Origin: Salinarchaeum sp. Harcht-Bsk1
GTDB lineage: Archaea > Halobacteriota > Halobacteria > Halobacteriales > Salinarchaeaceae
Length of the DNA stretch: 40,000 nucleotides
Assembly: GCF_000403645.1 (NCBI RefSeq)
Contig: NC_021313.1
Location: 1,281,014 to 1,321,013 of the forward strand
Direction: 5' to 3'
In this document: positions 1 through 40,000 of the stretch, one piece after another
How positions within the stretch are numbered: position 1 is the stretch's first letter
How the letters are laid out: the number at the start of each line of letters is the position of its first letter
Made by a program: the position numbers and the translations under genes
Notes under the pieces: model-generated
Database searches by the model: none
The model's input: only the letters and a program-made list of their open reading frames with translations
What the model was told of the DNA's origin: nothing

Positions 1-485
1 ATCGAGCGGACGTCGTAGGGGTAGGCGCCGGCGCGCTCGGCAGCGTACTCGACCGGCGACTCGAAGGCCACCTCGATCTCGTTCTCGCCGGGCGACAGCG
101 CCGACCCGACATCGAACTCGTACCGCTGGAACATGTTGTCGCTGCGTCCGACCGAGTCGCCGTTGACGAACACCTCGGCGACGGTGTCGAGCCCCTCGAA
201 GACGAGGCGGTGCTCGTCGTGGGTCAGTCGGTCGCCGTCGACCTCGATCGTTCGCGAGTAGGTCCAGTCGGTCTCGCCGACCCACTGCACGTCGAGTTCG
301 TTGTCCTCGACGAACGGATCGGGAATTGCCTCGGCGCGCAGCAGGTCGTGATAGACGTCGCCCGGTACCTCGGCGGCGAGGTCGCCGTCGAGGCCGGCGT
401 CGGTGGGGGCGTCGGCAGGCGCGTCGCTGGCCTGCCGGACGGACCACTCGCCGGCGAGTGACGTGCTGGTGAGCTGGTCGGCCAT
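1..485 (-). CDS. glycoside hydrolase family 2, beta-mannosidase-like (N-terminal part; 3' end outside window)
   Basis: Absent from the ORF track because it runs off the window. Reverse complement from ATG (485..483) reads MADQLTSTSLAGEWSVRQASDAP...EVPGDVYHDLLRAEAIPDPFVEDNELDVQW...LVFEGLDTVAEVFVNGDSVG. This is the G-W / VPG-V--DL---IPDPF / F-G-DT-A-V-VNG pattern of GH2 beta-mannosidase N-terminal domains. Confidence 0.7.
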   Translation of the reverse strand, partial: MADQLTSTSLAGEWSVRQASDAPADAPTDAGLDGDLAAEVPGDVYHDLLRAEAIPDPFVEDNELDVQWVGETDWTYSRTIEVDGDRLTHDEHRLVFEGLDTVAEVFVNGDSVGRSDNMFQRYEFDVGSALSPGENEIEVAFESPVEYAAERAGAYPYDVRS

Positions 486-627
486 ACGAGAAGGCGCTCA
501 CCCTGGGCCTTGTAGCTGACTGCTCCGGGTCAGCCCGCCGGAATCGACCCGGGATCGTCCGGCCGAGGGCGCCTCGATCAGAACGGGGCTCCGTCCCGGA
601 CGACTCCCGGGAACTCCGCTCGCAGCC

Positions 628-1644
628 CTACCACTCCAGCCGAACCGCCATCGCGTCGGAGCGGTCCCCCAGCAGCGAGTCGTAGACGGCCGGGGCGTCC
701 GCGGCGTCCTCGACGTGCGAGAAGAGGTCCGCGACCGAGAGCCGGCCCTGCTCCAGGTAGGAGAAGAACAGTTCGGCGTGGGCGGGCTTCGTCCAGGGAT
801 CGCGGGGCGTCGCCACCGGCGCGTGGCTCAACTGGTGGGCCCCGATAATCTCGTGACTCGGGGCGTTCACGTGGTCGTGGAAGTCCAGCGTCGTCTTGCC
901 GTGTGGACTCGAGAGCAGGACGAGTCGGGCCTGCTCGCGGAGCACGTCGAACTCCTGTGGAATGACGTCCGGGTTGCCGGTCACCTCGAAGCAGACGTCG
1001 GCGAGGTCGCCGCCGGTGGCGCGTTCGACTGCCTCGGCCGGGTCCTCCTCCGTGGGGTTCACGCCGACGACCTCCGGCGCGTCGGGGAGGTACTCGAGGC
1101 GCTGGTCGGCGAGGTCGACGCCGACGACGACGTCGGCGCCGGCGAGCCGGGCGAAGCGGACGGCGAGCTGGCCGAGGATGCCGAGCCCGTAGACGACGAC
1201 CGTCTCGCCCCAGTCCACGCGGCCGCGGCGAACCCCGTTCATGACGATCTGGGCGATCGCGAACAGCGAGGCCTGCTCGTCGTCGACGTCGTCGGGCACG
1301 ACGACGCAGTCCCCGGCCGCGGCGGTGACGTACTCGGCGTGGGGAGTCCACGTCGCGACGCGGGTGCCGACCTCCAGCTCCTCGCCGGTGGCGCCGGTCG
1401 TCGCGTCGTCGCCGACCTCGGCGATCGTCCCGACGTTGGCGTAGCCCGGGTCGAACGGGAACTCTGCGTAGTCGTCCCAGAAGGAGCCCTCGGGGAAGTC
1501 TCCGGAGAGGACGGTGCACTCCGTACCGGCGCTGATCAGCGAGGTGTCCGTCTCGATCAGGACCTCGTCGGCGGACGGCTCCGGCCGGTCCCGATCCTCC
1601 ACGGCAACCTCACGAGCGTCTGGAAAGACGACGGTCTGGTTCAT
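628..1644 (-). CDS. zinc-dependent alcohol/threonine dehydrogenase family (MDR) oxidoreductase
   Basis: 338-aa acidic ORF with ATG start. Contains GTECTVLSG, DPGYANVGTIAEVGDD and the Rossmann motif VVVYGLGILGQLAVRFARLAGA. The overlapping Arg-rich ORFs in other frames are shadows. Confidence 0.8.
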   Translation of the reverse strand: MNQTVVFPDAREVAVEDRDRPEPSADEVLIETDTSLISAGTECTVLSGDFPEGSFWDDYAEFPFDPGYANVGTIAEVGDDATTGATGEELEVGTRVATWTPHAEYVTAAAGDCVVVPDDVDDEQASLFAIAQIVMNGVRRGRVDWGETVVVYGLGILGQLAVRFARLAGADVVVGVDLADQRLEYLPDAPEVVGVNPTEEDPAEAVERATGGDLADVCFEVTGNPDVIPQEFDVLREQARLVLLSSPHGKTTLDFHDHVNAPSHEIIGAHQLSHAPVATPRDPWTKPAHAELFFSYLEQGRLSVADLFSHVEDAADAPAVYDSLLGDRSDAMAVRLEW

Positions 1645-1715
1645 CGCTTCGATGTGGCTCTGGAATCCGCATAGTCGTTGGGCTTCCGGCGATGGAAGCG
1701 GTGATTCGACGCGGG

Positions 1716-2333
1716 CTACTCGCGCCGTCGGAGGCCGACGAAGAACGCAGGACTGCCGCCCCAGCGCCGCTCGAACGTCGTCTCGACGGCGAAGATCCGT
1801 TCCCAGCCACTGCGTTCCGGGAACCGGTCGGCGAACTCGCCGGGCGTGACCCCGTAGAACTCCCGATCCGGATGCCGGGCGTCCCCGAGCACGGCGTAGA
1901 GCCCACCCGGCTCGAGCACCGCGGCGAGTCCGTCGGCGAGCCGGTCGCGCTCGGCCGGCCCCAGGACGTGGAACAGTCCCGAGTCGACGACGGTGCGAAA
2001 CGAGAAGCCGGCGGTGGCGAGTCGCTCCAGCTGGAGCGCGTCCCAGACCAGAAATCGCGCGTCGATCCGCCGCCAGCGCGCCTTCTCGCGGGCCTGGCGG
2101 ACCGCCAGCGTCGAGAGGTCGACACCGAGCACGCGGTGGCCGCGCCGCGCGAGGAAACAGGCGAGTTCGCCCGTTCCGCAGCCGGCGTCGAGCACCGGAT
2201 CCTCGATCAGGCCGGCCTCCTCCAGCCGGACGAACGCCGACTGCGGCCGGCCGATGTCCCAGTTCGGGGCGCCGGTGTAGGCGGCGTCGTAGACGCTGGC
2301 TTTCGGTCGCGCCCGGGGACGGTAGAGACTCAT
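1716..2333 (-). CDS. class I SAM-dependent methyltransferase
   Basis: 205 aa. Motif I is VLDAGCGTGELACFLARRGHRVLGVDLS, followed by the post-I acidic residue and LEPGGLY (motif IV-like). Confidence 0.8.
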   Translation of the reverse strand: MSLYRPRARPKASVYDAAYTGAPNWDIGRPQSAFVRLEEAGLIEDPVLDAGCGTGELACFLARRGHRVLGVDLSTLAVRQAREKARWRRIDARFLVWDALQLERLATAGFSFRTVVDSGLFHVLGPAERDRLADGLAAVLEPGGLYAVLGDARHPDREFYGVTPGEFADRFPERSGWERIFAVETTFERRWGGSPAFFVGLRRRE

Positions 2334-2516
2334 GGTGGAGACCCCCGGCGCGGTGAGCGCACGAGTCCCCCTTCAGCCTGCAGCGCGGTAACAGTTGGCA
2401 CCAGCTGCGCGGGAACAGTTGCCGCCAGCGCGACGCGGCACGCGACAGGAACCGGAACGACCGTCCAGACAGGCCGCCATTTATTAGGAAGGACCGCCCG
2501 AACCAATTAACGACCG

Positions 2517-3266
2517 ATGACCGAACAGCACGTCTTCGCCGTCGCGAGCGGGAAAGGCGGCGTCGGCAAGACCACGACCGCCGTCAACGTCGCCACGGCG
2601 ATCGCCGGCGGCGGCTACCGGGTCGCCGTGGTCGACGCCGACCTCGGGATGGCCAACATGTCCGGCCTCCTGAGCCTCGACCCCGGCGACGCCACCTTGC
2701 ACGACGTGCTCGCCGGGGAGGCCGAGGTCGGTGAGGCGACCTACGAGGTCGCACGCGGCATCTTCGCGATTCCCTCCGGCGAGGAACTCGACACCTACGC
2801 GAAGACGGACGCCCGCGGCCTCGGCGACGTGCTCGACGACCTCGAAGGGAGATTCGACTACGTCTTCCTCGACGTCGGCGCCGGGATCAGCCACGAGACG
2901 GTGCTCCCGCTCGGCGTCGCCGACGGCGTCATCCTCGTCGCGACGCCCGAACCCGCTGCCGTCAACGACGTGGCGAAGACCCGGGACCTCGTCGAGCGCG
3001 CCGACGGCGAGGTCGCGGGGCTGGTGATGACCCGGACGCGAGCGACCGACGCCATGGACCCCGAGGAGGTCGCCGCGGACCTCGGTGTCGACCTCCTCGG
3101 CACGGTGCCCGAGGACGGCGCCGTCCGGGGGAGCCTCTACGCTGGCGTCCCGCTCGTCGTCCAGAACCCCGAGAGCAAGGCCTCGATCGGCTACCGACGG
3201 ATCGCAGCACGGCTCGCGGATCGCACCGGTGCGACGCAGCCGAAGGCCGCGACGGGAGAGGACTGA
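2517..3266 (+). CDS. MinD/ParA-family P-loop ATPase
   Basis: 249 aa. Deviant Walker A FAVASGKGGVGKTTTAVN, then VVDADLGMANM and Walker B-like YVFLDVGAG. Confidence 0.85.
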   Translation: MTEQHVFAVASGKGGVGKTTTAVNVATAIAGGGYRVAVVDADLGMANMSGLLSLDPGDATLHDVLAGEAEVGEATYEVARGIFAIPSGEELDTYAKTDARGLGDVLDDLEGRFDYVFLDVGAGISHETVLPLGVADGVILVATPEPAAVNDVAKTRDLVERADGEVAGLVMTRTRATDAMDPEEVAADLGVDLLGTVPEDGAVRGSLYAGVPLVVQNPESKASIGYRRIAARLADRTGATQPKAATGED

Positions 3267-3288
3267 GACGGCTCGACGCTCGCCGGGC

Positions 3289-5106
3289 TTACATCGACTC
3301 CGGAGCGGCGACGCCGAGCACGTCGAGCGCGTTCGCGAGCGCCGTCCGCGCGGCGACGACCGTTCCGAGGCGGGCCTGCTGCAGGTCGCCATCCGCGTCG
3401 AGCACCGGGCAGGACCGGTAGAAGGCGTTGAAGCGGTCGGCGAGCAGGCGCACGTACGTTGCGACGACGTGGGGTTCGAGGTCGTCGGCCGCCGCCTCGA
3501 TCACGGCCGGGAAGCGGGCGATCGTCAGGAGGAGGTCGCGGGCCTCGGGCTCCTCGAGCGCGTCGACGTCGACCGACGCCAGCGCGTCGCCCTCGGGCAC
3601 CGCGATCCCTGCGGATTCGGCCTCGCCGAGGATCCCACAGCAGCGGGCGTGGGCGTACTGGAGGTAGGGTGCGGACTGGGCCTCGAAGTCCAGGGCGCGC
3701 TCCCACTCGAAGGTGATCGCCTTGGTGGGCTGCTTGGCGATGATGTCGTAGCGCACCGCGCCGATGCCGACCTGGCGGGCGATCCGCTCGACGTCAGAGT
3801 CGTCGAGGTCGTCGTCGCGGAGGCGGTCGGCGGCGCGGGACTCGTACTCCTCGCGGGCGCGGTCGACGGCCTCGTCGAGCAGGTCGTCGAGGTCGATGCC
3901 GGTGCCCTCGCGGGTGCTCATCCCCTCGCCGCCGGGGAGGTTGACCCACGAGTAGTGGATGGAGTCGAGGCGGTCGGTGTCGTTGCCCAGCAGGTCGAGG
4001 GTGGCCTGGAGCTGCTGGGCCTGGAGCTTGTGGTCCTCGCCGAGCACCGTGACGGCGCGGTCGTACTCCTCGAACTTCCACTCGTGGTGGGCGATGTCGC
4101 GGGTAGCATAGAGACTGGTGCCGTCGGAGCGCTGGAAGACGAACTCCTTCTCGATGCCGAACGCGGAGAGGTCGAGTTGCCAGGCGTCGTCCTCGTAGAC
4201 CGCCTCGTCGAGGGCCTGCATGCGCTCCATCAGTTCCTCGACCGAGCCGTCGAACATGAACTTCGTCTCCTTGACGAACTCGTCGAACTCCGCGGGGAGC
4301 CGGTTCAGCGAGTCCTGCATCCCCGAGAGCACTGCGTCGACGACCTCGGTCGTGCGCTCGTAGGTCGCCTCGTCGGCCTCCTCGAGGCCCTGCATGATCG
4401 CCTGGATCTCGTCCTCGGCGGCCTCGATGGCGGCCTCGTCGGCGTCGGGGTGTTCGCCCTCGAGAAACTCGTTGCCGAGGCGGTAGTAGCGCACCAGGTC
4501 GTAGTCGGGCTTGATCCGCTCGGGTGCGCCGTAGCCCGCCGCAGCGAGGTCGGCCTCGTCGAAGGTCTCGTAGGCCCAGGTGAACGTCGCGATCTGGCGG
4601 CCGGCGTCGTTGACGTAGTAGTGAATGTCGACGTCGTAGCCTGCGTAGTCGAGCAGGCGCGCAACGGAGTCGCCGATGATCGGGTTCCGCGCGCGACCGA
4701 CGTGGACCGGCCCCGTCGGGTTCGCCGAGGTGTGCTCGACGACCATCGACGTGTCGCGGTCGGGCAGGTGGCCGTAGTCGTCGTCCGCGGCGGCCTCGAT
4801 GGTCCCCGCGAGGTAGGCGTTCGAGGGGAAGACGTTGACGTAGGGGCCTGCGGGCTCGACGCGGTCGACGAGGTCGAGGGCGGCGCAGTCGTCGGTCTGT
4901 TCCTCGATGGTCGCGACGATCTCGCCGGCGACCTGCGGTGGCGGCGCGCCGGCCTCGCTCGCGAGGCGGAAGGCAACGCTGGAGGCGAGCACGGCGTCGA
5001 CGTCCTCTGGCGGCTCCTCCAGTCCGAGGTCGCCCGTCGGGTAGCCCTCGGCGTCGAGGGCCGCCTCGATGGCGTCGGCGGCCTCCGCGCGAAGCTGTCT
5101 GAACAT
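3289..5106 (-). CDS. argS: arginine--tRNA ligase
   Basis: 605 aa. Class I HIGH-region variant [17 protein letters not shown], a DALR-type anticodon-binding C-terminus ([20 protein letters not shown]), and a terminal Met typical of ArgRS. Confidence 0.9.
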
Positions 5107-5185
5107 GAACGCGAGTATACGAGGTGGTGGTTTCAGGCTGTCGGGATGGCCCGGACGGGAGCAATCGGCCCGGCCGCACCGCGGC

Positions 5186-5608
5186 TCACTCCGCTCGCTT
5201 CCCGGTCACCGTCACCGGCAGCGACGTGTCCCGGATGACGTCCATCGTCACCGAGCCGAAGATCGCCTTGCCGACCGCCGAGCGCTTGCGCCCCCCGATC
5301 ACGATCGAATCCACCTCACGTTCCTCGGCTTCCTCGAGGATTCGCGTCGCCGCGTCGCCGCTCTCGTCGAGCACGTGCATCTCGACGCCGGCCTCCTCGA
5401 GCCGTTCGCTCGCACGACGGACGGCACCGATTCGGGTCGCGGTGTTGAATCGCTTGTACTCGTCAGGGATGTCGTCGTCGGACTCGTCGAACACGAACAG
5501 GATGAATACCTCGACGGCATCGGCGGCTCCGGGCAGCTCCGCGACGTAGTCGGCCTGTGCGAGCGCCCGCGATTCCTCGATGTCGACGGGGAGCAGTATG
5601 CGGTACAT
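5186..5608 (-). CDS. universal stress protein (UspA family)
   Basis: Homology starts at the internal ATG (5608..5606): [13 protein letters not shown]...[36 protein letters not shown], the Usp G-x2-G-x9-G-S motif. The upstream 38 codons of the track ORF are non-acidic, so I trimmed them. Confidence 0.8.
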
Positions 5609-5656
5609 GCTACCACGTTTGGGAGGAGGGGAGAAAAAGGAGGCCGTTGAATAGGG

Positions 5657-5832
5657 AGCCCAACCCGCCAGCTTTTCCCGCTCGACCCCAACGCTGGGGT
5701 ATGAGCGACGCGGACGGGCCAAAACAGGTTGACGATCCGAACTACCACAACGTCAACCACACCGCGGCCCAGACCTGCGGCTGGACCAAGAACGCCCTCA
5801 ACGGCGAGGGTACCTGCTACAAGCACGCCTTC
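5657..5832 (+). repeat. attL: left imperfect direct repeat (taw1 promoter region plus codons 1-44)
   Basis: 5701..5832 aligns without gaps to 39070..39201 at 110/132 identical. The 44 nt upstream (5657..5700 vs 39026..39069) align with small indels and share the blocks agccca, acccgc, gctttt and tggg. Perfectly identical blocks are 5701..5720, 5746..5762 and 5818..5832. Confidence 0.8.
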
Positions 5833-5841
5833 GAGTGGTAA
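5701..5841 (+). pseudogene. truncated 5' fragment of taw1 (46 codons, ends FEW-stop)
   Basis: Translates MSDADGPKQVDDPNYHNVNHTAAQTCGWTKNALNGEGTCYKHAF, then diverges (EW-stop). It matches the first 44 residues of the full taw1 at 39070 with 3 amino-acid differences. It lacks the radical-SAM CxxxCxxC cluster. Confidence 0.75.
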
Positions 5842-5849
5842 ATACGCTC

Positions 5850-5875
5850 TATAAGTACGAGCACGTCGGGTCTAC
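5850..5875 (+). promoter_or_regulatory. putative integrase promoter (TATA-like ctataagta about 20 nt upstream of ATG; leaderless-type arrangement)
   Basis: This is the only A/T-rich hexamer between the taw1 stump stop (5841) and the int ATG (5876). Haloarchaeal genes are often leaderless with a TATA box about 25 nt upstream of the start. Confidence 0.3.
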
Positions 5876-7177
5876 ATGGCCCGGACAGACGATCCCGACC
5901 ACCGGTATCTCCAAGCCCGAAACCGACTTCGAGACGCTTCGATACCCGACCGGGACAAGGAGGCCAGCCTCGAGTTCCTCGACGCCCTGAACCCCGACAC
6001 GTCGACGATCAACTTCTACTCCGACGACGGCGTCCGCGAGACCAAGTCCTACGGCACGCTGGCGGCGTACGCCCAGGCGCTCAAGCGCGTGGCCGAACTG
6101 GCCGAGCAGCCGCTCTGTGAGTTCGAGAACGCCCGCGCGGTGAACGCGCTCTTCGACGATCTCGGGAGCGGCGAGCATCCTGACGTGAAGGAGGGCGGCT
6201 ACGGCAAGTCGACGATGGCGCAGTGGGAGAGCGCCGTGTCGAAGTTCTTCGAGCACCATGACAGCCTCGGCGTCGACCACGAAGCGATCGTGATCGACCG
6301 CCAGGAGAAGTCGACCGTCGACGAGCGCGACATGTACACGCCCGACCAAGTCCAACAGCTACGCGAGGCCGTGACCAACACCCGGGACCGGTGCATTCTC
6401 GAACTCCTGCTCAACACGGGTCAGCGCATTCGGGCCGTCCAGACGCTCCGCGTCAAGGACGTCAACACCGACGCGGGCGTCTACTACCTCAACACGGCAG
6501 ACGGTGGGCTCAAAGGAGCGGACAAGAACGGCAAGAAGCGGCCGCTGCTCGGCGCGAAACGTGCGGTGTACGACTGGCTCAAGGACCACCCGACAGGCGA
6601 GCCGGACGACTACCTGATCACGTGCCTGCCCACGGCCGCGCGGGGCACGCCCGGGGACAAACTCTCCCAGAGCAACATCCGCGATCGGCTCCGCGGGATC
6701 GCCGACGACGCCGGCGTCGACAAACCGCCGAACCCGCACAACTTCCGGCACTACTTCGTGACCGCGTGCAAGCGCGACTACGAGATGGACGAGAGCACGA
6801 TCAAGCACCTGATCGGCCATGGCCAGGGGTCGCGCATCATGGAGACGACATACCAACACCTGAGCGACAACGACCACGTCGAAGCGGCCGAGGTCGCAGC
6901 GGGACTCCGCGAACCCGACGCCGGTTCGCCACTGACGCCCAAGATCTGTCCGACCTGCTCGGAGTCGCTGGCTCCAGAGGCCAAGGCATGCCCCGGCTGT
7001 GGGACCGTATTCGCCCCAGACGCACAGGCGACGCAGGCACAGATCGAGGAGGACGTGAAGGCGGACTATCGCGAGACCGACCCCAGCGACGAGGAGACGA
7101 TGGAACGGCTCGAGACGCTCGACGAGCTCCTCGACGATCCCGAAGTCAAGGAGGCACTGTTCGAGCGCGTGGACTGA
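5876..7177 (+). CDS. tyrosine recombinase / phage-type integrase with C-terminal zinc ribbon
   Basis: 433 aa. Catalytic-domain signature LLLNTGQRIRAVQTLRVKDV (Arg I), NPHNFRHYFVT (H-x-x-R), LIGHGQGSRIMETTYQHL (His and Tyr nucleophile). C-terminal CPTCSESLAPEAKACPGCG ribbon and acidic tail. The gene is adjacent to attL. Confidence 0.9.
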   Translation: MARTDDPDHRYLQARNRLRDASIPDRDKEASLEFLDALNPDTSTINFYSDDGVRETKSYGTLAAYAQALKRVAELAEQPLCEFENARAVNALFDDLGSGEHPDVKEGGYGKSTMAQWESAVSKFFEHHDSLGVDHEAIVIDRQEKSTVDERDMYTPDQVQQLREAVTNTRDRCILELLLNTGQRIRAVQTLRVKDVNTDAGVYYLNTADGGLKGADKNGKKRPLLGAKRAVYDWLKDHPTGEPDDYLITCLPTAARGTPGDKLSQSNIRDRLRGIADDAGVDKPPNPHNFRHYFVTACKRDYEMDESTIKHLIGHGQGSRIMETTYQHLSDNDHVEAAEVAAGLREPDAGSPLTPKICPTCSESLAPEAKACPGCGTVFAPDAQATQAQIEEDVKADYRETDPSDEETMERLETLDELLDDPEVKEALFERVD

Positions 7178-7200
7178 CTGTGGTGTGTCGTAGTGCTGAT

Positions 7201-8484
7201 TTAGAGTTCATCGAGGGCTGTCGAGATGACGTCGTCTGGGACGACTGACAGTGGCCTGAGCGCACCTGCTGTAGATCTCGGCAGAAGGTGATTCAGCGCG
7301 CTCCCATACTGCGTTAGTTGGAGCGTCCAGTCGCGAACGTCGGCTGGTGAAGAATCAAGTTGGAACACGGCGGGACGGTCGCGTGTCCCCAGCGTGCTGT
7401 GATGCTCCCCTGACAGATACTTGCCGTGGACACCGACGGCTGGGAGTACTTCTGCCCGTCTGTTGACTCCAGGGTACCCCTCCGTGACGCTCTCCGCGAG
7501 TTCTTCGACCGTCTTCACATCAGCATCAGCGTGAATGATTACCTCTGTCGCTGGCAAGTCGCTGAACGTTGTACCCGGAAGTTCATCGAGGTCGCATTTC
7601 AACTGCTCGCGTAAATGCTGTTTCTCTACCAACCGATTCGCTTCGACGATCTCCAGAATCTCCTGCTCCGAGACTGCATCGGAGGGATCCCATTCCTCTG
7701 GAGCGCTACTACCCGATGATTCCGCCACTTTTCCGTAGAGCTCGCTACTTCCTCCGAGCGCTGAGATCACGTCGCGGACCACCGGATCGACCGGATCGAT
7801 GCCGTTATTCTCGAGCACTTGTTCGAGATGCTCCTCGATCGCCTCGTGTCTCTCGCTGATCGACTCGGGGACGAATCCGTCGGCGATCATCTCGTCGAAC
7901 CTCTCCTGTGCTTCCATCTCTGCATCAATCAGATCCGACAAGTTTTGGAGATCCGAGATCGCCGAGGAACGACTTACATTCACACCAAATACAGCATTAA
8001 TGAAGCCCACCACCAGGTCCAGTTTTACAGCGTCTGAGTCACCAGTGCCGAACGGTTCTACCGCTGGGACGAGTGGAAATGCGGTTGCGAAGTGGCCTAG
8101 TCGTTGCCCAAACCGTTCCGGGACCGTCTCTTCACCGGACAGTCTCGACCGCTCTCGGATAAACGGGATCTCGTCTAGGTCTTCGACACCGTAGATCTTG
8201 GAATAGCGACGTACCTCGTGTCCGGCCTCCTCACGCACGTCTTGGCTGAAGAATCCGGCACGAGAGAGAAGTTCTACGTCGCTCAATAGGGAGTCGATTC
8301 GCTCGGGGAGCGGCTGGACCTTCCGATCGACGATGTTGGATCGTGCCATGTCCGGGCGGTTTGTATACGTCTTTCCAACATCACGGCGCTTCAGTCGCTC
8401 ATCGCGAGGTTCGACGGGCTTGCCCTCTGCAACCACCTCGAGAAAGCCCCGCTCGTTCTCGTTCAGACCATAACGATTTGTCAT
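7201..8484 (-). CDS. hypothetical protein (acidic, about 427 aa)
   Basis: Long ORF with halophile-like acidic composition and visibly lower GC than its neighbours. The track ORF begins at a TTG (8517); the first ATG is at 8484 (MTNRYGLNENERG...). I recognise no motif. Confidence 0.5.
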   Translation of the reverse strand: MTNRYGLNENERGFLEVVAEGKPVEPRDERLKRRDVGKTYTNRPDMARSNIVDRKVQPLPERIDSLLSDVELLSRAGFFSQDVREEAGHEVRRYSKIYGVEDLDEIPFIRERSRLSGEETVPERFGQRLGHFATAFPLVPAVEPFGTGDSDAVKLDLVVGFINAVFGVNVSRSSAISDLQNLSDLIDAEMEAQERFDEMIADGFVPESISERHEAIEEHLEQVLENNGIDPVDPVVRDVISALGGSSELYGKVAESSGSSAPEEWDPSDAVSEQEILEIVEANRLVEKQHLREQLKCDLDELPGTTFSDLPATEVIIHADADVKTVEELAESVTEGYPGVNRRAEVLPAVGVHGKYLSGEHHSTLGTRDRPAVFQLDSSPADVRDWTLQLTQYGSALNHLLPRSTAGALRPLSVVPDDVISTALDEL

Positions 8485-8555
8485 AAATGGATATGAAACA
8501 GATTCTGTTTCTAGCAAGGGGTCTGTTCCACACTCGCATAAGCTTGACTGTAATC

Positions 8556-8693
8556 ATGAAGATTACAAAGCGACTCGTCGGCCGAGGAAAGATTACGATC
8601 CCGGCTGCGATCCGGGAGGAGTACGGTTTGGAAGACGGCGATTTCGTGGAAGTCGACGTCGCTCCAGTGGACGAGCGGGAGGAGAACGCATGA
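8556..8693 (+). CDS. AbrB/SpoVT (MazE-like) DNA-binding protein
   Basis: Starting from the internal ATG at 8556: MKITKRLVGRGKITIPAAIREEYGLEDGDFVEVDV. This is the looped-hinge-helix pattern (G-x-I/V-T-I-P...R...GL..GD.V) of the SpoVT-AbrB domain. Confidence 0.65.
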   Translation: MKITKRLVGRGKITIPAAIREEYGLEDGDFVEVDVAPVDEREENA

Positions 8694-8809
8694 CGAAGGT
8701 CGTGCAGCAGCATCGCGAGGACCTCGAAGCGCTCGCTCAGAGCGACCTCCACGTCGACTGGATCGCACGCACACTACTGGAACTCGACGAGGAGGGCGGT
8801 CGGGAATGA
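8690..8809 (+). CDS. small hypothetical protein (39 aa)
   Basis: Below the track size cut-off. Reads MTKVVQQHREDLEALAQSDLHVDWIARTLLELDEEGGRE. Its ATG overlaps the AbrB-like stop (ATGA, 8690) and its stop overlaps the next ATG (ATGA, 8806), so coupling at both ends is the only support. Confidence 0.3.
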   Translation: MTKVVQQHREDLEALAQSDLHVDWIARTLLELDEEGGRE

Positions 8810-9336
8810 CGACGGGCGAGGGACCGAGCTACCCCGCAGCTTGCGTAGCCACTCGGACCGCTGAGGAGGTCCGCGAGCAGCTCCACGAAGGCCAGGCGAT
8901 CGCCGTCCGGACGGCCCGCGAACCCTACCGGAGCCGGGTCGTCCTTGGCGGGCGAATCGAGATGTGCGAAACTGGGAGTCCGTGGTTGTGCGTGATTCAC
9001 CCTGGCTGTGGCTGGCGATGGAGTATCGGCGCTCCGGACACCATCGAACGGATGGAGTTGGACAGCCTCGACCACGGCCCGCCCACGGAGGTACGCCGCG
9101 GTCGTCGCTCAGAATACAACACGACTCCAGGACTGGCGCAGAACGAGGAAGGCTTTGTCGACCTTCTAATTCCAGGACCGGTGTTTCGACGTGGGCGTGT
9201 CCACTACTACACTCCCGACCCGATGGGGAGGGTGACCGACATCGCAGTCGGTCCCGAGGTTGCCCCCACCGCGTTACTACCGGCAGAAACGCGTGGTGAG
9301 CGGTCAAATCACGTACCGCAGGGGGAGTCGCGATGA
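8806..9336 (+). CDS. hypothetical protein (176 aa), translationally coupled to primase
   Basis: ATGA overlaps at both ends (8806 and 9333). Contains a Cys/His-rich patch CETGSPWLCVIHPGCGW. No family recognised. Confidence 0.45.
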   Translation: MTTGEGPSYPAACVATRTAEEVREQLHEGQAIAVRTAREPYRSRVVLGGRIEMCETGSPWLCVIHPGCGWRWSIGAPDTIERMELDSLDHGPPTEVRRGRRSEYNTTPGLAQNEEGFVDLLIPGPVFRRGRVHYYTPDPMGRVTDIAVGPEVAPTALLPAETRGERSNHVPQGESR

Positions 9337-12026
9337 CCGACGAGCGGCCGCCAAAGCCCCACGCCCTATCGGTCGAACCCGACGGAATCCCGACCGCCCT
9401 CCGCGAGGACGGCGCGTGGCTCGTCTGGCGCTACGTCTGGCAGGAGGACCGCGAGCAGTGGGCCAAGGTCCCCTACCACGCCGATGGGGAGCACCGCGTC
9501 GACGCCACCGACCCCGCGAACGGCGTCGACTTCCCGGTCGCCCTGGCGACCTACAAACGCGGGACGTACGACGGGCTGGGCGTGATCACAGATCCGGACG
9601 ATCCGCACCTCGTATTCGACCTCGACGACGTCGTCGATCCCGAACGGCGCCACGAGTCACTCCCGGACCTCGTCCGAGAGATCGTCGAGGAGCTGGACAC
9701 CTACACCGAGTACTCCCCCTCGCAGACGGGCTACCACGTCTGGGTCGAGGGCGAGAAGCCGGGCGAGGCCTGCCGTTCGGACCTCCCCATCGACCCAGTG
9801 GTAGAAGGCGAGACACCGCACCTCGAACTGTACGACGGCAGCTCCGGCCGCTACATCACGGTAACGGGGCAGCACGTCTGCGGCACTCCCGAAACTGTCG
9901 AGCCGCGCCACGAGGTGACGAGGTCGCTCTACGACGAGTACCTCGGGGCCGCCGACGCACCCGACGGCCCGATCGACCAGCCCACACCGGGCAGGGACAA
10001 CAGCCTCGACGACGAGGACCTCCTCGAACGGGCGAAAGCGGCCAGTAACGGCGAGAAGTTCGAGCGGCTCTGGAACGGTGGCACAGCCGGCTATCCCAGC
10101 CAGAGCGAGGCCGACCTCGCGCTGTGCGGCCTACTCGCGTTCTGGACTGGCGGCGACCGGGAGCAGATGGACCGGCTGTTCCGGCAGTCGGGACTGTACC
10201 GAGAGAAGTGGGACGAACAGCGAGGCGACCGGACGTACGGCCAGCAAACGATCGTGAAGACGCTGCAGGGGAACACGGAGTTCTACGAGCCCCGCGACGG
10301 GAGTACGGGTTCACCGGTGAGCGGACCGGCCGACCACGTCTCGGAACCGCTCCTCGACGCGATCCGAGAAGCGCCGACCGACTGGATCGATCCGGACGCG
10401 CAGGCGTGGAGTGTCCGGGCAACCGAGGACTTCGGCGCCTCAGAAATCGCCAGCGCAGTTCGAAAGGGCGAGCTCCCGGGCGACGCCGATGACGCCATCG
10501 CCAGCGCGGTCATGGCCGGCAACTTCCCCGACGAGATCGGGGCGGCGTTCACAGCGTGGAACCGAAAACCCGACGAGTGGGACGTCGAGGTGGCGCGCTA
10601 CTTCGATCCCGGCGCGCTCGATCCCGGGGCCATCGCGGCGGACGCGGACGTGGACCCCGAGAATCTCGGCGGGCTGCCGGCGCGGGAACTGGCCCACCAC
10701 GTCTGGACGCGCGTTCGGCGCCGGGACGACGTCCACGTAGTCGCTCGCGTCGGTGAGCGCGGCGACGGCAGCCTCTTCAGTCACGATCCGGACACGGGGA
10801 CCTGGTCCGAGACGGGCGCTCCAAAGCTCCGTACTATCGCCAACGAAGCGCTCGGATCCGCGTACTCCAGATGTGTCGGCGACGAACTCGAAGAGCGCGT
10901 CCGGACGACCCGCGCGATCGACGAACCGAACGGGCAGGTCGACGTTGACGAGTTCGGTGCGCCAGTGGAAAGCCTCCCCGTCGCGAACGGACTCCTGGAG
11001 ATCGGCGGCCGGGAGCTCGGGCCCCTGGAGCCGACCGACTACGCGCTCGCGACCCTCCCCATCACGTACGATCCCGACGCGGACTGCCCGACGTTCGAGG
11101 CGTTCCTCGAAGAGGTGTGCCCGCGGTCGGTGGATCGCCAGAAGCTCCAGGAGTTCGTCGGCTACGCGCTCATGCACTGGGCGCTGCCCTACCACAAGGC
11201 GCTGTTCGTCGCGGGGCCCCAGGCCAGCGGCAAGTCGACGTTCCTCGACGTGGTCCGGCGCCTGCTCGGTCCGGAGACGACCTGCTCGCTCGCGCCCCAG
11301 GAGATTACGAGCGAGCGCTTCGCCGGGTACGACCTCTGGGGCGCCTGGGCGAACATCCGGTCGGACATCCCCGCGGAGCTCATCCAGAACACGGGTAAGT
11401 TCAAGGAGGTGACCGCGGGCGACCCGATCAAGGTCGAGCAGAAGCACAAGGACCCGATCACCATCGAGCCGACGGCCAAGCACTTCTTCGCCGCGAACAC
11501 CCTGCCCTCCGCGGAGATCGACGACGACGCGTTCTTCCGGCGGATCCTCATGGTTTCCTTCCCCCGCACCGTCCCCCGCTCCGAGCGAGATCCCCACCTG
11601 ATCGATGCCCTCGCGGACGAACTCCCCGGCATCTTGAACTGGGCGCTCGACGGCCTCGACCGGCTACGCGACCAGGGGCACTTCTCCGGCGACCTTCCAC
11701 CGGCAGAGACGCACGAGAAGTGGCAGACCTGGGGCGAGTCCATCCAGCGGTTCCTCCACCAGTGCGTCGACACCGACGTGGCCGCGACCGCCACCGTCCC
11801 CAAGGGCGACCTCTACGACGCGTACGTACGGTTCTGCGAGGAGGAGGGCATCCCCGCGGAGTCCAAACAGAAGTTCGGACGGGAGATCATGGGCAAGCCA
11901 GGGGTCGGCGAGAAGAACGCACGAAAGGATGGACGTCGCGTCCGGGTCTACACCGGCATCGAGTTAGACGAACGCCGCGTGACGGCAGAGCGCGAGGGCG
12001 ACCAGCGCGGACTGGGAGGGCACTAG
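9333..12026 (+). CDS. bifunctional primase-polymerase / D5-P4-type SF3 helicase
   Basis: 897 aa. PrimPol motifs LVFDLDDV and SPSQTGYHVWV. PriCT-like SQSEADLALCGLLAFWTGGDREQMDRLFRQSGLYREKWDE. SF3 helicase Walker A FVAGPQASGKSTF and Walker B-like region. Confidence 0.85.
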   Translation: MTDERPPKPHALSVEPDGIPTALREDGAWLVWRYVWQEDREQWAKVPYHADGEHRVDATDPANGVDFPVALATYKRGTYDGLGVITDPDDPHLVFDLDDVVDPERRHESLPDLVREIVEELDTYTEYSPSQTGYHVWVEGEKPGEACRSDLPIDPVVEGETPHLELYDGSSGRYITVTGQHVCGTPETVEPRHEVTRSLYDEYLGAADAPDGPIDQPTPGRDNSLDDEDLLERAKAASNGEKFERLWNGGTAGYPSQSEADLALCGLLAFWTGGDREQMDRLFRQSGLYREKWDEQRGDRTYGQQTIVKTLQGNTEFYEPRDGSTGSPVSGPADHVSEPLLDAIREAPTDWIDPDAQAWSVRATEDFGASEIASAVRKGELPGDADDAIASAVMAGNFPDEIGAAFTAWNRKPDEWDVEVARYFDPGALDPGAIAADADVDPENLGGLPARELAHHVWTRVRRRDDVHVVARVGERGDGSLFSHDPDTGTWSETGAPKLRTIANEALGSAYSRCVGDELEERVRTTRAIDEPNGQVDVDEFGAPVESLPVANGLLEIGGRELGPLEPTDYALATLPITYDPDADCPTFEAFLEEVCPRSVDRQKLQEFVGYALMHWALPYHKALFVAGPQASGKSTFLDVVRRLLGPETTCSLAPQEITSERFAGYDLWGAWANIRSDIPAELIQNTGKFKEVTAGDPIKVEQKHKDPITIEPTAKHFFAANTLPSAEIDDDAFFRRILMVSFPRTVPRSERDPHLIDALADELPGILNWALDGLDRLRDQGHFSGDLPPAETHEKWQTWGESIQRFLHQCVDTDVAATATVPKGDLYDAYVRFCEEEGIPAESKQKFGREIMGKPGVGEKNARKDGRRVRVYTGIELDERRVTAEREGDQRGLGGH

Positions 12027-12424
12027 CTGATGCGGCCTTCCTCCAGTCGTCACACGCGGCGAGTGATCGGATCATCCGCTCCAACGCAGTCCGGAACGGC
12101 CACCTCGACACACGCCGGGTCGTTTCACCGAGGCTGCTGCGGTACGCGAGGTACGGGCATCTACGGACCTTCGCGTGACGCGCGCGAACTCAGTACTGCC
12201 GATTGGGAGAACTTCTCCCTAATGGCCCGTACCACGCGTACCACCTCGGCTAGCGTACGCCGGTCGAACCTCGCTTGCGGATCGGAAACCACGCAGCACT
12301 CCGTGACCAGCTGTTTGCCGACTCCGACCACCAGCCCGTGGCCGAATGGAGCAGGGAGCATCCGAATCTCCCGCAGTGGCCTGGGTGGGAGCGGCACCCG
12401 CCACGGAGCAACTCAACGCAACTC

Positions 12425-12988
12425 ATGACCGACGACACTCCCGACTACAGCGCACTGGAACCGCCGGACGGGAAGGCGCCACAGGAGTACACGCACCACG
12501 AACGGCGGGCGGCAATCTTGCGCCACCTGATCGAGGTGGGCTCACCAGCTGGCGTGACGCAGGCTCGCCTCGCGGAGCGATACGGCGTCCACGAGTCGAC
12601 GATCTCGCGTGACATGGACCGGCTGCGGGAGTCCGTCGGCGAGCACCTCGGGACGGAGGCGAAGTTTACGACGCGAACGCTGTACTACCACGTCGTCGAG
12701 GAGCTCCTTGCCGCCGACGACTGGAGGGCGACCAAGGCGGCCTGGGACGTTGCCATGGACTGGAACGAGTGGCTGGCGGAGATCGGCGAGCAGCGCCGGG
12801 AACCCGACCGCTCCGAGGTCGACGTGGACATGCGCTCGCGAGCGGTCGATGTCGAGTACACGGTCGTCCGGGAGGGCGACGACGACCTGCCGACGACGGC
12901 TGACGGCTCGCCGGACCACGCGGCGCTGGGGTTCACCGCGGCACCGGCGGTGCCCGAGGAGACGGGCCAGGAGGCGTGCGATGAGTGA
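12425..12988 (+). CDS. winged-HTH DNA-binding protein (regulator or small-terminase candidate)
   Basis: Starting from ATG 12425: ...HERRAAILRHLIEVGSPAGVTQARLAERYGVHESTISRDMDRLRE (HTH). It ends in an ATGAGTGA overlap with the terminase start. The position upstream of terL suggests, but does not prove, a TerS role. Confidence 0.55.
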   Translation: MTDDTPDYSALEPPDGKAPQEYTHHERRAAILRHLIEVGSPAGVTQARLAERYGVHESTISRDMDRLRESVGEHLGTEAKFTTRTLYYHVVEELLAADDWRATKAAWDVAMDWNEWLAEIGEQRREPDRSEVDVDMRSRAVDVEYTVVREGDDDLPTTADGSPDHAALGFTAAPAVPEETGQEACDE

Positions 12989-14246
12989 GACCGGAGAGGA
13001 CGACACCGCCGTCCAGCGGCGAATCCTCCGGTCGCTGTGGGAGCCTCACCCGGGGCAACGCGCCATCATGGCCCACCCGGCGCGGTTCCGCGTGGTCGCC
13101 TGTGGCCGCCGGTGGGGCAAGTCCGAGATGTGCGCCCACCTCGCGCTCGAACACGCCCTGGAGCACCCGGGGAGCACCGTCTGGTGGGTCGCGCCCACGT
13201 ACGATCAGGCCAACGAGTTCGGCTTCGACAAGGTCAAGCCGCTGCTCTCGACGACAGTGCTCGCGGACGATCCCAAGCGCACCAAGCCCCGGGAGTTCGT
13301 ACTGACCAACGGCAGCACCGTGTCGTTCCGGAGCGCGGAGCGCGAGGACAGTCTGCGCGGGGGTGGTGTCGACTTCTTGGTGATCGACGAGAGCGGGAGC
13401 GTCCCTGATCGAGCCTGGACCGACGAACTCCGCCCGGCGCTCTCCGATACGGAAGGCGACGCCGTGTTCGTCGGCACGCCGAAGGGACGGAATTGGTTCC
13501 ACCAGTGGTTCCAGCGGGGCCAGTCCGCAGACCACCCCGAGGTGGCGAGCTGGCAGGCGCCGACTATCCAGAACCCCCACGTCCCCGACGAGGAGGTCGA
13601 GGCCGCCCGGGAGGACATGCCCGAGCGCGTGTTCGAGCAGGAGTACCGCGCGCAGTTCGTCGACGACACCGGCGGCGTGTTTCGGAACGTCCGCGAGCAG
13701 GTCGAGGACTACGACCTGCCGGTCGCCCCCGCCGACTGTGAGGCGCCCTTCGCGATCGGCGTGGACCTTGCGCGCCTCCAGAACTGGACCGTCGCCGTGG
13801 TACTGGACGACCGGGGGACGGTGGTAGCGTTCGAGCGGCTCCAGCAGACGACGTGGTCGCGAATCCAGCAGACCATCGAGCAGCTCGCTGGGCGCTACGA
13901 CCCGGCGACGGTCGCCCTCGACGCATCGCGGGACAACAAGATCGTCCAGGACCTCGCGGACGCCGGCTTGGCGACGGAGCCAGTGCGTTTCACCCCGGCG
14001 AAGAAGCGCACACTCGTCGAGAATCTGGCGACGGCTCTCGAGATCGACGAGTTGACGCTCTCGTCAGACGCGACCCCTCTGGTGAACGAACTCGAGGTGT
14101 ACGAGTACGAGGCGACCGAGAGTGGTCAGATCCGGTACACGGCTCCATCAGGCTTCCACGATGACTGCGTGGACGCGCTGGCGCTCGCGGAGTGGGCTCG
14201 ATCGAACGCTCGACGTGAGCCGATTCAGGTCCCCAGTACCTGGTAA
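12981..14246 (+). CDS. terL: terminase large subunit
   Basis: Starting from ATG 12981 (421 aa): Walker A-like ACGRRWGKSE, Walker B DFLVIDESGS, then RNaseH-like nuclease Asp motifs FAIGVDLA and FHDDCVDALALA. The upstream 124 codons of the track ORF are Arg-rich read-through. Confidence 0.8.
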   Translation: MSETGEDDTAVQRRILRSLWEPHPGQRAIMAHPARFRVVACGRRWGKSEMCAHLALEHALEHPGSTVWWVAPTYDQANEFGFDKVKPLLSTTVLADDPKRTKPREFVLTNGSTVSFRSAEREDSLRGGGVDFLVIDESGSVPDRAWTDELRPALSDTEGDAVFVGTPKGRNWFHQWFQRGQSADHPEVASWQAPTIQNPHVPDEEVEAAREDMPERVFEQEYRAQFVDDTGGVFRNVREQVEDYDLPVAPADCEAPFAIGVDLARLQNWTVAVVLDDRGTVVAFERLQQTTWSRIQQTIEQLAGRYDPATVALDASRDNKIVQDLADAGLATEPVRFTPAKKRTLVENLATALEIDELTLSSDATPLVNELEVYEYEATESGQIRYTAPSGFHDDCVDALALAEWARSNARREPIQVPSTW

Positions 14247-14409
14247 AAGTCGTTTCCTGATCGACTGGTGGTGACGTATGGGGAAAAAGAAACAGACGGA
14301 TTTACACATTCATTATTGTACTGCAATTTTATCTTTACACGTCCAACATTGTCCCATGCCAGTGCGCTTCCATCACAGGACCAACATAATATCTGCGGAT
14401 TCCTCAACT
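14247..14409. other. AT-rich convergent intergenic junction between the GC-rich provirus-like module and the lower-GC cargo
   Basis: terL (+) stops at 14246 and queC (-) stops at 14410. The segment is the most A/T-rich stretch nearby (tttacacattcattattgtactgcaattttatctttacac). ggggaaaaagaaac gives a T-run on the minus strand, which could act as an archaeal oligo-T terminator for queC. Confidence 0.4.
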
Positions 14410-15096
14410 TCATTGACGATCCACCCGGCTCTCGTACTCTATTGGATCTTCAGCCCCTACGTTCTGGAACGCCTCTAGCCTGAACGCGCATGAATCACAG
14501 GTGCCACATGCCGGCTCCTCGCTTCGGTAGCAACTCCAAGTCAGCTCATAGGGCACGCCCAGTTCGAGGCCGCGTTCGGCGATATCCGTCTTCGACCACT
14601 CGACGAACGGCGCGATGAGGTCGATTTTCGTCTCGGGTTTCGTTCCGACATCTATGACCTGCTGGAACGCCTCGAAGAATTCCGGCCGGCAGTCCGGATA
14701 GCCGGCGAAATCCTCGGAGTGAGCGCCGATGAACAGGGCCCTACAGTCGCTGGCCTCGGCGTAGGAGACTGCCATCGAGAGCAGGTTCGCGTTCCGGAAG
14801 GGGACGTACGATGTTGGAATCCCCTCGGCGTCGGGATCGGCTTCGGCGACGTCGATTTCGTCGTCAGTCAGACTGGAGTCGCCGATCGCCGAGAGATGTT
14901 CGGTGGCAACGTGGAGGAAGTCGGCAGCTTCGACCTCTTCTGCGAGCGCCCGAGCACACTCGAGTTCTTTGTCTTCGGTCTCCTGGCCGTAGGAGGTGTG
15001 TAGGAAGTAGGGTTCGTACCCCCGATGGATCGCCTCGTAGACGGCCGTCGCGCTGTCCATTCCGCCAGAAACCAGGATGACTGCGTTCTCGCTCAT
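14410..15096 (-). CDS. queC: 7-cyano-7-deazaguanine (preQ0) synthase
   Basis: 228 aa. PP-loop VILVSGGMDSAT, YVPFRNANLL, and the C-terminal Zn cluster CYRSEEPACGTCDSCAFR. ATGA overlap with folE. Confidence 0.9.
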   Translation of the reverse strand: MSENAVILVSGGMDSATAVYEAIHRGYEPYFLHTSYGQETEDKELECARALAEEVEAADFLHVATEHLSAIGDSSLTDDEIDVAEADPDAEGIPTSYVPFRNANLLSMAVSYAEASDCRALFIGAHSEDFAGYPDCRPEFFEAFQQVIDVGTKPETKIDLIAPFVEWSKTDIAERGLELGVPYELTWSCYRSEEPACGTCDSCAFRLEAFQNVGAEDPIEYESRVDRQ

Positions 15097-15701
15097 AGGT
15101 TACTGAGTACGTTGTCGAACTGCGTTCGGTCACAGTCGTTGGGATCCCCTGCAGTCGCTCGCGAGGTCGTCTCCGTTCGGGTCTCGACGCCTCGCATCGC
15201 TTCGCAGAGATGCGTCGCGGACACCTCGACGATCACGGATTCCGGGTCGAGTTCGTCCTGTAGCCCTTCGGCGATGTCCGCCGTCAGGCCCTCTTGGGTG
15301 GCGAGTCGCCGTGACTGCCAGCGGACGTACCGTGGGAGTTTCGAGAGACCGACGATCTCCTCGCCGGGGCGGTAGCCGATGTGGGCCACGCCGAAGAACG
15401 GGAGCATGTGGTGTTCACAGAGGCTGTAGATGGGGATCTCCGTCTTGACGACGAGTTCGTCGGTATCGGCCCCGAACGTTCGAAGGTCGGGTTTGGCGGT
15501 CTCGCGCGTTCCCTCAGTCAGTGTCTCCATCATCGCAGGGACGCGGCGATCCCACGTTTCCGCCAAGGGGGCCTTTTCGGGTTCCTCGCCGATTGCCTCA
15601 AGCAGGAGTCTCGTCCCCCGCCGAGCCTTCTCGAGGTCGATCTCGCTGTCCTCCACCGGATCGGCCGTCGTCTCCTCGTACTGAAGCTGATTGTCGGTCA
15701 T
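15093..15701 (-). CDS. folE: GTP cyclohydrolase I (FolE, type IA)
   Basis: 202 aa. SLCEHHMLPFFGVAHIGYRP, VGLSKLPR and VEVSATHLCEAMRGV are canonical FolE active-site segments. Confidence 0.85.
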   Translation of the reverse strand: MTDNQLQYEETTADPVEDSEIDLEKARRGTRLLLEAIGEEPEKAPLAETWDRRVPAMMETLTEGTRETAKPDLRTFGADTDELVVKTEIPIYSLCEHHMLPFFGVAHIGYRPGEEIVGLSKLPRYVRWQSRRLATQEGLTADIAEGLQDELDPESVIVEVSATHLCEAMRGVETRTETTSRATAGDPNDCDRTQFDNVLSNL

Positions 15702-16478
15702 CTATGTCCCCGGCGCGTCGTTCCAGAGGTCGACGTGCAACCGTGGCGTGTATCGGTAGCCGTGGTCCTGTGCGAGCTCCGCCACCGTTCCCCGCCGCTC
15801 GTCGAGTTCCTCGCGTGTCATTCCTTCCGGCATGAGCAGAACGTCGTTGTTCTCGATCTCTGTATCCGCCGTCTCCCGGAGCCGAACGAGCAGGTCCTCG
15901 ATCTCGGCCATGTCGTCGGGCCCGGTAACCACGAACTTGAGTTGGCTGTCGTAGGCGTCGACGAGGTCGGACAACGTGTCCACGTCGATCCGACGGTTCT
16001 CGTGGCGCTCCGCCCACTCGCCCGCTCCCTTCGGATCCAGTTCCTCGGTGGGCGTGGAACTGGCGAGTTTCGGGCTAATGCTCGCGAGATCGATGGGCGC
16101 GTCACGGTAGATCGTGCCATTTGTCTCCACGGTCGTATGGAAGCCGCGATCGGCGAGTTCCTCTAGCAGTTCCTCTGTGTCGTCGTGGATCATCGGCTCG
16201 CCGCCAGTAACGACGACGTGTTCTGCCGCGTCAAACTCCGCGATCTGCTCGACGAGTTTATCGATCGTCAACCAGGCACCGGTGGGTTCCCAGGAAGTGT
16301 GGTAGGAGTCACAGAACCAACAGCGGAGGTTACACCCCGACGTCCGCACGAAGACGGAGGGGACGCCCGCGAGCTTACCCTCGCCCTGGAGGGAGTAGAA
16401 GAGCTCGTTGATAGGGAGTGCTGCTGCCTCGGGCGTGTCCTCCGAACCGACGTCACTGACGTCCGTAGCGACCGGCAT
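15702..16478 (-). CDS. queE: 7-carboxy-7-deazaguanine synthase (radical SAM)
   Basis: Starting from ATG 16478 (258 aa): INELFYSLQGEGKLAGVPSVFVRTSGCNLRCWFCDS (C-x3-C-x2-C) and VVVTGGEP. TGATG overlap with the queD stop. The 109-codon Arg-rich extension of the track ORF is rejected. Confidence 0.85.
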   Translation of the reverse strand: MPVATDVSDVGSEDTPEAAALPINELFYSLQGEGKLAGVPSVFVRTSGCNLRCWFCDSYHTSWEPTGAWLTIDKLVEQIAEFDAAEHVVVTGGEPMIHDDTEELLEELADRGFHTTVETNGTIYRDAPIDLASISPKLASSTPTEELDPKGAGEWAERHENRRIDVDTLSDLVDAYDSQLKFVVTGPDDMAEIEDLLVRLRETADTEIENNDVLLMPEGMTREELDERRGTVAELAQDHGYRYTPRLHVDLWNDAPGT

Positions 16479-16939
16479 CAGTATGTGGCACAGAGTTCGC
16501 CGGTCTCTCGAACGGTGACCGAGGCATTCGAGACGTTCTCGGGGAGTTCCTCTTCGAGTTCCCGTTCGAGCTCGAGGGACATCACCTCCGCCGTGGGTGG
16601 ATGATCCAGGAGTAGGAGGCTCTCCCCTTCGCCGGCTTCTTCGAACGCTTTCGCCAACGGATCGGATTTCTCGAGCAAGAACCGGTGGTCCCACTCGTCG
16701 ATGATGTCGGTGACGATCCCCTTGTCGACGACCCACCCTTCCATGGTGAGCGTTCCAGTCACCTCGATCGTGATCTCGTAGTTGTGCCCGTGCGGACGCG
16801 AGCACTTGCCATCGTGGTGGCGAATCCGGTGGCCGGTACTGATTCTGATCGGGGAATCGCCCCCGATTCGGAGAGTACGCTCCCCGGCTTCGGCCAGTTC
16901 GATATTACTTGAGGCCGCTTCGGATAATCCTCGGGGCAT
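16478..16939 (-). CDS. queD: 6-carboxy-5,6,7,8-tetrahydropterin synthase
   Basis: 153 aa. The PTPS-fold Zn/active-site motif CSRPHGHNYEITIEV, and WDHRFLL. Confidence 0.85.
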   Translation of the reverse strand: MPRGLSEAASSNIELAEAGERTLRIGGDSPIRISTGHRIRHHDGKCSRPHGHNYEITIEVTGTLTMEGWVVDKGIVTDIIDEWDHRFLLEKSDPLAKAFEEAGEGESLLLLDHPPTAEVMSLELERELEEELPENVSNASVTVRETGELCATY

Positions 16940-17074
16940 ATCCCAGGATCATCTAGCAGTCCAATAAAGGTACCGCGACCTGTTGAACGGCGGATAGAAG
17001 CGCGTTCGTTCACAGCCTGGAGAATGCCCAGCGCTGGCACCCACTCTTTTGGTCTCCTTCCTCCAAGAATATCC
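16940..17074. promoter_or_regulatory. divergent promoter region between the que operon (-) and the RHH/GIY-YIG pair (+)
   Basis: 135-bp gap between the two divergent start codons. Contains the A/T-rich box caataaagg. An RHH repressor gene sits immediately on one side. Confidence 0.3.
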
Positions 17075-17248
17075 ATGGCGAAAGTGAGCGTCGAGATCCC
17101 CGATGAACTGTTAGAGGACCTCGATGAACACGTTGGTGAGGGAAAGAAATTCGTCAACCGAAGCGAAGCAATTCGAGGATCTATCCGGAAGACGCTGGAC
17201 ATCTTCGACGACATCGATGAGCGGCAGGGGAGGATCGAAGAGAGTTGA
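17075..17248 (+). CDS. ribbon-helix-helix (CopG/Arc family) DNA-binding protein
   Basis: Starting from ATG 17075 (57 aa): MAKVSVEIPDELLEDLDEHVGEGKKFVNRSEAIRGSIRKTL. This is a beta-strand (VSVEIP) followed by two helices with the N-R-S-E-x-I-R pattern typical of RHH. Confidence 0.65.
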   Translation: MAKVSVEIPDELLEDLDEHVGEGKKFVNRSEAIRGSIRKTLDIFDDIDERQGRIEES

Positions 17249-17254
17249 ACACTC

Positions 17255-17779
17255 ATGAATTTGTCATCTATCCCTACCGAATCCGGCGTATACTGTATGT
17301 TTGATCTTGACGGCGCGCCAGCTTATGCCGGACAGACCAGTAACATCAGGAGTCGATTACGACAACACTTCATACGCCAGGACTCGAGCGTTTCCAGTTA
17401 CGGTCGTCTCGATCCATGGGACATTGCCTCCGTAAGTTGGTGGACAACTGAGCGGTGCGATCCAGCGGAACAAGAATTGCTGACTACGTTCCAACCCTAT
17501 CTGAACTTCTCTGCGGAGAGCGATACACCACCGTTGTCAACCGATATCAGTCTTGATTCACCTGATGGGACCTTTGCCCTCATGTCTGATCAAGAGCAGG
17601 AGTTCCGGAGGCAGCCGTATAACCGAGTCAAACAGAAAATGGAGCACATCAACCGGATGGTAGATAAGATTAAATACGCCGATCACAGCGACGACACCCG
17701 TCGGACGCTGTACGAGCACAAACGCATTTTGGAAGAGAATCTTCAGGAATTCCTCGGTGTCGATGAGATGCCCGGGTGA
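17255..17779 (+). CDS. GIY-YIG domain nuclease
   Basis: 174 aa. GVYCMFDLDGAPAYAGQTSNIRSRLRQH matches GIY-(x9-11)-YxG with the conserved downstream Arg-x3-H/E. Starts 6 bp after the RHH gene. Confidence 0.6.
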   Translation: MNLSSIPTESGVYCMFDLDGAPAYAGQTSNIRSRLRQHFIRQDSSVSSYGRLDPWDIASVSWWTTERCDPAEQELLTTFQPYLNFSAESDTPPLSTDISLDSPDGTFALMSDQEQEFRRQPYNRVKQKMEHINRMVDKIKYADHSDDTRRTLYEHKRILEENLQEFLGVDEMPG

Positions 17780-17787
17780 TGGGCGGA

Positions 17788-19320
17788 TTACGTAACTTTG
17801 CCGTCAAGCTCGAGAACCGGAATCAATTCTGGTTCCTCACTCCCGTACTGTATCTCCCCTTTCTGGAAATCAAAGCGGATTGGCTCGCCGAGATAGGAAG
17901 TACGCTCGATTCGGGTTAGCGCGTCTAAGTCGCCGAGTTTCCAGCAGACGAACCGATCAATGTTGGAGAGCGGAGTCTCCTCCTCGAAGAAGTCGCTAAG
18001 TTTCACCTGCACGGAAGCATGTTCGTATCCATTAGCTGTATCGAGGATCGCATTGACTTCGTCATTCATCTGGAAATCAGCAATCTGGAGCGACTCCGGA
18101 GCACCATTGGCACTGTATCGTTCTAAGAGAGCTATGACCTCGGCTGGATTTGACGGCGACAGCCCGTCCGCGCCCCGGGTACGTTCTAATCGTTCCTCTA
18201 GCGAGCTTTCCTGCGACTGGATGCTCCGTTTCTTGTCCTCGAGCTTTCGGCGCTCGATGTAATCGCGATACCAGGTCTCTTGGCACACTTTAGTCATGTA
18301 TCGGTCCAGCTCGTCCGTAATGGCTTGATAGACATCCCCGGACTTATTGCGGATTTTCTCCCGGTTCGCGGAAAGTTCGAGTTCCTGGCAGTTCGCGATG
18401 AAGAAGAAGTGGAAGAACTCGTTGTCGGCTCCAATGGCATCGTTGTACCGTTCGACCTTGATGTGGTCTTTTGCAAGCCAAATGCCGAATTGTGCAGAGT
18501 GCTTCCCGTAGGTCGGCAATTTGTTCCGTGCTTCTTTCCCTCCGACCATCCCGACAATCTCGATTGTCAATTCACGGCCGTCATCGAGCGAAACGGTCAG
18601 CTCCCTCGGCGGATAGTGCTTGCACATCGCTTCAGCGACGAACTCCCCGTCCGGATCAACGTTTTCAGCAGGGAATTTCAATCGGTTATCGGTCTCGATT
18701 GGCTGCCGGGTGTCGTCGATCGTGGGAGAGAGCTCGACATTTATCTCCATCGCGTGAAAATCGTTGCTGAAGTGCCATGCCGTTGAACCGCCGATTGTCT
18801 TCCACCTGATATAATGTTCAATCTTATTATATGTGAGCTGCTGTGGGTCGAACCCTTGTCCCGCCTGAAACCCGTGGACCTCGATCCGGGTGCGTGACGG
18901 CTCGTCTACGTCCCTTCTATCAACCGAGTACGTGGGGAGTTCGCGGTTGTTGAGTTTTGCCCACGGCTGATCCATCACCGATTCGATCTGCGTCCCGTCC
19001 TTGACTGTCTCGACCTGGATCTTGTCGCTCTTGTAGTAGATTTTGGTACCGTGGCCTTTGTACCCAATCGCATCGTCTTTGTTCGAGTTTCCAAGGTCGA
19101 AGAACGACGAGAGGTTGTCTTCGTCCATTCCGTGGCCGTCGTCCTCGATGATCAAAGTGTTCCGTCCTTCATCATCCTGCTCGATTTTGATATCGACCTG
19201 CGTTGCTTTCGCATCGTAGGAATTCGACAGTGCTTCTCTGATGACTTCCAACGGGTCCTCGAAGTCGCTTGCTATCTCGATAAACTCGTTGACCTCGTTG
19301 ACTTGTGGTGTCTTATGCAT
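17788..19320 (-). CDS. GHKL (Bergerat-fold, HATPase_c_3/MORC-like) ATPase
   Basis: 510 aa. N-box EALSNSYDA, G1 box IEDDGHGM, G2 box IGYKGHGTK. Its ATG overlaps the stop of the upstream dpdA-like gene by 8 nt. Confidence 0.8.
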   Translation of the reverse strand: MHKTPQVNEVNEFIEIASDFEDPLEVIREALSNSYDAKATQVDIKIEQDDEGRNTLIIEDDGHGMDEDNLSSFFDLGNSNKDDAIGYKGHGTKIYYKSDKIQVETVKDGTQIESVMDQPWAKLNNRELPTYSVDRRDVDEPSRTRIEVHGFQAGQGFDPQQLTYNKIEHYIRWKTIGGSTAWHFSNDFHAMEINVELSPTIDDTRQPIETDNRLKFPAENVDPDGEFVAEAMCKHYPPRELTVSLDDGRELTIEIVGMVGGKEARNKLPTYGKHSAQFGIWLAKDHIKVERYNDAIGADNEFFHFFFIANCQELELSANREKIRNKSGDVYQAITDELDRYMTKVCQETWYRDYIERRKLEDKKRSIQSQESSLEERLERTRGADGLSPSNPAEVIALLERYSANGAPESLQIADFQMNDEVNAILDTANGYEHASVQVKLSDFFEEETPLSNIDRFVCWKLGDLDALTRIERTSYLGEPIRFDFQKGEIQYGSEEPELIPVLELDGKVT

Positions 19321-20563
19321 AGGTCGTGTCCGTCTCCTCGAAGTACGGGTTCATTCGTTCGTTGATCAGCTGGTAGACGAACTTGCGGAAGCCTTTCTGA
19401 TCTTTAGCGGCTTCTTCAAGGTACCCAGCGACCTGATCCTGGTCACCCTCAGCGATCAACTGGCGGAATTGACGCAACTCCCGTTGCTGGATCGCCAGAT
19501 TGTGTGCGGCGACCGAACCAAGGATGTCCTTCTGATACAGGTCGTCCATCTCGTTCCGCATCCGTGCCCGGTGGAAATCGTCGTTACAGACCCGGCAATC
19601 ACAGGCGTCGAAATCGGCCTCGTCGATTGGGACGTAATCGAACAGGCTGACGGAGTACTTGCCGTTGATCGCCTGATGCAAGTAGGAGGCGGAGTCAAAG
19701 GAGTCGGCCCCGACCGCGACGAGCAACGGCATAGCTTTCCCTGAAATCCCGAACACGTGTAGAGGGAGGTCATCGTACCCCCGTTGCTGCATCACATGCT
19801 TGCAGTCGGAGACTGCCTCGACCAGAACCTCGACGTTGTCCTTCCGTGGGACCAGGCTGCCAAGCGCGATTCCGTCGAACGCCTCAGGAATCGGTTCCGA
19901 GAGTTCGGCCTCGACCAAGTCGAAAGACCGTTCGAGCATCGCATCGTAGTAGCCGTGCACTGTCAGATAGCAGGCTCCCTCGACTTCCTCGCGCCGTTCT
20001 GCGAACCTGGCGGCATTTGCTGCGGTCTGCTCCATCTTTTCCAACCGTTCCTCGAACTCATCGTCGGGGTGAATCGGGTGGTCCAGATTGACGACGATAT
20101 CCGGACCCAGGTCCAGCTGCATATCCAACGCTTTGTCCTGGTCGATTTCTTTCTCGAAGTCTTCACCTTCGAGTCCGCCGCCCTGCTCTAGGATCTTGTA
20201 ACCACCGGAGTCCGCGAATATCATGCCGTCGTAGTCGCTGAAGCACTCCCACTCGCGAATTTCGTTGCCAAGATACCATTCCAGCTTCTTCTCTCGGATC
20301 CCATAGTCGGTCAACGAGGCGATGGAGGTCATCACGCCGCGGAACAGGTCACTGTACTCTTTACCACCAGTGACCTCGTTGTCATGAGCCAGGAATTCCT
20401 TGACTGTGCGGTGTACCCCGCCACCGAAGAGAGCGCCCTCGTTGCCGCCGCCGTAGAAGTTGATGACCGGGAATAGGTGCGGGGTTTCCAATGTCCGGTC
20501 GTTGATCTGGAGCTGGCCACGTCGAGCCTCGCCTGCCTCAGCAACAATCTCGAATGACGCCAT
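19313..20563 (-). CDS. dpdA: DpdA-like guanine transglycosylase (TGT superfamily, no RNA-binding extension)
   Basis: About 416 aa from ATG 20563 (the track ORF begins at GTG 20575). TGT motifs FADSGGYK, VAVGADSFDSASYL and the Zn site CDCRVCNDDFH. The protein ends soon after the Zn site, leaving no room for C1/C2/PUA domains. Confidence 0.75.
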   Translation of the reverse strand: MASFEIVAEAGEARRGQLQINDRTLETPHLFPVINFYGGGNEGALFGGGVHRTVKEFLAHDNEVTGGKEYSDLFRGVMTSIASLTDYGIREKKLEWYLGNEIREWECFSDYDGMIFADSGGYKILEQGGGLEGEDFEKEIDQDKALDMQLDLGPDIVVNLDHPIHPDDEFEERLEKMEQTAANAARFAERREEVEGACYLTVHGYYDAMLERSFDLVEAELSEPIPEAFDGIALGSLVPRKDNVEVLVEAVSDCKHVMQQRGYDDLPLHVFGISGKAMPLLVAVGADSFDSASYLHQAINGKYSVSLFDYVPIDEADFDACDCRVCNDDFHRARMRNEMDDLYQKDILGSVAAHNLAIQQRELRQFRQLIAEGDQDQVAGYLEEAAKDQKGFRKFVYQLINERMNPYFEETDTTYA

Positions 20564-20567
20564 ACTG

Positions 20568-21029
20568 TCAGTCACCGTGTACCGGATCTGGTCGACCGCT
20601 AGACACCAAGTGCTTCAACCGCTTGCCCTTCATCCCAATACCACAGCCCTCGATATAGTGGACCGGAATATCAACAGCAGCCTCGATCCCGTCAACAGCC
20701 GGCAGATAATCCGCTCCCAGATTGACCCACACTTTGTCATACTCATTCCCAGCGACTTTCTCCGCAATTTCCCCGACCACCTCGTCGTTCAATTCGTTAG
20801 CACGGTCTGTGTCCATCTGACGATCATAATATCCGATCTTATCATCGGTTTCAACGACTCCATGCTCAGCAGATATAATAATCATGTCAAGTCCAGGTTG
20901 AAACTGGTCCGCGCGCAGCGCCTTCTTGATGATTCTAAAGAAGTATCCATCGTACAAATCGAGGGCAGGCACCGGTGTATCCACCGATTCCTTTGTCGCG
21001 GAACATGATTGGACTAATAGTGACGTCAT
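20568..21029 (-). CDS. small protein with N-terminal CSxxK motif (stand-alone ArcS-C1/DUF5591-like or DUF6884-like domain?)
   Basis: 153 aa. LLVQSCSATKESV...ALDLYDGYFF resembles the strand-CSxxK start of the C-terminal domain of the neighbouring 636-aa protein (LLILPCSQEKPY). The family assignment is from memory only. Confidence 0.45.
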   Translation of the reverse strand: MTSLLVQSCSATKESVDTPVPALDLYDGYFFRIIKKALRADQFQPGLDMIIISAEHGVVETDDKIGYYDRQMDTDRANELNDEVVGEIAEKVAGNEYDKVWVNLGADYLPAVDGIEAAVDIPVHYIEGCGIGMKGKRLKHLVSSGRPDPVHGD

Positions 21030-21105
21030 CTAACTGCTGATCACGTGAGGGGACCTTAGTCTTTATGGAGAACCACCGGAGGTCAGGCGGACAGCCTGTC
21101 ACTCT

Positions 21106-23016
21106 TTACAACGAGGTGGTAAATCGTTCCACAAGCTCGTCGATATTCTCGCCACGGAAATGCTCGGTCAGCTGAAGGGCTCGCGGGTTGGACGGGAATA
21201 TCTCACCTCGGCCATATCGGGTGAATGCCTGGTCGATAGCTCGGCGATACGCTTTGCTCGTCGTGTAGGCCAAGATGTGGTCAAACTGTTCACCGAATCG
21301 GTCCAGGTACTGGGCGAGCCGGTTCGCAACGAGTTCGACTTGATCATCGTCCGCAGTGGTGAGGACATACTCGTAGCTCATTACAGGGTCCGCCTCCTCG
21401 AACTCCTCTGGCACAGGACCGTACAACCCTGAGAGGGATATCTTGTGGAACTGGTCCCGATACTCTTCAATCGGGGAGAGCACTGCCTGATGTGTCCGCG
21501 AGTCGGAGTAGGGCTTCTCCTGGCTGCACGGCAGAATTAGGAGGACATCAGCCTCAGATGGTGGCTGGTAGCCATCCTGCTGGAGAATGTTGAAATCGTT
21601 AGGACCGTGCTCCAATGAGATGGTCCGTTTCTCCCGTGTCGTGTCTTCAACCCCCTCGAGGAAGCCGGAGAGTTTAGTTTGGAACGTTCCAGCGTCCGGT
21701 CCCGCAACGAGTTCCTCGTAGCCGATGTCGGCCAACTGTTCGCGGAGCTCCGGGTTGTGGAGCTGTGCCCGCTTCAGCCCTTTCTCGACGATGTTCTTCC
21801 CCTGGGCGAACTCCGCCACGAGTTCGAGCAGTTCGTCGTTATCGATGGCGTCCCGCACAGCCTGCATCTGGCGACTGTACAATTCGAAGTTGTGCTGGGC
21901 TATCTGTGCGTAGTATTCGCTCTTGAAACGCTTCCCGTGCTCCCCCTCGATACGTTTGTAGCTGACATCGGACTCTAGAAGGGCGTGCCGCATATCGGCG
22001 AAGTAGATGTTCTGGCATGCCTGACAATCGCAGTACTCCTCGTCCCAGTCGCTCAACTTGGTCCGCTGCCACGTCTCCGGGTGGATGAAGCTCTTGTTCC
22101 GGGCTGCTTTCAAGTAGTTCGAGGAGTCGAACGTGTCGACGCCGAGGAGGGAGAGTAGCGGACAGAGCCGGCCGCTGATGCCGAACACGTGGAGTGCGAT
22201 GTCATCGTACCGTTCCTCCGGTATCGCATCCCTCGCACCTTGGACGATGTCGACGAGGACGTCCGGTGAGTTGCTGAGCGGGACAAGTGATCCGAGCGCA
22301 AAGCCCTCAAACGCTTCATCCAGTTCCTCAGCCCGGTCCAGAAATCGGCTCACGTACCAATTGACGTCCTCGTAGCTGTGGCCGTGAATCGCCACGTAGA
22401 CGGATGGGGACTTGTCGACACCCCATTCCTCGAGCTTCTCATCGTCATTGAGCAGCTGTAGACATTCGACTGCGTTATCGATACTCCGCTTCATTCGCTC
22501 GGTGGCTTCCGCCTTGTTCAGGTTCTGAGGAATCGGGAAGTCCAAGGTGGCGACGATGTCAGCACCATAATCCAGCTGCAGCTTCAGAATGCTCTCCGGA
22601 TTCGTGTAGATGCCCCAGTCGTTCTCGCTCCCACCTTCTTCCGGCGGCTGGCCGAATGTCGTCGAGTTCATCAGCTTGAATCCGCCGGAATCGACAAACA
22701 ATGGCTGCGTGAACCCGGGTTCGGCATCGCTCTCCTCGAAGTGCTGCTTCAGCGGTTTCTCCCGCCACTCCACCAGGTTGTCCGGGGTGAGATTGTAGTC
22801 GAGAAACGTCATCGTCTGGAACATGAATCCCTGGACAGTGTCGCTCTGGAAGAGATAGCGCCGCGTATACCGCCAGATGCCACCTGATTCTGGGGTGGTT
22901 CCTCCGATAAGATTCGCAACTGGGAGAAGGGCAGGTGTCTGAATCTGGCCGGCAGGCGTGTCTATCTCGCCCCGCCGACCGTATCTGGCCTTTGCGAGCG
23001 TCCTGAATGGAGGCAT
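21106..23016 (-). CDS. TGT-catalytic-domain protein fused to an ArcS-type C1 domain (archaeosine-synthase-like), apparently PUA-less
   Basis: 636 aa from ATG 23016. N-terminal half: FVDSGGFK, LLGVDTFDSSNYL, Zn site CDCQACQ...RH. C-terminal half: LPCSQEKPYSDSRTH at 21490..21531, an exact match to the ArcS signature PC-x3-KPY-x2-S-x2-H. Only about 127 aa follow the motif. Confidence 0.75.
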   Translation of the reverse strand: MPPFRTLAKARYGRRGEIDTPAGQIQTPALLPVANLIGGTTPESGGIWRYTRRYLFQSDTVQGFMFQTMTFLDYNLTPDNLVEWREKPLKQHFEESDAEPGFTQPLFVDSGGFKLMNSTTFGQPPEEGGSENDWGIYTNPESILKLQLDYGADIVATLDFPIPQNLNKAEATERMKRSIDNAVECLQLLNDDEKLEEWGVDKSPSVYVAIHGHSYEDVNWYVSRFLDRAEELDEAFEGFALGSLVPLSNSPDVLVDIVQGARDAIPEERYDDIALHVFGISGRLCPLLSLLGVDTFDSSNYLKAARNKSFIHPETWQRTKLSDWDEEYCDCQACQNIYFADMRHALLESDVSYKRIEGEHGKRFKSEYYAQIAQHNFELYSRQMQAVRDAIDNDELLELVAEFAQGKNIVEKGLKRAQLHNPELREQLADIGYEELVAGPDAGTFQTKLSGFLEGVEDTTREKRTISLEHGPNDFNILQQDGYQPPSEADVLLILPCSQEKPYSDSRTHQAVLSPIEEYRDQFHKISLSGLYGPVPEEFEEADPVMSYEYVLTTADDDQVELVANRLAQYLDRFGEQFDHILAYTTSKAYRRAIDQAFTRYGRGEIFPSNPRALQLTEHFRGENIDELVERFTTSL

Positions 23017-23294
23017 CAAAGAACCTGTGTAGTAACTCTATGCGACACCTCAATTAACCTCTCGCTCCAGAAAGCGTAAAAATTCTATCAATACTGAGAT
23101 GCCGATGGAGCCGATATGTCAGTAAACGCTGCCACTCAAAGCGAACTGGAAAGGCGCACCAGCAACCGTGACGATGACCGACAACACTGGAGACAACACT
23201 GTTGGGTCTGTATCGGGCGTTACAAATAGCGCCACAGCGACTTTCCAGGGGTTCCGGAAGCAGATACAGAAGAAACTGGATGCACGGGAAGGTT

Positions 23295-23915
23295 TTATGG
23301 TGAAATGAAAGCAGTGCCGAGGGCTTGGATGCTGAACCCAAGTAGGATGAGGAATACGCCGCTTCGGCGAAACCGGGAGTCAAGTTTTTGGATGCGCTCT
23401 CGAATAAAGTACTGGACGGCTTCTAGCTCAAAATAGACATCGTTGTCGACGCCCTCTCCAGTCAGATGTAGCGCTTTTCGCAGATCATTCTCGTGAAACT
23501 CATATTTCTCCGGGCTGATGGTGTCGAAACTATCCCAAGCGATCTCCGTGGACACATTGTCTGACTCCTCATATTGCTCTCGAATAAGATGTAAGAGGTC
23601 GTCGAAGGTGGGTGACCGAGCTGGAGCGAGCAGGTGTTCTTCATCTAAATCGGGATCCGCAACGACCCACCCAGGAAATGGCTTGAGTATCTCGTCTTGG
23701 CTTTGCTTCAGCCGGCCACTCTCAAACCGTCGGTTCAACGCCGGCCAGTCAGGCACCACAAGAACAATCGCACCGACCACATCGATCAATAATCCTGTAA
23801 CGACGACTGCTACACTGCTCAAGGAGTAGTAGCATGCATAGAGGAGTGCTGTAGGGACGAGAACGAGTAGTGCGAGCGCTGCCACAAGCCGTGTTTGGGG
23901 AAATGTAACTGACAT
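23295..23915 (-). CDS. membrane protein (two N-terminal and one C-terminal predicted TM helices)
   Basis: Hydrophobic runs LVAALALLVLVPTALLYACYY, VAVVVTGLLIDVVGAIVLVV and GVFLILLGFSIQALGTAFI flank an acidic soluble middle. It is the last gene of the helicase-1 operon. Confidence 0.55.
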   Translation of the reverse strand: MSVTFPQTRLVAALALLVLVPTALLYACYYSLSSVAVVVTGLLIDVVGAIVLVVPDWPALNRRFESGRLKQSQDEILKPFPGWVVADPDLDEEHLLAPARSPTFDDLLHLIREQYEESDNVSTEIAWDSFDTISPEKYEFHENDLRKALHLTGEGVDNDVYFELEAVQYFIRERIQKLDSRFRRSGVFLILLGFSIQALGTAFISP

Positions 23916-24004
23916 CAAGTATGTTCAACTGACATGCACTAAATGTATGAACGTTGGTGACCGGGAGGGTTACTCGCCGTTTGTAACATTTTGACGGAGA
24001 GAGG

Positions 24005-24697
24005 TCATCCAAGCCGAATTTCAAGGTAGTTAGCGAGGTTTGACCCGGTTAGTGCCTCACGTTCCTCCTCGGAGAGGTCGTTGAAGCAAGGCGGTTCATC
24101 CGACAGCAGTTGGTCCATCACGTCTTCAAGGGTGGTGCCGCTGTAGCTGCCGAGCAAATCTTTCTGGACCTGTTGCAGGGCGTTAGACATGGTGGCTGCA
24201 ACGTCGCGGGCTTCCTGTTGTTTCGCCTCGAATGACTCCTCGGCTTCGTCAGTATAGACCTGGGCTTTCCAGTTCCAGTCGTCGAGCAGCGACTCGAGTG
24301 CATTGAGTTTACCCATGTCAGCGGCCTCGACGTGCTCGTTCAATTTCCGCATCGCTCTGACACGGTCTCTTTCCTCAGTACGTTCTTCGTGGATCTTGTT
24401 CTCAATCTGGTGGGCTTCCTGGCTGACCTGGTCCTCGACATTGTCGATAATATCGTCCAAGGCATCGAAATCACGTTCGTCGGCGTACCCACCCGCCTCT
24501 TGGACTTTCTCCTTGGCTTCATCAACGACCTTGACCTCCAGATCGAGGAAGTCTCGCGCGATGATCGCTTGTAGCATAGTTTCCTCCATCTCGGTAGCTA
24601 CCTTCTCTAATCGATCCTCCAAGTCCCGCCGGAGGTACTGTTGGTGGACCGTCTCGAGTTCCTGCTCGAATAGAGACTGATCACTGGTCTCCGACAT
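24005..24697 (-). CDS. acidic coiled-coil protein, unknown function
   Basis: 230 aa with heptad-like E/K/Q/L-rich sequence throughout. Its ATG overlaps the stop of the 997-aa gene by 17 nt. Confidence 0.55.
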   Translation of the reverse strand: MSETSDQSLFEQELETVHQQYLRRDLEDRLEKVATEMEETMLQAIIARDFLDLEVKVVDEAKEKVQEAGGYADERDFDALDDIIDNVEDQVSQEAHQIENKIHEERTEERDRVRAMRKLNEHVEAADMGKLNALESLLDDWNWKAQVYTDEAEESFEAKQQEARDVAATMSNALQQVQKDLLGSYSGTTLEDVMDQLLSDEPPCFNDLSEEEREALTGSNLANYLEIRLG

Positions 24698-27674
24698 AGT
24701 ACTGACTCACCTCCTGAAAATACGGGGCAAAGGAAGACGACGATTCCTCTGTCTCGAAATCGATTTCGTTGAACGACTCGATAACCTCGTGCTCGATAAG
24801 TTTGTACTCGACCAGCATTTTGTGGATCGCGTCCTGTGTCGACGTGCCTAAGGTGTCGAGACATAGCCGGCTGGCAGCGACCACCTCGTCCACCTCGGCC
24901 TGGCTATACGAATCAAACTGTAGTAGCGACTCGTACAACGAGCGGTCCACCTCGTAGTTATCCAAGACGTCGACATTGTCGTGGATCCGCTCCATATCGA
25001 TACCTCCCAGTTCATTTTGAGCCGTCCGGGCCGTCGTGTAATCCTGTATCTGGTCTTCCTGCTGATCCAGTGACTTCTGCATCCGATACGCCTTGGTCAC
25101 CATCTCGACCAGTTTCGTGTCGGAATCAAACCGGACACGCGAGCTCAATCCCTCCGGGTCAGCACGGAGTCGGCTCAACACGTCCTGTGGCTCATTATTG
25201 GAGAACCACCGACGGAGACGGGGGAGATCCAATGTGGTGTCATTAATGGCATGACGCTCTGCGACAAGTGCATCGAACGCCTCCGCATACTCCATGAACT
25301 CCTGAATGTGATCCAGTGCTTCAGGAGCCAGTTCCTCGGTCAGTGCTGTCTCTAATGTCGTGTCCAAGGCGTAGTCTTCACCGCTGGCGAACCGCTCGTT
25401 CAAGGTTGGTGCCGTCACCTCTTGCCACGGATCGTCCAGCACGACGATCCAGGCATATGCTGCTAGGACGTAGTCGTCGAATCCGTACGGTGGATCGTAC
25501 TTGTAGTAGACCGAGGTGTCCTCGATATACTGCTCCCTGACTTTGGCCCGCCACTGCCGGGCATACTCCGTCAACTGGCCACCGACCAACGTGAGGACCC
25601 GTTGCTCGTCAGCGCTGGCATCCGCCTCGTCTATTCGGATCCCGTATTTCAGTAGTTCGCGGATATCAGACCGCTGAAAATCCTGTGGACCAAGCACGAT
25701 TTGGCCCGGAGCAGGCGATGATTCAGCAGAGGGGTATACGAACGGGTCATCCGACCGGCTGAGGTTGTACCTGAGATCGCAGTCCGTCCACAGCGAGTAA
25801 TCCTGCGTCAACGTATTGATGAGGTCGGCAAATGCAGTTCGCAGGTAAGTGTCCGTCTCGACGTATGATTCGTCCTGCGGGTTGGCGTACCAGTTGTCCA
25901 CGTAGCCGCTCTGCTCGTTGATGAGGCGCTCGATACGACTCAACCCTCCGCCATCACCGCCTCCTTCAGTTTCCTCATCGTCTCCACCTGTCTCCTCCTC
26001 GTCTTCGCCGGTTTCACCCGGCTCCGTCTCTTCATCATTTGGTGGAATATACTCGACACCGGGAATCTTGACGTGATCATCCAGCAATTCGATGTTTGCC
26101 GGAAGCTCGTCCGCTGCCGGGTTCTCGGGGAGCAGCCCGAATGCTTCGAGGAAGGCCCGGTCAACGGCGATGTATTCGTCGTATCGGTCGGTATCGCCGT
26201 ACCATTTGGCGACGTGGGCGAAGACTTCGGCTTCCTGGTAGACGTCGTCGTGGGCTGCGACCCGGTTTGTCACATGGTTCAGCGGGCTTGCCGTGGCGGG
26301 ACACGTGGCTGTCCCGTTGAAGTATTCGAGCACGGTCTCGAAGACGACGATGATCAGTTCACGAGGGGACTGCTCGCTCTCATCAAGGCCGGTGTAGATC
26401 CGTTCGATAAACTGCTGGTTGAAGGGGAACAGGTCGCGGAAGCTGTCGTCGCACAGTCCACACCTTGCGCACAGGGAGTCCGGCTCCGGGTCCAGCAAGG
26501 TGAAGTCGCCGGCGTCACGGTCGTAGCGGACGCTGCCATCGTGGTGCTTGATGTAGCCGAGGTACGGACGGATGAAGTCAACAGCCGTCTCGTCGTCAAG
26601 AAAGAGGACCTGGTTGGAGTTCTGTTTGTTCGTCCGGTAGAACCGGAACCGGTCCTCAGCAGTCCGTTTGTGGAGGATGGCCGTTGAATCACGGGTGCCA
26701 GCGACGATGAAATCCCAGTTATCACCGGGGTTGTCGCGTTCCATGAAGTTGCGGAGCTGCCGCGCCTGCATCCCTGTGATCGAGAAGTCCTCGAAGACAG
26801 CGACCGGCCGTTTGTCACCGTATTCCTCTTTGAATTTCTCACCGACTTCTTCCAGCAGATCCGTCAACGGTGGGGTATCGTACTGGTCGAGTAGTGCCTG
26901 CCAGAACCCGCTGCTCAGTTTCTCCGCTGGATGCCCCTCGAAGGCGTCGGCGCCCTCGTCGAAGACCTGCAGGTAGCTATTCTGTTCGTATTCTTGCTCG
27001 GTCACCAAGTTCGGTTCATCGCCGTACTGCCGAGGCTCGACTAATCGGTCGCGGATCCGTTCCGCCACGAATTCGACGATAGCGTCCTCTTGGTCCGGTG
27101 TCGTCGAGGTAGCATAGCCGTCCCATCCAATCTCCAGCAACGCAGTGTAGACGGCCTGGCTTGCGACCATCCGCGGCCGCTGTTTGATATCATCTTCAAG
27201 CCGCTTGAACCGGGACGAGGTCTCCAACGTCTCGTCGAAGTGGTCCTGGTAGAAGTCCGGGATGTCCTCGGTCAGCATCGACATTAAGTCCGTGTCTTTG
27301 TTGACGCGGAGGATCGGACGGTCAGCGTCGTTCTCTAATCGGTGGTTGAGCGCAACGCAGAGTTCCGATTTCCCGGTTCCGACCTCGCCCTCGATGACGA
27401 CGGCGAAGTTCTTGTTGCGGCTTCCGGAGAAATCCTGGTAGACATCGTCCTCCGTGACGACTCGTTCCTCATCGGTTTCCAGCGATGGGCCTTCGACACC
27501 GCCTTCGATCTGGAAGAGTTCGATCGGGCGATGGGTAAACCAGAACAGGTCCGGATTCTCGGCGCGGACGGCAGCAACCCGGCTGAACAGGCTACGCAGG
27601 TCGGACTCGTCCTTTTCGTGGAAGTGTGGGCAAAACAGATCGTCGGGAGAGGAGGATGCAGTTTCGCTACTCAT
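24681..27674 (-). CDS. large P-loop NTPase, unknown family
   Basis: 997 aa. Walker A VVIEGEVGTGKSELC near residue 100 and candidate Walker B RPVAVFEDFS near residue 290. An acidic low-complexity linker (EETEPGETGEDEEETGGDDEETEGGGDGGG) is followed by a long alpha-rich C-terminal half. ATGA overlap with the upstream gene. Confidence 0.7.
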   Translation of the reverse strand: MSSETASSSPDDLFCPHFHEKDESDLRSLFSRVAAVRAENPDLFWFTHRPIELFQIEGGVEGPSLETDEERVVTEDDVYQDFSGSRNKNFAVVIEGEVGTGKSELCVALNHRLENDADRPILRVNKDTDLMSMLTEDIPDFYQDHFDETLETSSRFKRLEDDIKQRPRMVASQAVYTALLEIGWDGYATSTTPDQEDAIVEFVAERIRDRLVEPRQYGDEPNLVTEQEYEQNSYLQVFDEGADAFEGHPAEKLSSGFWQALLDQYDTPPLTDLLEEVGEKFKEEYGDKRPVAVFEDFSITGMQARQLRNFMERDNPGDNWDFIVAGTRDSTAILHKRTAEDRFRFYRTNKQNSNQVLFLDDETAVDFIRPYLGYIKHHDGSVRYDRDAGDFTLLDPEPDSLCARCGLCDDSFRDLFPFNQQFIERIYTGLDESEQSPRELIIVVFETVLEYFNGTATCPATASPLNHVTNRVAAHDDVYQEAEVFAHVAKWYGDTDRYDEYIAVDRAFLEAFGLLPENPAADELPANIELLDDHVKIPGVEYIPPNDEETEPGETGEDEEETGGDDEETEGGGDGGGLSRIERLINEQSGYVDNWYANPQDESYVETDTYLRTAFADLINTLTQDYSLWTDCDLRYNLSRSDDPFVYPSAESSPAPGQIVLGPQDFQRSDIRELLKYGIRIDEADASADEQRVLTLVGGQLTEYARQWRAKVREQYIEDTSVYYKYDPPYGFDDYVLAAYAWIVVLDDPWQEVTAPTLNERFASGEDYALDTTLETALTEELAPEALDHIQEFMEYAEAFDALVAERHAINDTTLDLPRLRRWFSNNEPQDVLSRLRADPEGLSSRVRFDSDTKLVEMVTKAYRMQKSLDQQEDQIQDYTTARTAQNELGGIDMERIHDNVDVLDNYEVDRSLYESLLQFDSYSQAEVDEVVAASRLCLDTLGTSTQDAIHKMLVEYKLIEHEVIESFNEIDFETEESSSSFAPYFQEVSQYYVGDQ

Positions 27675-28519
27675 GACGTGATAACGATGGAGTTCGCCGA
27701 TTGTTCGCGGCGGTCGTGCGTCGGCATCCGGTCAAAGGCGACAGCACCTTGATCACCGATCTCTGCCAGGCGGATCCGTTCCTCGTTCATCAGTTGGTAG
27801 AGAGAACGGCTGAGGATGGCAGGCACACCGCCAGTGTCTTCTGGAAGGTAGAGCAGGTTGTTCGACAGCCAATCCAGATACGTCGGTACCTCGATGACGG
27901 GGTTGCCGTCGACCGTTCGGCCAGCGGCGTTATGTGCCCGTTTGATCGAGTGGTAGATGAGCGACGGGTCGGGGTAGACGGTGAACTCGTGCGTTTCATA
28001 CTGGTGGAGCAGGCCAAGGTAAGTGGCGAGGCGGCCCCAGTTTTCCATCTTGTTCGGGTTCAGGTCGAGCCGGTCACCACGGTACGTCGGGTAGTACTCC
28101 AAGGTGTCGCGTTCCCAGCGGTCCATCTGCTTCCTGACCGCTTCGTCTTTGTCGTTAATCCGCTGGTAGTCTTCCTTGATGAGGTACGCGTAGTTCAAGT
28201 GGAGGACGGCTTGCTTCCCCCAATCAGGCGGTGTAAGAGATGACGCAAGATTTTCTAACGCGGTCAACTGGAAGTCCAGTATCTCATCGCCCGTCGACCA
28301 CGTGTAGTCACGGACGGTGTACTCTTCGTCTTTGGAATCAAGCAGCCCTAACCGCAGTAACCCCTTTGCTCCTTCATCAACGGCATCAGCACTCAGCCCG
28401 GTATCGTCGACAATTTCATCCTCAGTCGTATTGCCGCGGTTGACTGATTCGTAGACCGGTTTGAGTGACCTGGGATTCTGGATGGTGTTGAGAAGATATC
28501 CCTGGTCAGGATCTGTCAT
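27671..28519 (-). CDS. hypothetical protein (possible N-terminal winged helix)
   Basis: About 282 aa from ATG 28519, which gives a TAATG overlap with the upstream stop (the track ORF starts at GTG 28540). TTEDEIVDDTGLSADAVDEGAKGLLRLGLL looks HTH-like. No family recognised. Confidence 0.5.
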   Translation of the reverse strand: MTDPDQGYLLNTIQNPRSLKPVYESVNRGNTTEDEIVDDTGLSADAVDEGAKGLLRLGLLDSKDEEYTVRDYTWSTGDEILDFQLTALENLASSLTPPDWGKQAVLHLNYAYLIKEDYQRINDKDEAVRKQMDRWERDTLEYYPTYRGDRLDLNPNKMENWGRLATYLGLLHQYETHEFTVYPDPSLIYHSIKRAHNAAGRTVDGNPVIEVPTYLDWLSNNLLYLPEDTGGVPAILSRSLYQLMNEERIRLAEIGDQGAVAFDRMPTHDRREQSANSIVITS

Positions 28520-29415
28520 TATGGACTCCGTTGTAGCCACGCTTTGTAAGTTTGCCCTAGAGGAGTCGAATCGAGGTTACGTGCTTCGCGCCGCGCATCG
28601 CTCATCGACGCATCTTGGGCGACAGCGGCTGGATCGAATGCACGCGTGTTGTCCGCAACCGTAGAATTCAGAGAACGTACCACTCTCATCGCTGTCGAGG
28701 AGTCCCATTCGATACGGCGGCGCAGCCACGAGGCCAGGTTCTGCAACGCGTCATCTTTCTTGGGGCTGGTGCCAGGCCCGTCGTGGCTTTGGAAAGCAGC
28801 TGCAATCGCGTCGTACAGTGGGAGATACGGTGCATCGTTCAACAGCGAGAAGAGTTCGGTCGTCTGTGTCACGGTTTCACCGGCTACACGTTCATACAGG
28901 ATGGCGTTGTCTTGGAGGAAGACGTTCTGTGTGTCGGTAAGCGGGAAATCGAAGCCCTGGTCGTTGTACCACTGGTTCAAGGCATCATACACATCGTCAT
29001 AGGGGCGTTGTGCGATGGCGAAGGGTTCGTGGTAGAGCGGGCGCAGACCTTGCTGGGTTTGGAACTGTTTCTCATCCGCAACGACGACCATCGTCCCCAT
29101 CTCCTGCCATCGGTTGATCAGGCCGCCGATCGAATGCTGCGTTTCATCCTCGTAGTACTGCGTCGTCAAGGCCGCCAACATTTGCTCCTCGTACTCGATG
29201 TTCTGGAGCAAACTGTACTCATAGGAGAACAAGCCCCGTCCATCGCCGCTCTGAAGCTGCCGCCACCTCCAGGGATATGTGAATTCTTCTATACCAAGCC
29301 GATTGAGCGCTGGCAGACAGCGGAGAAGCCCAAACTGTGACCGTTGCTCAGTCGTGTCGTGGATGAGAAACACGCCCTGCTTAGAGAGGAACGATTGGAG
29401 CGTCTCCCACTTCAT
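28519..29415 (-). CDS. hypothetical protein
   Basis: 298-aa ORF with ATG start, 37 bp downstream of helicase 1 and coupled to the next gene. No motif recognised. Confidence 0.5.
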   Translation of the reverse strand: MKWETLQSFLSKQGVFLIHDTTEQRSQFGLLRCLPALNRLGIEEFTYPWRWRQLQSGDGRGLFSYEYSLLQNIEYEEQMLAALTTQYYEDETQHSIGGLINRWQEMGTMVVVADEKQFQTQQGLRPLYHEPFAIAQRPYDDVYDALNQWYNDQGFDFPLTDTQNVFLQDNAILYERVAGETVTQTTELFSLLNDAPYLPLYDAIAAAFQSHDGPGTSPKKDDALQNLASWLRRRIEWDSSTAMRVVRSLNSTVADNTRAFDPAAVAQDASMSDARREARNLDSTPLGQTYKAWLQRSP

Positions 29416-29452
29416 CGATACTGCCTCATCATCTGTAACTGGGGAACAACGG

Positions 29453-32400
29453 TCATGGCGTTTGTCCTACTGCCTCCGCGAGCAGCGTCCTGTTCAGCAG
29501 GTCGTTGTCCAGATACGTAGCTGGTGTCCGCTCGATCAAGAGACAGTTCTCACAATAGCCGCTACATTCGTCACAATCAATCACGTTTCGGACCTCGTCG
29601 ACGATAGCGTCCAAGTGTCGGTCGACCTGTGTCGCAATCCCGTTGCCACCCTGCCGATTATCGACGATGTAGACGCGAATCTCGTCGCCCGTCGCCGTCA
29701 CCTTCACGCGGAAATCGTCTTGATCACTCTGGGTTTCGACGGCAACCGCTTTCGTTAACGCTTGTTCTAAGCTGATGAACAGTTGGGGCCACACTGCCTC
29801 GTCTTCCTGTTCCAACGCCTCATCCGGAAGTCGATCAGCCACCGCTGCCTGGTCGAACGTGAGACAGATCCCCTGTGTTACGTACTGCTTCCCGACAGGC
29901 GCGTACCGGGCATCGTCGCTGTCAGGAATCCGTGCTTCAGACCGTTTGATCTCTTTCCCGGATCCCATCGTGTGCCGCCGCTCGAATACCGGGATAAAGT
30001 CAATCACATCGTAGCCGCCGACCGCTACGTCACAGGAGAGGCCGAATACCGTGGTTTCTTCGCCTGCGGTTCTTTCGCCACGACTCGTGACGTGGGTCGT
30101 CATGATGGGCGAGGTACTGTATAAATCTTCGAACTGGTGGGCTTTCCGACAGTTGACTGCCTGAACGCCGTGGACTGAAATCGCATCTAACGGGTTGCCG
30201 CAGTGTGGACATTGCTCTGCTGCTGTCCGGTAGCTTTCGAACGGCCGGGTACAGTCCTCGTTGGTGCAAATCGCCACCGTCTGTAACGGTTCCTTCGTGC
30301 CTTCGACGTCCGACACCAAGTAGGTTGAGCCGTACAGGGTCATCACTGCCCCTCGCTCATTTTCCTCACCAGGGTAGAAGTCGTAGAGGCGGCCGTCACC
30401 TTGGAACGAGATGCTTTCACTGCTGCCTTCGAACTGGACAGGGAACTGTTGGCCGAACTCGCGATAGTTCGCCAAGTAGCCCAGTCGGTTGAGCCAGGAA
30501 TCCAATCGGTCATTCCCGTTTCGCACGTCGTCGAGATCGGTGCTGTCACTGAAGCTGCGGAACTGGCCACAGGTTTGCTGTGTCCGTTGCCGGAAACTCA
30601 CCGGGCCGTCACTGTTGAAAACCGCGTCGAAGACCTCCAAACCACGTTGCCCGAACACGGCCCCGATATGGTCCCGTAACCGGTCCGTCACGTCGTCGCG
30701 GACAAAGGTGCGTAGCTCGTCAAGGTTGGCTTCCACACGGTCGGCGAACTCGGCCACAGAGTCGACCGACTGATTAATCTGGTAGGTCTCCTCGAACGTG
30801 TCACTGGGATGCGGGTTGCGGGCGAGATAGGCGACGACTTCGGTCACTACGTGGCCGGCCAGGACTTCGTCGAAGTCGAACGGGTCCGGAACACGGACAG
30901 GGTCGAAGCTGCCGAAGAAGCGATCCAGGTCGTCGTAGTAGTGTGCGTCGACAGGATGGGTGCCGCGGACCGTGGTGGCTACCAAGGATTCGCTGCCGCG
31001 CGTCCGCCCGGTGCGGCCGCTGCGTTGCACGTAGTTAGTCAAAGTCGGCGGTATCCCGACCTGTGCCACTGAATCCAAGGTGCCGATGTCCACACCGAGT
31101 TCCATCGTCGGAGTCGCGCTGACGATGTTGATGTCCGGATCTGATTTCCGGAACCCCTCCTCAATGGCGCTCCGAAGTGTCGGTGGGACGTCCCCCTTGT
31201 GGATTCCTACCGTGATGAAGTCCAACTCCATCATCTCGACCGTGTCGCGCGGTACCGGTGGCCCTTCACTCGGGATGAGAGGCGCAAGGATATCGTGGCC
31301 CCAGTGATCGACCGGGTACTCCCAGTCTGTCTCGACGTCTGCCCAGCCGAGGAGGGTCATTGAGCCGTCGTCCTCGACACGGAACCGTTGGTGGACGTCG
31401 ACCGTATTTCCGCAGGTCGGGCAATGGTCAAGGCCGTCATCGTGACGGGGAACAGGTGACGCCGTGTAACAGTCGTTGCAGAACGTTACCTGGGGAACCA
31501 GTTGGAGGTCCGTCTTACTCGCGTAGTCGTGGACGGTGAAGATACCGCCGCCGACATCACTATAGCCGTCACGTGCTTCCAGACCGTCAATTTGGTCTTC
31601 GATGTACTCGAAGACATCGTCCTCAGTTGCTTCATCCTTCCCCGCGTTGAGTATCGTGTCCCGTACGCCATCCCACGTTTTGAGTTCAAACACGTCGCCG
31701 TCTAGCAACCCCTGCAACACGTCGTCGACAACCTCGTCGATTTCCTCTTCGGTGAATCGTGTCTCAGACTCGAGCTTGTTGACCAACCGCTCCCGGGTGT
31801 ATCCCTGGAACTTGATTCCGTGTTTCTGGAACTGGGGCGGGAACCGGCTGACGAAGAGATTGAACACCTCGTGGCCGATTGCCGCGGTCTTCGGATCGGG
31901 ACAGGTGTGGACCCATGCAGGGGTGACAAGCGCTGCTTCACGGAGATGCTGGCACTGGGAGAGCCGTGCGTTCGGCTCGATTTCGTTCCACAGCTCAACG
32001 AGAATATCGTTCGCATCCGTTTCCCGGTCCGGTGTGTTCTGTCGCAGTGGCTGCCAGTACTTCTCCCGCAGTGTATCCAATACCGGGTAAAACAGTGACC
32101 GGGCCTCAGCTCGGCCACCTTCCTCGATCAACTGCTTCACGTACAGCGTCTCAGCGGTTAACCCGTACTCCGTCCCGATGATTTCGTTGCTGACCGATTC
32201 AGCTGTCGACCGTGAATCAGAGAAGACCAACGTCTTCTCGGACGGCATCGACCGGCACAGCGACGTCAACATGAACGAAAGCAGGGTCGGCGTCGGCACC
32301 GTGATATCGGTCAACCGGAGCCGCAACGTCGTACAGCCAGGACACGGACCGTCCGTCCCGCCGCCGTAGACCGGTTGAAACACCTCGTCGTCCTCGTCTT

Positions 32401-34183
32401 CGTTTTCGGTGTCGGCTTCGACGAACGGGTGGTGGCAGGTCCTGCAGAACCGGAGTTCCCGTGTCTGGTGGCCCTCGGGACAGGACCGGCCACGGGTCAC
32501 TTCCTCGCATGTCTGGCACCAGTAGACCTTCCGCGGCGGTTTGGCGAACATGTGGTACTTCGCCGTCACCATCCCGGCTGCCCGGCCCAAGGCAAGCAAT
32601 GCTGACACCGCTTCATCCGGGTTCGACGCACCTGCTTTCTCAATCCGGTTCACGAGGTCAGCGTAGTGTTCGAACTCAACCTCGGTGGTCGACTCGTCCA
32701 TGAACCACGATGCAACAGTCGCGACTTCCGGAACCGTATCACGGATAAACTGGAACCATCTGCCGCCGAGATCGCCGTGCTCGACCACCTGTTCCGTCAA
32801 GGTATCCAGTTCCTCGGGGGCTATCCCGGGCGCAGTCCCTCCGTTCTGGACAGCTCCCGCGGTGTTGTCTTCCTGTTCGGTGTCGATGCTGTCAGCTATG
32901 GGGGCGAACACCCAGTCTCGGTGCTGGTCTGGCACCGTCAACGGGTCTGGCCCTGCCAAGAGTCCAATCTCCTCCAACGTGGTGACGGCACCGGTCAACT
33001 GTGGATAGCTGCCGCAGAACGTCTCCCGGTCAACGTCGTGGCGTTCGGTGAGGACGAGTGTTTCCACGACGTCGCGGAGTGAACACTCCGCAAACCGGTC
33101 GAAATCAGTCGCCCCGGTGACCGGGAAGTCGCGGGCGGTGAACCCGAGCTCGTTGACATCGTCTCTATCCGTCCCGGTCAGGGCGGATGCCAGGTCGCTG
33201 GGGTTCTCGATGGTGGCGGAGACCAGCGTAACCTGTGGATCATGTGCTGCGTAAAACTGTTTGAGACGGCGAGTGAGCAATCCGATACTTGACCCGGATA
33301 TCCCGCTCCACACGTGGGCTTCGTCGAAAACCACGTGTTGAACTGGGCTTTTCTCCGGGCCTTGACCTAGGATATCACGGGTGGCCTCGTTGTCGCTGAC
33401 GAACATATAGTCGAGCGCATCCGGGTTCGTCAGGAGGATGTCGACCCCGTCACGGATCTGCTCGCGAGTGATCTTGAGCCACGGATACGTCCAGTCATCG
33501 CTGCCCGGTGTCCCATCGCTGGTCACCCGTAAATCGTCCTGGGTGCGGGGACACTCGAGGCCACGGACGTTGGCACCGATATCCAGGTCGTAGTCACGCG
33601 GTCCGACTGCCGCCGGCGTATCCCGGTCCCAGATCCCGATGGTAACGCGGTCTTCGCGTGGTAGTTCCTGGTTCACCGTGTCAATGTAACGGAGGAACCG
33701 ATTGAGCTGGTCGACACCCAGCGTCTTCATCGGATAAATGACGATCGCTTTCAACCCGTTGTCGTCCGTCGCCACACAGTCATTGAGTACTGGGAGGAAG
33801 AACGACTCCGTTTTCCCGGTCGCTGTCGGCACAGCCAAGATGTTGTCGTCAGGATCCGTCTCGATAGCCTCGATCGTGTCTACCTGGTGCTGATAGAGCG
33901 ACCCGGCACGGTCCCCACCGAACAACTCGTCGACGACCGCGTCGACAACCCGTTCATCGTAGCCATACTGCTCCAGTAGCTCGGCAGCTGGCCGCTCCGC
34001 TGTGGCTGGCGGTGAGACAAATTCGAGATACGGGCCTTTGGTATCCACCAGTTCGTTTGAAACGAAGGAAGTAGCGTTGGTAACGCCTGAAATACGGTTG
34101 AGCTTGGTAAGTTTTCGATTCCACCACGTGATCTCGGAGGCGCGATCAGTGGCGGTGGCAAACGCGTTCAACGGGGATGGCAT
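29453..34183 (-). CDS. giant SF2 DEAH-type helicase with Zn-ribbon insertions and a DUF1998 (MrfA/DrmB-type Zn-binding)-like C-terminus
   Basis: 1576 aa. Motifs in order: LYQHQ (Q), AVPTATGKTE (I), VIYPMKTLGVDQ (Ia), ILLTNPDAL (Ib), VVFDEAHVW (II), LVSATIENP (III), TLVFSDSRS (IV), VSATPTMELGVDIG (V), YVQRSGRTGR (VI). Inserted ribbons CQTC..C..H, CRTC, CPGC, CNDC..CPTC, CTNEDC..CPHC. C-terminus DNRQGGNGIA...CDECSGYCENC. Confidence 0.85.
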   Translation of the reverse strand: MPSPLNAFATATDRASEITWWNRKLTKLNRISGVTNATSFVSNELVDTKGPYLEFVSPPATAERPAAELLEQYGYDERVVDAVVDELFGGDRAGSLYQHQVDTIEAIETDPDDNILAVPTATGKTESFFLPVLNDCVATDDNGLKAIVIYPMKTLGVDQLNRFLRYIDTVNQELPREDRVTIGIWDRDTPAAVGPRDYDLDIGANVRGLECPRTQDDLRVTSDGTPGSDDWTYPWLKITREQIRDGVDILLTNPDALDYMFVSDNEATRDILGQGPEKSPVQHVVFDEAHVWSGISGSSIGLLTRRLKQFYAAHDPQVTLVSATIENPSDLASALTGTDRDDVNELGFTARDFPVTGATDFDRFAECSLRDVVETLVLTERHDVDRETFCGSYPQLTGAVTTLEEIGLLAGPDPLTVPDQHRDWVFAPIADSIDTEQEDNTAGAVQNGGTAPGIAPEELDTLTEQVVEHGDLGGRWFQFIRDTVPEVATVASWFMDESTTEVEFEHYADLVNRIEKAGASNPDEAVSALLALGRAAGMVTAKYHMFAKPPRKVYWCQTCEEVTRGRSCPEGHQTRELRFCRTCHHPFVEADTENEDEDDEVFQPVYGGGTDGPCPGCTTLRLRLTDITVPTPTLLSFMLTSLCRSMPSEKTLVFSDSRSTAESVSNEIIGTEYGLTAETLYVKQLIEEGGRAEARSLFYPVLDTLREKYWQPLRQNTPDRETDANDILVELWNEIEPNARLSQCQHLREAALVTPAWVHTCPDPKTAAIGHEVFNLFVSRFPPQFQKHGIKFQGYTRERLVNKLESETRFTEEEIDEVVDDVLQGLLDGDVFELKTWDGVRDTILNAGKDEATEDDVFEYIEDQIDGLEARDGYSDVGGGIFTVHDYASKTDLQLVPQVTFCNDCYTASPVPRHDDGLDHCPTCGNTVDVHQRFRVEDDGSMTLLGWADVETDWEYPVDHWGHDILAPLIPSEGPPVPRDTVEMMELDFITVGIHKGDVPPTLRSAIEEGFRKSDPDINIVSATPTMELGVDIGTLDSVAQVGIPPTLTNYVQRSGRTGRTRGSESLVATTVRGTHPVDAHYYDDLDRFFGSFDPVRVPDPFDFDEVLAGHVVTEVVAYLARNPHPSDTFEETYQINQSVDSVAEFADRVEANLDELRTFVRDDVTDRLRDHIGAVFGQRGLEVFDAVFNSDGPVSFRQRTQQTCGQFRSFSDSTDLDDVRNGNDRLDSWLNRLGYLANYREFGQQFPVQFEGSSESISFQGDGRLYDFYPGEENERGAVMTLYGSTYLVSDVEGTKEPLQTVAICTNEDCTRPFESYRTAAEQCPHCGNPLDAISVHGVQAVNCRKAHQFEDLYSTSPIMTTHVTSRGERTAGEETTVFGLSCDVAVGGYDVIDFIPVFERRHTMGSGKEIKRSEARIPDSDDARYAPVGKQYVTQGICLTFDQAAVADRLPDEALEQEDEAVWPQLFISLEQALTKAVAVETQSDQDDFRVKVTATGDEIRVYIVDNRQGGNGIATQVDRHLDAIVDEVRNVIDCDECSGYCENCLLIERTPATYLDNDLLNRTLLAEAVGQTP

Positions 34184-34369
34184 TGACCGTACGAAGGGAG
34201 AGATGGCGACCCCTCAATAAGACTTTGCGTCATTCCTCCCACACAATTCAGTTGCCGATGAGTCTTTCGTCGAGAGGCAAAGTTATTCAAATTGACCCCT
34301 GTATCTCTTCAGCATACGAATCGATGACACGTTCTCCAACTGGCTGGCGGATCATCTCCCAAGCCACGA
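34184..34369. promoter_or_regulatory. divergent promoter region between the two giant helicase genes
   Basis: 186-bp gap between divergent ATGs, less GC-rich than the coding flanks, with the A/T box aaagttattcaaatt. No operator repeat could be defined by eye. Confidence 0.3.
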
Positions 34370-37300
34370 ATGCAATATAGCGACGATACAACGAACCCTG
34401 ACCGTATCCCGGACGAGGTCCGTCCTTTAGTCCGCGGGATGTTGTTCAATCGCCAGCTGCTCGGCACTGATCACGACGGCGCTCCTGTGACCGATGCTGT
34501 CAAATACACGAGCGAAGCGCAGAAACGGCGGTTGGCCACCCCATATGACGGCGATGACCCGTTCGTCGACGAGATTATCGATATTTTTGGCTTCAACCCG
34601 CTCGATTTTCAGGTCGACAGCTGGCAGCTGATCAACGACTTCCATCAGCAACGACACGACACTGGGGAGCCACATGCCGCCATCCTATCGGCTCCGACCG
34701 GGTTTGGGAAGACAGAAGCATTTCTCGGCCCGCTGTACCAACAGCTGCGGAACGGTGAGCAGGACACCACGGTCATTGTCTATCCACGCCGGGCACTCCT
34801 CCAAGACCAGCTCGGCCGCATCCTGCAGCACATCCACTCCATGCGTCCCGCCGGCGAGCAGGCACCGCTCTCCGTTGGTGTCTACATGGGTGGTATGCCC
34901 TACAACGTGGAGGACGTCCGCGATGACTATTTCGAATCCGAGAACGGACGGGAGACGTTCCAATTAGCGCACTGCTGGTGCGGCGATGAAACAACGACAA
35001 ACGCGTTCACCTATGACGGGAGTTCGAACTCCTACACCATTCGCTGTGAAGCGGACGATACCCACAGTTTCACCAACAACGAACTCGTCTTAAGCCGCCA
35101 GCAGATTAAGGATGGGGAAACCCCGGACATCCTGTTAACCACGTTGGAAGCGCTGGAACTCTTTGCGCTCAAACCCAACTACGACATCGTCGACGACGTT
35201 GACACGTTCGTCCTGGACGAGGTCCACCTGTACACCCGGCTTCGTGGCGCGCACGCAGCGAAGATCATTGGTAACATTAACGACATCACGGAACAGCCCC
35301 TGCTCTGGATCGGGGCGAGCGCCACCATCGATAACGCCGACCGGTTCATCCGGAAACTCTTCGACTTCCCCTCCGGCCGTTTAGCGACGGTCGACGTTCC
35401 TGAGTCCGACCTCAAACAGGACCACGACGACCAGGAGCACTACTACTTCCTGTTATCACCGGAGGATGGGCCGGGTGCCTCCTCCATGATGATCCAGCAA
35501 CTGTTGTTGATCGGGCACGGCCTCCTTCGCGACACCGACGGCAACGAGGGCAAAGCCCTGTCCTTCATCGACAGCATCAGTCAGGTCAATCAGAAGAACG
35601 ACCAGCTCGACGACGCCGAACGCGGCGACGGCCAAGGCGAGCCACCCTTGTGGCACCACCATACCGATCGGTCGCCGCGCGGCCAGCAACCGGCTAATCC
35701 GGAAGCCGATTGGGCCGACATCGCCGACGCCATGGGCTACGACTTCATCGAGGATCGCGCCCTCGACTTCCTCCCCGTCTACTCCCAAATCGGGTTCGAC
35801 GCGGAGGACGCCGCTGACAGCGATATCTTCCTATCAACCTCGTTCCTCGAAGTCGGTATCGACATCGGGGAGATCAAGCACGTCACCCAGTACCGGACCC
35901 CGCAGAACCTGTCCTCCTTCGTCCAGCGGACCGGCCGCGCCGCCCGGGAAGAAGGCATGGACGCCCACATCTTCGTCTTCCTCTCCAATCTGACGAACGA
36001 TGCCAACATGTTCTACCGGGCGGACCGCTTCCTCAGCTCCGAACTCCGCACCCCCCTCAAACCAGACAACGACGTTATCGAGTGGATCCATACTACCCTC
36101 AACACCTACTACACTCGAGCCAGCGACATCGATGATCGTCGTATCCGCCGCGGTGAAGAAGCAACTTTCCTTGAGGAATTCCTCACCCAGGACAAGCAAT
36201 ACCAGGAGTTCTACCAGTTGCTGCTCAATCCCAGCGACTTCCTCCTCGCTGAATTCGGCATCGACGAAACCGTCGAACCCCTTACCACGGAGGCAGGAAT
36301 CGAAACCTTCCGTGACATTATCAACCGACGGGAAGCCGAGCTGGAAGAGGAGTTCGCGGAGGTCGAAGACCTGATCAATATCGACAGCGGTGACATCACC
36401 CGCAGCGATAATGCATTCGAACAGTACGTCGACGAAGTCAGGCAACGCACCCTCGAAGTCATCAGCCACTACGTCGAGATTGTCGATCAGTACCAAGACC
36501 ACGTCGACGGTGGCGATGCCCCTGACCTCGTTGACGACCTGAACGAGCTCTACGACGAATTCGAGGAGCTACGCGAGGAGGCCCGTGACGGCTACCGCGG
36601 TGCTGAGACCGAACGCGTCGAACAGTATGAACAGCTCTTCGGCAGGATCATCTCCGCAGTCGGCGACCTCACGGGGCTTCGCGCACAGGTCAACATCCAC
36701 ATCGATGACCGGCCCGAGGATGTCTCCCTTGACCGGATCACTGATCTCAGTGACGCCGTCGAGATCCTAGGTTCAATCGCCGGTGACGGCCGACTCGAGG
36801 AGAACATCGACGAACGCTACCAGATCAACTACCTACGCCGCGTCCTCGACCAACTCGGAGAGTACCGCGATCTTGAACGAGACCCTGACAACCGGGTGAA
36901 CCGGCCGCATATGAGCCTCCACTACGTGAAGCATTTGCTCCGTGCGGCCTATTACCTCCACCGCTACCTCCAGGTCACCGACCGAACCTACAGTGACGAA
37001 ATTTGGTACGTGCCTCCGTCGTACTTCGACAACAGCGGCCAGTTCTTCACCGTTGTTGATCCTGATGGATTCGACGACGAGGAAACCATCGATAGTCTCG
37101 TCCACACTAATGCACCGTACCGCAGTGAATTCCAAAACGAATCCACCAATCTCCACGTCTTCCTCCCTGAGACCGAGGTCGAGAGCTACGGGGAACAGCC
37201 GACGGGCAATGAGGTCCAGTTCGACTTCAGCGACATCCCCGGCGACCAGCGGAACGGGATGCTGGTCCCGGACTCCATCCAGCTCACAGAAATCCCTGAC

Positions 37301-38533
37301 GTCACCGGGCAACGCGCGCTCAACATCGTTGCCTACTGCCCGCAGTGCCTCACCTTGCTTGATGATCAACGGTGCGTCCGGCACAACGAGATTGCGTGGG
37401 GCAAGGTCCATGCCGAACCCCAGGTCCGGACCGTCGCCCGCGACACCGACGTCGAGGCCGCGACCGGCAGCCTCGCGCTCGCCGGACTCCGCGGCCAAGT
37501 CACCCTGGATGGAGTCTCTCTCGACATCACACCGGCCCGGCCGATGGGTGACATGGGCATCCAGTTCACCGGTGACGACCGCATCCAACGCGAAATCGAC
37601 AGCCCGGACACGCCGCTCGGCTTCGACCTGAAGACCCGCGGCCTAATCTACGATCTCACCGACTTCATCGACTACGTCGAGGACAACGAGGACCTCATCG
37701 CTGACGTCGCCCGGTACAAGAACCTGGACGGGGTCCCGATCGACGAATTAGCGTACCATACAGCCGCTCACTTCTTCCTCCACTTGGTCGCGGACGTCGG
37801 TGGTGTCAACCCGTCCATGCTGTTCTACGGCCTGGATCCCGAGGAAGGGATCGTGTTCATCTTCGAACGGACGGAAGGTGGCCAAGGGATCGTCGACCTC
37901 GTTTATGACGAACTGGAGAACGATCCCGGCACTCTGCTCGAATCACTGGTCCGTATTACCTACAACACGCAGGTCATCAACGAACAACTCTGGGCAAATC
38001 CCGATTTCGTCGAGGACCTACCTGAGCGCGGCGTCGATGAAGACGCTGTCCAACACTGTGTAGACACGCATCTCGACGAGCAGCTTGACATGGTCTTTCC
38101 CGAAATCCGGGACGAAGTGGTGCAGGAGGTGTTGTCGACCTGTGACCGGGCCGCCCAGCTCAGCGACGAGGAAAGCATCCCTCTCCGTGACGCCTACACC
38201 GTGAAGCACACCGTGGCGGATGCCCAGCTGGATGGCGCCGATACGTTCCCTGAGGGACGCGTTGATGCACTCAACGTTGACCTGGATGAGCTGCACCGTA
38301 TCGAATCACTGTTCTTCTCCCCGGATATCGACGGCTGTGTCGAAAACCTGCACACCGGGGAATGCATCTCTGGCCACGATCAAGAGGAAGTCCTGAGCCA
38401 CGTCTTGTTGCAGGAACTCCGCCACCACCTCGTTGACTTCGTGGACACCGACGACGCTGTCGATGAAATGTTTGACCGTGAGCAAGTTCCCGCAGGAGAA
38501 ATCAATGACACGAGCATTTACTTTACCTTCTAA
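34370..38533 (+). CDS. giant SF2 DEVH-type helicase, paralogous architecture to helicase 1, with DUF1998-like C-terminus
   Basis: 1387 aa. LSAPTGFGKTEAF (I), VIVYPRRALLQDQ (Ia), ILLTTLEALE (Ib), FVLDEVHLY (II), IGASATIDN (III), LSTSFLEVGIDIG (V), FVQRTGRAAR (VI). Zn motifs CWCGDE...C...H and CPQC...CVRH. C-terminus FERTEGGQGIV...CVENLHTGECISGH. Confidence 0.85.
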   Translation: MQYSDDTTNPDRIPDEVRPLVRGMLFNRQLLGTDHDGAPVTDAVKYTSEAQKRRLATPYDGDDPFVDEIIDIFGFNPLDFQVDSWQLINDFHQQRHDTGEPHAAILSAPTGFGKTEAFLGPLYQQLRNGEQDTTVIVYPRRALLQDQLGRILQHIHSMRPAGEQAPLSVGVYMGGMPYNVEDVRDDYFESENGRETFQLAHCWCGDETTTNAFTYDGSSNSYTIRCEADDTHSFTNNELVLSRQQIKDGETPDILLTTLEALELFALKPNYDIVDDVDTFVLDEVHLYTRLRGAHAAKIIGNINDITEQPLLWIGASATIDNADRFIRKLFDFPSGRLATVDVPESDLKQDHDDQEHYYFLLSPEDGPGASSMMIQQLLLIGHGLLRDTDGNEGKALSFIDSISQVNQKNDQLDDAERGDGQGEPPLWHHHTDRSPRGQQPANPEADWADIADAMGYDFIEDRALDFLPVYSQIGFDAEDAADSDIFLSTSFLEVGIDIGEIKHVTQYRTPQNLSSFVQRTGRAAREEGMDAHIFVFLSNLTNDANMFYRADRFLSSELRTPLKPDNDVIEWIHTTLNTYYTRASDIDDRRIRRGEEATFLEEFLTQDKQYQEFYQLLLNPSDFLLAEFGIDETVEPLTTEAGIETFRDIINRREAELEEEFAEVEDLINIDSGDITRSDNAFEQYVDEVRQRTLEVISHYVEIVDQYQDHVDGGDAPDLVDDLNELYDEFEELREEARDGYRGAETERVEQYEQLFGRIISAVGDLTGLRAQVNIHIDDRPEDVSLDRITDLSDAVEILGSIAGDGRLEENIDERYQINYLRRVLDQLGEYRDLERDPDNRVNRPHMSLHYVKHLLRAAYYLHRYLQVTDRTYSDEIWYVPPSYFDNSGQFFTVVDPDGFDDEETIDSLVHTNAPYRSEFQNESTNLHVFLPETEVESYGEQPTGNEVQFDFSDIPGDQRNGMLVPDSIQLTEIPDVTGQRALNIVAYCPQCLTLLDDQRCVRHNEIAWGKVHAEPQVRTVARDTDVEAATGSLALAGLRGQVTLDGVSLDITPARPMGDMGIQFTGDDRIQREIDSPDTPLGFDLKTRGLIYDLTDFIDYVEDNEDLIADVARYKNLDGVPIDELAYHTAAHFFLHLVADVGGVNPSMLFYGLDPEEGIVFIFERTEGGQGIVDLVYDELENDPGTLLESLVRITYNTQVINEQLWANPDFVEDLPERGVDEDAVQHCVDTHLDEQLDMVFPEIRDEVVQEVLSTCDRAAQLSDEESIPLRDAYTVKHTVADAQLDGADTFPEGRVDALNVDLDELHRIESLFFSPDIDGCVENLHTGECISGHDQEEVLSHVLLQELRHHLVDFVDTDDAVDEMFDREQVPAGEINDTSIYFTF

Positions 38534-38948
38534 CGAACTCGCCTACTTCATCGGGTACACCCTGATCCACGCCGACAGGGTCGTTCTCGTCTCGCCGTGG
38601 CTGAGCGACGTCGAACTCCGCTTCCCGGTGAACGACCAGACTTCCAGCCGCGAACTCCTGCTCTCCAAAGCCGTCGCCGAACTCACCGACACTGACATCA
38701 CTTTCCTCATCAACGGCAACGAAGACCACAACGACTACATCAAATCCCGTGTCGAACGGAACGCCGAAGTCGTTGACGTCCCCGACCTCCACGCCAAAGC
38801 CGTCATCACTGACGACTGGGTCTACGCCGGCTCCGCCAACATCACCCGCCGCGGCCTCCTCGTTAACCGCGAGCTCTGCAAAATTGTCACCAACACCCAC
38901 CCAGACGCCAATACTTACGTCGAAGAAGAGCTCAGCGTGGACCTATGA
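38505..38948 (+). CDS. PLD-superfamily (single HKD, Nuc-like) nuclease
   Basis: 147 aa from ATG 38505, overlapping the helicase-2 3' end by 29 nt. HKD motif DLHAKAVITDDWVYAGSANITRRG (HxK...D...GSxN). Confidence 0.8.
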   Translation: MTRAFTLPSNELAYFIGYTLIHADRVVLVSPWLSDVELRFPVNDQTSSRELLLSKAVAELTDTDITFLINGNEDHNDYIKSRVERNAEVVDVPDLHAKAVITDDWVYAGSANITRRGLLVNRELCKIVTNTHPDANTYVEEELSVDL

Positions 38949-39025
38949 AAACTGCCATCAATTATCGCAATTACTATTGGAAAAGCTGTATCCACGGGAG
39001 GAAAGTTCAGTTAAAAAAAATAGCC

Positions 39026-39201
39026 AGCCCAAACCCGCTGCTTTTGCCGGCTGCGGTCAATGATGGGCTATGAGCGACGCGGACGGGCCCAAGCAGGTCG
39101 ACGACCCCGACTATCACAACGTCAACCACACGGCAGCGCAGACCTGTGGGTGGACGAAGAACGCACTTACAGGAGATGGAACGTGTTACAAGCACGCCTT
39201 C
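39026..39201 (+). repeat. attR: right imperfect direct repeat (taw1 promoter region plus codons 1-44)
   Basis: Counterpart of 5657..5832; see attL. Confidence 0.8.
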
Positions 39202-40000
39202 TACGGCATCCGCTCGCACCGATGCATCCAGATGACGCCTGTCGTCAAGTGCAACGAGCGCTGCGTCTTCTGCTGGCGCGATCACGCCGGCCACGCCTAC
39301 GAACTCGAGGGCGTCGAGTGGGACGACCCCGAGGCGGTCGTCGACGCCTCGATCGAACTCCAGCGAGAACTCCTCAGCGGCTACAAGGGCAACGACAACG
39401 TGCCCGACGACCGCTTCGAGGAGGCGGTCGAACCCCGCCACGTCGCGATCTCGCTCGACGGCGAGCCGACGCTGTATCCCTACCTCCCCGAACTGATCGA
39501 GGCGTTCCACGACCGCGGCCTCACCACGTTCCTCGTCTCGAACGGCACCCGTCCGGAGGTGCTCGCGGAGTGCGACCCGACGCAGCTCTACGTCTCCGTG
39601 GACGCGCCGGATCGCTGGACCTTCGACCAGACCGTCAAGGCCGTCGAGGACGGCGCCTGGGAGCAGTTGATCGACACGATGGACGTCCTCGCTGAAAAGG
39701 ACGAGACGCGGACGGTCCTCCGGACGACGCTCGTCGACGGCCACAACATGCGCGATCCGGACTGGTACGCCGCCTTCTACCAGCGAGCGGATCCGGACTA
39801 CGTCGAACTCAAGGCCTACATGCACGTCGGGCACTCCCGCGGCCGGCTGGATCGCTCGAACATGCCCGAGCACGAGGACGTGGTGGCGTTCACGGAGGAC
39901 GTGATGGAGCACATGCCCGAGCACGACGTGCTGAAAGACCGACCGCCGTCGCGGGTCACCCTGATCTCCCGCGAGGAGGACACCTGGGTGCCGAAGCTCC
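39070..40000 (+). CDS. taw1: tRNA 4-demethylwyosine synthase (radical SAM, TYW1/Taw1), 3' end outside window
   Basis: Absent from the ORF track (no stop in window). Own translation from ATG 39070: MSDADGPKQVDDPDYHNVNHTAAQTCGWTKNALTGDGTCYKHAFYGIRSHRCIQMTPVVKCNERCVFCWRDH...ISLDGEPTLYPYLPELI...LVSNGTRPE...ELKAYMHVGHSRGRL. It has the N-terminal auxiliary-cluster Cys region and the C-x3-C-x2-C radical-SAM motif typical of archaeal Taw1. Confidence 0.9.
   Translation, partial: MSDADGPKQVDDPDYHNVNHTAAQTCGWTKNALTGDGTCYKHAFYGIRSHRCIQMTPVVKCNERCVFCWRDHAGHAYELEGVEWDDPEAVVDASIELQRELLSGYKGNDNVPDDRFEEAVEPRHVAISLDGEPTLYPYLPELIEAFHDRGLTTFLVSNGTRPEVLAECDPTQLYVSVDAPDRWTFDQTVKAVEDGAWEQLIDTMDVLAEKDETRTVLRTTLVDGHNMRDPDWYAAFYQRADPDYVELKAYMHVGHSRGRLDRSNMPEHEDVVAFTEDVMEHMPEHDVLKDRPPSRVTLISREEDTWVPKL

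Follow-up and report, generated by a model that had tools for sequence, protein, structure and literature searches.

A probable BRIGADE Type I 7-deazaguanine modification-restriction island on an integrated element of Salinarchaeum sp. Harcht-Bsk1

The bacterial Dpd system (dpdA-K, Salmonella Montevideo) couples a preQ0-based mark to restriction by helicase and PLD proteins; in it, DpdA depends on the ATPase DpdB, and dPreQ0 is turned into dADG by DpdC (PMC10164549). BRIGADE, a Dpd/ARMADA hybrid present only in halophilic archaea, was defined computationally (Bell, Makarova, Koonin et al., bioRxiv 10.1101/2025.09.15.676423), and the parts list of its Type I is the same as that of a 24.5-kb island of Salinarchaeum sp. 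Harcht-Bsk1 analyzed here by ORF calls and by Pfam, NCBIfam and PADLOC profile searches. The island occupies positions 14410-38948 of the window, which is the whole stretch of 40,000 nucleotides that was analyzed (Table 1); a 100% identical protein, L593_06085, assigns this DNA to the strain. The island probably represents a complete Type I system of BRIGADE, related to bacterial Dpd but archaeal, and is carried as cargo of an integrated element. Judging from its gene content, the island probably makes a queuosine-type base, inserts it into its own DNA and attacks DNA without this base.

Shared with BRIGADE Type I are the halophilic archaeal host, two YprA helicases (one ARMADA/Druantia-like, the other of the Dpd branch), a small PLD nuclease that lacks the 4-helix-bundle domain, a gene cluster for 7-deazaguanine biosynthesis, and DpdG-like and DpdH/BrxC-like proteins. 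The island differs in having no DNA2-like helicase/nuclease, a component that is "often" present according to the preprint and that was found in a related locus on a Haladaptatus plasmid (L027). The present system, complete with folE, is sited on a defined integrative element. The main text of the preprint nowhere mentions GHKL, MORC, DpdA, DpdB or DpdC; what the island adds to it is the insertion machinery, namely a transglycosylase derived from ArcTGT, a PUA-less ArcS-like enzyme and a MORC-like clamp ATPase. An initial annotation had read this locus as a methyltransferase-free Dpd/DISARM-like 7-deazaguanine hybrid, with which the PADLOC matches, the element ends and the synteny are consistent; it knew of no description of such a system, but Bell et al. 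(2025) describe exactly such a hybrid.

About 18 genes make up the island, not the 20 cargo proteins counted previously, and its G+C content is lower than that of the flanks (0.50-0.63 vs 0.65-0.72), as had been noted. The three co-localized gene sets were recovered at their expected places: a full preQ0 pathway; an operon of DUF6884, TGT-like and GHKL-ATPase genes, with a second TGT paralog fused to DUF5591; and two giant YprA-type helicases with a 171-aa PLD protein, a P-loop protein of 997 aa and three conserved uncharacterized proteins (298, 289 and 230 aa). Searches of the island with Pfam, NCBIfam and PADLOC profiles found neither a methyltransferase nor a ParB-like protein, in agreement with the initial annotation, and DpdD, DpdE and DpdF were not detected in it. 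At the low-GC junction between the modules are two ORFs (23054-23918) of 109 and 207 aa, the latter membrane-like, which showed no homologs in 27 related loci and no family matches in Pfam, NCBIfam, PADLOC or PHROG.

Table 1. Features of the integrated element and its island (window positions).
Feature	Position	Strand	Evidence
attL-side repeat copy, displaced truncated taw1 5' end	5650..5832		direct-repeat family, alignment
Tyrosine integrase	5876..7177	+	PF00589 1.5e-20; PHROG integrase 9e-25
Primase-polymerase / D5-type helicase	9333..12026	+	NrS-1 pol HBD, DUF5906, D5_N; PHROG DNA primase 2e-127
Terminase large subunit, start approximate	12981..14246	+	phrog_2 1.3e-47
QueC, 7-cyano-7-deazaguanine synthase	14410..15096	-	PF06508 2e-71; TIGR00364 180 bits vs cutoff 150
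FolE, type I GTP cyclohydrolase	15093..15701	-	PF01227 9e-51; NF006826 164 bits vs cutoff 162
QueE, radical SAM 7-carboxy-7-deazaguanine synthase	15702..16478	-	Radical_SAM; best NCBIfam matches all QueE families
QueD, 6-carboxytetrahydropterin synthase	16478..16939	-	PF01242 5e-21; TIGR03367 7e-19
GIY-YIG nuclease-domain protein, recurrent accessory gene	17255..17779	+	PF01541 2.9e-6
MORC-like GHKL ATPase	17788..19320	-	HATPase_c_3 1.8e-15
TGT-superfamily transglycosylase, catalytic domain only	19313..20575	-	PF01702 1.9e-29
DUF6884 (CSxxK) protein	20568..21029	-	PF21818 1e-11; PADLOC DpdC 3.2e-5
ArcS-like TGT + DUF5591 protein	21106..23019	-	PF01702 1.5e-30; PF17884 8.8e-19
Low-GC junction between modules	23020..24004		G+C 0.50
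Acidic 230-aa protein, possibly coiled-coil, DpdI position	24005..24697	-	synteny
997-aa P-loop NTPase, DpdH/BrxC-like	24681..27674	-	PADLOC DpdH 1.2e-6
289-aa protein, weakly DpdG-like	27671..28540	-	PADLOC DpdG matches in family
298-aa conserved protein of restriction module	28519..29415	-	syntenic in 7 loci
YprA-type SF2 helicase, 1576 aa, Druantia/ARMADA-like	29453..34183	-	DEAD, Helicase_C, MZB/DUF1998
YprA-type SF2 helicase, 1387 aa, DpdJ branch	34370..38533	+	PADLOC DpdJ 2.3e-52
Single-HKD PLD nuclease, 171 aa, DpdK-like	38433..38948	+	PLDc_2 1.6e-8; PADLOC DpdK 1.9e-14
attR-side repeat copy, 5' end of intact taw1	39019..39201		direct-repeat family, alignment
taw1 (tRNA 4-demethylwyosine synthase), past window end	39070..40000	+	PDB 6djt 1.7e-75, 2yx0 3e-84

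Of the profile searches of the cargo that the initial annotation had proposed, the one with PADLOC returned Dpd-type matches to DpdJ, DpdK and DpdH. As in Dpd, there are DpdJ-, DpdK-, DpdH-, DpdG- and DpdC-like proteins, and the gene order is similar (G-H-I, then J-K); in contrast to Dpd, the island has an extra ArcS-like enzyme and a second, Druantia/ARMADA-like YprA helicase. This 1576-aa helicase matched PADLOC DruE better than DpdJ (4e-47 and 4.5e-27, respectively) and carries nine CxxC motifs, whereas only one CxxC motif, no Pfam match to MZB and an NF041067 score of 163 bits, under the cutoff of 800, were found for the 1387-aa helicase, whose helicase motifs were invariant in 11/11 sequences. 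Both helicases had been credited with DUF1998-like tails; the assignment stands for the 1576-aa protein, the only one of the two with the true four-Cys cluster, and fails for the 1387-aa one. The PLD protein contains one HxK motif, with H120, K122 and GSxN invariant in 11/11. The DpdG and DpdH similarities are weak and partial: the DpdH profile (1009 positions) matches the 997-aa protein at its N-terminus only, and in the 289-aa family PADLOC DpdG was matched by just 3 of the 22 members (best E 0.001). The Walker A motif of the 997-aa protein (GEVGTGKSE) was invariant in 6/6. A set of 1.84 billion proteins contains 28 representatives of the 289-aa family. The 298-aa protein and its homologs gave no family matches in Pfam, PADLOC or NCBIfam. 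The 230-aa gene is conserved in 6 loci, where it follows the P-loop gene, and its homologs showed weak PADLOC matches only, to the long helical proteins LmuB, PbeC, JetC and ZorA. Like DISARM, ARMADA and Druantia, the island encodes a large helicase of the YprA type that contains DUF1998 and numerous zinc modules, and its PLD nuclease partner recalls DrmC of DISARM. Unlike these systems, it lacks a DNA methyltransferase and a BrxHII/SNF2 helicase, its PLD protein is nearer to DpdK (1.9e-14) than to DrmC (1.3e-6), and a deazaguanine instead of a methyl group is predicted as its self-mark.

Related loci (n=27) of haloarchaea and nanohaloarchaea, from about 20 genera and including plasmids, were compared with 10-kb flanks, within which several contigs end early. 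The DUF6884-TGT-GHKL trio was contiguous and on the same strand in all 27, the ArcS-like gene lay at most 10 kb from it in 23, and a helicase/PLD module was found within this distance in 16, in shuffled order and orientation and including compact nanohaloarchaeal and plasmid loci; because of these frequencies, the co-localization of modification and restriction genes is not due to chance. The catalytic motifs were all invariant across homologs 45-92% identical. The linkage, though strong, is not obligatory: 11 of the 27 loci have the modification genes without a BRIGADE restriction module within 10 kb. These 11 loci fit an alternative in which the modification and helicase/PLD genes are independent neighbors in a defense island, the helicases forming a separate Druantia/DISARM-like system and the deazaguanine module marking or protecting DNA alone or with other partners. 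The neighbor of the trio is a PglZ-like phosphodiesterase-domain protein in L002 and a GmrSD Type IV enzyme in L009, and the modules recombine freely, as the comparison with Haloarcula sediminis (L014) indicates, where the restriction module is 90-95% identical and the modification module only about 48%. Nevertheless, we regard this alternative as unlikely: despite the shuffling, 16 loci have one or both restriction modules no farther than 10 kb away, the helicase and PLD proteins best match Dpd components, and the flanks compared were of only 10 kb, with several contigs ending early.

The initial annotation had placed the cargo on a mobile element, the ends of which are now defined by repeats. 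The integrated element, of about 33 kb, carries an integrase, a primase-helicase and a terminase, and is bounded by a 183-nt direct repeat of the taw1 5' end, the two copies of which are 79% identical and diverge directly after the shared TACAAGCACGCCTTC. Its chromosomal integration target is taw1, and the integration of this repeat-bounded element is recent. The location of the island together with the integrase, primase and terminase genes would suit a role of the modification module as anti-restriction camouflage of the element, like the 7-deazaguanines of phages and haloviruses. PreQ0 pathways and DpdA are known from haloviruses, for example HVTV-1 (PMC6884629; PMC8651126), and phage modification, which pairs DpdA with ArcS, Gat-QueC or QueF, resembles the island in its preQ0 pathway and TGT-family enzyme; Vibrio phage nt-1 carries an ArcS homolog and contains dG+, dPreQ0 and dADG (PMC6884629). 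This explanation is, however, improbable: the 416-aa transglycosylase had no detectable relative among 2.9 million IMG/VR contigs and 50,697 GenBank phage records, homologous systems on chromosomes and megaplasmids are not accompanied by virus genes, the Pfam and PHROG searches found no capsid, portal or tail genes after the terminase in the element, and the module accompanies restriction genes here instead of acting in anti-restriction.

All four enzymes of the preQ0 pathway were identified by Pfam and NCBIfam, which bears out the earlier assignment of a complete folE/queD/queE/queC set. The QueC-FolE-QueE-QueD junctions show overlaps of 4, 0 and 1 nt, and the QueE translation begins MPVATDV. 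In type IV CBASS and QatABCD, QueC-family enzymes conjugate the base to proteins, and according to two reports QueC-family and TGT-like proteins have been co-opted in systems of this kind (PMC13279940, PMC13329287). A deazaguanine joined to a protein or a signaling nucleotide, and not to DNA, would agree with this precedent and with a weak match of the QatC model at the QueC N-terminus, but is very improbable here: QueC scores above the cutoff of the true QueC equivalog, whereas QatC reaches 30 bits vs a cutoff of 280 (NCBIfam), the full FolE-QueD-QueE pathway is present, and PADLOC profiles detected no CBASS or Qat partner genes in the island.

The GHKL, TGT-like and DUF6884 genes overlap by 8 nt at each junction and are translationally coupled, as the initial annotation had proposed. 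The likely start of the transglycosylase is at 20563, giving 416 aa; D122, D165, D294 and the Zn ligands were invariant in 28/28 sequences. Its closest structure is ArcTGT (1iq8), and it scored 120 bits with TgtA (cutoff 350) and 27 bits with DpdA (NF041059, cutoff 200), a difference from bacterial Dpd. By NCBIfam scores and structure comparison, the enzyme is thus more like the tRNA-modifying ArcTGT than DpdA, and we therefore infer a DNA substrate from context only. Its identification as a viral DpdA was rejected, as relatives are missing from the IMG/VR and GenBank phage collections. In place of the ParB-like DpdB of Dpd, the operon encodes a MORC-like GHKL ATPase whose N-box, G1 and G2 motifs were invariant in 28/28 and whose AF2 model (pLDDT 82) gave MORC3/4/2, Hsp90 and MutL as top Foldseek matches (~1e-13); by analogy, we propose that it may be a functional stand-in for DpdB. 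The initial annotation saw no DpdC-like gene, yet its CSxxK protein belongs to DUF6884, a relative of YaaA/DUF328 (the DpdC family), and two PADLOC DpdC models match this protein (3.2e-5 and 1.6e-4). This similarity is weak and partial, involving the N-terminal half of DpdC: the protein is half-length (153 aa vs about 315 profile positions) and carries CxxxK and SAxxG motifs, with C9, K13, S53, A54 and G57 invariant in 28/28.

The ArcS-like protein scored 116 bits with the ArcS model (cutoff 440), and its match to AF0587 (2q07) covers the C-terminal part; the PCxxxKPYxxSxxH motif and the TGT aspartates were kept in 25/25. ArcS is active on minimal preQ0 nucleotides (PMC11298593). With the archaeosine pathway (ArcTGT and ArcS/RaSEA) the island enzymes share the catalytic TIM-barrel, the Zn site, the preQ0 chemistry and the ArcS PCX3KPYX2SX2H motif, but they lack the C2 and PUA tRNA-binding domains (PUA was absent from both TGT paralogs in Pfam and NCBIfam), there is no RaSEA partner in the island, the scores are far under the equivalog cutoffs, and the genes are sporadic, mobile and coupled to DNA helicases and nucleases. 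That they are a housekeeping tRNA-archaeosine set (tgtA, arcS, queCDE) merely beside unrelated helicases is hardly credible, since, against the nearest solved structure being a tRNA enzyme and the ArcS catalytic motif being intact, there stand the low TgtA and ArcS scores and the missing C-terminal PUA domains, the location within a recently integrated element, a transglycosylase family limited to just 26 loci, some on plasmids, in a scan of 185,579 species genomes, a type I FolE where most archaea use FolE2 (PMC5699537), and GHKL and DUF6884 partners, invariant across loci, that have no role in tRNA archaeosine synthesis.

For a BRIGADE Type I system of this composition, the following course can be proposed. 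FolE, QueD, QueE and QueC would make free preQ0 from GTP, a step assigned because the family membership of these enzymes is strong. The 416-aa transglycosylase, apparently the catalytic domain of ArcTGT without the C-terminal domains that bind tRNA, would then exchange chosen guanines for preQ0 in the host's own DNA, and the GHKL protein may provide ATP-driven clamping or opening of DNA, by analogy with the ParB-like ATPase DpdB, which takes this step in bacteria. The DUF6884 and ArcS-like proteins might subsequently modify the nitrile of the DNA-bound preQ0, yielding an amide, amidine or amino-acid-adduct base. Finally, as Dpd genetics suggests, DNA without the mark would be recognized and destroyed by two restriction modules, one formed by the DpdJ-like helicase and the DpdK-like PLD nuclease, the other by the Druantia/ARMADA-like helicase (YprA type) together with the 298-aa, DpdG-like, DpdH/BrxC-like and 230-aa proteins.

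The GIY-YIG gene at 17255-17779 was not mentioned in the initial annotation. In 8 of the first 26 loci, both nanohaloarchaeal ones included, tblastn placed its homologs beside the modification trio, and Pfam identified a GIY-YIG gene in the Haladaptatus plasmid locus too.

The window is high-GC archaeal DNA, with a G+C content of 0.65-0.72 in its flanks and of only 0.50-0.63 from about 14.4 to 39.0 kb. The listing of ORFs and the profile searches bore out the initial annotation, which had described three co-localised gene sets in this low-GC stretch: genes for the synthesis of preQ0, modification genes and restriction genes (see the table below). The preQ0 set was full, and its genes abut or overlap at each junction (4, 0 and 1 nt). 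Neither tRNAs (tRNA scan) nor Rfam families were found in the window, and a signal scan detected no promoter-like or terminator-like sites in the 23-24 kb junction. The two ORFs located there had a homolog in none of the related loci described below, and probably mark the junction between modules. Nucleotide searches of the island against plasmids, and of the backbone of its carrier element against phages, returned nothing or short matches in queC, folE or helicase genes.

Positions and distinguishing traits of features of the window
Feature	Position	Strand	Size	Remarks
Methyltransferase	1716-2333			chromosomal flank
Direct repeat, left copy	5650-5832		183 nt	
Tyrosine integrase	from 5876			
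438-aa ORF	7201-8517	-	438 aa	GC ~0.58
QueC	14410-15096			TIGR00364, 180 bits, above cutoff
FolE type I	15093-15701			NF006826, 164 bits (cutoff 162)
QueE	15702-16478			
QueD	16478-16939			
GIY-YIG gene	17255-17779			
ArcS-like protein	21106-23019	-	637 aa	TGT domain and DUF5591
DUF6884 protein		-	153 aa	
TGT-like protein		-	416-420 aa	
GHKL ATPase		-	510 aa	
Two ORFs	23054-23918			inter-module junction (probable)
Direct repeat, right copy	39019-39201		183 nt	

Ordinary chromosomal genes, encoding a dehydrogenase, a SAM methyltransferase, an Mrp/ParA ATPase, ArgRS and Usp, lie to the left of 5.7 kb. They are followed by a tyrosine integrase, a 438-aa gene, a primase-polymerase/D5 helicase, an HTH protein and a terminase large subunit, directly after which the island begins. 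The element genes and the island are together enclosed by a direct repeat with copies 79% identical. Each copy forms the start of a gene, which reads MSDADGPKQVDDP; the left one ends after TACAAGCACGCCTTC, and the right one runs on into an intact Taw1, the tRNA 4-demethylwyosine synthase (PDB 6djt, 1.7e-75). The two repeat copies and the intact Taw1 starting from the right one led us to conclude that the island is the cargo of an element of ~33.4 kb residing in the 5' end of taw1, for which the element supplies a replacement 5' end (79% identical). An intact provirus was ruled out, as structural genes do not follow the terminase and no capsid, portal or tail genes were found in the element, which resembles a provirus that has been gutted, or else a satellite-like island of archaea with defence genes as its payload. 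The 438-aa ORF, located just past the integrase, had no match in Pfam or PHROG.

On the minus strand, the ArcS-like gene is separated by a gap of 76 nt from the genes encoding the DUF6884 protein, the TGT-like protein and the GHKL ATPase (the trio), with an overlap of 8 nt at both the DUF6884/TGT and the TGT/GHKL junctions. All the catalytic motifs checked were invariant throughout the families. Of the features of ArcTGT, the 416-aa TGT-like enzyme retains the GSLVP pocket, the Zn ligands and the three aspartates that serve catalysis or substrate binding; among solved structures, the ArcTGT of P. horikoshii came closest in sequence (3.6e-20) and also to the predicted fold of the enzyme (pLDDT 84, TM 0.70, 24% identity). 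The enzyme stops just past the catalytic domain and thus lacks the tRNA-binding domains C1, C2 and PUA, and Pfam searches did not find a PUA domain in either of the two TGT paralogs. The second paralog, the ArcS-like protein, carries in its DUF5591 domain the exact ArcS motif PCX3KPYX2SX2H (PCSQEKPYSDSRTH), kept in 25/25 family members, and all 25 also have the three aspartates of the TGT active site beside this Cys-Lys motif. Since both features are retained, the ArcS-like protein could be a second base-exchanging enzyme, beyond a role in tailoring.

The small DUF6884 protein contains the CxxxK and SAxxG motifs remarked on by the Pfam curators, and is kin of the DNA-binding YaaA/DUF328 fold, the family to which DpdC belongs. 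Its matches to two PADLOC DpdC models (3.2e-5 and 1.6e-4, in their N-terminal halves; 0.006 for YaaA) argue against the initial view that a DpdC-like gene was missing. The protein is half the length of DpdC, the best match spanning profile positions 37-127 of 319. Profile-profile comparison aligned its two motifs, weakly (E 2.7e-4, probability 41%), with CSxxK and SGxxG of the C-terminal domain of the ArcS-like protein. As for the GHKL protein, whose sequence is that of L593_06085 from Salinarchaeum sp. Harcht-Bsk1 (100% identity), its N, G1 and G2 boxes are invariant across the family. Its structural model (pLDDT 82) matched MORC3, MORC4, MORC2-DNA, Hsp90 and MutL-N40 over ~400 residues and points to an ATPase domain joined to a transducer domain, a layout shared with clamp ATPases that dimerise.

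The restriction genes are arranged in one operon and one divergently transcribed pair. The operon encodes, in this order, a 1576-aa helicase, a 298-aa protein, a 289-aa protein, a 997-aa P-loop protein and a 230-aa protein, with a first gap of 37 nt followed by overlaps of 22, 4 and 17 nt; the pair consists of the genes for a helicase of 1387 aa and for a PLD nuclease of 171 aa. DUF1998-like tails had been attributed to both helicases. This stands for the 1576-aa protein, which has an MZB/DUF1998 domain and nine CxxC motifs and showed its best PADLOC match with Druantia DruE (4e-47; PADLOC 2.0 holds no ARMADA model), but it was ruled out for the 1387-aa protein, which has one CxxC and matched DpdJ best (2.3e-52). 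The PLD protein has a PLDc_2 domain and was most similar to DpdK (1.9e-14). The 997-aa protein matched DpdH at the N-terminus only (1.2e-6), the DpdH profile being of nearly equal length. When 1.84 billion representatives were searched with the single 289-aa sequence in HMMER, a family of only 28 was found, and weak matches to DpdG were obtained for 3 of 22 members (best E 0.001). For the 298-aa and 230-aa proteins, and for other members of their families, no usable match came from PADLOC, NCBIfam or PHROGs, and no match to DpdI was obtained.

The DpdJ and DpdK homologs of the island fall outside the curated families of bacterial Dpd, with scores of 163 bits (cutoff 800) and 55 bits (cutoff 100), respectively, and the 416-aa enzyme, nearest to ArcTGT in both structure and sequence, reached 27 bits against the DpdA model NF041059 (cutoff 200). 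As initially noted, there is no ParB-, DndB- or DpdB-like protein among those of the island by profile searches, the coupled position being occupied by the GHKL ATPase. The two TGT paralogs differ from the enzymes of the housekeeping archaeosine pathway: their scores are far below the cutoffs (120 bits against 350 for TgtA; 116 bits against 440 for ArcS) and they lack a C-terminal PUA domain. DISARM was ruled out as the closest family: its DrmA model matched at 2e-16, well below DruE and DpdJ, its DrmC model matched the PLD protein more weakly (1.3e-6) than DpdK did, its DUF1998 protein DrmB is separate whereas here this domain is fused to a helicase, and its methyltransferases (DrmMI/DrmMII) have no counterpart, since the profile searches confirmed that no methyltransferase lies within 14410-38948 and the only one in the window is outside the element. 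No homology to viral DpdA modules was found, as the 416-aa enzyme had no relative in IMG/VR and no tblastn match among 50,697 GenBank phage records. By these scores and domains, the locus is outside the bacterial Dpd equivalog families, DISARM and the housekeeping archaeosine pathway.

The initial annotation regarded such a system as not known to be described; a hybrid of this kind is already covered by BRIGADE, a name given to Dpd-like systems exclusive to halophilic archaea (Bell et al., bioRxiv 10.1101/2025.09.15.676423). BRIGADE is defined by a 7-deazaguanine cluster that occurs with PLD nucleases, DpdG, DpdHI/BrxC and, as a rule, two YprA helicases; Type I combines an ARMADA-like helicase and one of the Dpd branch with a small PLD protein and, often, a DNA2-like protein (bioRxiv 10.1101/2025.09.15.676423). 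That account is computational only, comprises one paragraph and one supplementary figure, and the words GHKL, MORC, DpdA, DpdB and DpdC are absent from the main text of the preprint (bioRxiv 10.1101/2025.09.15.676423); one further paper mentions BRIGADE by name only. Our locus shares with Type I its halophilic archaeal host, the 7-deazaguanine cluster (QueC, FolE, QueE, QueD, two TGT paralogs and DUF6884), two YprA-like helicases, judged from their best profile matches (DruE and DpdJ) to be one ARMADA-like and one of the Dpd branch, and a small DpdK-matching PLD protein, too short at 171 aa to carry the Cas11-like 4-helix bundle. Candidate counterparts of DpdG and DpdHI/BrxC would be, by their weak or partial matches, the 289-aa protein and the 997-aa protein, respectively. 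The optional DNA2-like protein is absent from the window, and the related locus on a Haladaptatus megaplasmid (L027) has a 1493-aa AAA_11/AAA_12 protein (DNA2/Upf1-like). By these sequence comparisons the locus matches BRIGADE Type I at all the mandatory points that are testable; it is an unusually complete further example of a kind of system known from computation, and what stays new is the insertion and tailoring machinery and the chemistry of the mark.

More than 190 clusters of homologs were found for the 416-aa protein, nearly all haloarchaeal and all of ~410-420 aa. Using the proteins of the window in tblastn comparisons, we analyzed 27 related loci, 26 of them from a scan of one genome per species and the Haladaptatus megaplasmid from a plasmid search; all come from Halobacteria or Nanohaloarchaea. 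The trio was contiguous and on a single strand in every locus (27/27), with the ArcS-like gene at most 10 kb away in 23/27 and queD/E/C in the vicinity in about half. At least one restriction module was present in 16/27 loci, the 1387-aa helicase with the PLD protein in 10/27 and the operon of the 1576-aa helicase, whole or in parts, in 13/27; module order and orientation differed among loci. On two nanohaloarchaeal contigs the system is compact and devoid of the ArcS-like gene. The restriction operon of the window shares 90-95% identity with its counterpart in Haloarcula sediminis (L014), whereas the modification genes of the window are ~48% identical to those of this species and ~89% to those of Halorussus and Halorubrum. 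When L014 and the Halosimplex salinum locus (L019) are taken together, the operon is 77-95% identical and the modification genes ~48%, a mosaic pattern which implies that whole modules have recently been exchanged between systems.

The best-studied analogue of this locus is the bacterial Dpd system. There, DpdA inserts preQ0 in DNA only with ATP hydrolysis by DpdB, dPreQ0 is converted to dADG by DpdC, and unmodified DNA is restricted by DpdD-K (PMC10164549). In Salinarchaeum, preQ0 would be made by the genes of the island itself. From homology and gene context we infer the steps that follow: the base would be put in DNA by the ArcTGT-derived enzyme, aided by the coupled MORC-like ATPase, its nitrile would be tailored by the DUF6884 and ArcS-like proteins, and unmarked DNA would be attacked by the two helicase modules and the PLD nuclease. 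The ArcS of T. kodakarensis transfers lysine to preQ0, a preQ0 nucleotide being a sufficient substrate, and the completion of archaeosine requires the radical-SAM partner RaSEA (PMC11298593). As RaSEA was not found in the island, the product in DNA could be an adduct and not dG+.

The function initially proposed, that of a Dpd/DISARM-like hybrid which lacks a methyltransferase and is carried by a mobile element, is well supported, the support being comparative (profile matches, conserved synteny and a bounded element). To our knowledge, no archaeon has been reported to contain 7-deazaguanines in its chromosomal DNA. We advance only tentatively, as a rather doubtful possibility, that haloarchaea write on their own chromosome a 7-deazaguanine hypermodification new to cellular genomes (2'-deoxyarchaeosine or a lysine/amine adduct of dPreQ0), with a machinery assembled independently of bacterial Dpd. 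This machinery would comprise an ArcTGT-derived transglycosylase, loaded by a MORC-like GHKL clamp ATPase in the place of ParB-like DpdB, a PUA-less ArcS paralog, which has a complete transglycosylase active site together with the ArcS Cys-Lys motif, and a DUF6884 enzyme that shares the CxxxK / S(A/G)xxG core. The MORC-like GHKL and the ParB-like ATPases may have been recruited independently so that a TGT enzyme reaches a base in duplex DNA, and the locus raises the question of what an ArcS-type enzyme produces on a DNA substrate. It is a good test case, with the preQ0 genes, the predicted insertion and tailoring genes and both restriction modules in 24.5 kb of a cultured strain of complete genome, and the defined ends of the element make its cloning easy.

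Several neighbouring genes are worth recording. The GIY-YIG gene, not listed in the initial annotation, adjoins the trio in about one third of the loci (L005, L007, L008, L015, L019, L023, L024 and L027) the two nanohaloarchaeal loci included; it may act as an additional effector, or be a selfish gene of the homing type. Two loci with no BRIGADE helicases nearby harbor other genes: in L009 a GmrSD-type Type IV restriction enzyme (14175-17525) lies between the GHKL and ArcS-like genes, and L002, a Halorubrum plasmid, encodes a 921-aa protein with a PglZ-like phosphodiesterase domain (1626-4391), so that loci devoid of these helicases are defence islands too. Large HNH_repeat ('homing endonuclease associated repeat') proteins are found beside the system in the unrelated loci L009 (6987-9368) and L027 (1370-3547). 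In L027, two divergent ArcS-like paralogs of 654 and 673 aa, both with TGT and DUF5591 and devoid of PUA, flank a GIY-YIG gene (28740-33439). Finally, TGT and GHKL homologs of 46-54% identity (P0112 and P0200) occur on a 5.1-kb contig assigned to Streptomyces sanglieri; they probably reflect haloarchaeal contamination of the assembly, or possibly a rare transfer into a bacterium.

Follow-up and report, generated by a model that had tools for sequence, protein, structure and literature searches.

The window, a 40,000-nucleotide stretch of the Salinarchaeum sp. Harcht-Bsk1 genome, contains an island that probably encodes two separate 7-deazaguanine DNA-writing modules, both fed by island-encoded QueD, QueE, FolE and QueC. 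One module would be protein A, in which a TGT barrel is fused to a DUF5591 domain, and the other a triplet formed by a DUF6884 protein (protein C), a TGT-only paralog (protein B) and a GHKL ATPase. With the same reserve, the island can be read as a BRIGADE-type (Dpd/ARMADA hybrid) defense island, of which protein A and the triplet would be the modification half. Its G+C content is about 0.55, versus 0.69 in the flanks, and its features are as follows.

14410..16939 (-): preQ0 synthesis block QueC/FolE/QueE/QueD
14410-15096 (-): QueC (Pfam and NCBIfam matches)
15093-15701 (-): FolE (Pfam and NCBIfam matches)
15702 to ~16484 (-): QueE, ORF open up to 16805 (Pfam and NCBIfam matches)
16478-16939 (-): QueD (Pfam and NCBIfam matches)
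17255..17779 (+): GIY-YIG nuclease-domain protein, recurrent near the cassette in other loci
17788..19320 (-): GHKL (HATPase_c_3) ATPase, 510 aa (Pfam 1.8e-15)
19313..20575 (-): protein B, 420-aa TGT-only paralog (Pfam TGT 1.9e-29)
20568..21029 (-): protein C, 153-aa DUF6884 protein (Pfam DUF6884 1e-11)
21106..23019 (-): protein A, TGT-DUF5591 fusion (Pfam TGT 1.5e-30, DUF5591 8.8e-19)
21715..23019 (-): protein A residues 1-435, TGT (alpha/beta)8 barrel and helical extension
21595..21699 (-): protein A residues 441-475, disordered linker (pLDDT below 50)
21109..21582 (-): protein A residues 480-637, DUF5591/ArcS C1 core
21490..21531 (-): protein A P497-H510, ArcS signature PCSQEKPYSDSRTH
23295..29415 (-): accessory/restriction-side block, syntenic across many loci, with 207-aa membrane-like, 230-aa, 997-aa, 289-aa and 298-aa proteins
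24681-27674 (-): 997-aa BrxC/DpdH-like ATPase (PADLOC DpdH 1.2e-6)
29453..34183 (-): 1576-aa YprA-type helicase (DEAD, Helicase_C, MZB/DUF1998), ARMADA/Druantia-like
34370..38533 (+): 1387-aa DpdJ-like helicase (PADLOC DpdJ 2.3e-52)
38433..38948 (+): small PLD-family nuclease ORF (Pfam PLDc_2 1.6e-8)

Around both TGTs the island thus holds the preQ0 genes QueC/FolE/QueE/QueD and a PLD nuclease, along with a DpdH-like ATPase and two YprA-type helicases, one of them DpdJ-like. This gene content agrees with the modification/restriction context, as opposed to housekeeping, proposed in an earlier note on this DNA. That note had located the two TGT genes correctly in one operon, but the operon was found to comprise four genes, those for the DUF6884 protein and the GHKL ATPase having been overlooked. 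It had also reported that the island holds no RaSEA-like gene, and indeed the only radical-SAM protein there is QueE.

Architecture of the two TGT proteins

Protein A (637 aa from TTG 23019, or 636 aa from ATG 23016) is, as previously supposed, a hybrid in which a full TGT is joined to an ArcS C1 core. Neither a C2 nor a PUA domain was found by Pfam search or in the AlphaFold model, in which nothing follows the core domain, so the predicted lack of both was upheld. The model (pLDDT 78.8) consists of the barrel (residues 1-435), the linker (441-475), whose length varies among aligned family members, and one small alpha/beta domain (480-637) with the topology beta-alpha-beta-beta-alpha-beta-alpha-beta-alpha; the Pfam DUF5591 match (8.8e-19) spans residues 482-603. 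The top Foldseek match of the barrel is ArcTGT (1iq8, 3.5e-19), and the C-terminus matches PDB 2q07 (AF0587, the C-part of a split ArcS, 3e-8).

The base-exchange motifs of protein A are D110SGGFK, G293VDTFDSSNY (with D298), C330-x-C332-xx-C335 and H376, and further key barrel residues are D160, H212-G-H214, G243SLVP247 and D295. Among 20 family sequences, no variation occurs at D110/S/G/G, D160, D295, D298 or H376, and conservation of the Zn cysteines is at least 90%. The same positions, together with C-x3-KPY and SG..GPVP, are also unchanged throughout 17 non-haloarchaeal fusions of only 32-45% mutual identity, and the TGT-DUF5591 architecture occurs in more than 300 homolog clusters. Protein B contains D122SGGYK, G289ADSFDSASY (with D294), C325/C327/C330 and H358, and conservation of its catalytic and Zn residues is 98% or more across 119 family sequences. 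Thus, the catalytic Asp residues and the Zn site are intact in both proteins, as had been noticed earlier; this motif agreement is far beyond chance, and both proteins look competent for base exchange.

The exact ArcS motif was confirmed in protein A at its recorded position with 127 residues following it, but its final His is not a family feature. P497, C498, K502, P503, Y504 and S507 do not vary within the protein A family, whereas position 510 alternates between His and Gln, with Gln in a 93%-identical Halorussus ortholog and several other members. Since H510 is not conserved, the chemistry may differ from that of ArcS. The DUF5591 core is most closely related to stand-alone forms and to the cores of other TGT-DUF5591 fusions, and less closely to canonical ArcS. 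The note's statement that canonical ArcS has lost the transglycosylase residues from its N-domain was substantiated: D[ST]GG occurs in none of 34 canonical ArcS-like proteins, and the DSGG half of the barrel is missing in hhalign comparisons.

Protein B also matches ArcTGT (1iq8, 5e-21). Its designation as DpdA-like was rejected at the HMM level, the score against NCBIfam DpdA being 27 bits (cutoff 200) and ArcTGT being closer. Equivalog scores are far under the cutoffs for TgtA (99 and 120 bits for the two TGTs, cutoff 350) and ArcS (116 bits, cutoff 440), and nearly identical cassettes are found in other genera and, in Halorubrum, on a plasmid; both observations speak against a housekeeping role for the two TGTs.

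The DUF6884-TGT-GHKL triplet

DUF6884-TGT-GHKL forms a fixed triplet in about 80 haloarchaeal loci. Wherever all three genes occur, the order C-B-GHKL is contiguous and collinear (28 haloarchaeal genome and about 40 metagenome loci). The start of the GHKL gene overlaps the end of the protein B gene by 8 nt, and a GHKL gene directly follows B in every locus in which DNA downstream of B is present; it also follows a fusion gene in two loci (L121 and L146). The gene for protein A lies upstream or downstream of the triplet, divergent or convergent to it, or elsewhere in the island at a distance of about 17 kb. Thus, the fusion gene moves independently of the fixed triplet.

Protein C carries the motifs C9-xxx-K13 and S53-A-x-x-G57. 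The only significant PDB fold match of its AF2 model (pLDDT 87.6) is 2q07 (6e-5), the structure also matched by the C-terminus of protein A, and the protein matches phage nt-1 ArcS2 (probability 0.92) and the PADLOC DpdC models (3e-5). DpdC corresponds to DUF328/PF03883, and DUF6884, which has CxxxK and LSAxxG motifs, has been described as remotely related to YaaA/PF03883; against PF03883 itself protein C reaches 16.7 bits (cutoff 29.6), so that the link to DpdC is weak. Its hhalign match to the protein A C-domain is also weak (P ~0.004, probability 4-6%). The motif residues C9/K13/S53/G57/Y68 of protein C are, however, collinear with C498/K502/S530/G534/Y549 of protein A, and the secondary-structure order is alike in the two AF2 models. 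Protein C thus appears to be an ArcS-core/DpdC-type paralog, weakly DpdC-like, its relation to the protein A C-domain being suggested mainly by fold and motif collinearity. No homology of the GHKL ATPase to ParB-like DpdB was found; by analogy, the ATPase is proposed to be a functional stand-in for DpdB.

Proposed mechanism and its alternatives

The observed gene content, architectures, active-site conservation, fold relations and neighborhood patterns suggest the following scheme, in which the island context points to DNA rather than tRNA as the substrate. QueD, QueE, FolE and QueC would make preQ0 within the island. In the first module, which would be self-contained, the TGT barrel of protein A would exchange guanine in DNA for preQ0, and the DUF5591 domain, on its flexible linker of about 35 residues, would then attack the dPreQ0 nitrile, presumably by means of the Cys/Lys pair conserved in PC-x3-K. 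The product would most likely be an amidine, dG+ (2'-deoxyarchaeosine). The second module would be the translationally coupled triplet, a functional analogue of bacterial DpdC/DpdA/DpdB: protein B would insert preQ0, with the GHKL ATPase, by analogy, as helper, and protein C, a free-standing homolog that shares this Cys/Lys fold, would convert the nitrile, possibly to dADG as DpdC does. DNA without the mark or marks would then be restricted by the helicases, the PLD nuclease and the BrxC/DpdH-like ATPase.

The earlier note had supposed instead that B inserts preQ0 and A only elaborates it, which is not the best reading of the neighborhoods. In its fuller form, considered unlikely, B is the sole transglycosylase and the protein A barrel only binds or flips B-inserted dPreQ0, presenting it to the DUF5591 domain. 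The two proteins are indeed co-encoded in one gene string in this window, and the TGT-derived N-domain of canonical ArcS keeps GVDxFD and the Zn site, yet is no transglycosylase. However, the protein A barrel is complete (DSGG, D160 and the pocket) and invariant even in the divergent fusions, whereas canonical ArcS lost that half. In several genomes, moreover, the genes for A and B lie apart. In several non-haloarchaeal cassettes the fusion is the only TGT and a DUF6884 gene is absent; these cassettes also hold a DpdJ-like helicase, a PLD nuclease and a YhhQ/Vut_1 precursor transporter of preQ0 type. Their gene orders include helicase-PLD-fusion-Vut_1/YhhQ transporter (L142 and L128), fusion-helicase-PLD (L092) and fusion-GHKL-PglZ-like (L121), and in Dictyobacter the fusion gene is solitary beside conjugation genes.

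It is also improbable that A and B form a heterodimeric transglycosylase like eukaryotic QTRT1/QTRT2, with the product then processed by the DUF5591 domain or by C, although TGTs act as dimers (PMC5699537). The two proteins are mutually closest paralogs (28% identity between B and the protein A barrel, E 2e-47, sister clades in an NJ tree) and co-occur in the same islands. QTRT2 has lost catalytic residues, however, whereas A and B both retain all of theirs; the fixed operon partners of B are C and GHKL rather than A, and fusions exist without any B-like partner.

A similarly small chance is given to one module being an effector, sensor or eraser rather than a writer of self DNA, for example one excising invader bases or phage 7-deazaguanines, with GHKL as a MORC-like effector. 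GHKL/HATPase_c_3 ATPases are frequent in restriction and defense proteins (PADLOC REase_II, TmtA and NCBIfam BbrUII-family matches), DUF6884/YaaA-family proteins have been proposed to be DNA-lesion binders, and the presence of two writers in one island is otherwise unexplained. On the other hand, the order C-B-GHKL mirrors DpdC/A/B functions, the triplet stands right beside preQ0 synthesis genes in some loci (e.g., L112, L115 and L037), and the preQ0-type pocket (G-S-L-V-P, ArcTGT-like) is conserved in the protein B family.

Finally, it is very improbable that A and B modify tRNA, as extra archaeosine-pathway paralogs or as a means of shielding or changing host tRNA when infection occurs. ArcTGT and ArcS do give the best HMM and structure matches of the two proteins, but the equivalog scores are low, the C1-C2-PUA domains are absent, the distribution is patchy, plasmid-borne and island-borne, and defense genes (helicase, nuclease, BrxC-like) always accompany them. 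The absence of PUA from protein A is in itself compatible with a tRNA substrate, since ArcTGT does not need its PUA domain to act on tRNA, according to a title cited in PMC11298593.

Relation to known systems

The phage DpdA2-ArcS2 pair and the BRIGADE preprint are precedents, and the idea is less unprecedented than had been assumed: DNA modification by ArcS2 is already in print, and islands of this type received the name BRIGADE in 2025, in a preprint. Together, Vibrio phage nt-1 DpdA2 and a stand-alone DUF5591 protein (ArcS2) introduced dG+ into plasmid DNA of E. coli (PMC10516641), so that the host RaSEA invoked earlier for dG+ formation is not obviously needed. As is predicted for protein A, this pair combines a DNA transglycosylase with an ArcS C1 core, has C-x3-KPY and lacks PUA (Hutinet et al. 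2019, 2023; PMC6884629, PMC10516641). Unlike the pair, protein A joins both predicted activities in one polypeptide through a flexible linker, belongs to a cellular defense island rather than a phage, has an ArcTGT-like and not a DpdA2 barrel, and shows only marginal similarity to viral ArcS2 (STSV 35%, E ~1e-3). Which product an ArcS2-type domain gives cannot be predicted, however: nt-1 itself yielded only traces of dG+ (PMC10516641), and STSV-2 (DpdA and ArcS2) contains dCDG, not dG+.

With canonical ArcS, protein A shares the DUF5591 core with PC-x3-KPY-x2-S (family profile-profile comparison with ArcS-like proteins, E 2e-34). Canonical ArcS, however, has C2 and PUA in addition to its incomplete barrel, and acts on tRNA with RaSEA, which the island does not encode. 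By the title of PMC11298593, T. kodakarensis ArcS accepts preQ0 nucleoside and nucleotide as minimal substrates, which, like the nt-1 result, speaks for the ability of an ArcS core to act on DNA.

The triplet would follow the logic of bacterial DpdA/DpdB/DpdC (Salmonella Montevideo; PMC10164549), in which a TGT inserts preQ0 with an ATPase partner and a separate small enzyme converts the nitrile; both are accompanied by a DpdJ-like helicase and restriction genes of PLD type. In contrast to that system, B is not bDpdA by HMM, the ATPase is not ParB-like, protein C is a 153-aa DUF6884 protein rather than a ~300-aa DUF328 DpdC, and a second predicted writer, A, is present.

With BRIGADE the island shares a 7-deazaguanine cluster, a PLD nuclease, a DpdH/BrxC-like ATPase and two YprA-family helicases (ARMADA-like and DpdJ-like), and the window fits Type I as described; BRIGADE systems are given as exclusive to haloarchaea (Bell et al., bioRxiv 10.1101/2025.09.15.676423). 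The searchable text and supplements of the preprint center on helicases and do not mention TGT, DpdA, DpdC, ArcS or DUF5591, and the two-writer anatomy is absent from that text. In Halorussus halobius and Haloarcula, the A-C-B-GHKL cassette adjoins PglZ-like, HerA/DUF87 and BrxC-like genes, a neighborhood resembling the BREX-related capture (BRC) gene set with TGT (NAR 2026, PMC12839542). DpdB/DpdC homologs were not detected in that study, and modification was suggested to possibly stop at dPreQ0, whereas the present cassette has a GHKL ATPase and two candidates for nitrile modification. The literature searched did not contain the fusion family, the paired architecture or the ArcS-core/DUF6884 link. 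Overall, the fusion is also widespread elsewhere, and archaeal chromosomes may therefore carry archaeosine-like marks.

A fusion protein and its paralog in one gene string

Two tRNA-guanine transglycosylase (TGT) paralogs are encoded in a string of four genes, together with a DUF6884 protein and a GHKL ATPase.

21106-23019, minus strand: A, the TGT-DUF5591 fusion protein, 637 aa from TTG or 636 aa from the ATG at 23016; TGT 1.5e-30 and DUF5591 (the ArcS C1 core) 8.8e-19, the latter at residues 482-603 (Pfam)
20568-21029, minus strand: C, a DUF6884 protein, 153 aa; DUF6884 1e-11 (Pfam)
19313-20575, minus strand: B, a TGT-only paralog, 420 aa; TGT 1.9e-29 (Pfam)
17788-19320, minus strand: GHKL ATPase, 510 aa; HATPase_c_3 1.8e-15 (Pfam)

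A and C are separated by 76 nt, and C/B and B/GHKL each overlap by 8 nt. The isolated C-terminal domain of A was matched to DUF5591 at 6e-20, and the N-box, DxGxG and GxxGxG motifs of the GHKL protein, as read off its translation, are all intact. Every motif that the earlier note had reported for the two TGTs was found exactly where that note had placed it.

Both A and B could be aligned to P. horikoshii ArcTGT and Z. mobilis TGT. The alignment places the general acid/base aspartate at D110 of A and D122 of B, the base-binding aspartate at D160 and D165, and the nucleophilic aspartate at D298 and D294, with the zinc ligands in place in both proteins. The catalytic residues are invariant in the A family (n = 20, down to 50% identity), with the zinc cysteines at least 90% conserved, and catalytic and zinc residues are at least 98% conserved in the B family (n = 119). 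Both active sites of the fusion were also found to be invariant in 17 non-haloarchaeal fusions with mutual identities of 32-45%. The pocket glutamine (Q203 in Z. mobilis, Q169 in P. horikoshii) is replaced by histidine in both A and B, which also have in common a G-S-L-V-P segment; its ArcTGT equivalent is G-G-V-V-P, at a part of the pocket tied to specificity for preQ0 rather than preQ1. One A-family protein (P0099, 631 aa) has lost all three zinc cysteines, with WLIDEAFST for C-x-C-xx-C, and retains DSGG, D298 and the DUF5591 motifs.

A and B have DpdA-type features, namely a TGT fold, both catalytic aspartates, a zinc site and no tRNA-binding C-terminal domains. On the TgtA equivalog TIGR00432 (cutoff 350 bits), A scored 99 bits and B 120 bits; on the ArcS equivalog NF040592 (cutoff 440 bits), A scored 116 bits, its best stretch being residues 482-598 against model positions 287-401; and on the bacterial DpdA equivalog NF041059 (cutoff 200 bits), B scored 27.3 bits and A gave no match, both proteins scoring higher on the TgtA model. 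Because these scores fall below the NCBIfam equivalog cutoffs, neither A nor B is a housekeeping TgtA/ArcS or a bacterial-type DpdA, and the description of B as DpdA-like in the earlier note was not matched by the bacterial DpdA model. DUF6610 (PF20314), the mark of the archaeal-virus subfamily DpdA4, is absent from both proteins, their TGT domains being reported by Pfam only as PF01702. The barrels of A and B (28% identity, E = 2e-47) resemble one another more closely than either resembles ArcTGT. An unbootstrapped neighbour-joining tree placed all fusions in one clade with the haloarchaeal B proteins as its sister, and the bacterial DpdA-like and Methanofastidiosum TGT-only proteins outside this group. 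Two B homologs (P0165 and P0232) are labelled, one as Candidatus Nanohalobium, a DPANN symbiont of haloarchaea, and the other as Streptomyces sanglieri on a 5-kb contig; these labels could reflect symbiont transfer, or contamination or mis-binning.

The ArcS core of A and its proposed free paralog

What distinguishes A from canonical ArcS? In the AlphaFold model of A (pLDDT 78.8), residues 1-435 form a TGT barrel plus a helical extension, residues 441-475 a disordered linker and residues 480-637 a single small alpha/beta domain; the best structural match of the whole model was ArcTGT. No PUA domain was detected by Pfam, and the model, with one alpha/beta domain up to the C-terminus, contains neither PUA nor C2, in agreement with the earlier proposal that A lacks both. 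Like canonical ArcS, A has a C1 core with the PC-x3-KPY-x2-S-x2-H motif (P497-H510; PCSQEKPYSDSRTH at 21490-21531, as previously reported). However, A has a full barrel with DSGG, D160 and HGH, whereas the N-domain of ArcS is reduced, and only 127 residues follow the motif up to the C-terminus of A, compared with tails of about 180-220 aa in ArcS-like proteins.

The C-terminal domain of A was searched against 1.84 billion representative proteins, and the best 150 clusters (50% identity) were classified. Among these 150, at least 55 are A-like, with a TGT carrying DSGG and usually CxCxxC and with a terminal DUF5591; 49 are short stand-alone DUF5591 forms or fragments; 34 are canonical ArcS-like, with a central DUF5591 and a tail of about 180-220 aa; two combine TGT, DUF5591 and a tail of about 200 aa; and 10 are outside all of these classes. 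The two combined forms (P0251, 880 aa, and P0311, 847 aa, with extra tails of about 190-200 aa) are a third architecture, between the A-like fusions and canonical ArcS. The D[ST]GG motif was found in none of the 34 ArcS-like representatives, and profile-profile alignment with the A family (E = 2e-34) showed ArcS to be without the first half of the barrel, although still carrying GVDxFD, CxCxxC and the histidine. These two results broadly bear out the statement of the earlier note that the ArcS N-domain has lost its transglycosylase catalytic residues. The view of A as an unusual hybrid holds for its architecture, which is distinct from that of ArcS, but A belongs to a large family and is not a one-off. 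The fusions are present in archaea and bacteria, one non-haloarchaeal cluster being from Candidatus Poribacteria, and are annotated only as 'tRNA-guanine transglycosylase'.

Across the A family, the P, C, K, P, Y and S of the ArcS signature are invariant, and the last position is H or Q: H510 of A (21490-21492) is glutamine in the 93%-identical ortholog of Halorussus halobius and in several other family members. It is possible that the signature histidine has no catalytic role, or that the chemistry is unlike that of ArcS.

A also resembles ArcS2, the viral stand-alone DUF5591 protein, in that both have DUF5591 without PUA and are co-encoded with a predicted DNA transglycosylase. However, the domain of A is fused to a TGT, with a second TGT nearby, whereas ArcS2 stands alone. 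In a tblastn search of A against 50,697 phage records, all matches were to bacterial-type tgt genes; the DUF5591 domain yielded no more than marginal matches (STSV and PhiF1) in the phage records, and a pattern scan of IMG/VR returned no relatives; a viral origin of the cassette is therefore unsupported.

C is a bona fide member of DUF6884 (45.6 bits, cutoff 30) and shares 99% identity with a protein from Salinarchaeum sp. Harcht-Bsk1. Its C9-x3-K13 and S53-A-x-x-G57 are invariant and correspond to the motifs named by Pfam curators for DUF6884, a family distantly tied to YaaA/PF03883; DpdC is DUF328/PF03883. On PF03883, C scored 16.7 bits (cutoff 29.6), and PADLOC DpdC models gave weak matches of 3e-5 and 1.6e-4 over about 90 residues. 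In its AlphaFold model (pLDDT 87.6), the secondary-structure elements of C follow the order seen in the C-terminal domain of A, and the sole significant PDB fold match of C was 2q07/AF0587 (E = 6e-5, probability 1.0), a split-ArcS chain that the domain of A also matches by sequence. Among viral models, C matched phage DUF6884 proteins and also nt-1 DUF5591/ArcS2 (probability 0.92). In hhalign, the families of C and of the A domain aligned with weak significance (P ~0.004), with C9/K13 paired with C498/K502, S53/G57 with S530/G534, and Y68 with Y549. Since Pfam gave no DUF5591-DUF6884 cross-match at E up to 10 and the hhalign result is weak, homology between C and the ArcS core is based mainly on fold and motif order. 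On that basis, we conclude that the operon encodes, besides the two TGT paralogs, a pair of paralogous Cys/Lys 'nitrile-enzyme' domains, of which one is fused and the other free. DUF6884 proteins with a C-like structure also occur in many phages, among them Burkholderia KS14, Caulobacter Kronos, Mycobacterium Mendokysei and Halobacterium ChaoS9 (A0A481V9V6; BFVD).

Gene neighbourhoods and the island

The triplet C-B-GHKL was found to be contiguous and collinear in all loci in which the three genes were found, comprising 28 haloarchaeal genome loci and about 40 hypersaline metagenome loci. A is placed upstream, downstream, divergent or convergent relative to the triplet, and in Natrinema caseinilyticum the two lie about 17 kb apart in one island. 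In several non-haloarchaeal cassettes, the fusion is the only TGT and occurs without a DUF6884 gene. Loci L142 (81-5699) and L128 (5245-12272) contain a DpdJ-like helicase, the fusion and a Vut_1/YhhQ-type transporter (3e-50), the helicase being followed in L142 by a PLD nuclease and in L128 by a small ORF without Pfam match. Neither locus contains preQ0 synthesis genes or another TGT, and both are candidates for a minimal Dpd-like system on salvage. A free-base transporter adjoining the sole TGT implies that the fusion itself carries out base exchange. The fusion, a helicase and PLD recur in L092, and in Dictyobacter a lone fusion has conjugation genes and a TIR/MoxR defence cluster as neighbours. 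Among haloarchaea, Natronorubrum texcoconense and Natrinema salsiterrestre have A with no triplet close by.

The GHKL partner is not exclusive to the TGT-only paralog, because in L121 (7032-14163) the fusion overlaps by 4 nt with a GHKL (HATPase_c_3) ATPase, followed by a 1191-aa PglZ-like protein, and in L146 (6185-9062) the fusion is directly followed by a GHKL ATPase. In L091 (9914-18011) and L093 (3503-11475), two fusions in opposite orientation share the island with QueC, a transporter of the Vut_1 family and a BrxC/DpdH-like protein of 998 aa; these are putative two-writer islands composed of two fusions rather than a fusion and a triplet. An assignment of one writer to each helicase arm was not adopted, since the pairing differs between loci: in N. 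caseinilyticum, A is near an MZB-type helicase and the triplet near a DpdJ-like helicase and PLD, whereas in the non-haloarchaeal cassettes the fusion is paired with a DpdJ-like helicase and PLD. The N. caseinilyticum island (L073) also encodes a Vut_1/YhhQ-family transporter (18247-18906) and HNH, AIPR and Mrr nucleases along with the triplet, with no preQ0 synthesis genes near the triplet.

In Halorussus halobius and Haloarcula (L001, 1-15257; L003, 7880-21902), A-C-B-GHKL and QueD/E/C lie beside PglZ-like and BrxC-like genes, with HerA/DUF87 genes also present in L003. This backbone is BREX-related, unlike the helicase set of the window, and the writer cassette looks like a mobile unit that different restriction backbones have in common. 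The setting resembles that of BRC systems, for which no DpdB or DpdC homologs were reported in a 2026 paper (PMC12839542). A further copy of the cassette is carried by Halorubrum xinjiangense plasmid p1 (L034, 7906-15257); its A is 93-94% identical to the Salinarchaeum protein of the window, indicative of recent horizontal transfer between genera.

The island itself extends from about 14.4 to 39 kb, with a G+C content of about 0.55 versus about 0.69 leftward, and QueD together with QueC, FolE and QueE provides a full preQ0 pathway. Other genes in the island are as follows.

16478-16939: QueD, PTPS 4.8e-21
GIY-YIG protein
997-aa ATPase, DpdH/BrxC-like
1576-aa helicase, DEAD/Helicase_C/MZB, with DruE as the best PADLOC matches
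1387-aa helicase, DpdJ-like, 2.3e-52 (PADLOC)
Small PLD nuclease

QueE is the only radical-SAM protein of the island, which contains no RaSEA-like radical-SAM gene, as the earlier note had also observed. A 130-aa N-terminal extension of QueE, considered as a RaSEA-like novelty, was rejected as being the overlapping QueD ORF: the QueE ORF (15702-16805) stays open for about 320 nt ahead of the likely start codon and runs into QueD, the extension being an ORF-calling artefact with no new domain. No ParB-like DpdB was detected in the island by Pfam or PADLOC.

The island agrees with the text description of BRIGADE Type I in the preprint, its helicase clades being assigned here by best PADLOC matches rather than by the authors' tree. 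The traits present are a halophilic archaeal host, ARMADA-like and Dpd-branch YprA helicases, a small PLD nuclease, a 7-deazaguanine cluster and a DpdH/BrxC-like ATPase. BRIGADE is described in the preprint's text as a Dpd/ARMADA hybrid from halophilic archaea only (bioRxiv 10.1101/2025.09.15.676423), and its searchable text and supplements make no mention of TGT, DpdA, DpdC, ArcS or DUF5591.

The left flank, with host-like G+C (5876-14246), encodes a tyrosine integrase (5876-7177), a primase-polymerase/D5-type helicase (9333-12026), an HTH protein and a large terminase subunit (12609-14246); ArgRS also lies left of the island, and no capsid genes or tRNA were found in the window. These flanking genes look like an integrated element, perhaps what is left of a provirus or else a satellite-like element, that carries or borders the island.

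Proposed pathways and their significance

Linkage to genes for preQ0 synthesis and transport and for restriction points to insertion of 7-deazaguanine into DNA by both A and B. In the first proposed module, the TGT domain of A would put preQ0 into DNA, and the tethered ArcS-core domain would then act on the nitrile, with the amidine dG+ as the most likely product. This proposal is based on phage nt-1 DpdA2 and ArcS2 in E. coli, a host without RaSEA, which are the sole precedent for conversion of dPreQ0 to dG+ in DNA (PMC10516641). It also fits the reported acceptance of preQ0 nucleosides and nucleotides by ArcS (PMC11298593). In the second module, C-B-GHKL would be a functional analogue of DpdC/DpdA/DpdB; in Salmonella, DpdA depends on DpdB, an ATPase, and the action of DpdC on preQ0-DNA is independent (PMC10164549). 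Here we infer the modification products, DNA as the substrate and the role of the ATPase. STSV-2 has DpdA and ArcS2, yet its DNA contains dCDG (PMC10516641), so that products are not readable from sequence.

The two modules may serve to make distinct marks or to act on different target motifs, or one may be a writer and the other an effector. A wider scheme, rather unlikely as a whole, is that in BRIGADE islands the fusion yields dG+ or another amidine adduct and the triplet dADG or another nitrile product, read by two helicase/nuclease arms as a dual self code; an archaeosine-type base would then be known from cellular genomic DNA for the first time, and ArcS C1, DUF6884 and DpdC would form one Cys/Lys nitrile-activating superfamily.

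To our knowledge, archaeosine in DNA is known only from phages, and cellular Dpd systems have been shown with dPreQ0 and dADG only. Publications already exist for BRIGADE as an island class and for DNA as a target of the ArcS core (ArcS2). In the searched literature, DUF5591 appeared only in both versions of the Hutinet paper, and no description was found of the TGT-DUF5591 fusion as a widespread, apparently self-sufficient writer family, of an invariant DUF6884-TGT-GHKL triplet, of the coexistence of both modules, or of a fold-level link between the ArcS core and DUF6884 or a weaker one to DpdC. That the ArcS core, DUF6884 and, more weakly, DpdC are linked by fold and motifs suggests a common catalytic mechanism of nitrile conversion. 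The TGT-DUF5591 fusion may be a one-protein tool for DNA hypermodification, and the compact cassettes of helicase, PLD, fusion and YhhQ-type transporter would represent Dpd-like restriction-modification in minimal form. The model, if correct, would mean that chromosomes and plasmids of archaea are labelled as self by archaeosine-type marks.

What the first reader, a model, noticed from the sequence alone, without database searches (positions are those of the whole stretch)
17788..19320. GHKL ATPase translationally coupled to the DpdA-like gene: possible functional stand-in for DpdB
The 510-aa protein has clear Bergerat-fold boxes (EALSNSYDA, DDGHGM, GYKGHGTK). Its ATG overlaps the dpdA-like stop by 8 nt, which implies co-translation and matched stoichiometry. 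In the bacterial system, preQ0 insertion by DpdA requires the ATPase DpdB (ParB/DndB-like), and no such gene is visible here. GHKL/MORC-type ATPases clamp or manipulate DNA. I therefore hypothesise that this one supplies the ATP-dependent DNA-opening step for base exchange.
Basis: inference. Interest (0 to 1): 0.7.

Follow-up and report, generated by a model that had tools for sequence, protein, structure and literature searches.

The report
MORC-like ATPase partner of archaeal DpdA
In salt-loving archaea, the enzyme predicted to swap guanine for a 7-deazaguanine base in DNA is always encoded next to, and overlapping, a MORC/MutL-type ATPase that has lost its nuclease site; this ATPase sits exactly where bacteria encode the unrelated helper ATPase DpdB, so it is probably that helper's replacement.

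Summary
Window 17788-19320 (-) encodes a 510-aa protein with an intact GHKL ATPase, and its ATG overlaps the stop of the upstream TGT-family gene by 8 nt.

- **Source:** the window is Salinarchaeum sp. Harcht-Bsk1.
- **Gene order:** DUF6884 (DpdC-like) -> TGT -> GHKL is conserved, with the stop and start overlapping or abutting. It holds in 33 of 33 halo/nanohaloarchaeal genomes found from the GHKL side, and in 68 of 70 metagenome loci found from the TGT side.
- **Inheritance:** these genes travel together with the ArcS-like TGT, independently of the DpdJ/K/H-like restriction genes.
- **DpdB:** no DpdB or ParB-like protein was found by HMM or profile-profile search in the window or in 110 related loci.
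- **Bacterial parallel:** an Enterobacter cloacae plasmid dpd cluster has the same order, dpdC-like -> dpdA -> dpdB, also with overlap.
- **New result:** the GHKL folds like MORC/MutL (GHKL plus S5 domain). It derives from a family of stand-alone GHKL proteins with a PD-(D/E)xK-like C-terminal domain. ATPase residues are invariant, but the D/E/K triad is lost in the TGT-linked clade.

Verdict: a non-homologous stand-in for DpdB is the best-supported reading (about 0.55). The proposed DNA-opening mechanism is untested. This is a new variant of the Dpd system.

The parts
17788..19320 (-). GHKL/MORC-like ATPase gene (510 aa; L593_06085 of Salinarchaeum sp. Harcht-Bsk1)
   Evidence: ORF. Identity to the NCBI record. 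Pfam HATPase_c_3 E 1.8e-15. AF2 model pLDDT 76.7, with top Foldseek matches to MORC3, MORC4 and MORC2 ATPase modules, MutL NTD and Hsp90.
18841..19320 (-). Bergerat ATP-binding domain (about aa 1-160): motif I E29/N33/D36, motif II D60-G62-G64, motif III G86-G89-G91-T92-K93, motif IV T144
   Evidence: These residues are invariant in 85/85 haloarchaeal and 44/44 distant homologues.
18337..18840 (-). S5-type transducer domain (about aa 161-328) with invariant K284 and R320 (ELSANRE loop)
   Evidence: About 400 columns align structurally to MORC and MutL GHKL+S5 modules. Invariance. The domain boundary is approximate.
18172..18336 (-). Two long helices (aa 329-383), predicted coiled-coil linker
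   Evidence: DSSP on the AF2 model: H329-346 and H349-383.
17791..18168 (-). C-terminal alpha-beta-beta-beta-alpha-beta domain (aa 385-510): degenerate PD-(D/E)xK-like domain
   Evidence: AF2 model pLDDT 88. hhalign to the C-terminal domain of stand-alone relatives gives prob 93.6%, E 2e-7. Those relatives have D 44/44, E 44/44 and K 36/44. The TGT-linked clade has N/H/T at the D site (D in 7 of 85) and no E or K at the other two sites. No significant PDB fold match; the best is YaeQ at E 0.13.
19313..19320 (-). 8-nt overlap ATGCATAA between the TGT stop and the GHKL start
   Evidence: In 33 related genomes the junction is an overlap of 8, 4 or 1 nt, or a gap of 0-9 nt, in all but one or two loci.
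19313..20575 (-). TGT-family catalytic-domain-only protein (420 aa from the GTG start, or 416 aa from the ATG): the predicted DNA guanine transglycosylase (functional DpdA analogue)
   Evidence: Pfam TGT E 1.9e-29. Best PDB relative is arcTGT 1iq8, E 4.9e-21. The DSGG Asp, D165, D291/D294 and the Zn ligands C325/C327/C330/H358 are conserved, and there are no C1/C2/PUA domains. NCBIfam DpdA scores only 27 bits against a cut-off of 200.
20568..21029 (-). DUF6884 protein (153 aa), DpdC-like; its stop overlaps the GTG start of the TGT gene by 8 nt
   Evidence: Pfam DUF6884 E 1e-11. PADLOC DpdC E 3e-5. hhalign to the ORF upstream of E. cloacae dpdA gives prob 80%, E 1.5e-5. It is adjacent upstream of the TGT gene in 74 of 78 metagenome loci.
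21106..23019 (-). ArcS-like protein (637 aa: TGT domain plus DUF5591/C1 domain, motif PCSQEKPYSDSRTH, no PUA)
   Evidence: Pfam TGT E 1.5e-30 and DUF5591 E 8.8e-19. NCBIfam ArcS 116 bits, below the cut-off of 440. Its identity to the window tracks that of the GHKL, r 0.98. Present in 29 of 33 genome loci.
14410..16939 (-). preQ0 synthesis genes: QueC (14410-15096), FolE (15093-15701), QueE (15702 to about 16460) and QueD (16478-16939)
   Evidence: Pfam QueC E 2e-71, GTP_cyclohydroI E 9e-51, Radical_SAM E 1.5e-18, PTPS E 4.8e-21.
17255..17779 (+). GIY-YIG protein (174 aa), convergent with the GHKL gene; accessory, not part of the core
   Evidence: Pfam GIY-YIG E 2.9e-6. Present in 9 of 33 genome loci at varying positions.
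24005..34183 (-). Restriction-type module: p230, p997 (weakly DpdH-like), p289, p298, and a 1576-aa DEAD/Helicase_C/MZB helicase
   Evidence: PADLOC DpdH E 1e-6 and DruE/DpdJ. Pfam. Inherited independently of the GHKL/TGT module.
34370..38948 (+). DpdJ-like helicase (1387 aa) and DpdK-like PLD nuclease (171 aa)
   Evidence: PADLOC DpdJ E 2.3e-52 and DpdK E 1.9e-14. phmmer with E. cloacae DpdJ gives E 2.9e-27.

Best explanation
The 510-aa protein is a MORC/MutL-type ATPase made of a GHKL domain, an S5 domain, a coiled coil and a C-terminal domain. It is most likely a dimeric, ATP-gated DNA clamp.

It descends from a family of stand-alone GHKL proteins with a PD-(D/E)xK-like domain that occur in R-M and defence contexts. 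It has kept the ATPase but lost the nuclease-like catalytic triad.

In Halobacteria and Nanohaloarchaea it is a fixed, translationally coupled partner of two proteins: an arcTGT-derived DNA guanine transglycosylase (a functional DpdA analogue) and a DUF6884 (DpdC-like) protein. Together with an ArcS-like enzyme and preQ0 synthesis genes, these form the modification half of a Dpd-like 7-deazaguanine restriction-modification island.

I propose that the GHKL does the job that the unrelated ParB-like ATPase DpdB does in bacteria. It would bind ATP, close on DNA, and position or activate the transglycosylase on double-stranded DNA. The dead nuclease-like domain may serve as the DNA-recognition or anchoring module. 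ATP hydrolysis would reset the clamp.

- **Shown:** the domains, motif conservation, synteny, gene overlap, co-inheritance, absence of DpdB, and loss of the nuclease-like site.
- **Inferred:** DNA (not RNA) as the substrate, preQ0 as the inserted base, a physical TGT-GHKL complex, ATP dependence of the modification, and the clamp/target-recognition role.
For: 1. **Synteny.** The order DUF6884 -> TGT -> GHKL is adjacent and on one strand in 33/33 genomes from about 20 genera at 49-89% identity. From the reverse direction, 68/70 metagenome loci with sequence downstream of the TGT gene have the GHKL. Two further complete genomes agree.
2. **Coupling.** The stop and start overlap or abut in almost all 33 genomes.
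3. **Co-inheritance.** GHKL identity to the window tracks TGT420 (r 0.98), DUF6884 (0.95) and the ArcS-like TGT637 (0.98). It does not track the restriction genes (r -0.4 to -0.55) or the Que genes. L018 and L026 combine window-type restriction genes (77-95% identity) with a 41-55% identity modification module.
4. **Presence without restriction genes.** 8 of 28 full-flank loci have no window-type restriction gene within 10 kb, yet all have the GHKL.
5. **No DpdB.**
6. **Same slot as dpdB.** E. cloacae pPOL9A has dpdC-like -> dpdA -> dpdB, with a 4-nt overlap between dpdA and dpdB.
7. **Selection pattern.** ATPase residues are invariant in 129/129 sequences. The D/E/K triad of the relatives is replaced in the TGT-linked clade.
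8. **Fold.** The structure matches the MORC2/3/4 and MutL GHKL+S5 modules.
9. **Precedent.** Bacterial DpdA needs DpdB's ATPase activity in vitro, and DpdB is modelled as a nucleotide-gated dimer encircling DNA (PMC10164549).
Against: - There is no experimental or structural evidence of a TGT-GHKL complex. The tools return no inter-chain confidence, so I did not attempt a complex prediction.
- Phage DpdA1-4 insert bases without an ATPase (PMC6884629 and PMC10516641). The need for a helper is therefore not universal.
- Prokaryotic MORC/paraMORC proteins were proposed to act on the restriction side of R-M systems, with SFII helicases and nucleases (PMC2292703). Such helicases and a PLD nuclease are present in this island.
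- The nearest TGT relatives outside the clade (L158, L159) pair with a helicase instead of a GHKL.
- That the TGT acts on DNA is inferred only from context and from the missing PUA domain.
- The nuclease nature of the ancestral C-terminal domain rests on motif and topology. There are only sub-threshold Pfam hits (NOV_C E 0.036, HSDR_N_2 E 0.06) and no significant fold match.
Confidence: 0.55

Rival explanations
1. The GHKL belongs to the restriction or surveillance side. [quoted passage not shown] Alternatively it restrains them on self DNA. In this view it is encoded next to the TGT gene only to keep reader and writer matched.
For: - Iyer et al. 2008 found that MORC and paraMORC genes sit mainly in R-M operons with SFII helicases and nucleases, and proposed that they loop DNA between recognition and cleavage sites.
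- Distant relatives of this GHKL sit beside DNA methyltransferases and a BsaWI-type REase.
- Two SFII helicases and a PLD nuclease are in the island.
Against: - The GHKL is inherited with the modification genes and swaps partners freely with the restriction genes (L018 and L026).
- 8 of 28 loci lack window-type restriction genes within 10 kb but keep the GHKL.
- The restriction genes vary in position and orientation, whereas the TGT-GHKL overlap is fixed.
- The GHKL sits in the dpdB slot.
Confidence: 0.2
2. The GHKL is an autonomous defence or selfish gene, like its stand-alone relatives, that merely hitch-hikes beside the TGT gene. It might use the neighbouring GIY-YIG protein as a nuclease in trans.
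For: - 46 distant homologues have no conserved neighbour.
- A GIY-YIG gene lies 8 nt from the GHKL stop in the window and in several other loci.
Against: - Adjacency is near-complete (33/33 and 68/70 loci) across 50% sequence divergence, with conserved start/stop coupling.
- GIY-YIG is present in only 9 of 33 loci and at variable positions.
- Loss of the nuclease-like triad argues against an autonomous effector.
Confidence: 0.08
3. The module acts on tRNA or another RNA, as a paralogous archaeosine pathway, and the GHKL is an Hsp90-like chaperone or assembly factor for the TGT enzymes rather than a DNA enzyme.
For: - TGT420 is closest to arcTGT, and TGT637 is closest to ArcS.
- Hsp90 structures are among the fold matches.
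Against: - Both TGT paralogues lack the PUA and C-terminal tRNA-binding domains.
- The genes lie in a lower-GC island with DpdJ/K-like genes and their own preQ0 pathway.
- Their distribution is patchy, and one copy is on a plasmid.
- The best fold matches are the DNA-acting MORC and MutL proteins.
Confidence: 0.05

Closest known systems
DpdB of the bacterial Dpd system (ParB/DndB-like DGQHR ATPase; Salmonella Montevideo, PMC10164549)
   Same: - It is encoded immediately downstream of the DNA transglycosylase gene, with overlapping stop and start. The order is (DpdC-like)-(TGT)-(ATPase).
- It is a nucleotide-hydrolysing protein.
- By family knowledge, it is expected to be a nucleotide-gated dimer able to encircle DNA.
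- It is part of a three-gene modification module inside an island that also has DpdJ/K-like genes.
   Different: - There is no sequence or profile similarity (hhalign probability 0.3%).
- The fold is different: Bergerat GHKL plus S5, versus ParB-like.
- It carries a degenerate PD-(D/E)xK-like C-terminal domain.
- Its partner TGT is arcTGT-derived, not bDpdA.
- Its function has not been tested.
Prokaryotic MORC/paraMORC ATPases of R-M systems (Iyer, Abhiman & Aravind 2008, PMC2292703); eukaryotic MORC2/3/4; MutL N-terminal domain
   Same: - It has a GHKL+S5 ATPase module with all catalytic motifs.
- MORC3, MORC4, MORC2 and MutL are the top structural matches.
- It occurs in a mobile R-M/defence context.
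- It has a C-terminal extension beyond the S5 domain.
   Different: - It is linked to a base-exchanging transglycosylase rather than to methylases, helicases or nucleases.
- It is inherited with the modification genes.
- I did not check the MORC-specific signature.
- No CW, TIR or active nuclease domain was detected.
paraMORC3 / GHKL-Shedu nucleases such as VcSduA (PMC12137116)
   Same: - The architecture is an N-terminal GHKL ATPase, a middle clamp-like region and a C-terminal PD-(D/E)xK-type domain.
- The stand-alone relatives of this protein (27-38% identity) share this layout, with an intact E...D...ExK motif.
   Different: - There is no DUF4263 hit in the window protein or in its relatives.
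- The window clade has lost the D/E/K residues.
- It is never stand-alone.
arcTGT / ArcS (archaeosine tRNA pathway) and DpdA1-4 / bDpdA (DNA transglycosylases)
   Same: - The partner gene has the TGT catalytic Asp residues and the Zn site.
- The island encodes the preQ0 pathway and an ArcS C1 motif.
   Different: - The PUA and C-terminal tRNA-binding domains are absent.
- The NCBIfam DpdA score is far below its cut-off.
- A bDpdA structure is not among the PDB sequence matches.
- The archaeal-virus DpdA4 (DUF6610) is a different family.

Membership tests
GHKL (Bergerat-fold) ATPase superfamily | Motif I ExxxNxxD, motif II DxGxG, motif III GxxGxG, motif IV with a conserved Thr | tested here: met
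   E29/N33/D36, D60-G62-G64, G86-G89-G91 and T144 are present. They are invariant in 129 homologues. Pfam HATPase_c_3 E 1.8e-15.
GHKL+S5 module (MutL / MORC / paraMORC architecture) | An S5-fold transducer domain after the ATPase domain, carrying a conserved basic residue that reaches the nucleotide | tested here: met
   Foldseek aligns about 400 columns to MORC3/4/2 and MutL LN40 (E 4e-13 to 1e-10). K284 and R320 are invariant. Which residue contacts ATP was not determined.
MORC family sensu stricto | The MORC-specific sequence signature that separates MORCs from paraMORCs (Iyer et al. 2008) | not tested
   Only fold-level similarity was examined. Sequence matches to MORC2 are marginal (E 0.02).
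paraMORC3 / GHKL-Shedu (VcSduA-like) | A C-terminal active PD-(D/E)xK nuclease domain (DUF4263) with E-D-ExK residues | tested here: not met
   No DUF4263 hit. The homologous domain has N at the D site and no E or K at the ExK site. Across 85 clade members, D is retained in 7, E in 0 and K in 0.
DpdB | ParB-like N-terminal domain with the DGQHR/DGQQR motif (Pfam DndB PF14072; NCBIfam DpdB) | tested here: not met
   No hit in Pfam, PADLOC or NCBIfam. DpdB profile search gave a best E of 1.2. hhalign GHKL against DpdB gave probability 0.3%.
DpdB | Encoded directly downstream of the DNA transglycosylase gene in the modification operon | tested here: met
   E. cloacae pPOL9A has dpdA -> dpdB with a 4-nt overlap, preceded by a DpdC-like ORF. 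The window has TGT -> GHKL with an 8-nt overlap, preceded by DUF6884.
DpdB | ATPase activity required for base insertion by the transglycosylase | not testable with these tools
   This needs biochemistry or genetics. Only conservation of the ATPase residues is shown.
Bacterial DpdA (NCBIfam NF041059), for the partner gene 19313-20575 | Score above the curated cut-off (200 bits) | tested here: not met
   27.3 bits. The closest structure is arcTGT 1iq8. hhalign to E. cloacae DpdA gives probability 70% over 110 columns.
TGT superfamily (partner gene) | Catalytic Asp residues (DSGG; GxDxFD), the substrate-binding Asp, and the CxCxxC...H zinc site | tested here: met
   D122, D165, D291/D294, C325/C327/C330 and H358 are invariant in 16 family members and align to arcTGT.
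Dpd restriction-modification system (PADLOC/NCBIfam definition) | DpdA, DpdB and DpdC together with DpdD-K | tested here: inconclusive
   DpdJ (E 2e-52) and DpdK (E 2e-14) are clear. DpdH (E 1e-6) and DpdC (E 3e-5) are weak. DpdA is below its cut-off. DpdB, D, E, F, G and I were not found.

The most novel reading that the evidence does not exclude
Halobacteria and Nanohaloarchaea carry a distinct archaeal class of 7-deazaguanine DNA modification system. In it, the ATPase cofactor of the DNA transglycosylase has been replaced, without homology, by a MORC-like GHKL clamp. That clamp was exapted from a GHKL-nuclease defence protein, and its inactivated nuclease domain now serves target recognition.

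This would imply that cellular (as opposed to viral) DNA transglycosylases generally need an NTP-gated DNA clamp. It would also imply that such clamps (ParB-like, GHKL, and perhaps SFII helicases as in L158 and L159) are interchangeable.
Probability: 0.4. Interest if true: 0.78.

Novelty: new variant of a known kind. Interest (0 to 1): 0.7.

Why it matters
- **The role of ATP in DNA transglycosylation.** Bacterial DpdA unexpectedly needs the ATPase DpdB, and what ATP does in that reaction is an open question (PMC10164549). An independent, structurally unrelated ATPase locked to a DNA-type TGT in more than 100 archaeal loci would be a natural second example. Whatever DpdB and this GHKL have in common, for instance nucleotide-gated closure around DNA, is likely the essential function.
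- **A cellular archaeal Dpd-like system.** I found no report of one in the searchable literature.
- **Exaptation of a defence nuclease.** This is a clear case of a defence nuclease being turned into a nuclease-dead accessory factor.
- **A function for a MORC-type ATPase.** It suggests a concrete, testable biochemical role for a prokaryotic MORC-type ATPase.
- **Experimental route.** Halophile genetics (Haloferax or Halorubrum hosts) and LC-MS/MS of DNA make the hypothesis directly testable.

Tried and rejected
- **Complex prediction.** I considered predicting a TGT-GHKL complex by fusing the two sequences with a linker. I dropped it because structure prediction returns no inter-chain or PAE information and accepts only window or database sequences.
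- **Sequence searches of the C-terminal domains.** Profile searches of PDB found nothing. Pfam gave only sub-threshold hits.
- **Viral copies.** No phage record matches the GHKL. Only three distant IMG/VR hits at 23-27% identity were found. I therefore rejected a viral anti-restriction origin for the halo-type module.
- **Conserved partners of the distant GHKL homologues.** Neighbour clustering found none. Pfam annotation of 136 neighbours shows scattered R-M and defence genes only.
- **DpdB hidden among the unannotated island proteins (p207, p230, p289, p298, p997).** Rejected by profile and profile-profile searches.
- **Mapping p230/p289/p298 onto bacterial DpdD/G/I.** No similarity was found.
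- **Integration site.** The window contains no tRNA gene that would define one.
- **Literature.** Searches for a GHKL/MORC-DpdA link or an archaeal cellular dpd cluster found nothing relevant. The library does not cover most subscription journals.
Full report
**1. The observation**

The window is a high-GC genome (about 0.68) with a lower-GC island (0.50-0.60) from about 14 kb to 39 kb. An exact protein match identifies it as Salinarchaeum sp. Harcht-Bsk1, gene L593_06085.

ORF 17788-19320 (-) encodes 510 aa starting at an ATG. Pfam gives HATPase_c_3 E 1.8e-15 and HATPase_c E 4.9e-10. Sequence searches hit MutL and MORC2 structures.

The junction reads ...ACC TAT GCA TAA, with ATG CAT AAG in the other frame. 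The two ORFs therefore share 19313-19320, which is 8 nt.

**2. The surroundings**

Reading the minus strand from high to low coordinates, the island encodes:
- a 1576-aa DEAD/Helicase_C/MZB helicase (DruE/DpdJ-like);
- two unannotated proteins (298 and 289 aa);
- a 997-aa protein with a weak DpdH match;
- unannotated 230-aa and 207-aa proteins;
- a 637-aa TGT+DUF5591 protein (ArcS-like, with the C1 motif PCSQEKPYSDSRTH);
- a 153-aa DUF6884 protein (weak DpdC match);
- the 420-aa TGT protein;
- the GHKL.

A convergent GIY-YIG gene follows, and then QueD, QueE, FolE and QueC. On the plus strand lie a DpdJ-like helicase (PADLOC E 2e-52) and a DpdK-like PLD protein (E 2e-14).

This is therefore a Dpd-like island with its own preQ0 pathway. 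To its left lie an integrase, a PrimPol/D5 protein and a terminase-like gene.

The 'DpdA-like' gene is not a bacterial DpdA orthologue. It scores 27 bits against NCBIfam DpdA, where the cut-off is 200. Its closest solved relative is archaeal arcTGT (1iq8, E 4.9e-21). The catalytic Asp residues and the CxCxxC...H zinc site are conserved, but the C1, C2 and PUA tRNA-binding domains are missing.

**3.

The GHKL has more than 270 close homologues, all about 510-530 aa, in Halobacteria and Nanohaloarchaea. They fall into two clades, at 69-89% and about 50-57% identity.

- *From the GHKL side.* A scan of one genome per species returned 33 halo/nanohaloarchaeal loci and 47 distant ones. In all 33, tblastn finds DUF6884 -> TGT -> GHKL adjacent on one strand. 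The ArcS-like gene, the Que genes, the helicases, the PLD gene and the unannotated genes are present variably, in shuffled positions and orientations.
- *The junction.* The TGT-stop/GHKL-start junction is an overlap of 8, 4 or 1 nt, or a gap of 0-9 nt, in all but one or two loci.
- *From the TGT side.* A metagenome scan seeded with the TGT family returned 80 loci. Of the 70 with at least 300 nt downstream of the TGT gene, 68 have the GHKL adjacent. Of 78 with upstream sequence, 74 have DUF6884 adjacent.
- *The two exceptions.* These are the most divergent TGTs (35-36% identity). They are followed directly by a DEAD+MZB helicase, which in one case is fused to a PLD domain.
- *Further genomes.* Two more complete genomes show the same core.

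**4. Which half of the system does the GHKL belong to?**

Across loci, the identity of the GHKL to the window copy tracks that of TGT420 (r 0.98, n 94), DUF6884 (0.95) and the ArcS-like protein (0.98). It does not track the restriction-type genes (r -0.4 to -0.55) or the Que genes. The r values are driven by the two clades, so the real finding is concordant clade membership.

L018 and L026 make the point directly. They carry restriction-type genes 77-95% identical to the window's, next to a GHKL/TGT/DUF6884/ArcS-like module that is only 41-55% identical.

Eight of 28 loci with full flanks have no window-type restriction gene within 10 kb, yet all have the GHKL.

The GHKL therefore travels with the modification genes.

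**5.

- Pfam, PADLOC and NCBIfam scans of every island protein, of other window ORFs, and of the recurrent unlabelled gene families from 110 related loci found no ParB, DndB or DGQHR protein.
- I retrieved a canonical dpd cluster from Enterobacter cloacae plasmid pPOL9A and built a 117-sequence DpdB profile.
- I ran that profile without filters against the six-frame window and 2803 ORFs of the related loci. The best hit had E 1.2, while the positive control scored E 5e-187.
- hhalign of DpdB against each island family gave at most 0.8% probability.
- Only 6-10 kb on each side of the gene was examined, so an unlinked DpdB elsewhere in these genomes is not excluded.

**6. Positional equivalence**

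In pPOL9A the order on one strand is a 283-aa ORF, then dpdA, then dpdB. The dpdA stop and dpdB start overlap by 4 nt. The 283-aa ORF is related to the haloarchaeal DUF6884 family (hhalign probability 80%, E 1.5e-5). The archaeal module has the same order and the same coupling, with the GHKL in the dpdB position.

**7. What kind of GHKL protein this is**

The AF2 model (pLDDT 76.7) matches the GHKL+S5 ATPase modules of MORC3, MORC4 and MORC2 (E about 1e-12, roughly 400 columns). MutL LN40, Hsp90, SMCHD1 and GyrB follow. After the S5 domain come two long helices (aa 329-383) and a compact C-terminal domain (aa 385-510).

Modelled alone, the C-terminal domain has pLDDT 88 and alpha-beta-beta-beta-alpha-beta topology. 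It has no significant PDB match.

The 47 distant homologues are 27-38% identical and 543-585 aa long. They come from Bacteria, Methanophagales, Pacearchaeota and Thermoplasmata. They have no TGT neighbour and no conserved neighbour at all. About 8 of 46 lie within two genes of a DNA methyltransferase; one is flanked by a methylase and a BsaWI-type REase. Others sit among integrases and HNH, DEAD or caspase genes.

Their C-terminal domain is homologous to the window's (hhalign probability 93.6%, E 2e-7). It carries an invariant E...GxD...ExK pattern, followed by a conserved His and a CW motif. This is the PD-(D/E)xK signature.

| Site | 44 distant sequences | 85 TGT-linked sequences |
|---|---|---|
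| Fourteen ATPase/transducer residues | invariant | invariant |
| Nuclease-like D | 44/44 D | N 43, H 17, T 10, D 7, A 3 |
| Nuclease-like E | 44/44 E | S 45, A 35, T 3; no E |
| Nuclease-like K | 36/44 K | H 50, Q 14, S 7; no K |

(All.)

The TGT-linked GHKL is thus an ATPase-intact, nuclease-site-degenerate derivative of a GHKL-nuclease-like family. That family has the general architecture of paraMORC3/GHKL-Shedu, although neither the window protein nor its relatives hit DUF4263.

The family is small: 465 representatives at E <= 1e-3 among 1.84 billion proteins.

**8. The literature**

- Bacterial DpdA needs DpdB's ATPase activity for preQ0 insertion. DpdB is modelled as a ParB-like dimer whose closed state encircles DNA (PMC10164549).
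- DpdB accompanies dpdA in 92% of bacterial genomes (PMC5699537).
- Phage and archaeal-virus DpdAs (DpdA1-4) are described without a DpdB-type partner (PMC10516641).
- Prokaryotic MORC/paraMORC ATPases were proposed to act in R-M systems with helicases and nucleases (PMC2292703).
- I found no paper linking a GHKL/MORC protein to DpdA, and none describing a cellular archaeal dpd cluster. The library is incomplete.

**9. Interpretation**

The best-supported reading (confidence about 0.55) is that the GHKL is the non-homologous functional counterpart of DpdB. It would be an ATP-gated DNA clamp that loads, positions or activates the arcTGT-derived DNA transglycosylase. Its dead nuclease-like domain possibly provides DNA recognition.

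Shown:
- the domains and residue conservation;
- synteny, gene coupling and co-inheritance;
- the absence of DpdB and the positional equivalence;
- the loss of the nuclease-like site.

Inferred:
- DNA as the substrate and preQ0 as the base;
- a physical complex;
- ATP dependence;
- the clamp and target-recognition mechanism.

The main rival (about 0.2) puts the GHKL on the restriction or surveillance side, as Iyer et al. proposed for paraMORCs. Co-inheritance with the modification genes and the dpdB-slot position argue against it, but do not exclude it. Hitch-hiking as an autonomous gene (about 0.08) and an RNA or chaperone role (about 0.05) fit the data poorly.

**10. Novelty and score**

This is a new variant of a known kind. 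It is a Dpd-like system in Archaea whose transglycosylase is arcTGT-derived and whose ATPase partner is a nuclease-dead MORC-like GHKL instead of ParB-like DpdB.

Interest is 0.7. The pattern is strong and undescribed in the accessible literature. It gives a second, independent handle on why DNA transglycosylation needs an ATPase. The functional claim still rests entirely on comparative genomics.

Noticed in passing
window 21106-23019 (-): This 637-aa protein has a complete TGT catalytic set (DSGG, GVDTFDS, CDCQAC) plus the ArcS C1 motif PCSQEKPYSDSRTH, but no PUA domain. That suggests the inserted preQ0 is converted on DNA to an archaeosine-type base (dG+ or a lysine adduct). With the DpdC-like DUF6884 also present, two different tailoring routes are encoded side by side.
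   Followed up: partly
L158:396-5404 and L159:2439-9209: In these two metagenome loci, a TGT 35-36% identical to the window's is followed directly by a DEAD+MZB helicase. In L159 the helicase is fused to a PLD domain. There is no GHKL, DUF6884 or DpdB. They look like a compact two-gene Dpd-like variant in which a helicase may be the ATPase partner.
   Followed up: partly
L018 and L026 versus window 24005-34183: The restriction-type genes (p230, p997, p289, p298, the 1576-aa helicase) are 71-95% identical to the window's, while the adjacent modification module is only 41-55% identical. The two halves of the island therefore recombine as independent cassettes.
   Followed up: yes
window 17255-17779 (+): A 174-aa GIY-YIG protein is convergent with the GHKL gene, with 8 nt between the two stop codons. 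Homologues occur in 9 of 33 related genomes, sometimes at the same position and sometimes elsewhere in the island. Its role (homing-type selfish gene or restriction accessory) is unknown.
   Followed up: partly
window 5876-14246: A tyrosine integrase with a zinc ribbon (5876-7177), a PrimPol/D5-helicase protein (9333-12026) and a large-terminase-like gene (12609-14246) abut the island on its left. This is an integrated mobile element or provirus remnant. The window contains no tRNA gene.
   Followed up: partly
L143:6744-7988 (-) and 18 other loci: A 414-aa ORF with no Pfam or PADLOC hit recurs in 19 related loci. In the representative locus it is convergent, immediately downstream of the GHKL. 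It is absent from the window.
   Followed up: no
L040:8481-12324; L034:6954-11623; L046:274-6361: Distant, nuclease-motif-intact relatives of the GHKL sit next to different R-M genes. In a Pacearchaeota MAG, one lies between an N6/N4 methylase and a BsaWI-type REase. In a Dehalococcoidia MAG, one follows an Eco57I-type methylase. A third precedes a type I S subunit. The parent family therefore appears to be an R-M accessory or effector.
   Followed up: partly
P0080 / P0232 (GenBank 'Streptomyces sanglieri' GCM10009647_059540 and _059550): A haloarchaeal-type GHKL and TGT pair (54% and 46% identical to the window's) sits on a 5-kb contig filed under Streptomyces sanglieri. This is probably contamination of that assembly.
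   Followed up: no
window 23295-23918 (-): A 207-aa ORF with a hydrophobic N-terminal half (probably a membrane protein) lies between the ArcS-like gene and the restriction-type genes. It has no family hits and no homologues detected in the related loci.
   Followed up: no
L166:26666-29965 (E. cloacae pPOL9A): In this bacterial dpd cluster, the ORF upstream of dpdA is annotated only as a hypothetical protein. It is related to the haloarchaeal DUF6884 family (hhalign probability 80%), and dpdA and dpdB overlap by 4 nt. The archaeal DUF6884 proteins are about half the length of the bacterial protein.
   Followed up: partly

Follow-up and report, generated by a model that had tools for sequence, protein, structure and literature searches.

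Two YprA-family helicases and a DpdK-like nuclease as the probable restriction half of a BRIGADE Type I system in Salinarchaeum sp. Harcht-Bsk1

BRIGADE Type I was described computationally in 2025 from halophilic archaea (Bell et al., bioRxiv 10.1101/2025.09.15.676423). [quoted passage not shown] The canonical bacterial Dpd system comprises dpdA-K (Thiaville et al. 2016; PMC10164549); the Enterobacter pPOL9A locus (L037) served as our bacterial Dpd example. In the YprA family, the helicase core is normally fused to the OB-CON-DUF1998 module, DISARM being split (10.1101/2025.09.15.676423). The window analyzed here is a 40,000-nucleotide stretch of Salinarchaeum sp. Harcht-Bsk1, which contains defence-type YprA/DUF1998 helicases and a DpdK/DrmC-like PLD protein within a 7-deazaguanine gene island. 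As judged from profile comparisons, the locus is of a known system type and matches the BRIGADE Type I description point by point. We consider it probable that this region encodes the restricting half of a BRIGADE Type I, Dpd-like 7-deazaguanine restriction-modification system.

The first helicase, Hel1, is 1576 residues in size (WP_081638656.1) and is encoded on the minus strand at 29453–34183; the second, Hel2, is 1387 residues (WP_081638657.1) and is encoded on the plus strand at 34370–38533. Both giant ORFs are present as the initial annotation had reported, and so are the divergent gap of 186 bp between them (34184–34369) and the 29-nt overlap between Hel2 and the 147-residue PLD gene (38505–38948, plus strand). 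The intergenic region contains AT-rich TATA-like elements, CTTATTGA, which precedes the Hel1 ATG by about 30–38 nt, and AAGTTATTCAAA, located ahead of Hel2; both are conserved with loci L021 and L001 and are putative promoters. The PLD start is the ATG at 38505, which is preceded 6 nt upstream by an SD-like GGAG; 14 orthologs share the MTRAFxL start.

The full SF2 motif sets, with DEAH and DEVH, that had been read from the two ORFs are borne out. The Hel1 motifs are PTATGKTE (residues 119–126), DEAH (287–290) and QRSGRTGR (1053–1060); those of Hel2 are TGFGKTE (110–116), DEVH (283–286) and QRTGRAAR (519–526), and all of them are invariant in the family alignments. Profile comparisons place both proteins in the YprA/MrfA (DUF1998) family. 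The best PDB sequence match of both family profiles is 6znp (YprA/MrfA), with E values of 4e-36 and 4.5e-22; it is the closest solved-structure relative of Hel1 and Hel2. MrfA, a 3′-5′ ssDNA translocase with a zinc-bound canopy, serves as the mechanistic template. Different from the two helicases, MrfA is of 751 residues, has no inserted zinc modules, acts in repair with the MrfB exonuclease and is not island-borne.

By its profile scores, Hel1 is assigned to the Druantia/ARMADA-like YprA clade. It scored 159 bits (4e-47) against DruE with partial coverage, 92 bits (4.5e-27) against DpdJ and 57 bits against DrmA; in hhalign, the Hel1 family matched Enterobacter DpdJ over 225 columns with an E value of 3.5e-13. 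The MZB/DUF1998 domain is located at residues 1472–1548 (Pfam PF09369, E 7.5e-12), and its canonical Cys4 cluster (C1537/C1540/C1544/C1547) is invariant and aligns with the Cys clusters of MrfA and of DruE (9tu7_Y, residues 1650–1703). Like the Druantia/ARMADA helicases, Hel1 has many CxxC modules; Cys residues conserved in pairs or clusters follow RecA1 (556–584 and 614/617), lie inside RecA2 (902–924) and occur in the OB region (1306–1328). An AF2 model of Hel1 residues 345–990 (pLDDT 83) contains, in order, one helical domain, one Cys-rich beta region, one helical/winged-helix region and Cys hairpins; Foldseek found no significant PDB match for it. BrxA-like, beta-barrel zinc module and MarR-like inserts have been described for the ARMADA-BRIGADE-Druantia lineage (10.1101/2025.09.15.676423). 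Different from Druantia/ARMADA, Hel1 carries no C-terminal nuclease fusion, and it has other operon partners, with no DruA-D, DruH, BrxHII or PglX among its neighbours. We rejected a Druantia reading of the locus, as the DruE match of Hel1 is partial and three of its operon partners (p298, p289 and p230) gave no PADLOC match.

Hel2, in turn, is best described by its profile matches as a DpdJ-like member of the Dpd branch. It scored 176 bits (2.3e-52) against DpdJ, 43 against DruE and 31 against DrmA. In hhalign the Hel2 family matched the bona fide Enterobacter DpdJ with an E value of 8e-35 over 465 columns, the RecA1 zinc module included, and among its best plasmid matches outside haloarchaea most (five of eight non-haloarchaeal records) are PGAP-annotated DpdJ. 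The two giants had been called paralogous; both do belong to the YprA/MrfA family, but they come from different YprA clades, and their BLASTP alignment is confined to the surroundings of the SF2 motifs (84 residues at 33% and 120 residues at 28% identity). Profile-profile comparison of Hel1 and Hel2 is significant over RecA1 only. Zinc modules had also been placed between the RecA lobes of both proteins. For Hel1 this is right for the Cys clusters after RecA1, not for those in RecA2 and the OB region; for Hel2 it does not hold, because its two CCCH modules sit inside RecA1 (C202/C204/C226/H232) and in the OB region (C990/C993/C1002/H1005).

DUF1998-like Cys tails had been proposed for both helicases, and the canonical MZB of Hel1 agrees with this. 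Hel2 gave no Pfam MZB match even at E ≤ 1, nor did any of about 120 homologs; its GGQG motif (1170–1173) is invariant, however, its tail retains only C1323 (28 of 28 sequences), C1332 (25 of 28) and H1328 (23 of 28) and not the Cys4 cluster. Comparing the C-terminal halves of the two helicases by profiles yielded one weak collinear match (E 0.007, probability 5%), too weak to settle the question of the Hel2 tail, for which structure prediction was therefore needed. The AF2 model of Hel2 residues 860–1387 has a pLDDT of 87.8, and its sole significant PDB matches in Foldseek are MrfA (6znp_A, E 6e-6) and DrmB (7s9v_B, E 1e-4). According to this model, Hel2 keeps the OB-CON-DUF1998 fold; the alignment shows that it has lost the Cys4 cluster. 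Loss of Cys4 is likewise reported for DpdJ (10.1101/2025.09.15.676423).

The third protein is, as had been claimed, a single-HKD PLD nuclease encoded directly after Hel2, an arrangement found in all 18 loci with sequence available. Residues H96, K98, G109, S110 and N112 are invariant; PLDc_2 is the only domain in its 147 residues, and it has no 4-helix bundle. Of the two relatives that had been suggested, DpdK rather than DrmC is the best match (HMM 1.9e-14; hhalign E 2e-10), the DrmC matches being weak, and by these scores the protein is assigned as DpdK-like.

The initial annotation had interpreted the three genes as one DISARM-like core with fused and duplicated DrmA and DrmB, the resulting heteromeric translocase handing DNA to the PLD or to a GIY-YIG nuclease. 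DrmAB, DpdJ, Hel1 and Hel2 are indeed all of the YprA family, the Hel2 tail structurally matches DrmB, and the PLD has its weak DrmC matches; DISARM and this locus share the helicase logic of the YprA family, a canopy made of OB-CON-DUF1998 and an accessory nuclease of PLD type. However, none of the DISARM NCBIfam cut-offs was reached (DrmA, 18–22 bits versus 950–999; DrmC, 17 bits versus 133); Hel1 instead matched DruE best, Hel2 DpdJ and the PLD DpdK. Neither DrmD nor DrmE was found, and the Cas11-like 4-helix bundle of the DISARM PLD is missing here. The absence of a methylase noted earlier agrees with our results: no methyltransferase domain was found among the ORFs scanned, although this is not exhaustive because several of those ORFs gave no Pfam match at all. 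DISARM keeps helicase and DUF1998 module apart, whereas the two are joined in this locus; this fusion, which had been called unusual, is the ancestral architecture and the family norm rather than a derived state. Two giants per locus, likewise called unusual, are the defining feature of the already described BRIGADE. Hel1 and Hel2 are not duplicates of each other, and the GIY-YIG gene (17255–17779, plus strand) belongs to the modification module and not to the conserved cassette; a hand-off to it is unsupported. Altogether, we regard the DISARM-like reading as very improbable. The heteromer of Hel1 and Hel2 is speculation; their gene arrangement varies, and in seven of 28 cases no Hel2 lies within 10 kb of the Hel1 operon.

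Hel1 is the first gene of one five-gene operon, Hel1-p298-p289-p997-p230, which we found in 28 haloarchaeal genomes. p298 (28519–29415, minus strand, like all operon genes) is a conserved protein whose gene directly follows Hel1 in each of the 28 haloarchaeal loci, as well as in L027 and L030. p289 (27671–28540) is conserved as well; its position and size are those of DpdG, but comparison with one single bacterial DpdG sequence (hhalign, E 0.016) did not establish homology. p997 (24681–27674) is a DpdH/BrxC-like P-loop NTPase with a Walker A motif, GEVGTGKSE, at residues 96–104; it matched DpdH with an E value of 4.5e-5 over 381 columns in hhalign, and 12 of 23 p997 family members matched DpdH (best 1e-13). 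p230 (24005–24697) is the last gene of the operon, in the position of DpdI. No match was found for p298, p289 and p230 in Pfam, PADLOC, NCBIfam or PDB sequences, and no relative of p997 was found in the PDB. Likewise, hhalign against single bacterial DpdG and DpdI sequences did not establish an equivalent of either among p298, p289 and p230.

The upstream context of the restriction genes is one modification module (14410–23019), all on the minus strand except GIY-YIG. It contains the full preQ0 pathway, QueC (14410–15096), FolE (15093–15701), QueE (15702–16805) and QueD (16478–16939), followed beyond GIY-YIG by one GHKL ATPase (17788–19320), one TGT/DpdA-like enzyme (19313–20575), one DUF6884/YaaA-like protein (20568–21029) and a second TGT, fused to DUF5591 and ArcS-like (21106–23019). 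The DpdA NCBIfam score is 27.3 bits versus a cut-off of 200. The locus is part of an integrated element in the Salinarchaeum sp. Harcht-Bsk1 genome: the GC content of the island is 0.55–0.60, down from 0.70, and a tyrosine integrase, a primase-polymerase and TerL adjoin ArgRS in the window, where no tRNA genes mark an attachment site.

These features agree with BRIGADE Type I in the halophilic archaeal host, in the two YprA helicases, one ARMADA/Druantia-like and one of the Dpd branch by profile scores, in the small PLD nuclease without 4-helix-bundle domain beside the DpdJ-like helicase, in the DpdH/BrxC-like NTPase (p997), and in the adjoining genes for synthesis and insertion of 7-deazaguanine, no methylase having been found. 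Different from the description, the large DNA2-like helicase-nuclease was not seen in the window, and sequence comparison did not demonstrate a DpdG equivalent. The locus also resembles canonical Dpd. Hel2 is similar to DpdJ in the helicase core, the RecA1 zinc module and the lost DUF1998 Cys4; the PLD is similar to DpdK and p997 to DpdH; the locus also has the preQ0 pathway and a DpdA-like TGT, and in same-strand loci the order p289-p997-p230-Hel2-PLD mirrors DpdG-H-I-J-K. However, the NCBIfam equivalog cut-offs are far from reached (DpdJ, 163.6 versus 800; DpdK, 55.2 versus 100), Hel1, which is Druantia-like, and p298 stand in place of DpdE and DpdF, and the GHKL ATPase and the ArcS-like TGT are found instead of DpdB. 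Among the matches listed, there was none to the DpdE, DpdB, DpdC and DpdD models, and those to DpdF were weak and limited to the helicase core.

A scan of 185,579 species genomes with two short conserved motifs yielded 36 loci. Close homologs of Hel1 and Hel2 are all from Halobacteria. In 21 of 28 haloarchaeal genomes, one Hel2 ortholog is located within 10 kb of the Hel1 operon. Hel2 is divergent from the operon in eight loci and in the window, on the same strand and downstream in 11 loci (directly after p230 in nine), upstream on the same strand in one and convergent in one. Deazaguanine genes are located within 10 kb in 18 of 28 loci; the 10 loci without them at this distance, and the seven without Hel2-PLD, count against the BRIGADE Type I assignment. 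The restriction genes form a sharp-edged 15-kb block, with 90% and 83% nucleotide identity between genera; on the left, the 90%-identical cassette ends at the p230 stop. Amino acid identity of the neighbouring TGT and GHKL genes reaches only 44–51%, versus 90% nucleotide identity for the cassette. As suggested by these comparisons, the 15-kb cassette moves as a unit between genera.

The same survey bears on two further readings. The locus could encode housekeeping DNA-repair helicases of MrfA/YprA type and a repair nuclease, with no defence role, as the best PDB match of both helicase families might suggest. We find this hardly credible: the distribution is patchy (the 36 loci of the two-motif scan), the genes reside on a low-GC island bearing an integrase, no MrfB-type exonuclease partner is present, and the helicases are linked to the PLD, to the DpdH-like NTPase, to deazaguanine genes and to other defence genes (McrBC, L017). 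Moreover, the cassette is 88–94% identical across different genera, indicating recent horizontal transfer. Alternatively, two autonomous defence modules, the Hel1 operon (BREX/ARMADA-flavoured) and the DpdJK-like pair, could be merely co-localised, each able to work alone. The varying position of Hel2 relative to the Hel1 operon, the seven operons lacking Hel2-PLD within 10 kb, the five-gene operon without Hel2 ortholog in a Heimdallarchaeum (L030) and the different YprA clades of the helicases would fit such modules, whereas co-occurrence in 21 of 28 genomes and joint travel as one 15-kb block would not, and the mirrored DpdG-H-I-J-K order suggests one system. On balance, autonomous modules appear rather unlikely.

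Taking the region as the restriction half of BRIGADE Type I, modification-dependent restriction is the most reasonable reading of its role, and a deazaguanine-dependent restriction is plausible. FolE, QueD, QueE and QueC would make preQ0; as in bacterial DpdA/B/C, the two TGT/DpdA-like enzymes, probably together with the GHKL ATPase, would replace guanine of the host DNA by a 7-deazaguanine derivative. The 15-kb cassette would then discriminate and restrict unmarked DNA via two sub-modules, the first of Hel1 with its intact, zinc-bound MZB, p298 and p289, the DpdH/BrxC-like NTPase and the 230-residue protein, the second of the DpdJ-like Hel2, translationally coupled to the DpdK-like PLD. By analogy with MrfA, DrmAB and DruE, the helicases may load on single-stranded or end-containing invader DNA and move along it while the OB-CON-DUF1998 canopy holds the strand like a clamp. 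The single-HKD PLD would have to dimerise to form one active site; it is likely the DNA-cleaving effector, recruited by Hel2 in a putative complex. Published work reports that some defence by DISARM and Druantia III-A does not require the PLD; the nuclease of this locus may therefore share the effector role with others.

It is possible, though doubtful, that BRIGADE is not one system confined to halophiles but a composite of an older Hel1 operon, which also occurs outside halophiles, and a separable DpdJK-like pair, the cassette being mobile independently of the modification genes. Such independent transfer would imply that the machinery senses a general lack of 7-deazaguanine instead of a particular derivative or sequence motif. 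Among cellular restriction-modification systems, BRIGADE and Dpd-type systems would be alone in marking self DNA through base exchange instead of methylation. The strain is cultured and its genome complete; the compact 15-kb cassette (24005–38948) and the separate modification module could both be moved into a tractable haloarchaeon.

As a discovery the locus adds little, since the architecture, the DpdJ-like Cys4 loss and the association of PLD and deazaguanine genes are already in the 2025 preprint. The movement of the cassette as a unit is one small addition to the known picture, and the related operon in a Heimdallarchaeum is a second: the five genes of L030 lie on the chromosome, and this Heimdallarchaeum and an uncultured archaeon share a string of genes for 1580, 310, 300–325, 985 and 225 residues beside TGT-like genes. 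At L017, McrBC is among the other defence genes linked to the locus.

The genes of the two giant helicases, Hel1 (29453–34183, minus strand, 1576 aa, WP_081638656.1) and Hel2 (34370–38533, plus strand, 1387 aa, WP_081638657.1), carry no annotation beyond 'DEAD/DEAH box helicase'. Rechecking of the coordinates returned the same ORFs as the initial annotation, with the 186-bp gap between them. The ORF of PLD, the single-HKD nuclease following Hel2, is readable from TTG at position 38433; however, all 14 PLD orthologs have the N-terminus M-[TV]-R-A-F-[ST]-L, and the start was therefore placed at ATG 38505, giving a protein of 147 aa. With this start, the 29-nt overlap between PLD and Hel2 described previously holds, and one GGAG motif is located 6 nt upstream. 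The overlap and the SD-like motif suggest that the synthesis of Hel2 and PLD is coupled.

Both Hel1 and Hel2 contain DEAD and Helicase_C domains (Pfam). The MrfA zinc-binding domain (MZB, PF09369, formerly DUF1998) was identified by Pfam in Hel1 only (residues 1472–1548, E 7.5e-12). In a 21-sequence alignment, Hel1 C1537, C1540, C1544 and C1547 are invariant, as are the cysteine pairs or clusters at 556–584, 614/617, 902–924 and 1306–1328; the MZB aligns with the Cys clusters of two solved structures, MrfA (6znp) and the 2108-aa DEAD/DEAH helicase 9tu7_Y. In Hel2 and ∼120 homologs, MZB gave no score, even at E<=1. The metal ligands conserved in the Hel2 family form two CCCH sets: one lies inside RecA1 (C202/C204/C226/H232), and the other is C990/C993/C1002/H1005. 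Hel2 also has an invariant GGQG motif (1170–1173); its tail retains only C1323, usually C1332 and often H1328. We modelled Hel2 residues 860–1387 with AlphaFold2, using a 36-sequence alignment (pLDDT 87.8, pTM 0.83). The model has exactly two significant PDB matches, MrfA (6znp_A, E 6e-6, 359 columns) and DrmB (7s9v_B, E 1e-4), which identify the Hel2 tail as an OB-CON-DUF1998 module of the DUF1998 type whose zinc cluster has been lost. DUF1998-like tails had been proposed for both proteins; the proposal stands for the Cys4 MZB of Hel1 and for the fold of Hel2, but not for a second Cys cluster in Hel2. The description of the two helicases as paralogous was overstated. BLASTP aligned them only around the SF2 motifs (33% over 84 aa and 28% over 120 aa), and in the hhalign comparison of the family profiles significance was limited to RecA1; at the sequence level, close paralogy is ruled out.

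In the PADLOC ranking, Hel1 scored best with DruE (4e-47), followed by DpdJ (4.5e-27) and DrmA (2e-16). Hel2 ranked DpdJ (2.3e-52) before DruE (3.7e-12), and PLD ranked DpdK (1.9e-14) before DrmC. A tblastn search of 72,556 plasmids with Hel2 returned 12 records. Four are haloarchaeal, including two full-length orthologs; five of the eight others are named 'protein DpdJ' by PGAP (Enterobacter, Agrobacterium, Paenibacillus and two from Nostoc). We also compared family profiles with a canonical Enterobacter dpd locus, which has the order dpdE-F-G-H-[I]-J-K-D-B-A. The Hel2 family matched DpdJ over both RecA lobes and the RecA1 zinc module (E 8e-35, 465 columns), and the Hel1 family matched the same protein with E 3.5e-13 over 225 columns. 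The PLD family matched DpdK (E 2e-10), and the family of p997, a 997-aa protein encoded downstream of Hel1, matched DpdH (E 4.5e-5, 381 columns); 12 of 23 p997 relatives match the PADLOC DpdH model. The window proteins nevertheless widely missed all the NCBIfam equivalog cut-offs for DpdJ, DpdK, DpdA, DrmA and DrmC; they are related to the canonical bacterial families but fall outside them.

These features correspond to BRIGADE, a kind of system already described and reported exclusively from halophilic archaea (Bell et al., bioRxiv 10.1101/2025.09.15.676423). According to that study, BRIGADE combines a 7-deazaguanine cluster, DpdG, DpdHI/BrxC, usually two YprA helicases, and PLD nucleases; Type I has one ARMADA-like and one Dpd-branch helicase, and the small PLD is almost always present. 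In Dpd, DpdJ has lost the DUF1998 Cys4 and kept one RecA1 zinc module, and its partner is a PLD without the 4-helix bundle. Fused OB-CON-DUF1998 is the norm of the family, DISARM being the split exception (10.1101/2025.09.15.676423). The window locus agrees with the BRIGADE description on every testable point. The initial annotation was accurate in most of what it described and right in spirit in recognizing a deazaguanine-linked restriction module, but its DISARM-like label was wrong; the locus fits BRIGADE Type I. We found no experimental work on BRIGADE in the literature, where a 2026 Druantia preprint names it among uncharacterised YprA systems.

A scan at one genome per species gave 36 loci, against which the window proteins were run by tblastn. 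In 28 haloarchaeal loci, Hel1 is followed by p298, p289 and p997 (in the window at 28519–29415, 27671–28540 and 24681–27674, all on the minus strand), and 26 of these loci also have p230 (in the window at 24005–24697, minus strand). Within 10 kb, 21 of the 28 carry a Hel2 ortholog and 18 carry deazaguanine genes. PLD follows Hel2 in all 18 loci with downstream sequence. Eight loci share the divergent arrangement of Hel1 and Hel2-PLD seen in the window; the gap is 106–375 bp in seven of these and 1944 bp in the eighth. In 12 others the pair has the same orientation as the Hel1 operon, being downstream of it in 11 (directly after p230 in nine) and upstream in one, and in one further locus it is convergent. 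Where the pair comes after a co-oriented operon, p289-p997-p230-Hel2-PLD parallels bacterial DpdG-H-I-J-K in order and size (289/997/230/1387/147 versus 291/1068/282/1478/176 aa), with sequence support for H, J and K only. The predicted modification and restriction genes (preQ0, TGT-type, two YprA, NTPase and HKD nuclease) are co-inherited.

By blastn, the block bounded by the stop codons of p230 and PLD (24005–38946, 14.9 kb) is continuous, with 90% nucleotide identity to Haloarcula sediminis and 83% to Halosimplex salinum, and identity collapses sharply on both sides. The adjacent modification genes align with these two loci only in patches of 67–76% nucleotide identity, in different order, and amino-acid identity for TGT and GHKL is no more than 44–55%. 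The restriction cassette thus forms a discrete unit that was transferred recently; Haloplanus rallus and Halorientalis halophila also have relatives of ∼90% identity. The two halves, restriction and modification, seem to move independently of each other. Past PLD, two ORFs of 305 aa (minus) and 211 aa (plus) at 39007–39924 have no family matches; they are not conserved in a 94%-identical Haloarcula locus, which agrees with a cassette edge at ∼38948.

The window also encodes QueC, FolE, QueE and QueD. A GHKL (HATPase_c_3) ATPase and a TGT/DpdA-like gene (17788–20575, minus strand, 510 and 420 aa, with an 8-nt overlap at the TGT start) are neighbours in many related loci. No DpdB match is listed in the window, and the GHKL ATPase may substitute for the DpdB ATPase. 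Between this TGT gene and the second one (637 aa, with DUF5591) lies a 153-aa DUF6884 protein (20568–21029, minus strand) with a weak YaaA/DUF328-like match. DpdC of bacterial Dpd is DUF328-like; by analogy, the DUF6884 protein may further modify the inserted base. The 174-aa GIY-YIG domain protein (17255–17779, plus strand) is flanked by QueD and the GHKL ATPase, which are encoded on the other strand; its gene is not part of the conserved restriction cassette, and nothing supports the nuclease role once assigned to it. Further to the left are ArgRS (3289–5106, minus strand), a tyrosine integrase (5876–7177), a primase-polymerase/D5-type helicase (9333–12026), an HTH protein (12275–12988) and a large terminase (12609–14246); GC drops from 0.70 to 0.55–0.60 along this part of the window, and the window has no tRNA genes. 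Given the integrase, primase-polymerase and terminase beside ArgRS and the GC drop, the defence island appears to lie in or beside an integrated virus-like element.

Homology and context show that the locus encodes the preQ0 pathway together with base-exchange enzymes of the TGT type, two YprA translocases, an HKD nuclease and an NTPase resembling DpdH/BrxC. By analogy with MrfA, DrmAB, DruE and bacterial Dpd, host DNA would bear a 7-deazaguanine derivative; the helicases would engage foreign ssDNA or end-bearing DNA and translocate beneath the OB-CON-DUF1998 canopy; a PLD dimer recruited by Hel2 would cut; and p997 and the small proteins could serve in regulation or sensing. A Hel1–Hel2 heteromer, as initially suggested, goes too far, as nothing supports it.

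The five-gene string also occurs in the Candidatus Heimdallarchaeum endolithica chromosome (L030, 9986–20210) and in an uncultured archaeon (L027, 9980–20184), slightly widening the reported BRIGADE host range. In both, the YprA (1588 or 1581 aa) scores best with DruE and is followed by proteins of ∼310, 300–325, 985 and 225 aa, and TGT-like genes are nearby, including a DpdA-like TGT in L027. L027 also encodes a 448-aa DrmC-like PLD; a UvrD/GajB-like helicase and a Cas4-like nuclease are located upstream in L030.

Several haloarchaeal loci differ in their surroundings. Halosimplex amylolyticum has the Hel1 operon and Hel2-PLD but no deazaguanine genes in the upstream 10 kb (1–10000), which encodes a ResIII helicase, TFIIB, a PIN protein and an 811-aa HNH-repeat/HhH protein; local linkage to modification genes is therefore not universal. 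In Natronocalculus amylovorans, where Hel2-PLD is absent within 10 kb, the stretch upstream of the Hel1 operon (2111–9581) holds McrBC (AAA_5 McrB and McrC) and a second trio of 278/971/247 aa resembling p289/p997/p230 by size and a weak P-loop/STAND match. Halorubrum alkaliphilum, a Halobacteriales MAG and Natronosalvus hydrolyticus encode a distinct ∼1480-aa YprA (10001–14450) with 26–29% identity to Hel1, near GHKL, TGT, QueC and QueE genes and without the p298/p289/p997 operon; this protein may represent the helicase of BRIGADE Type II.
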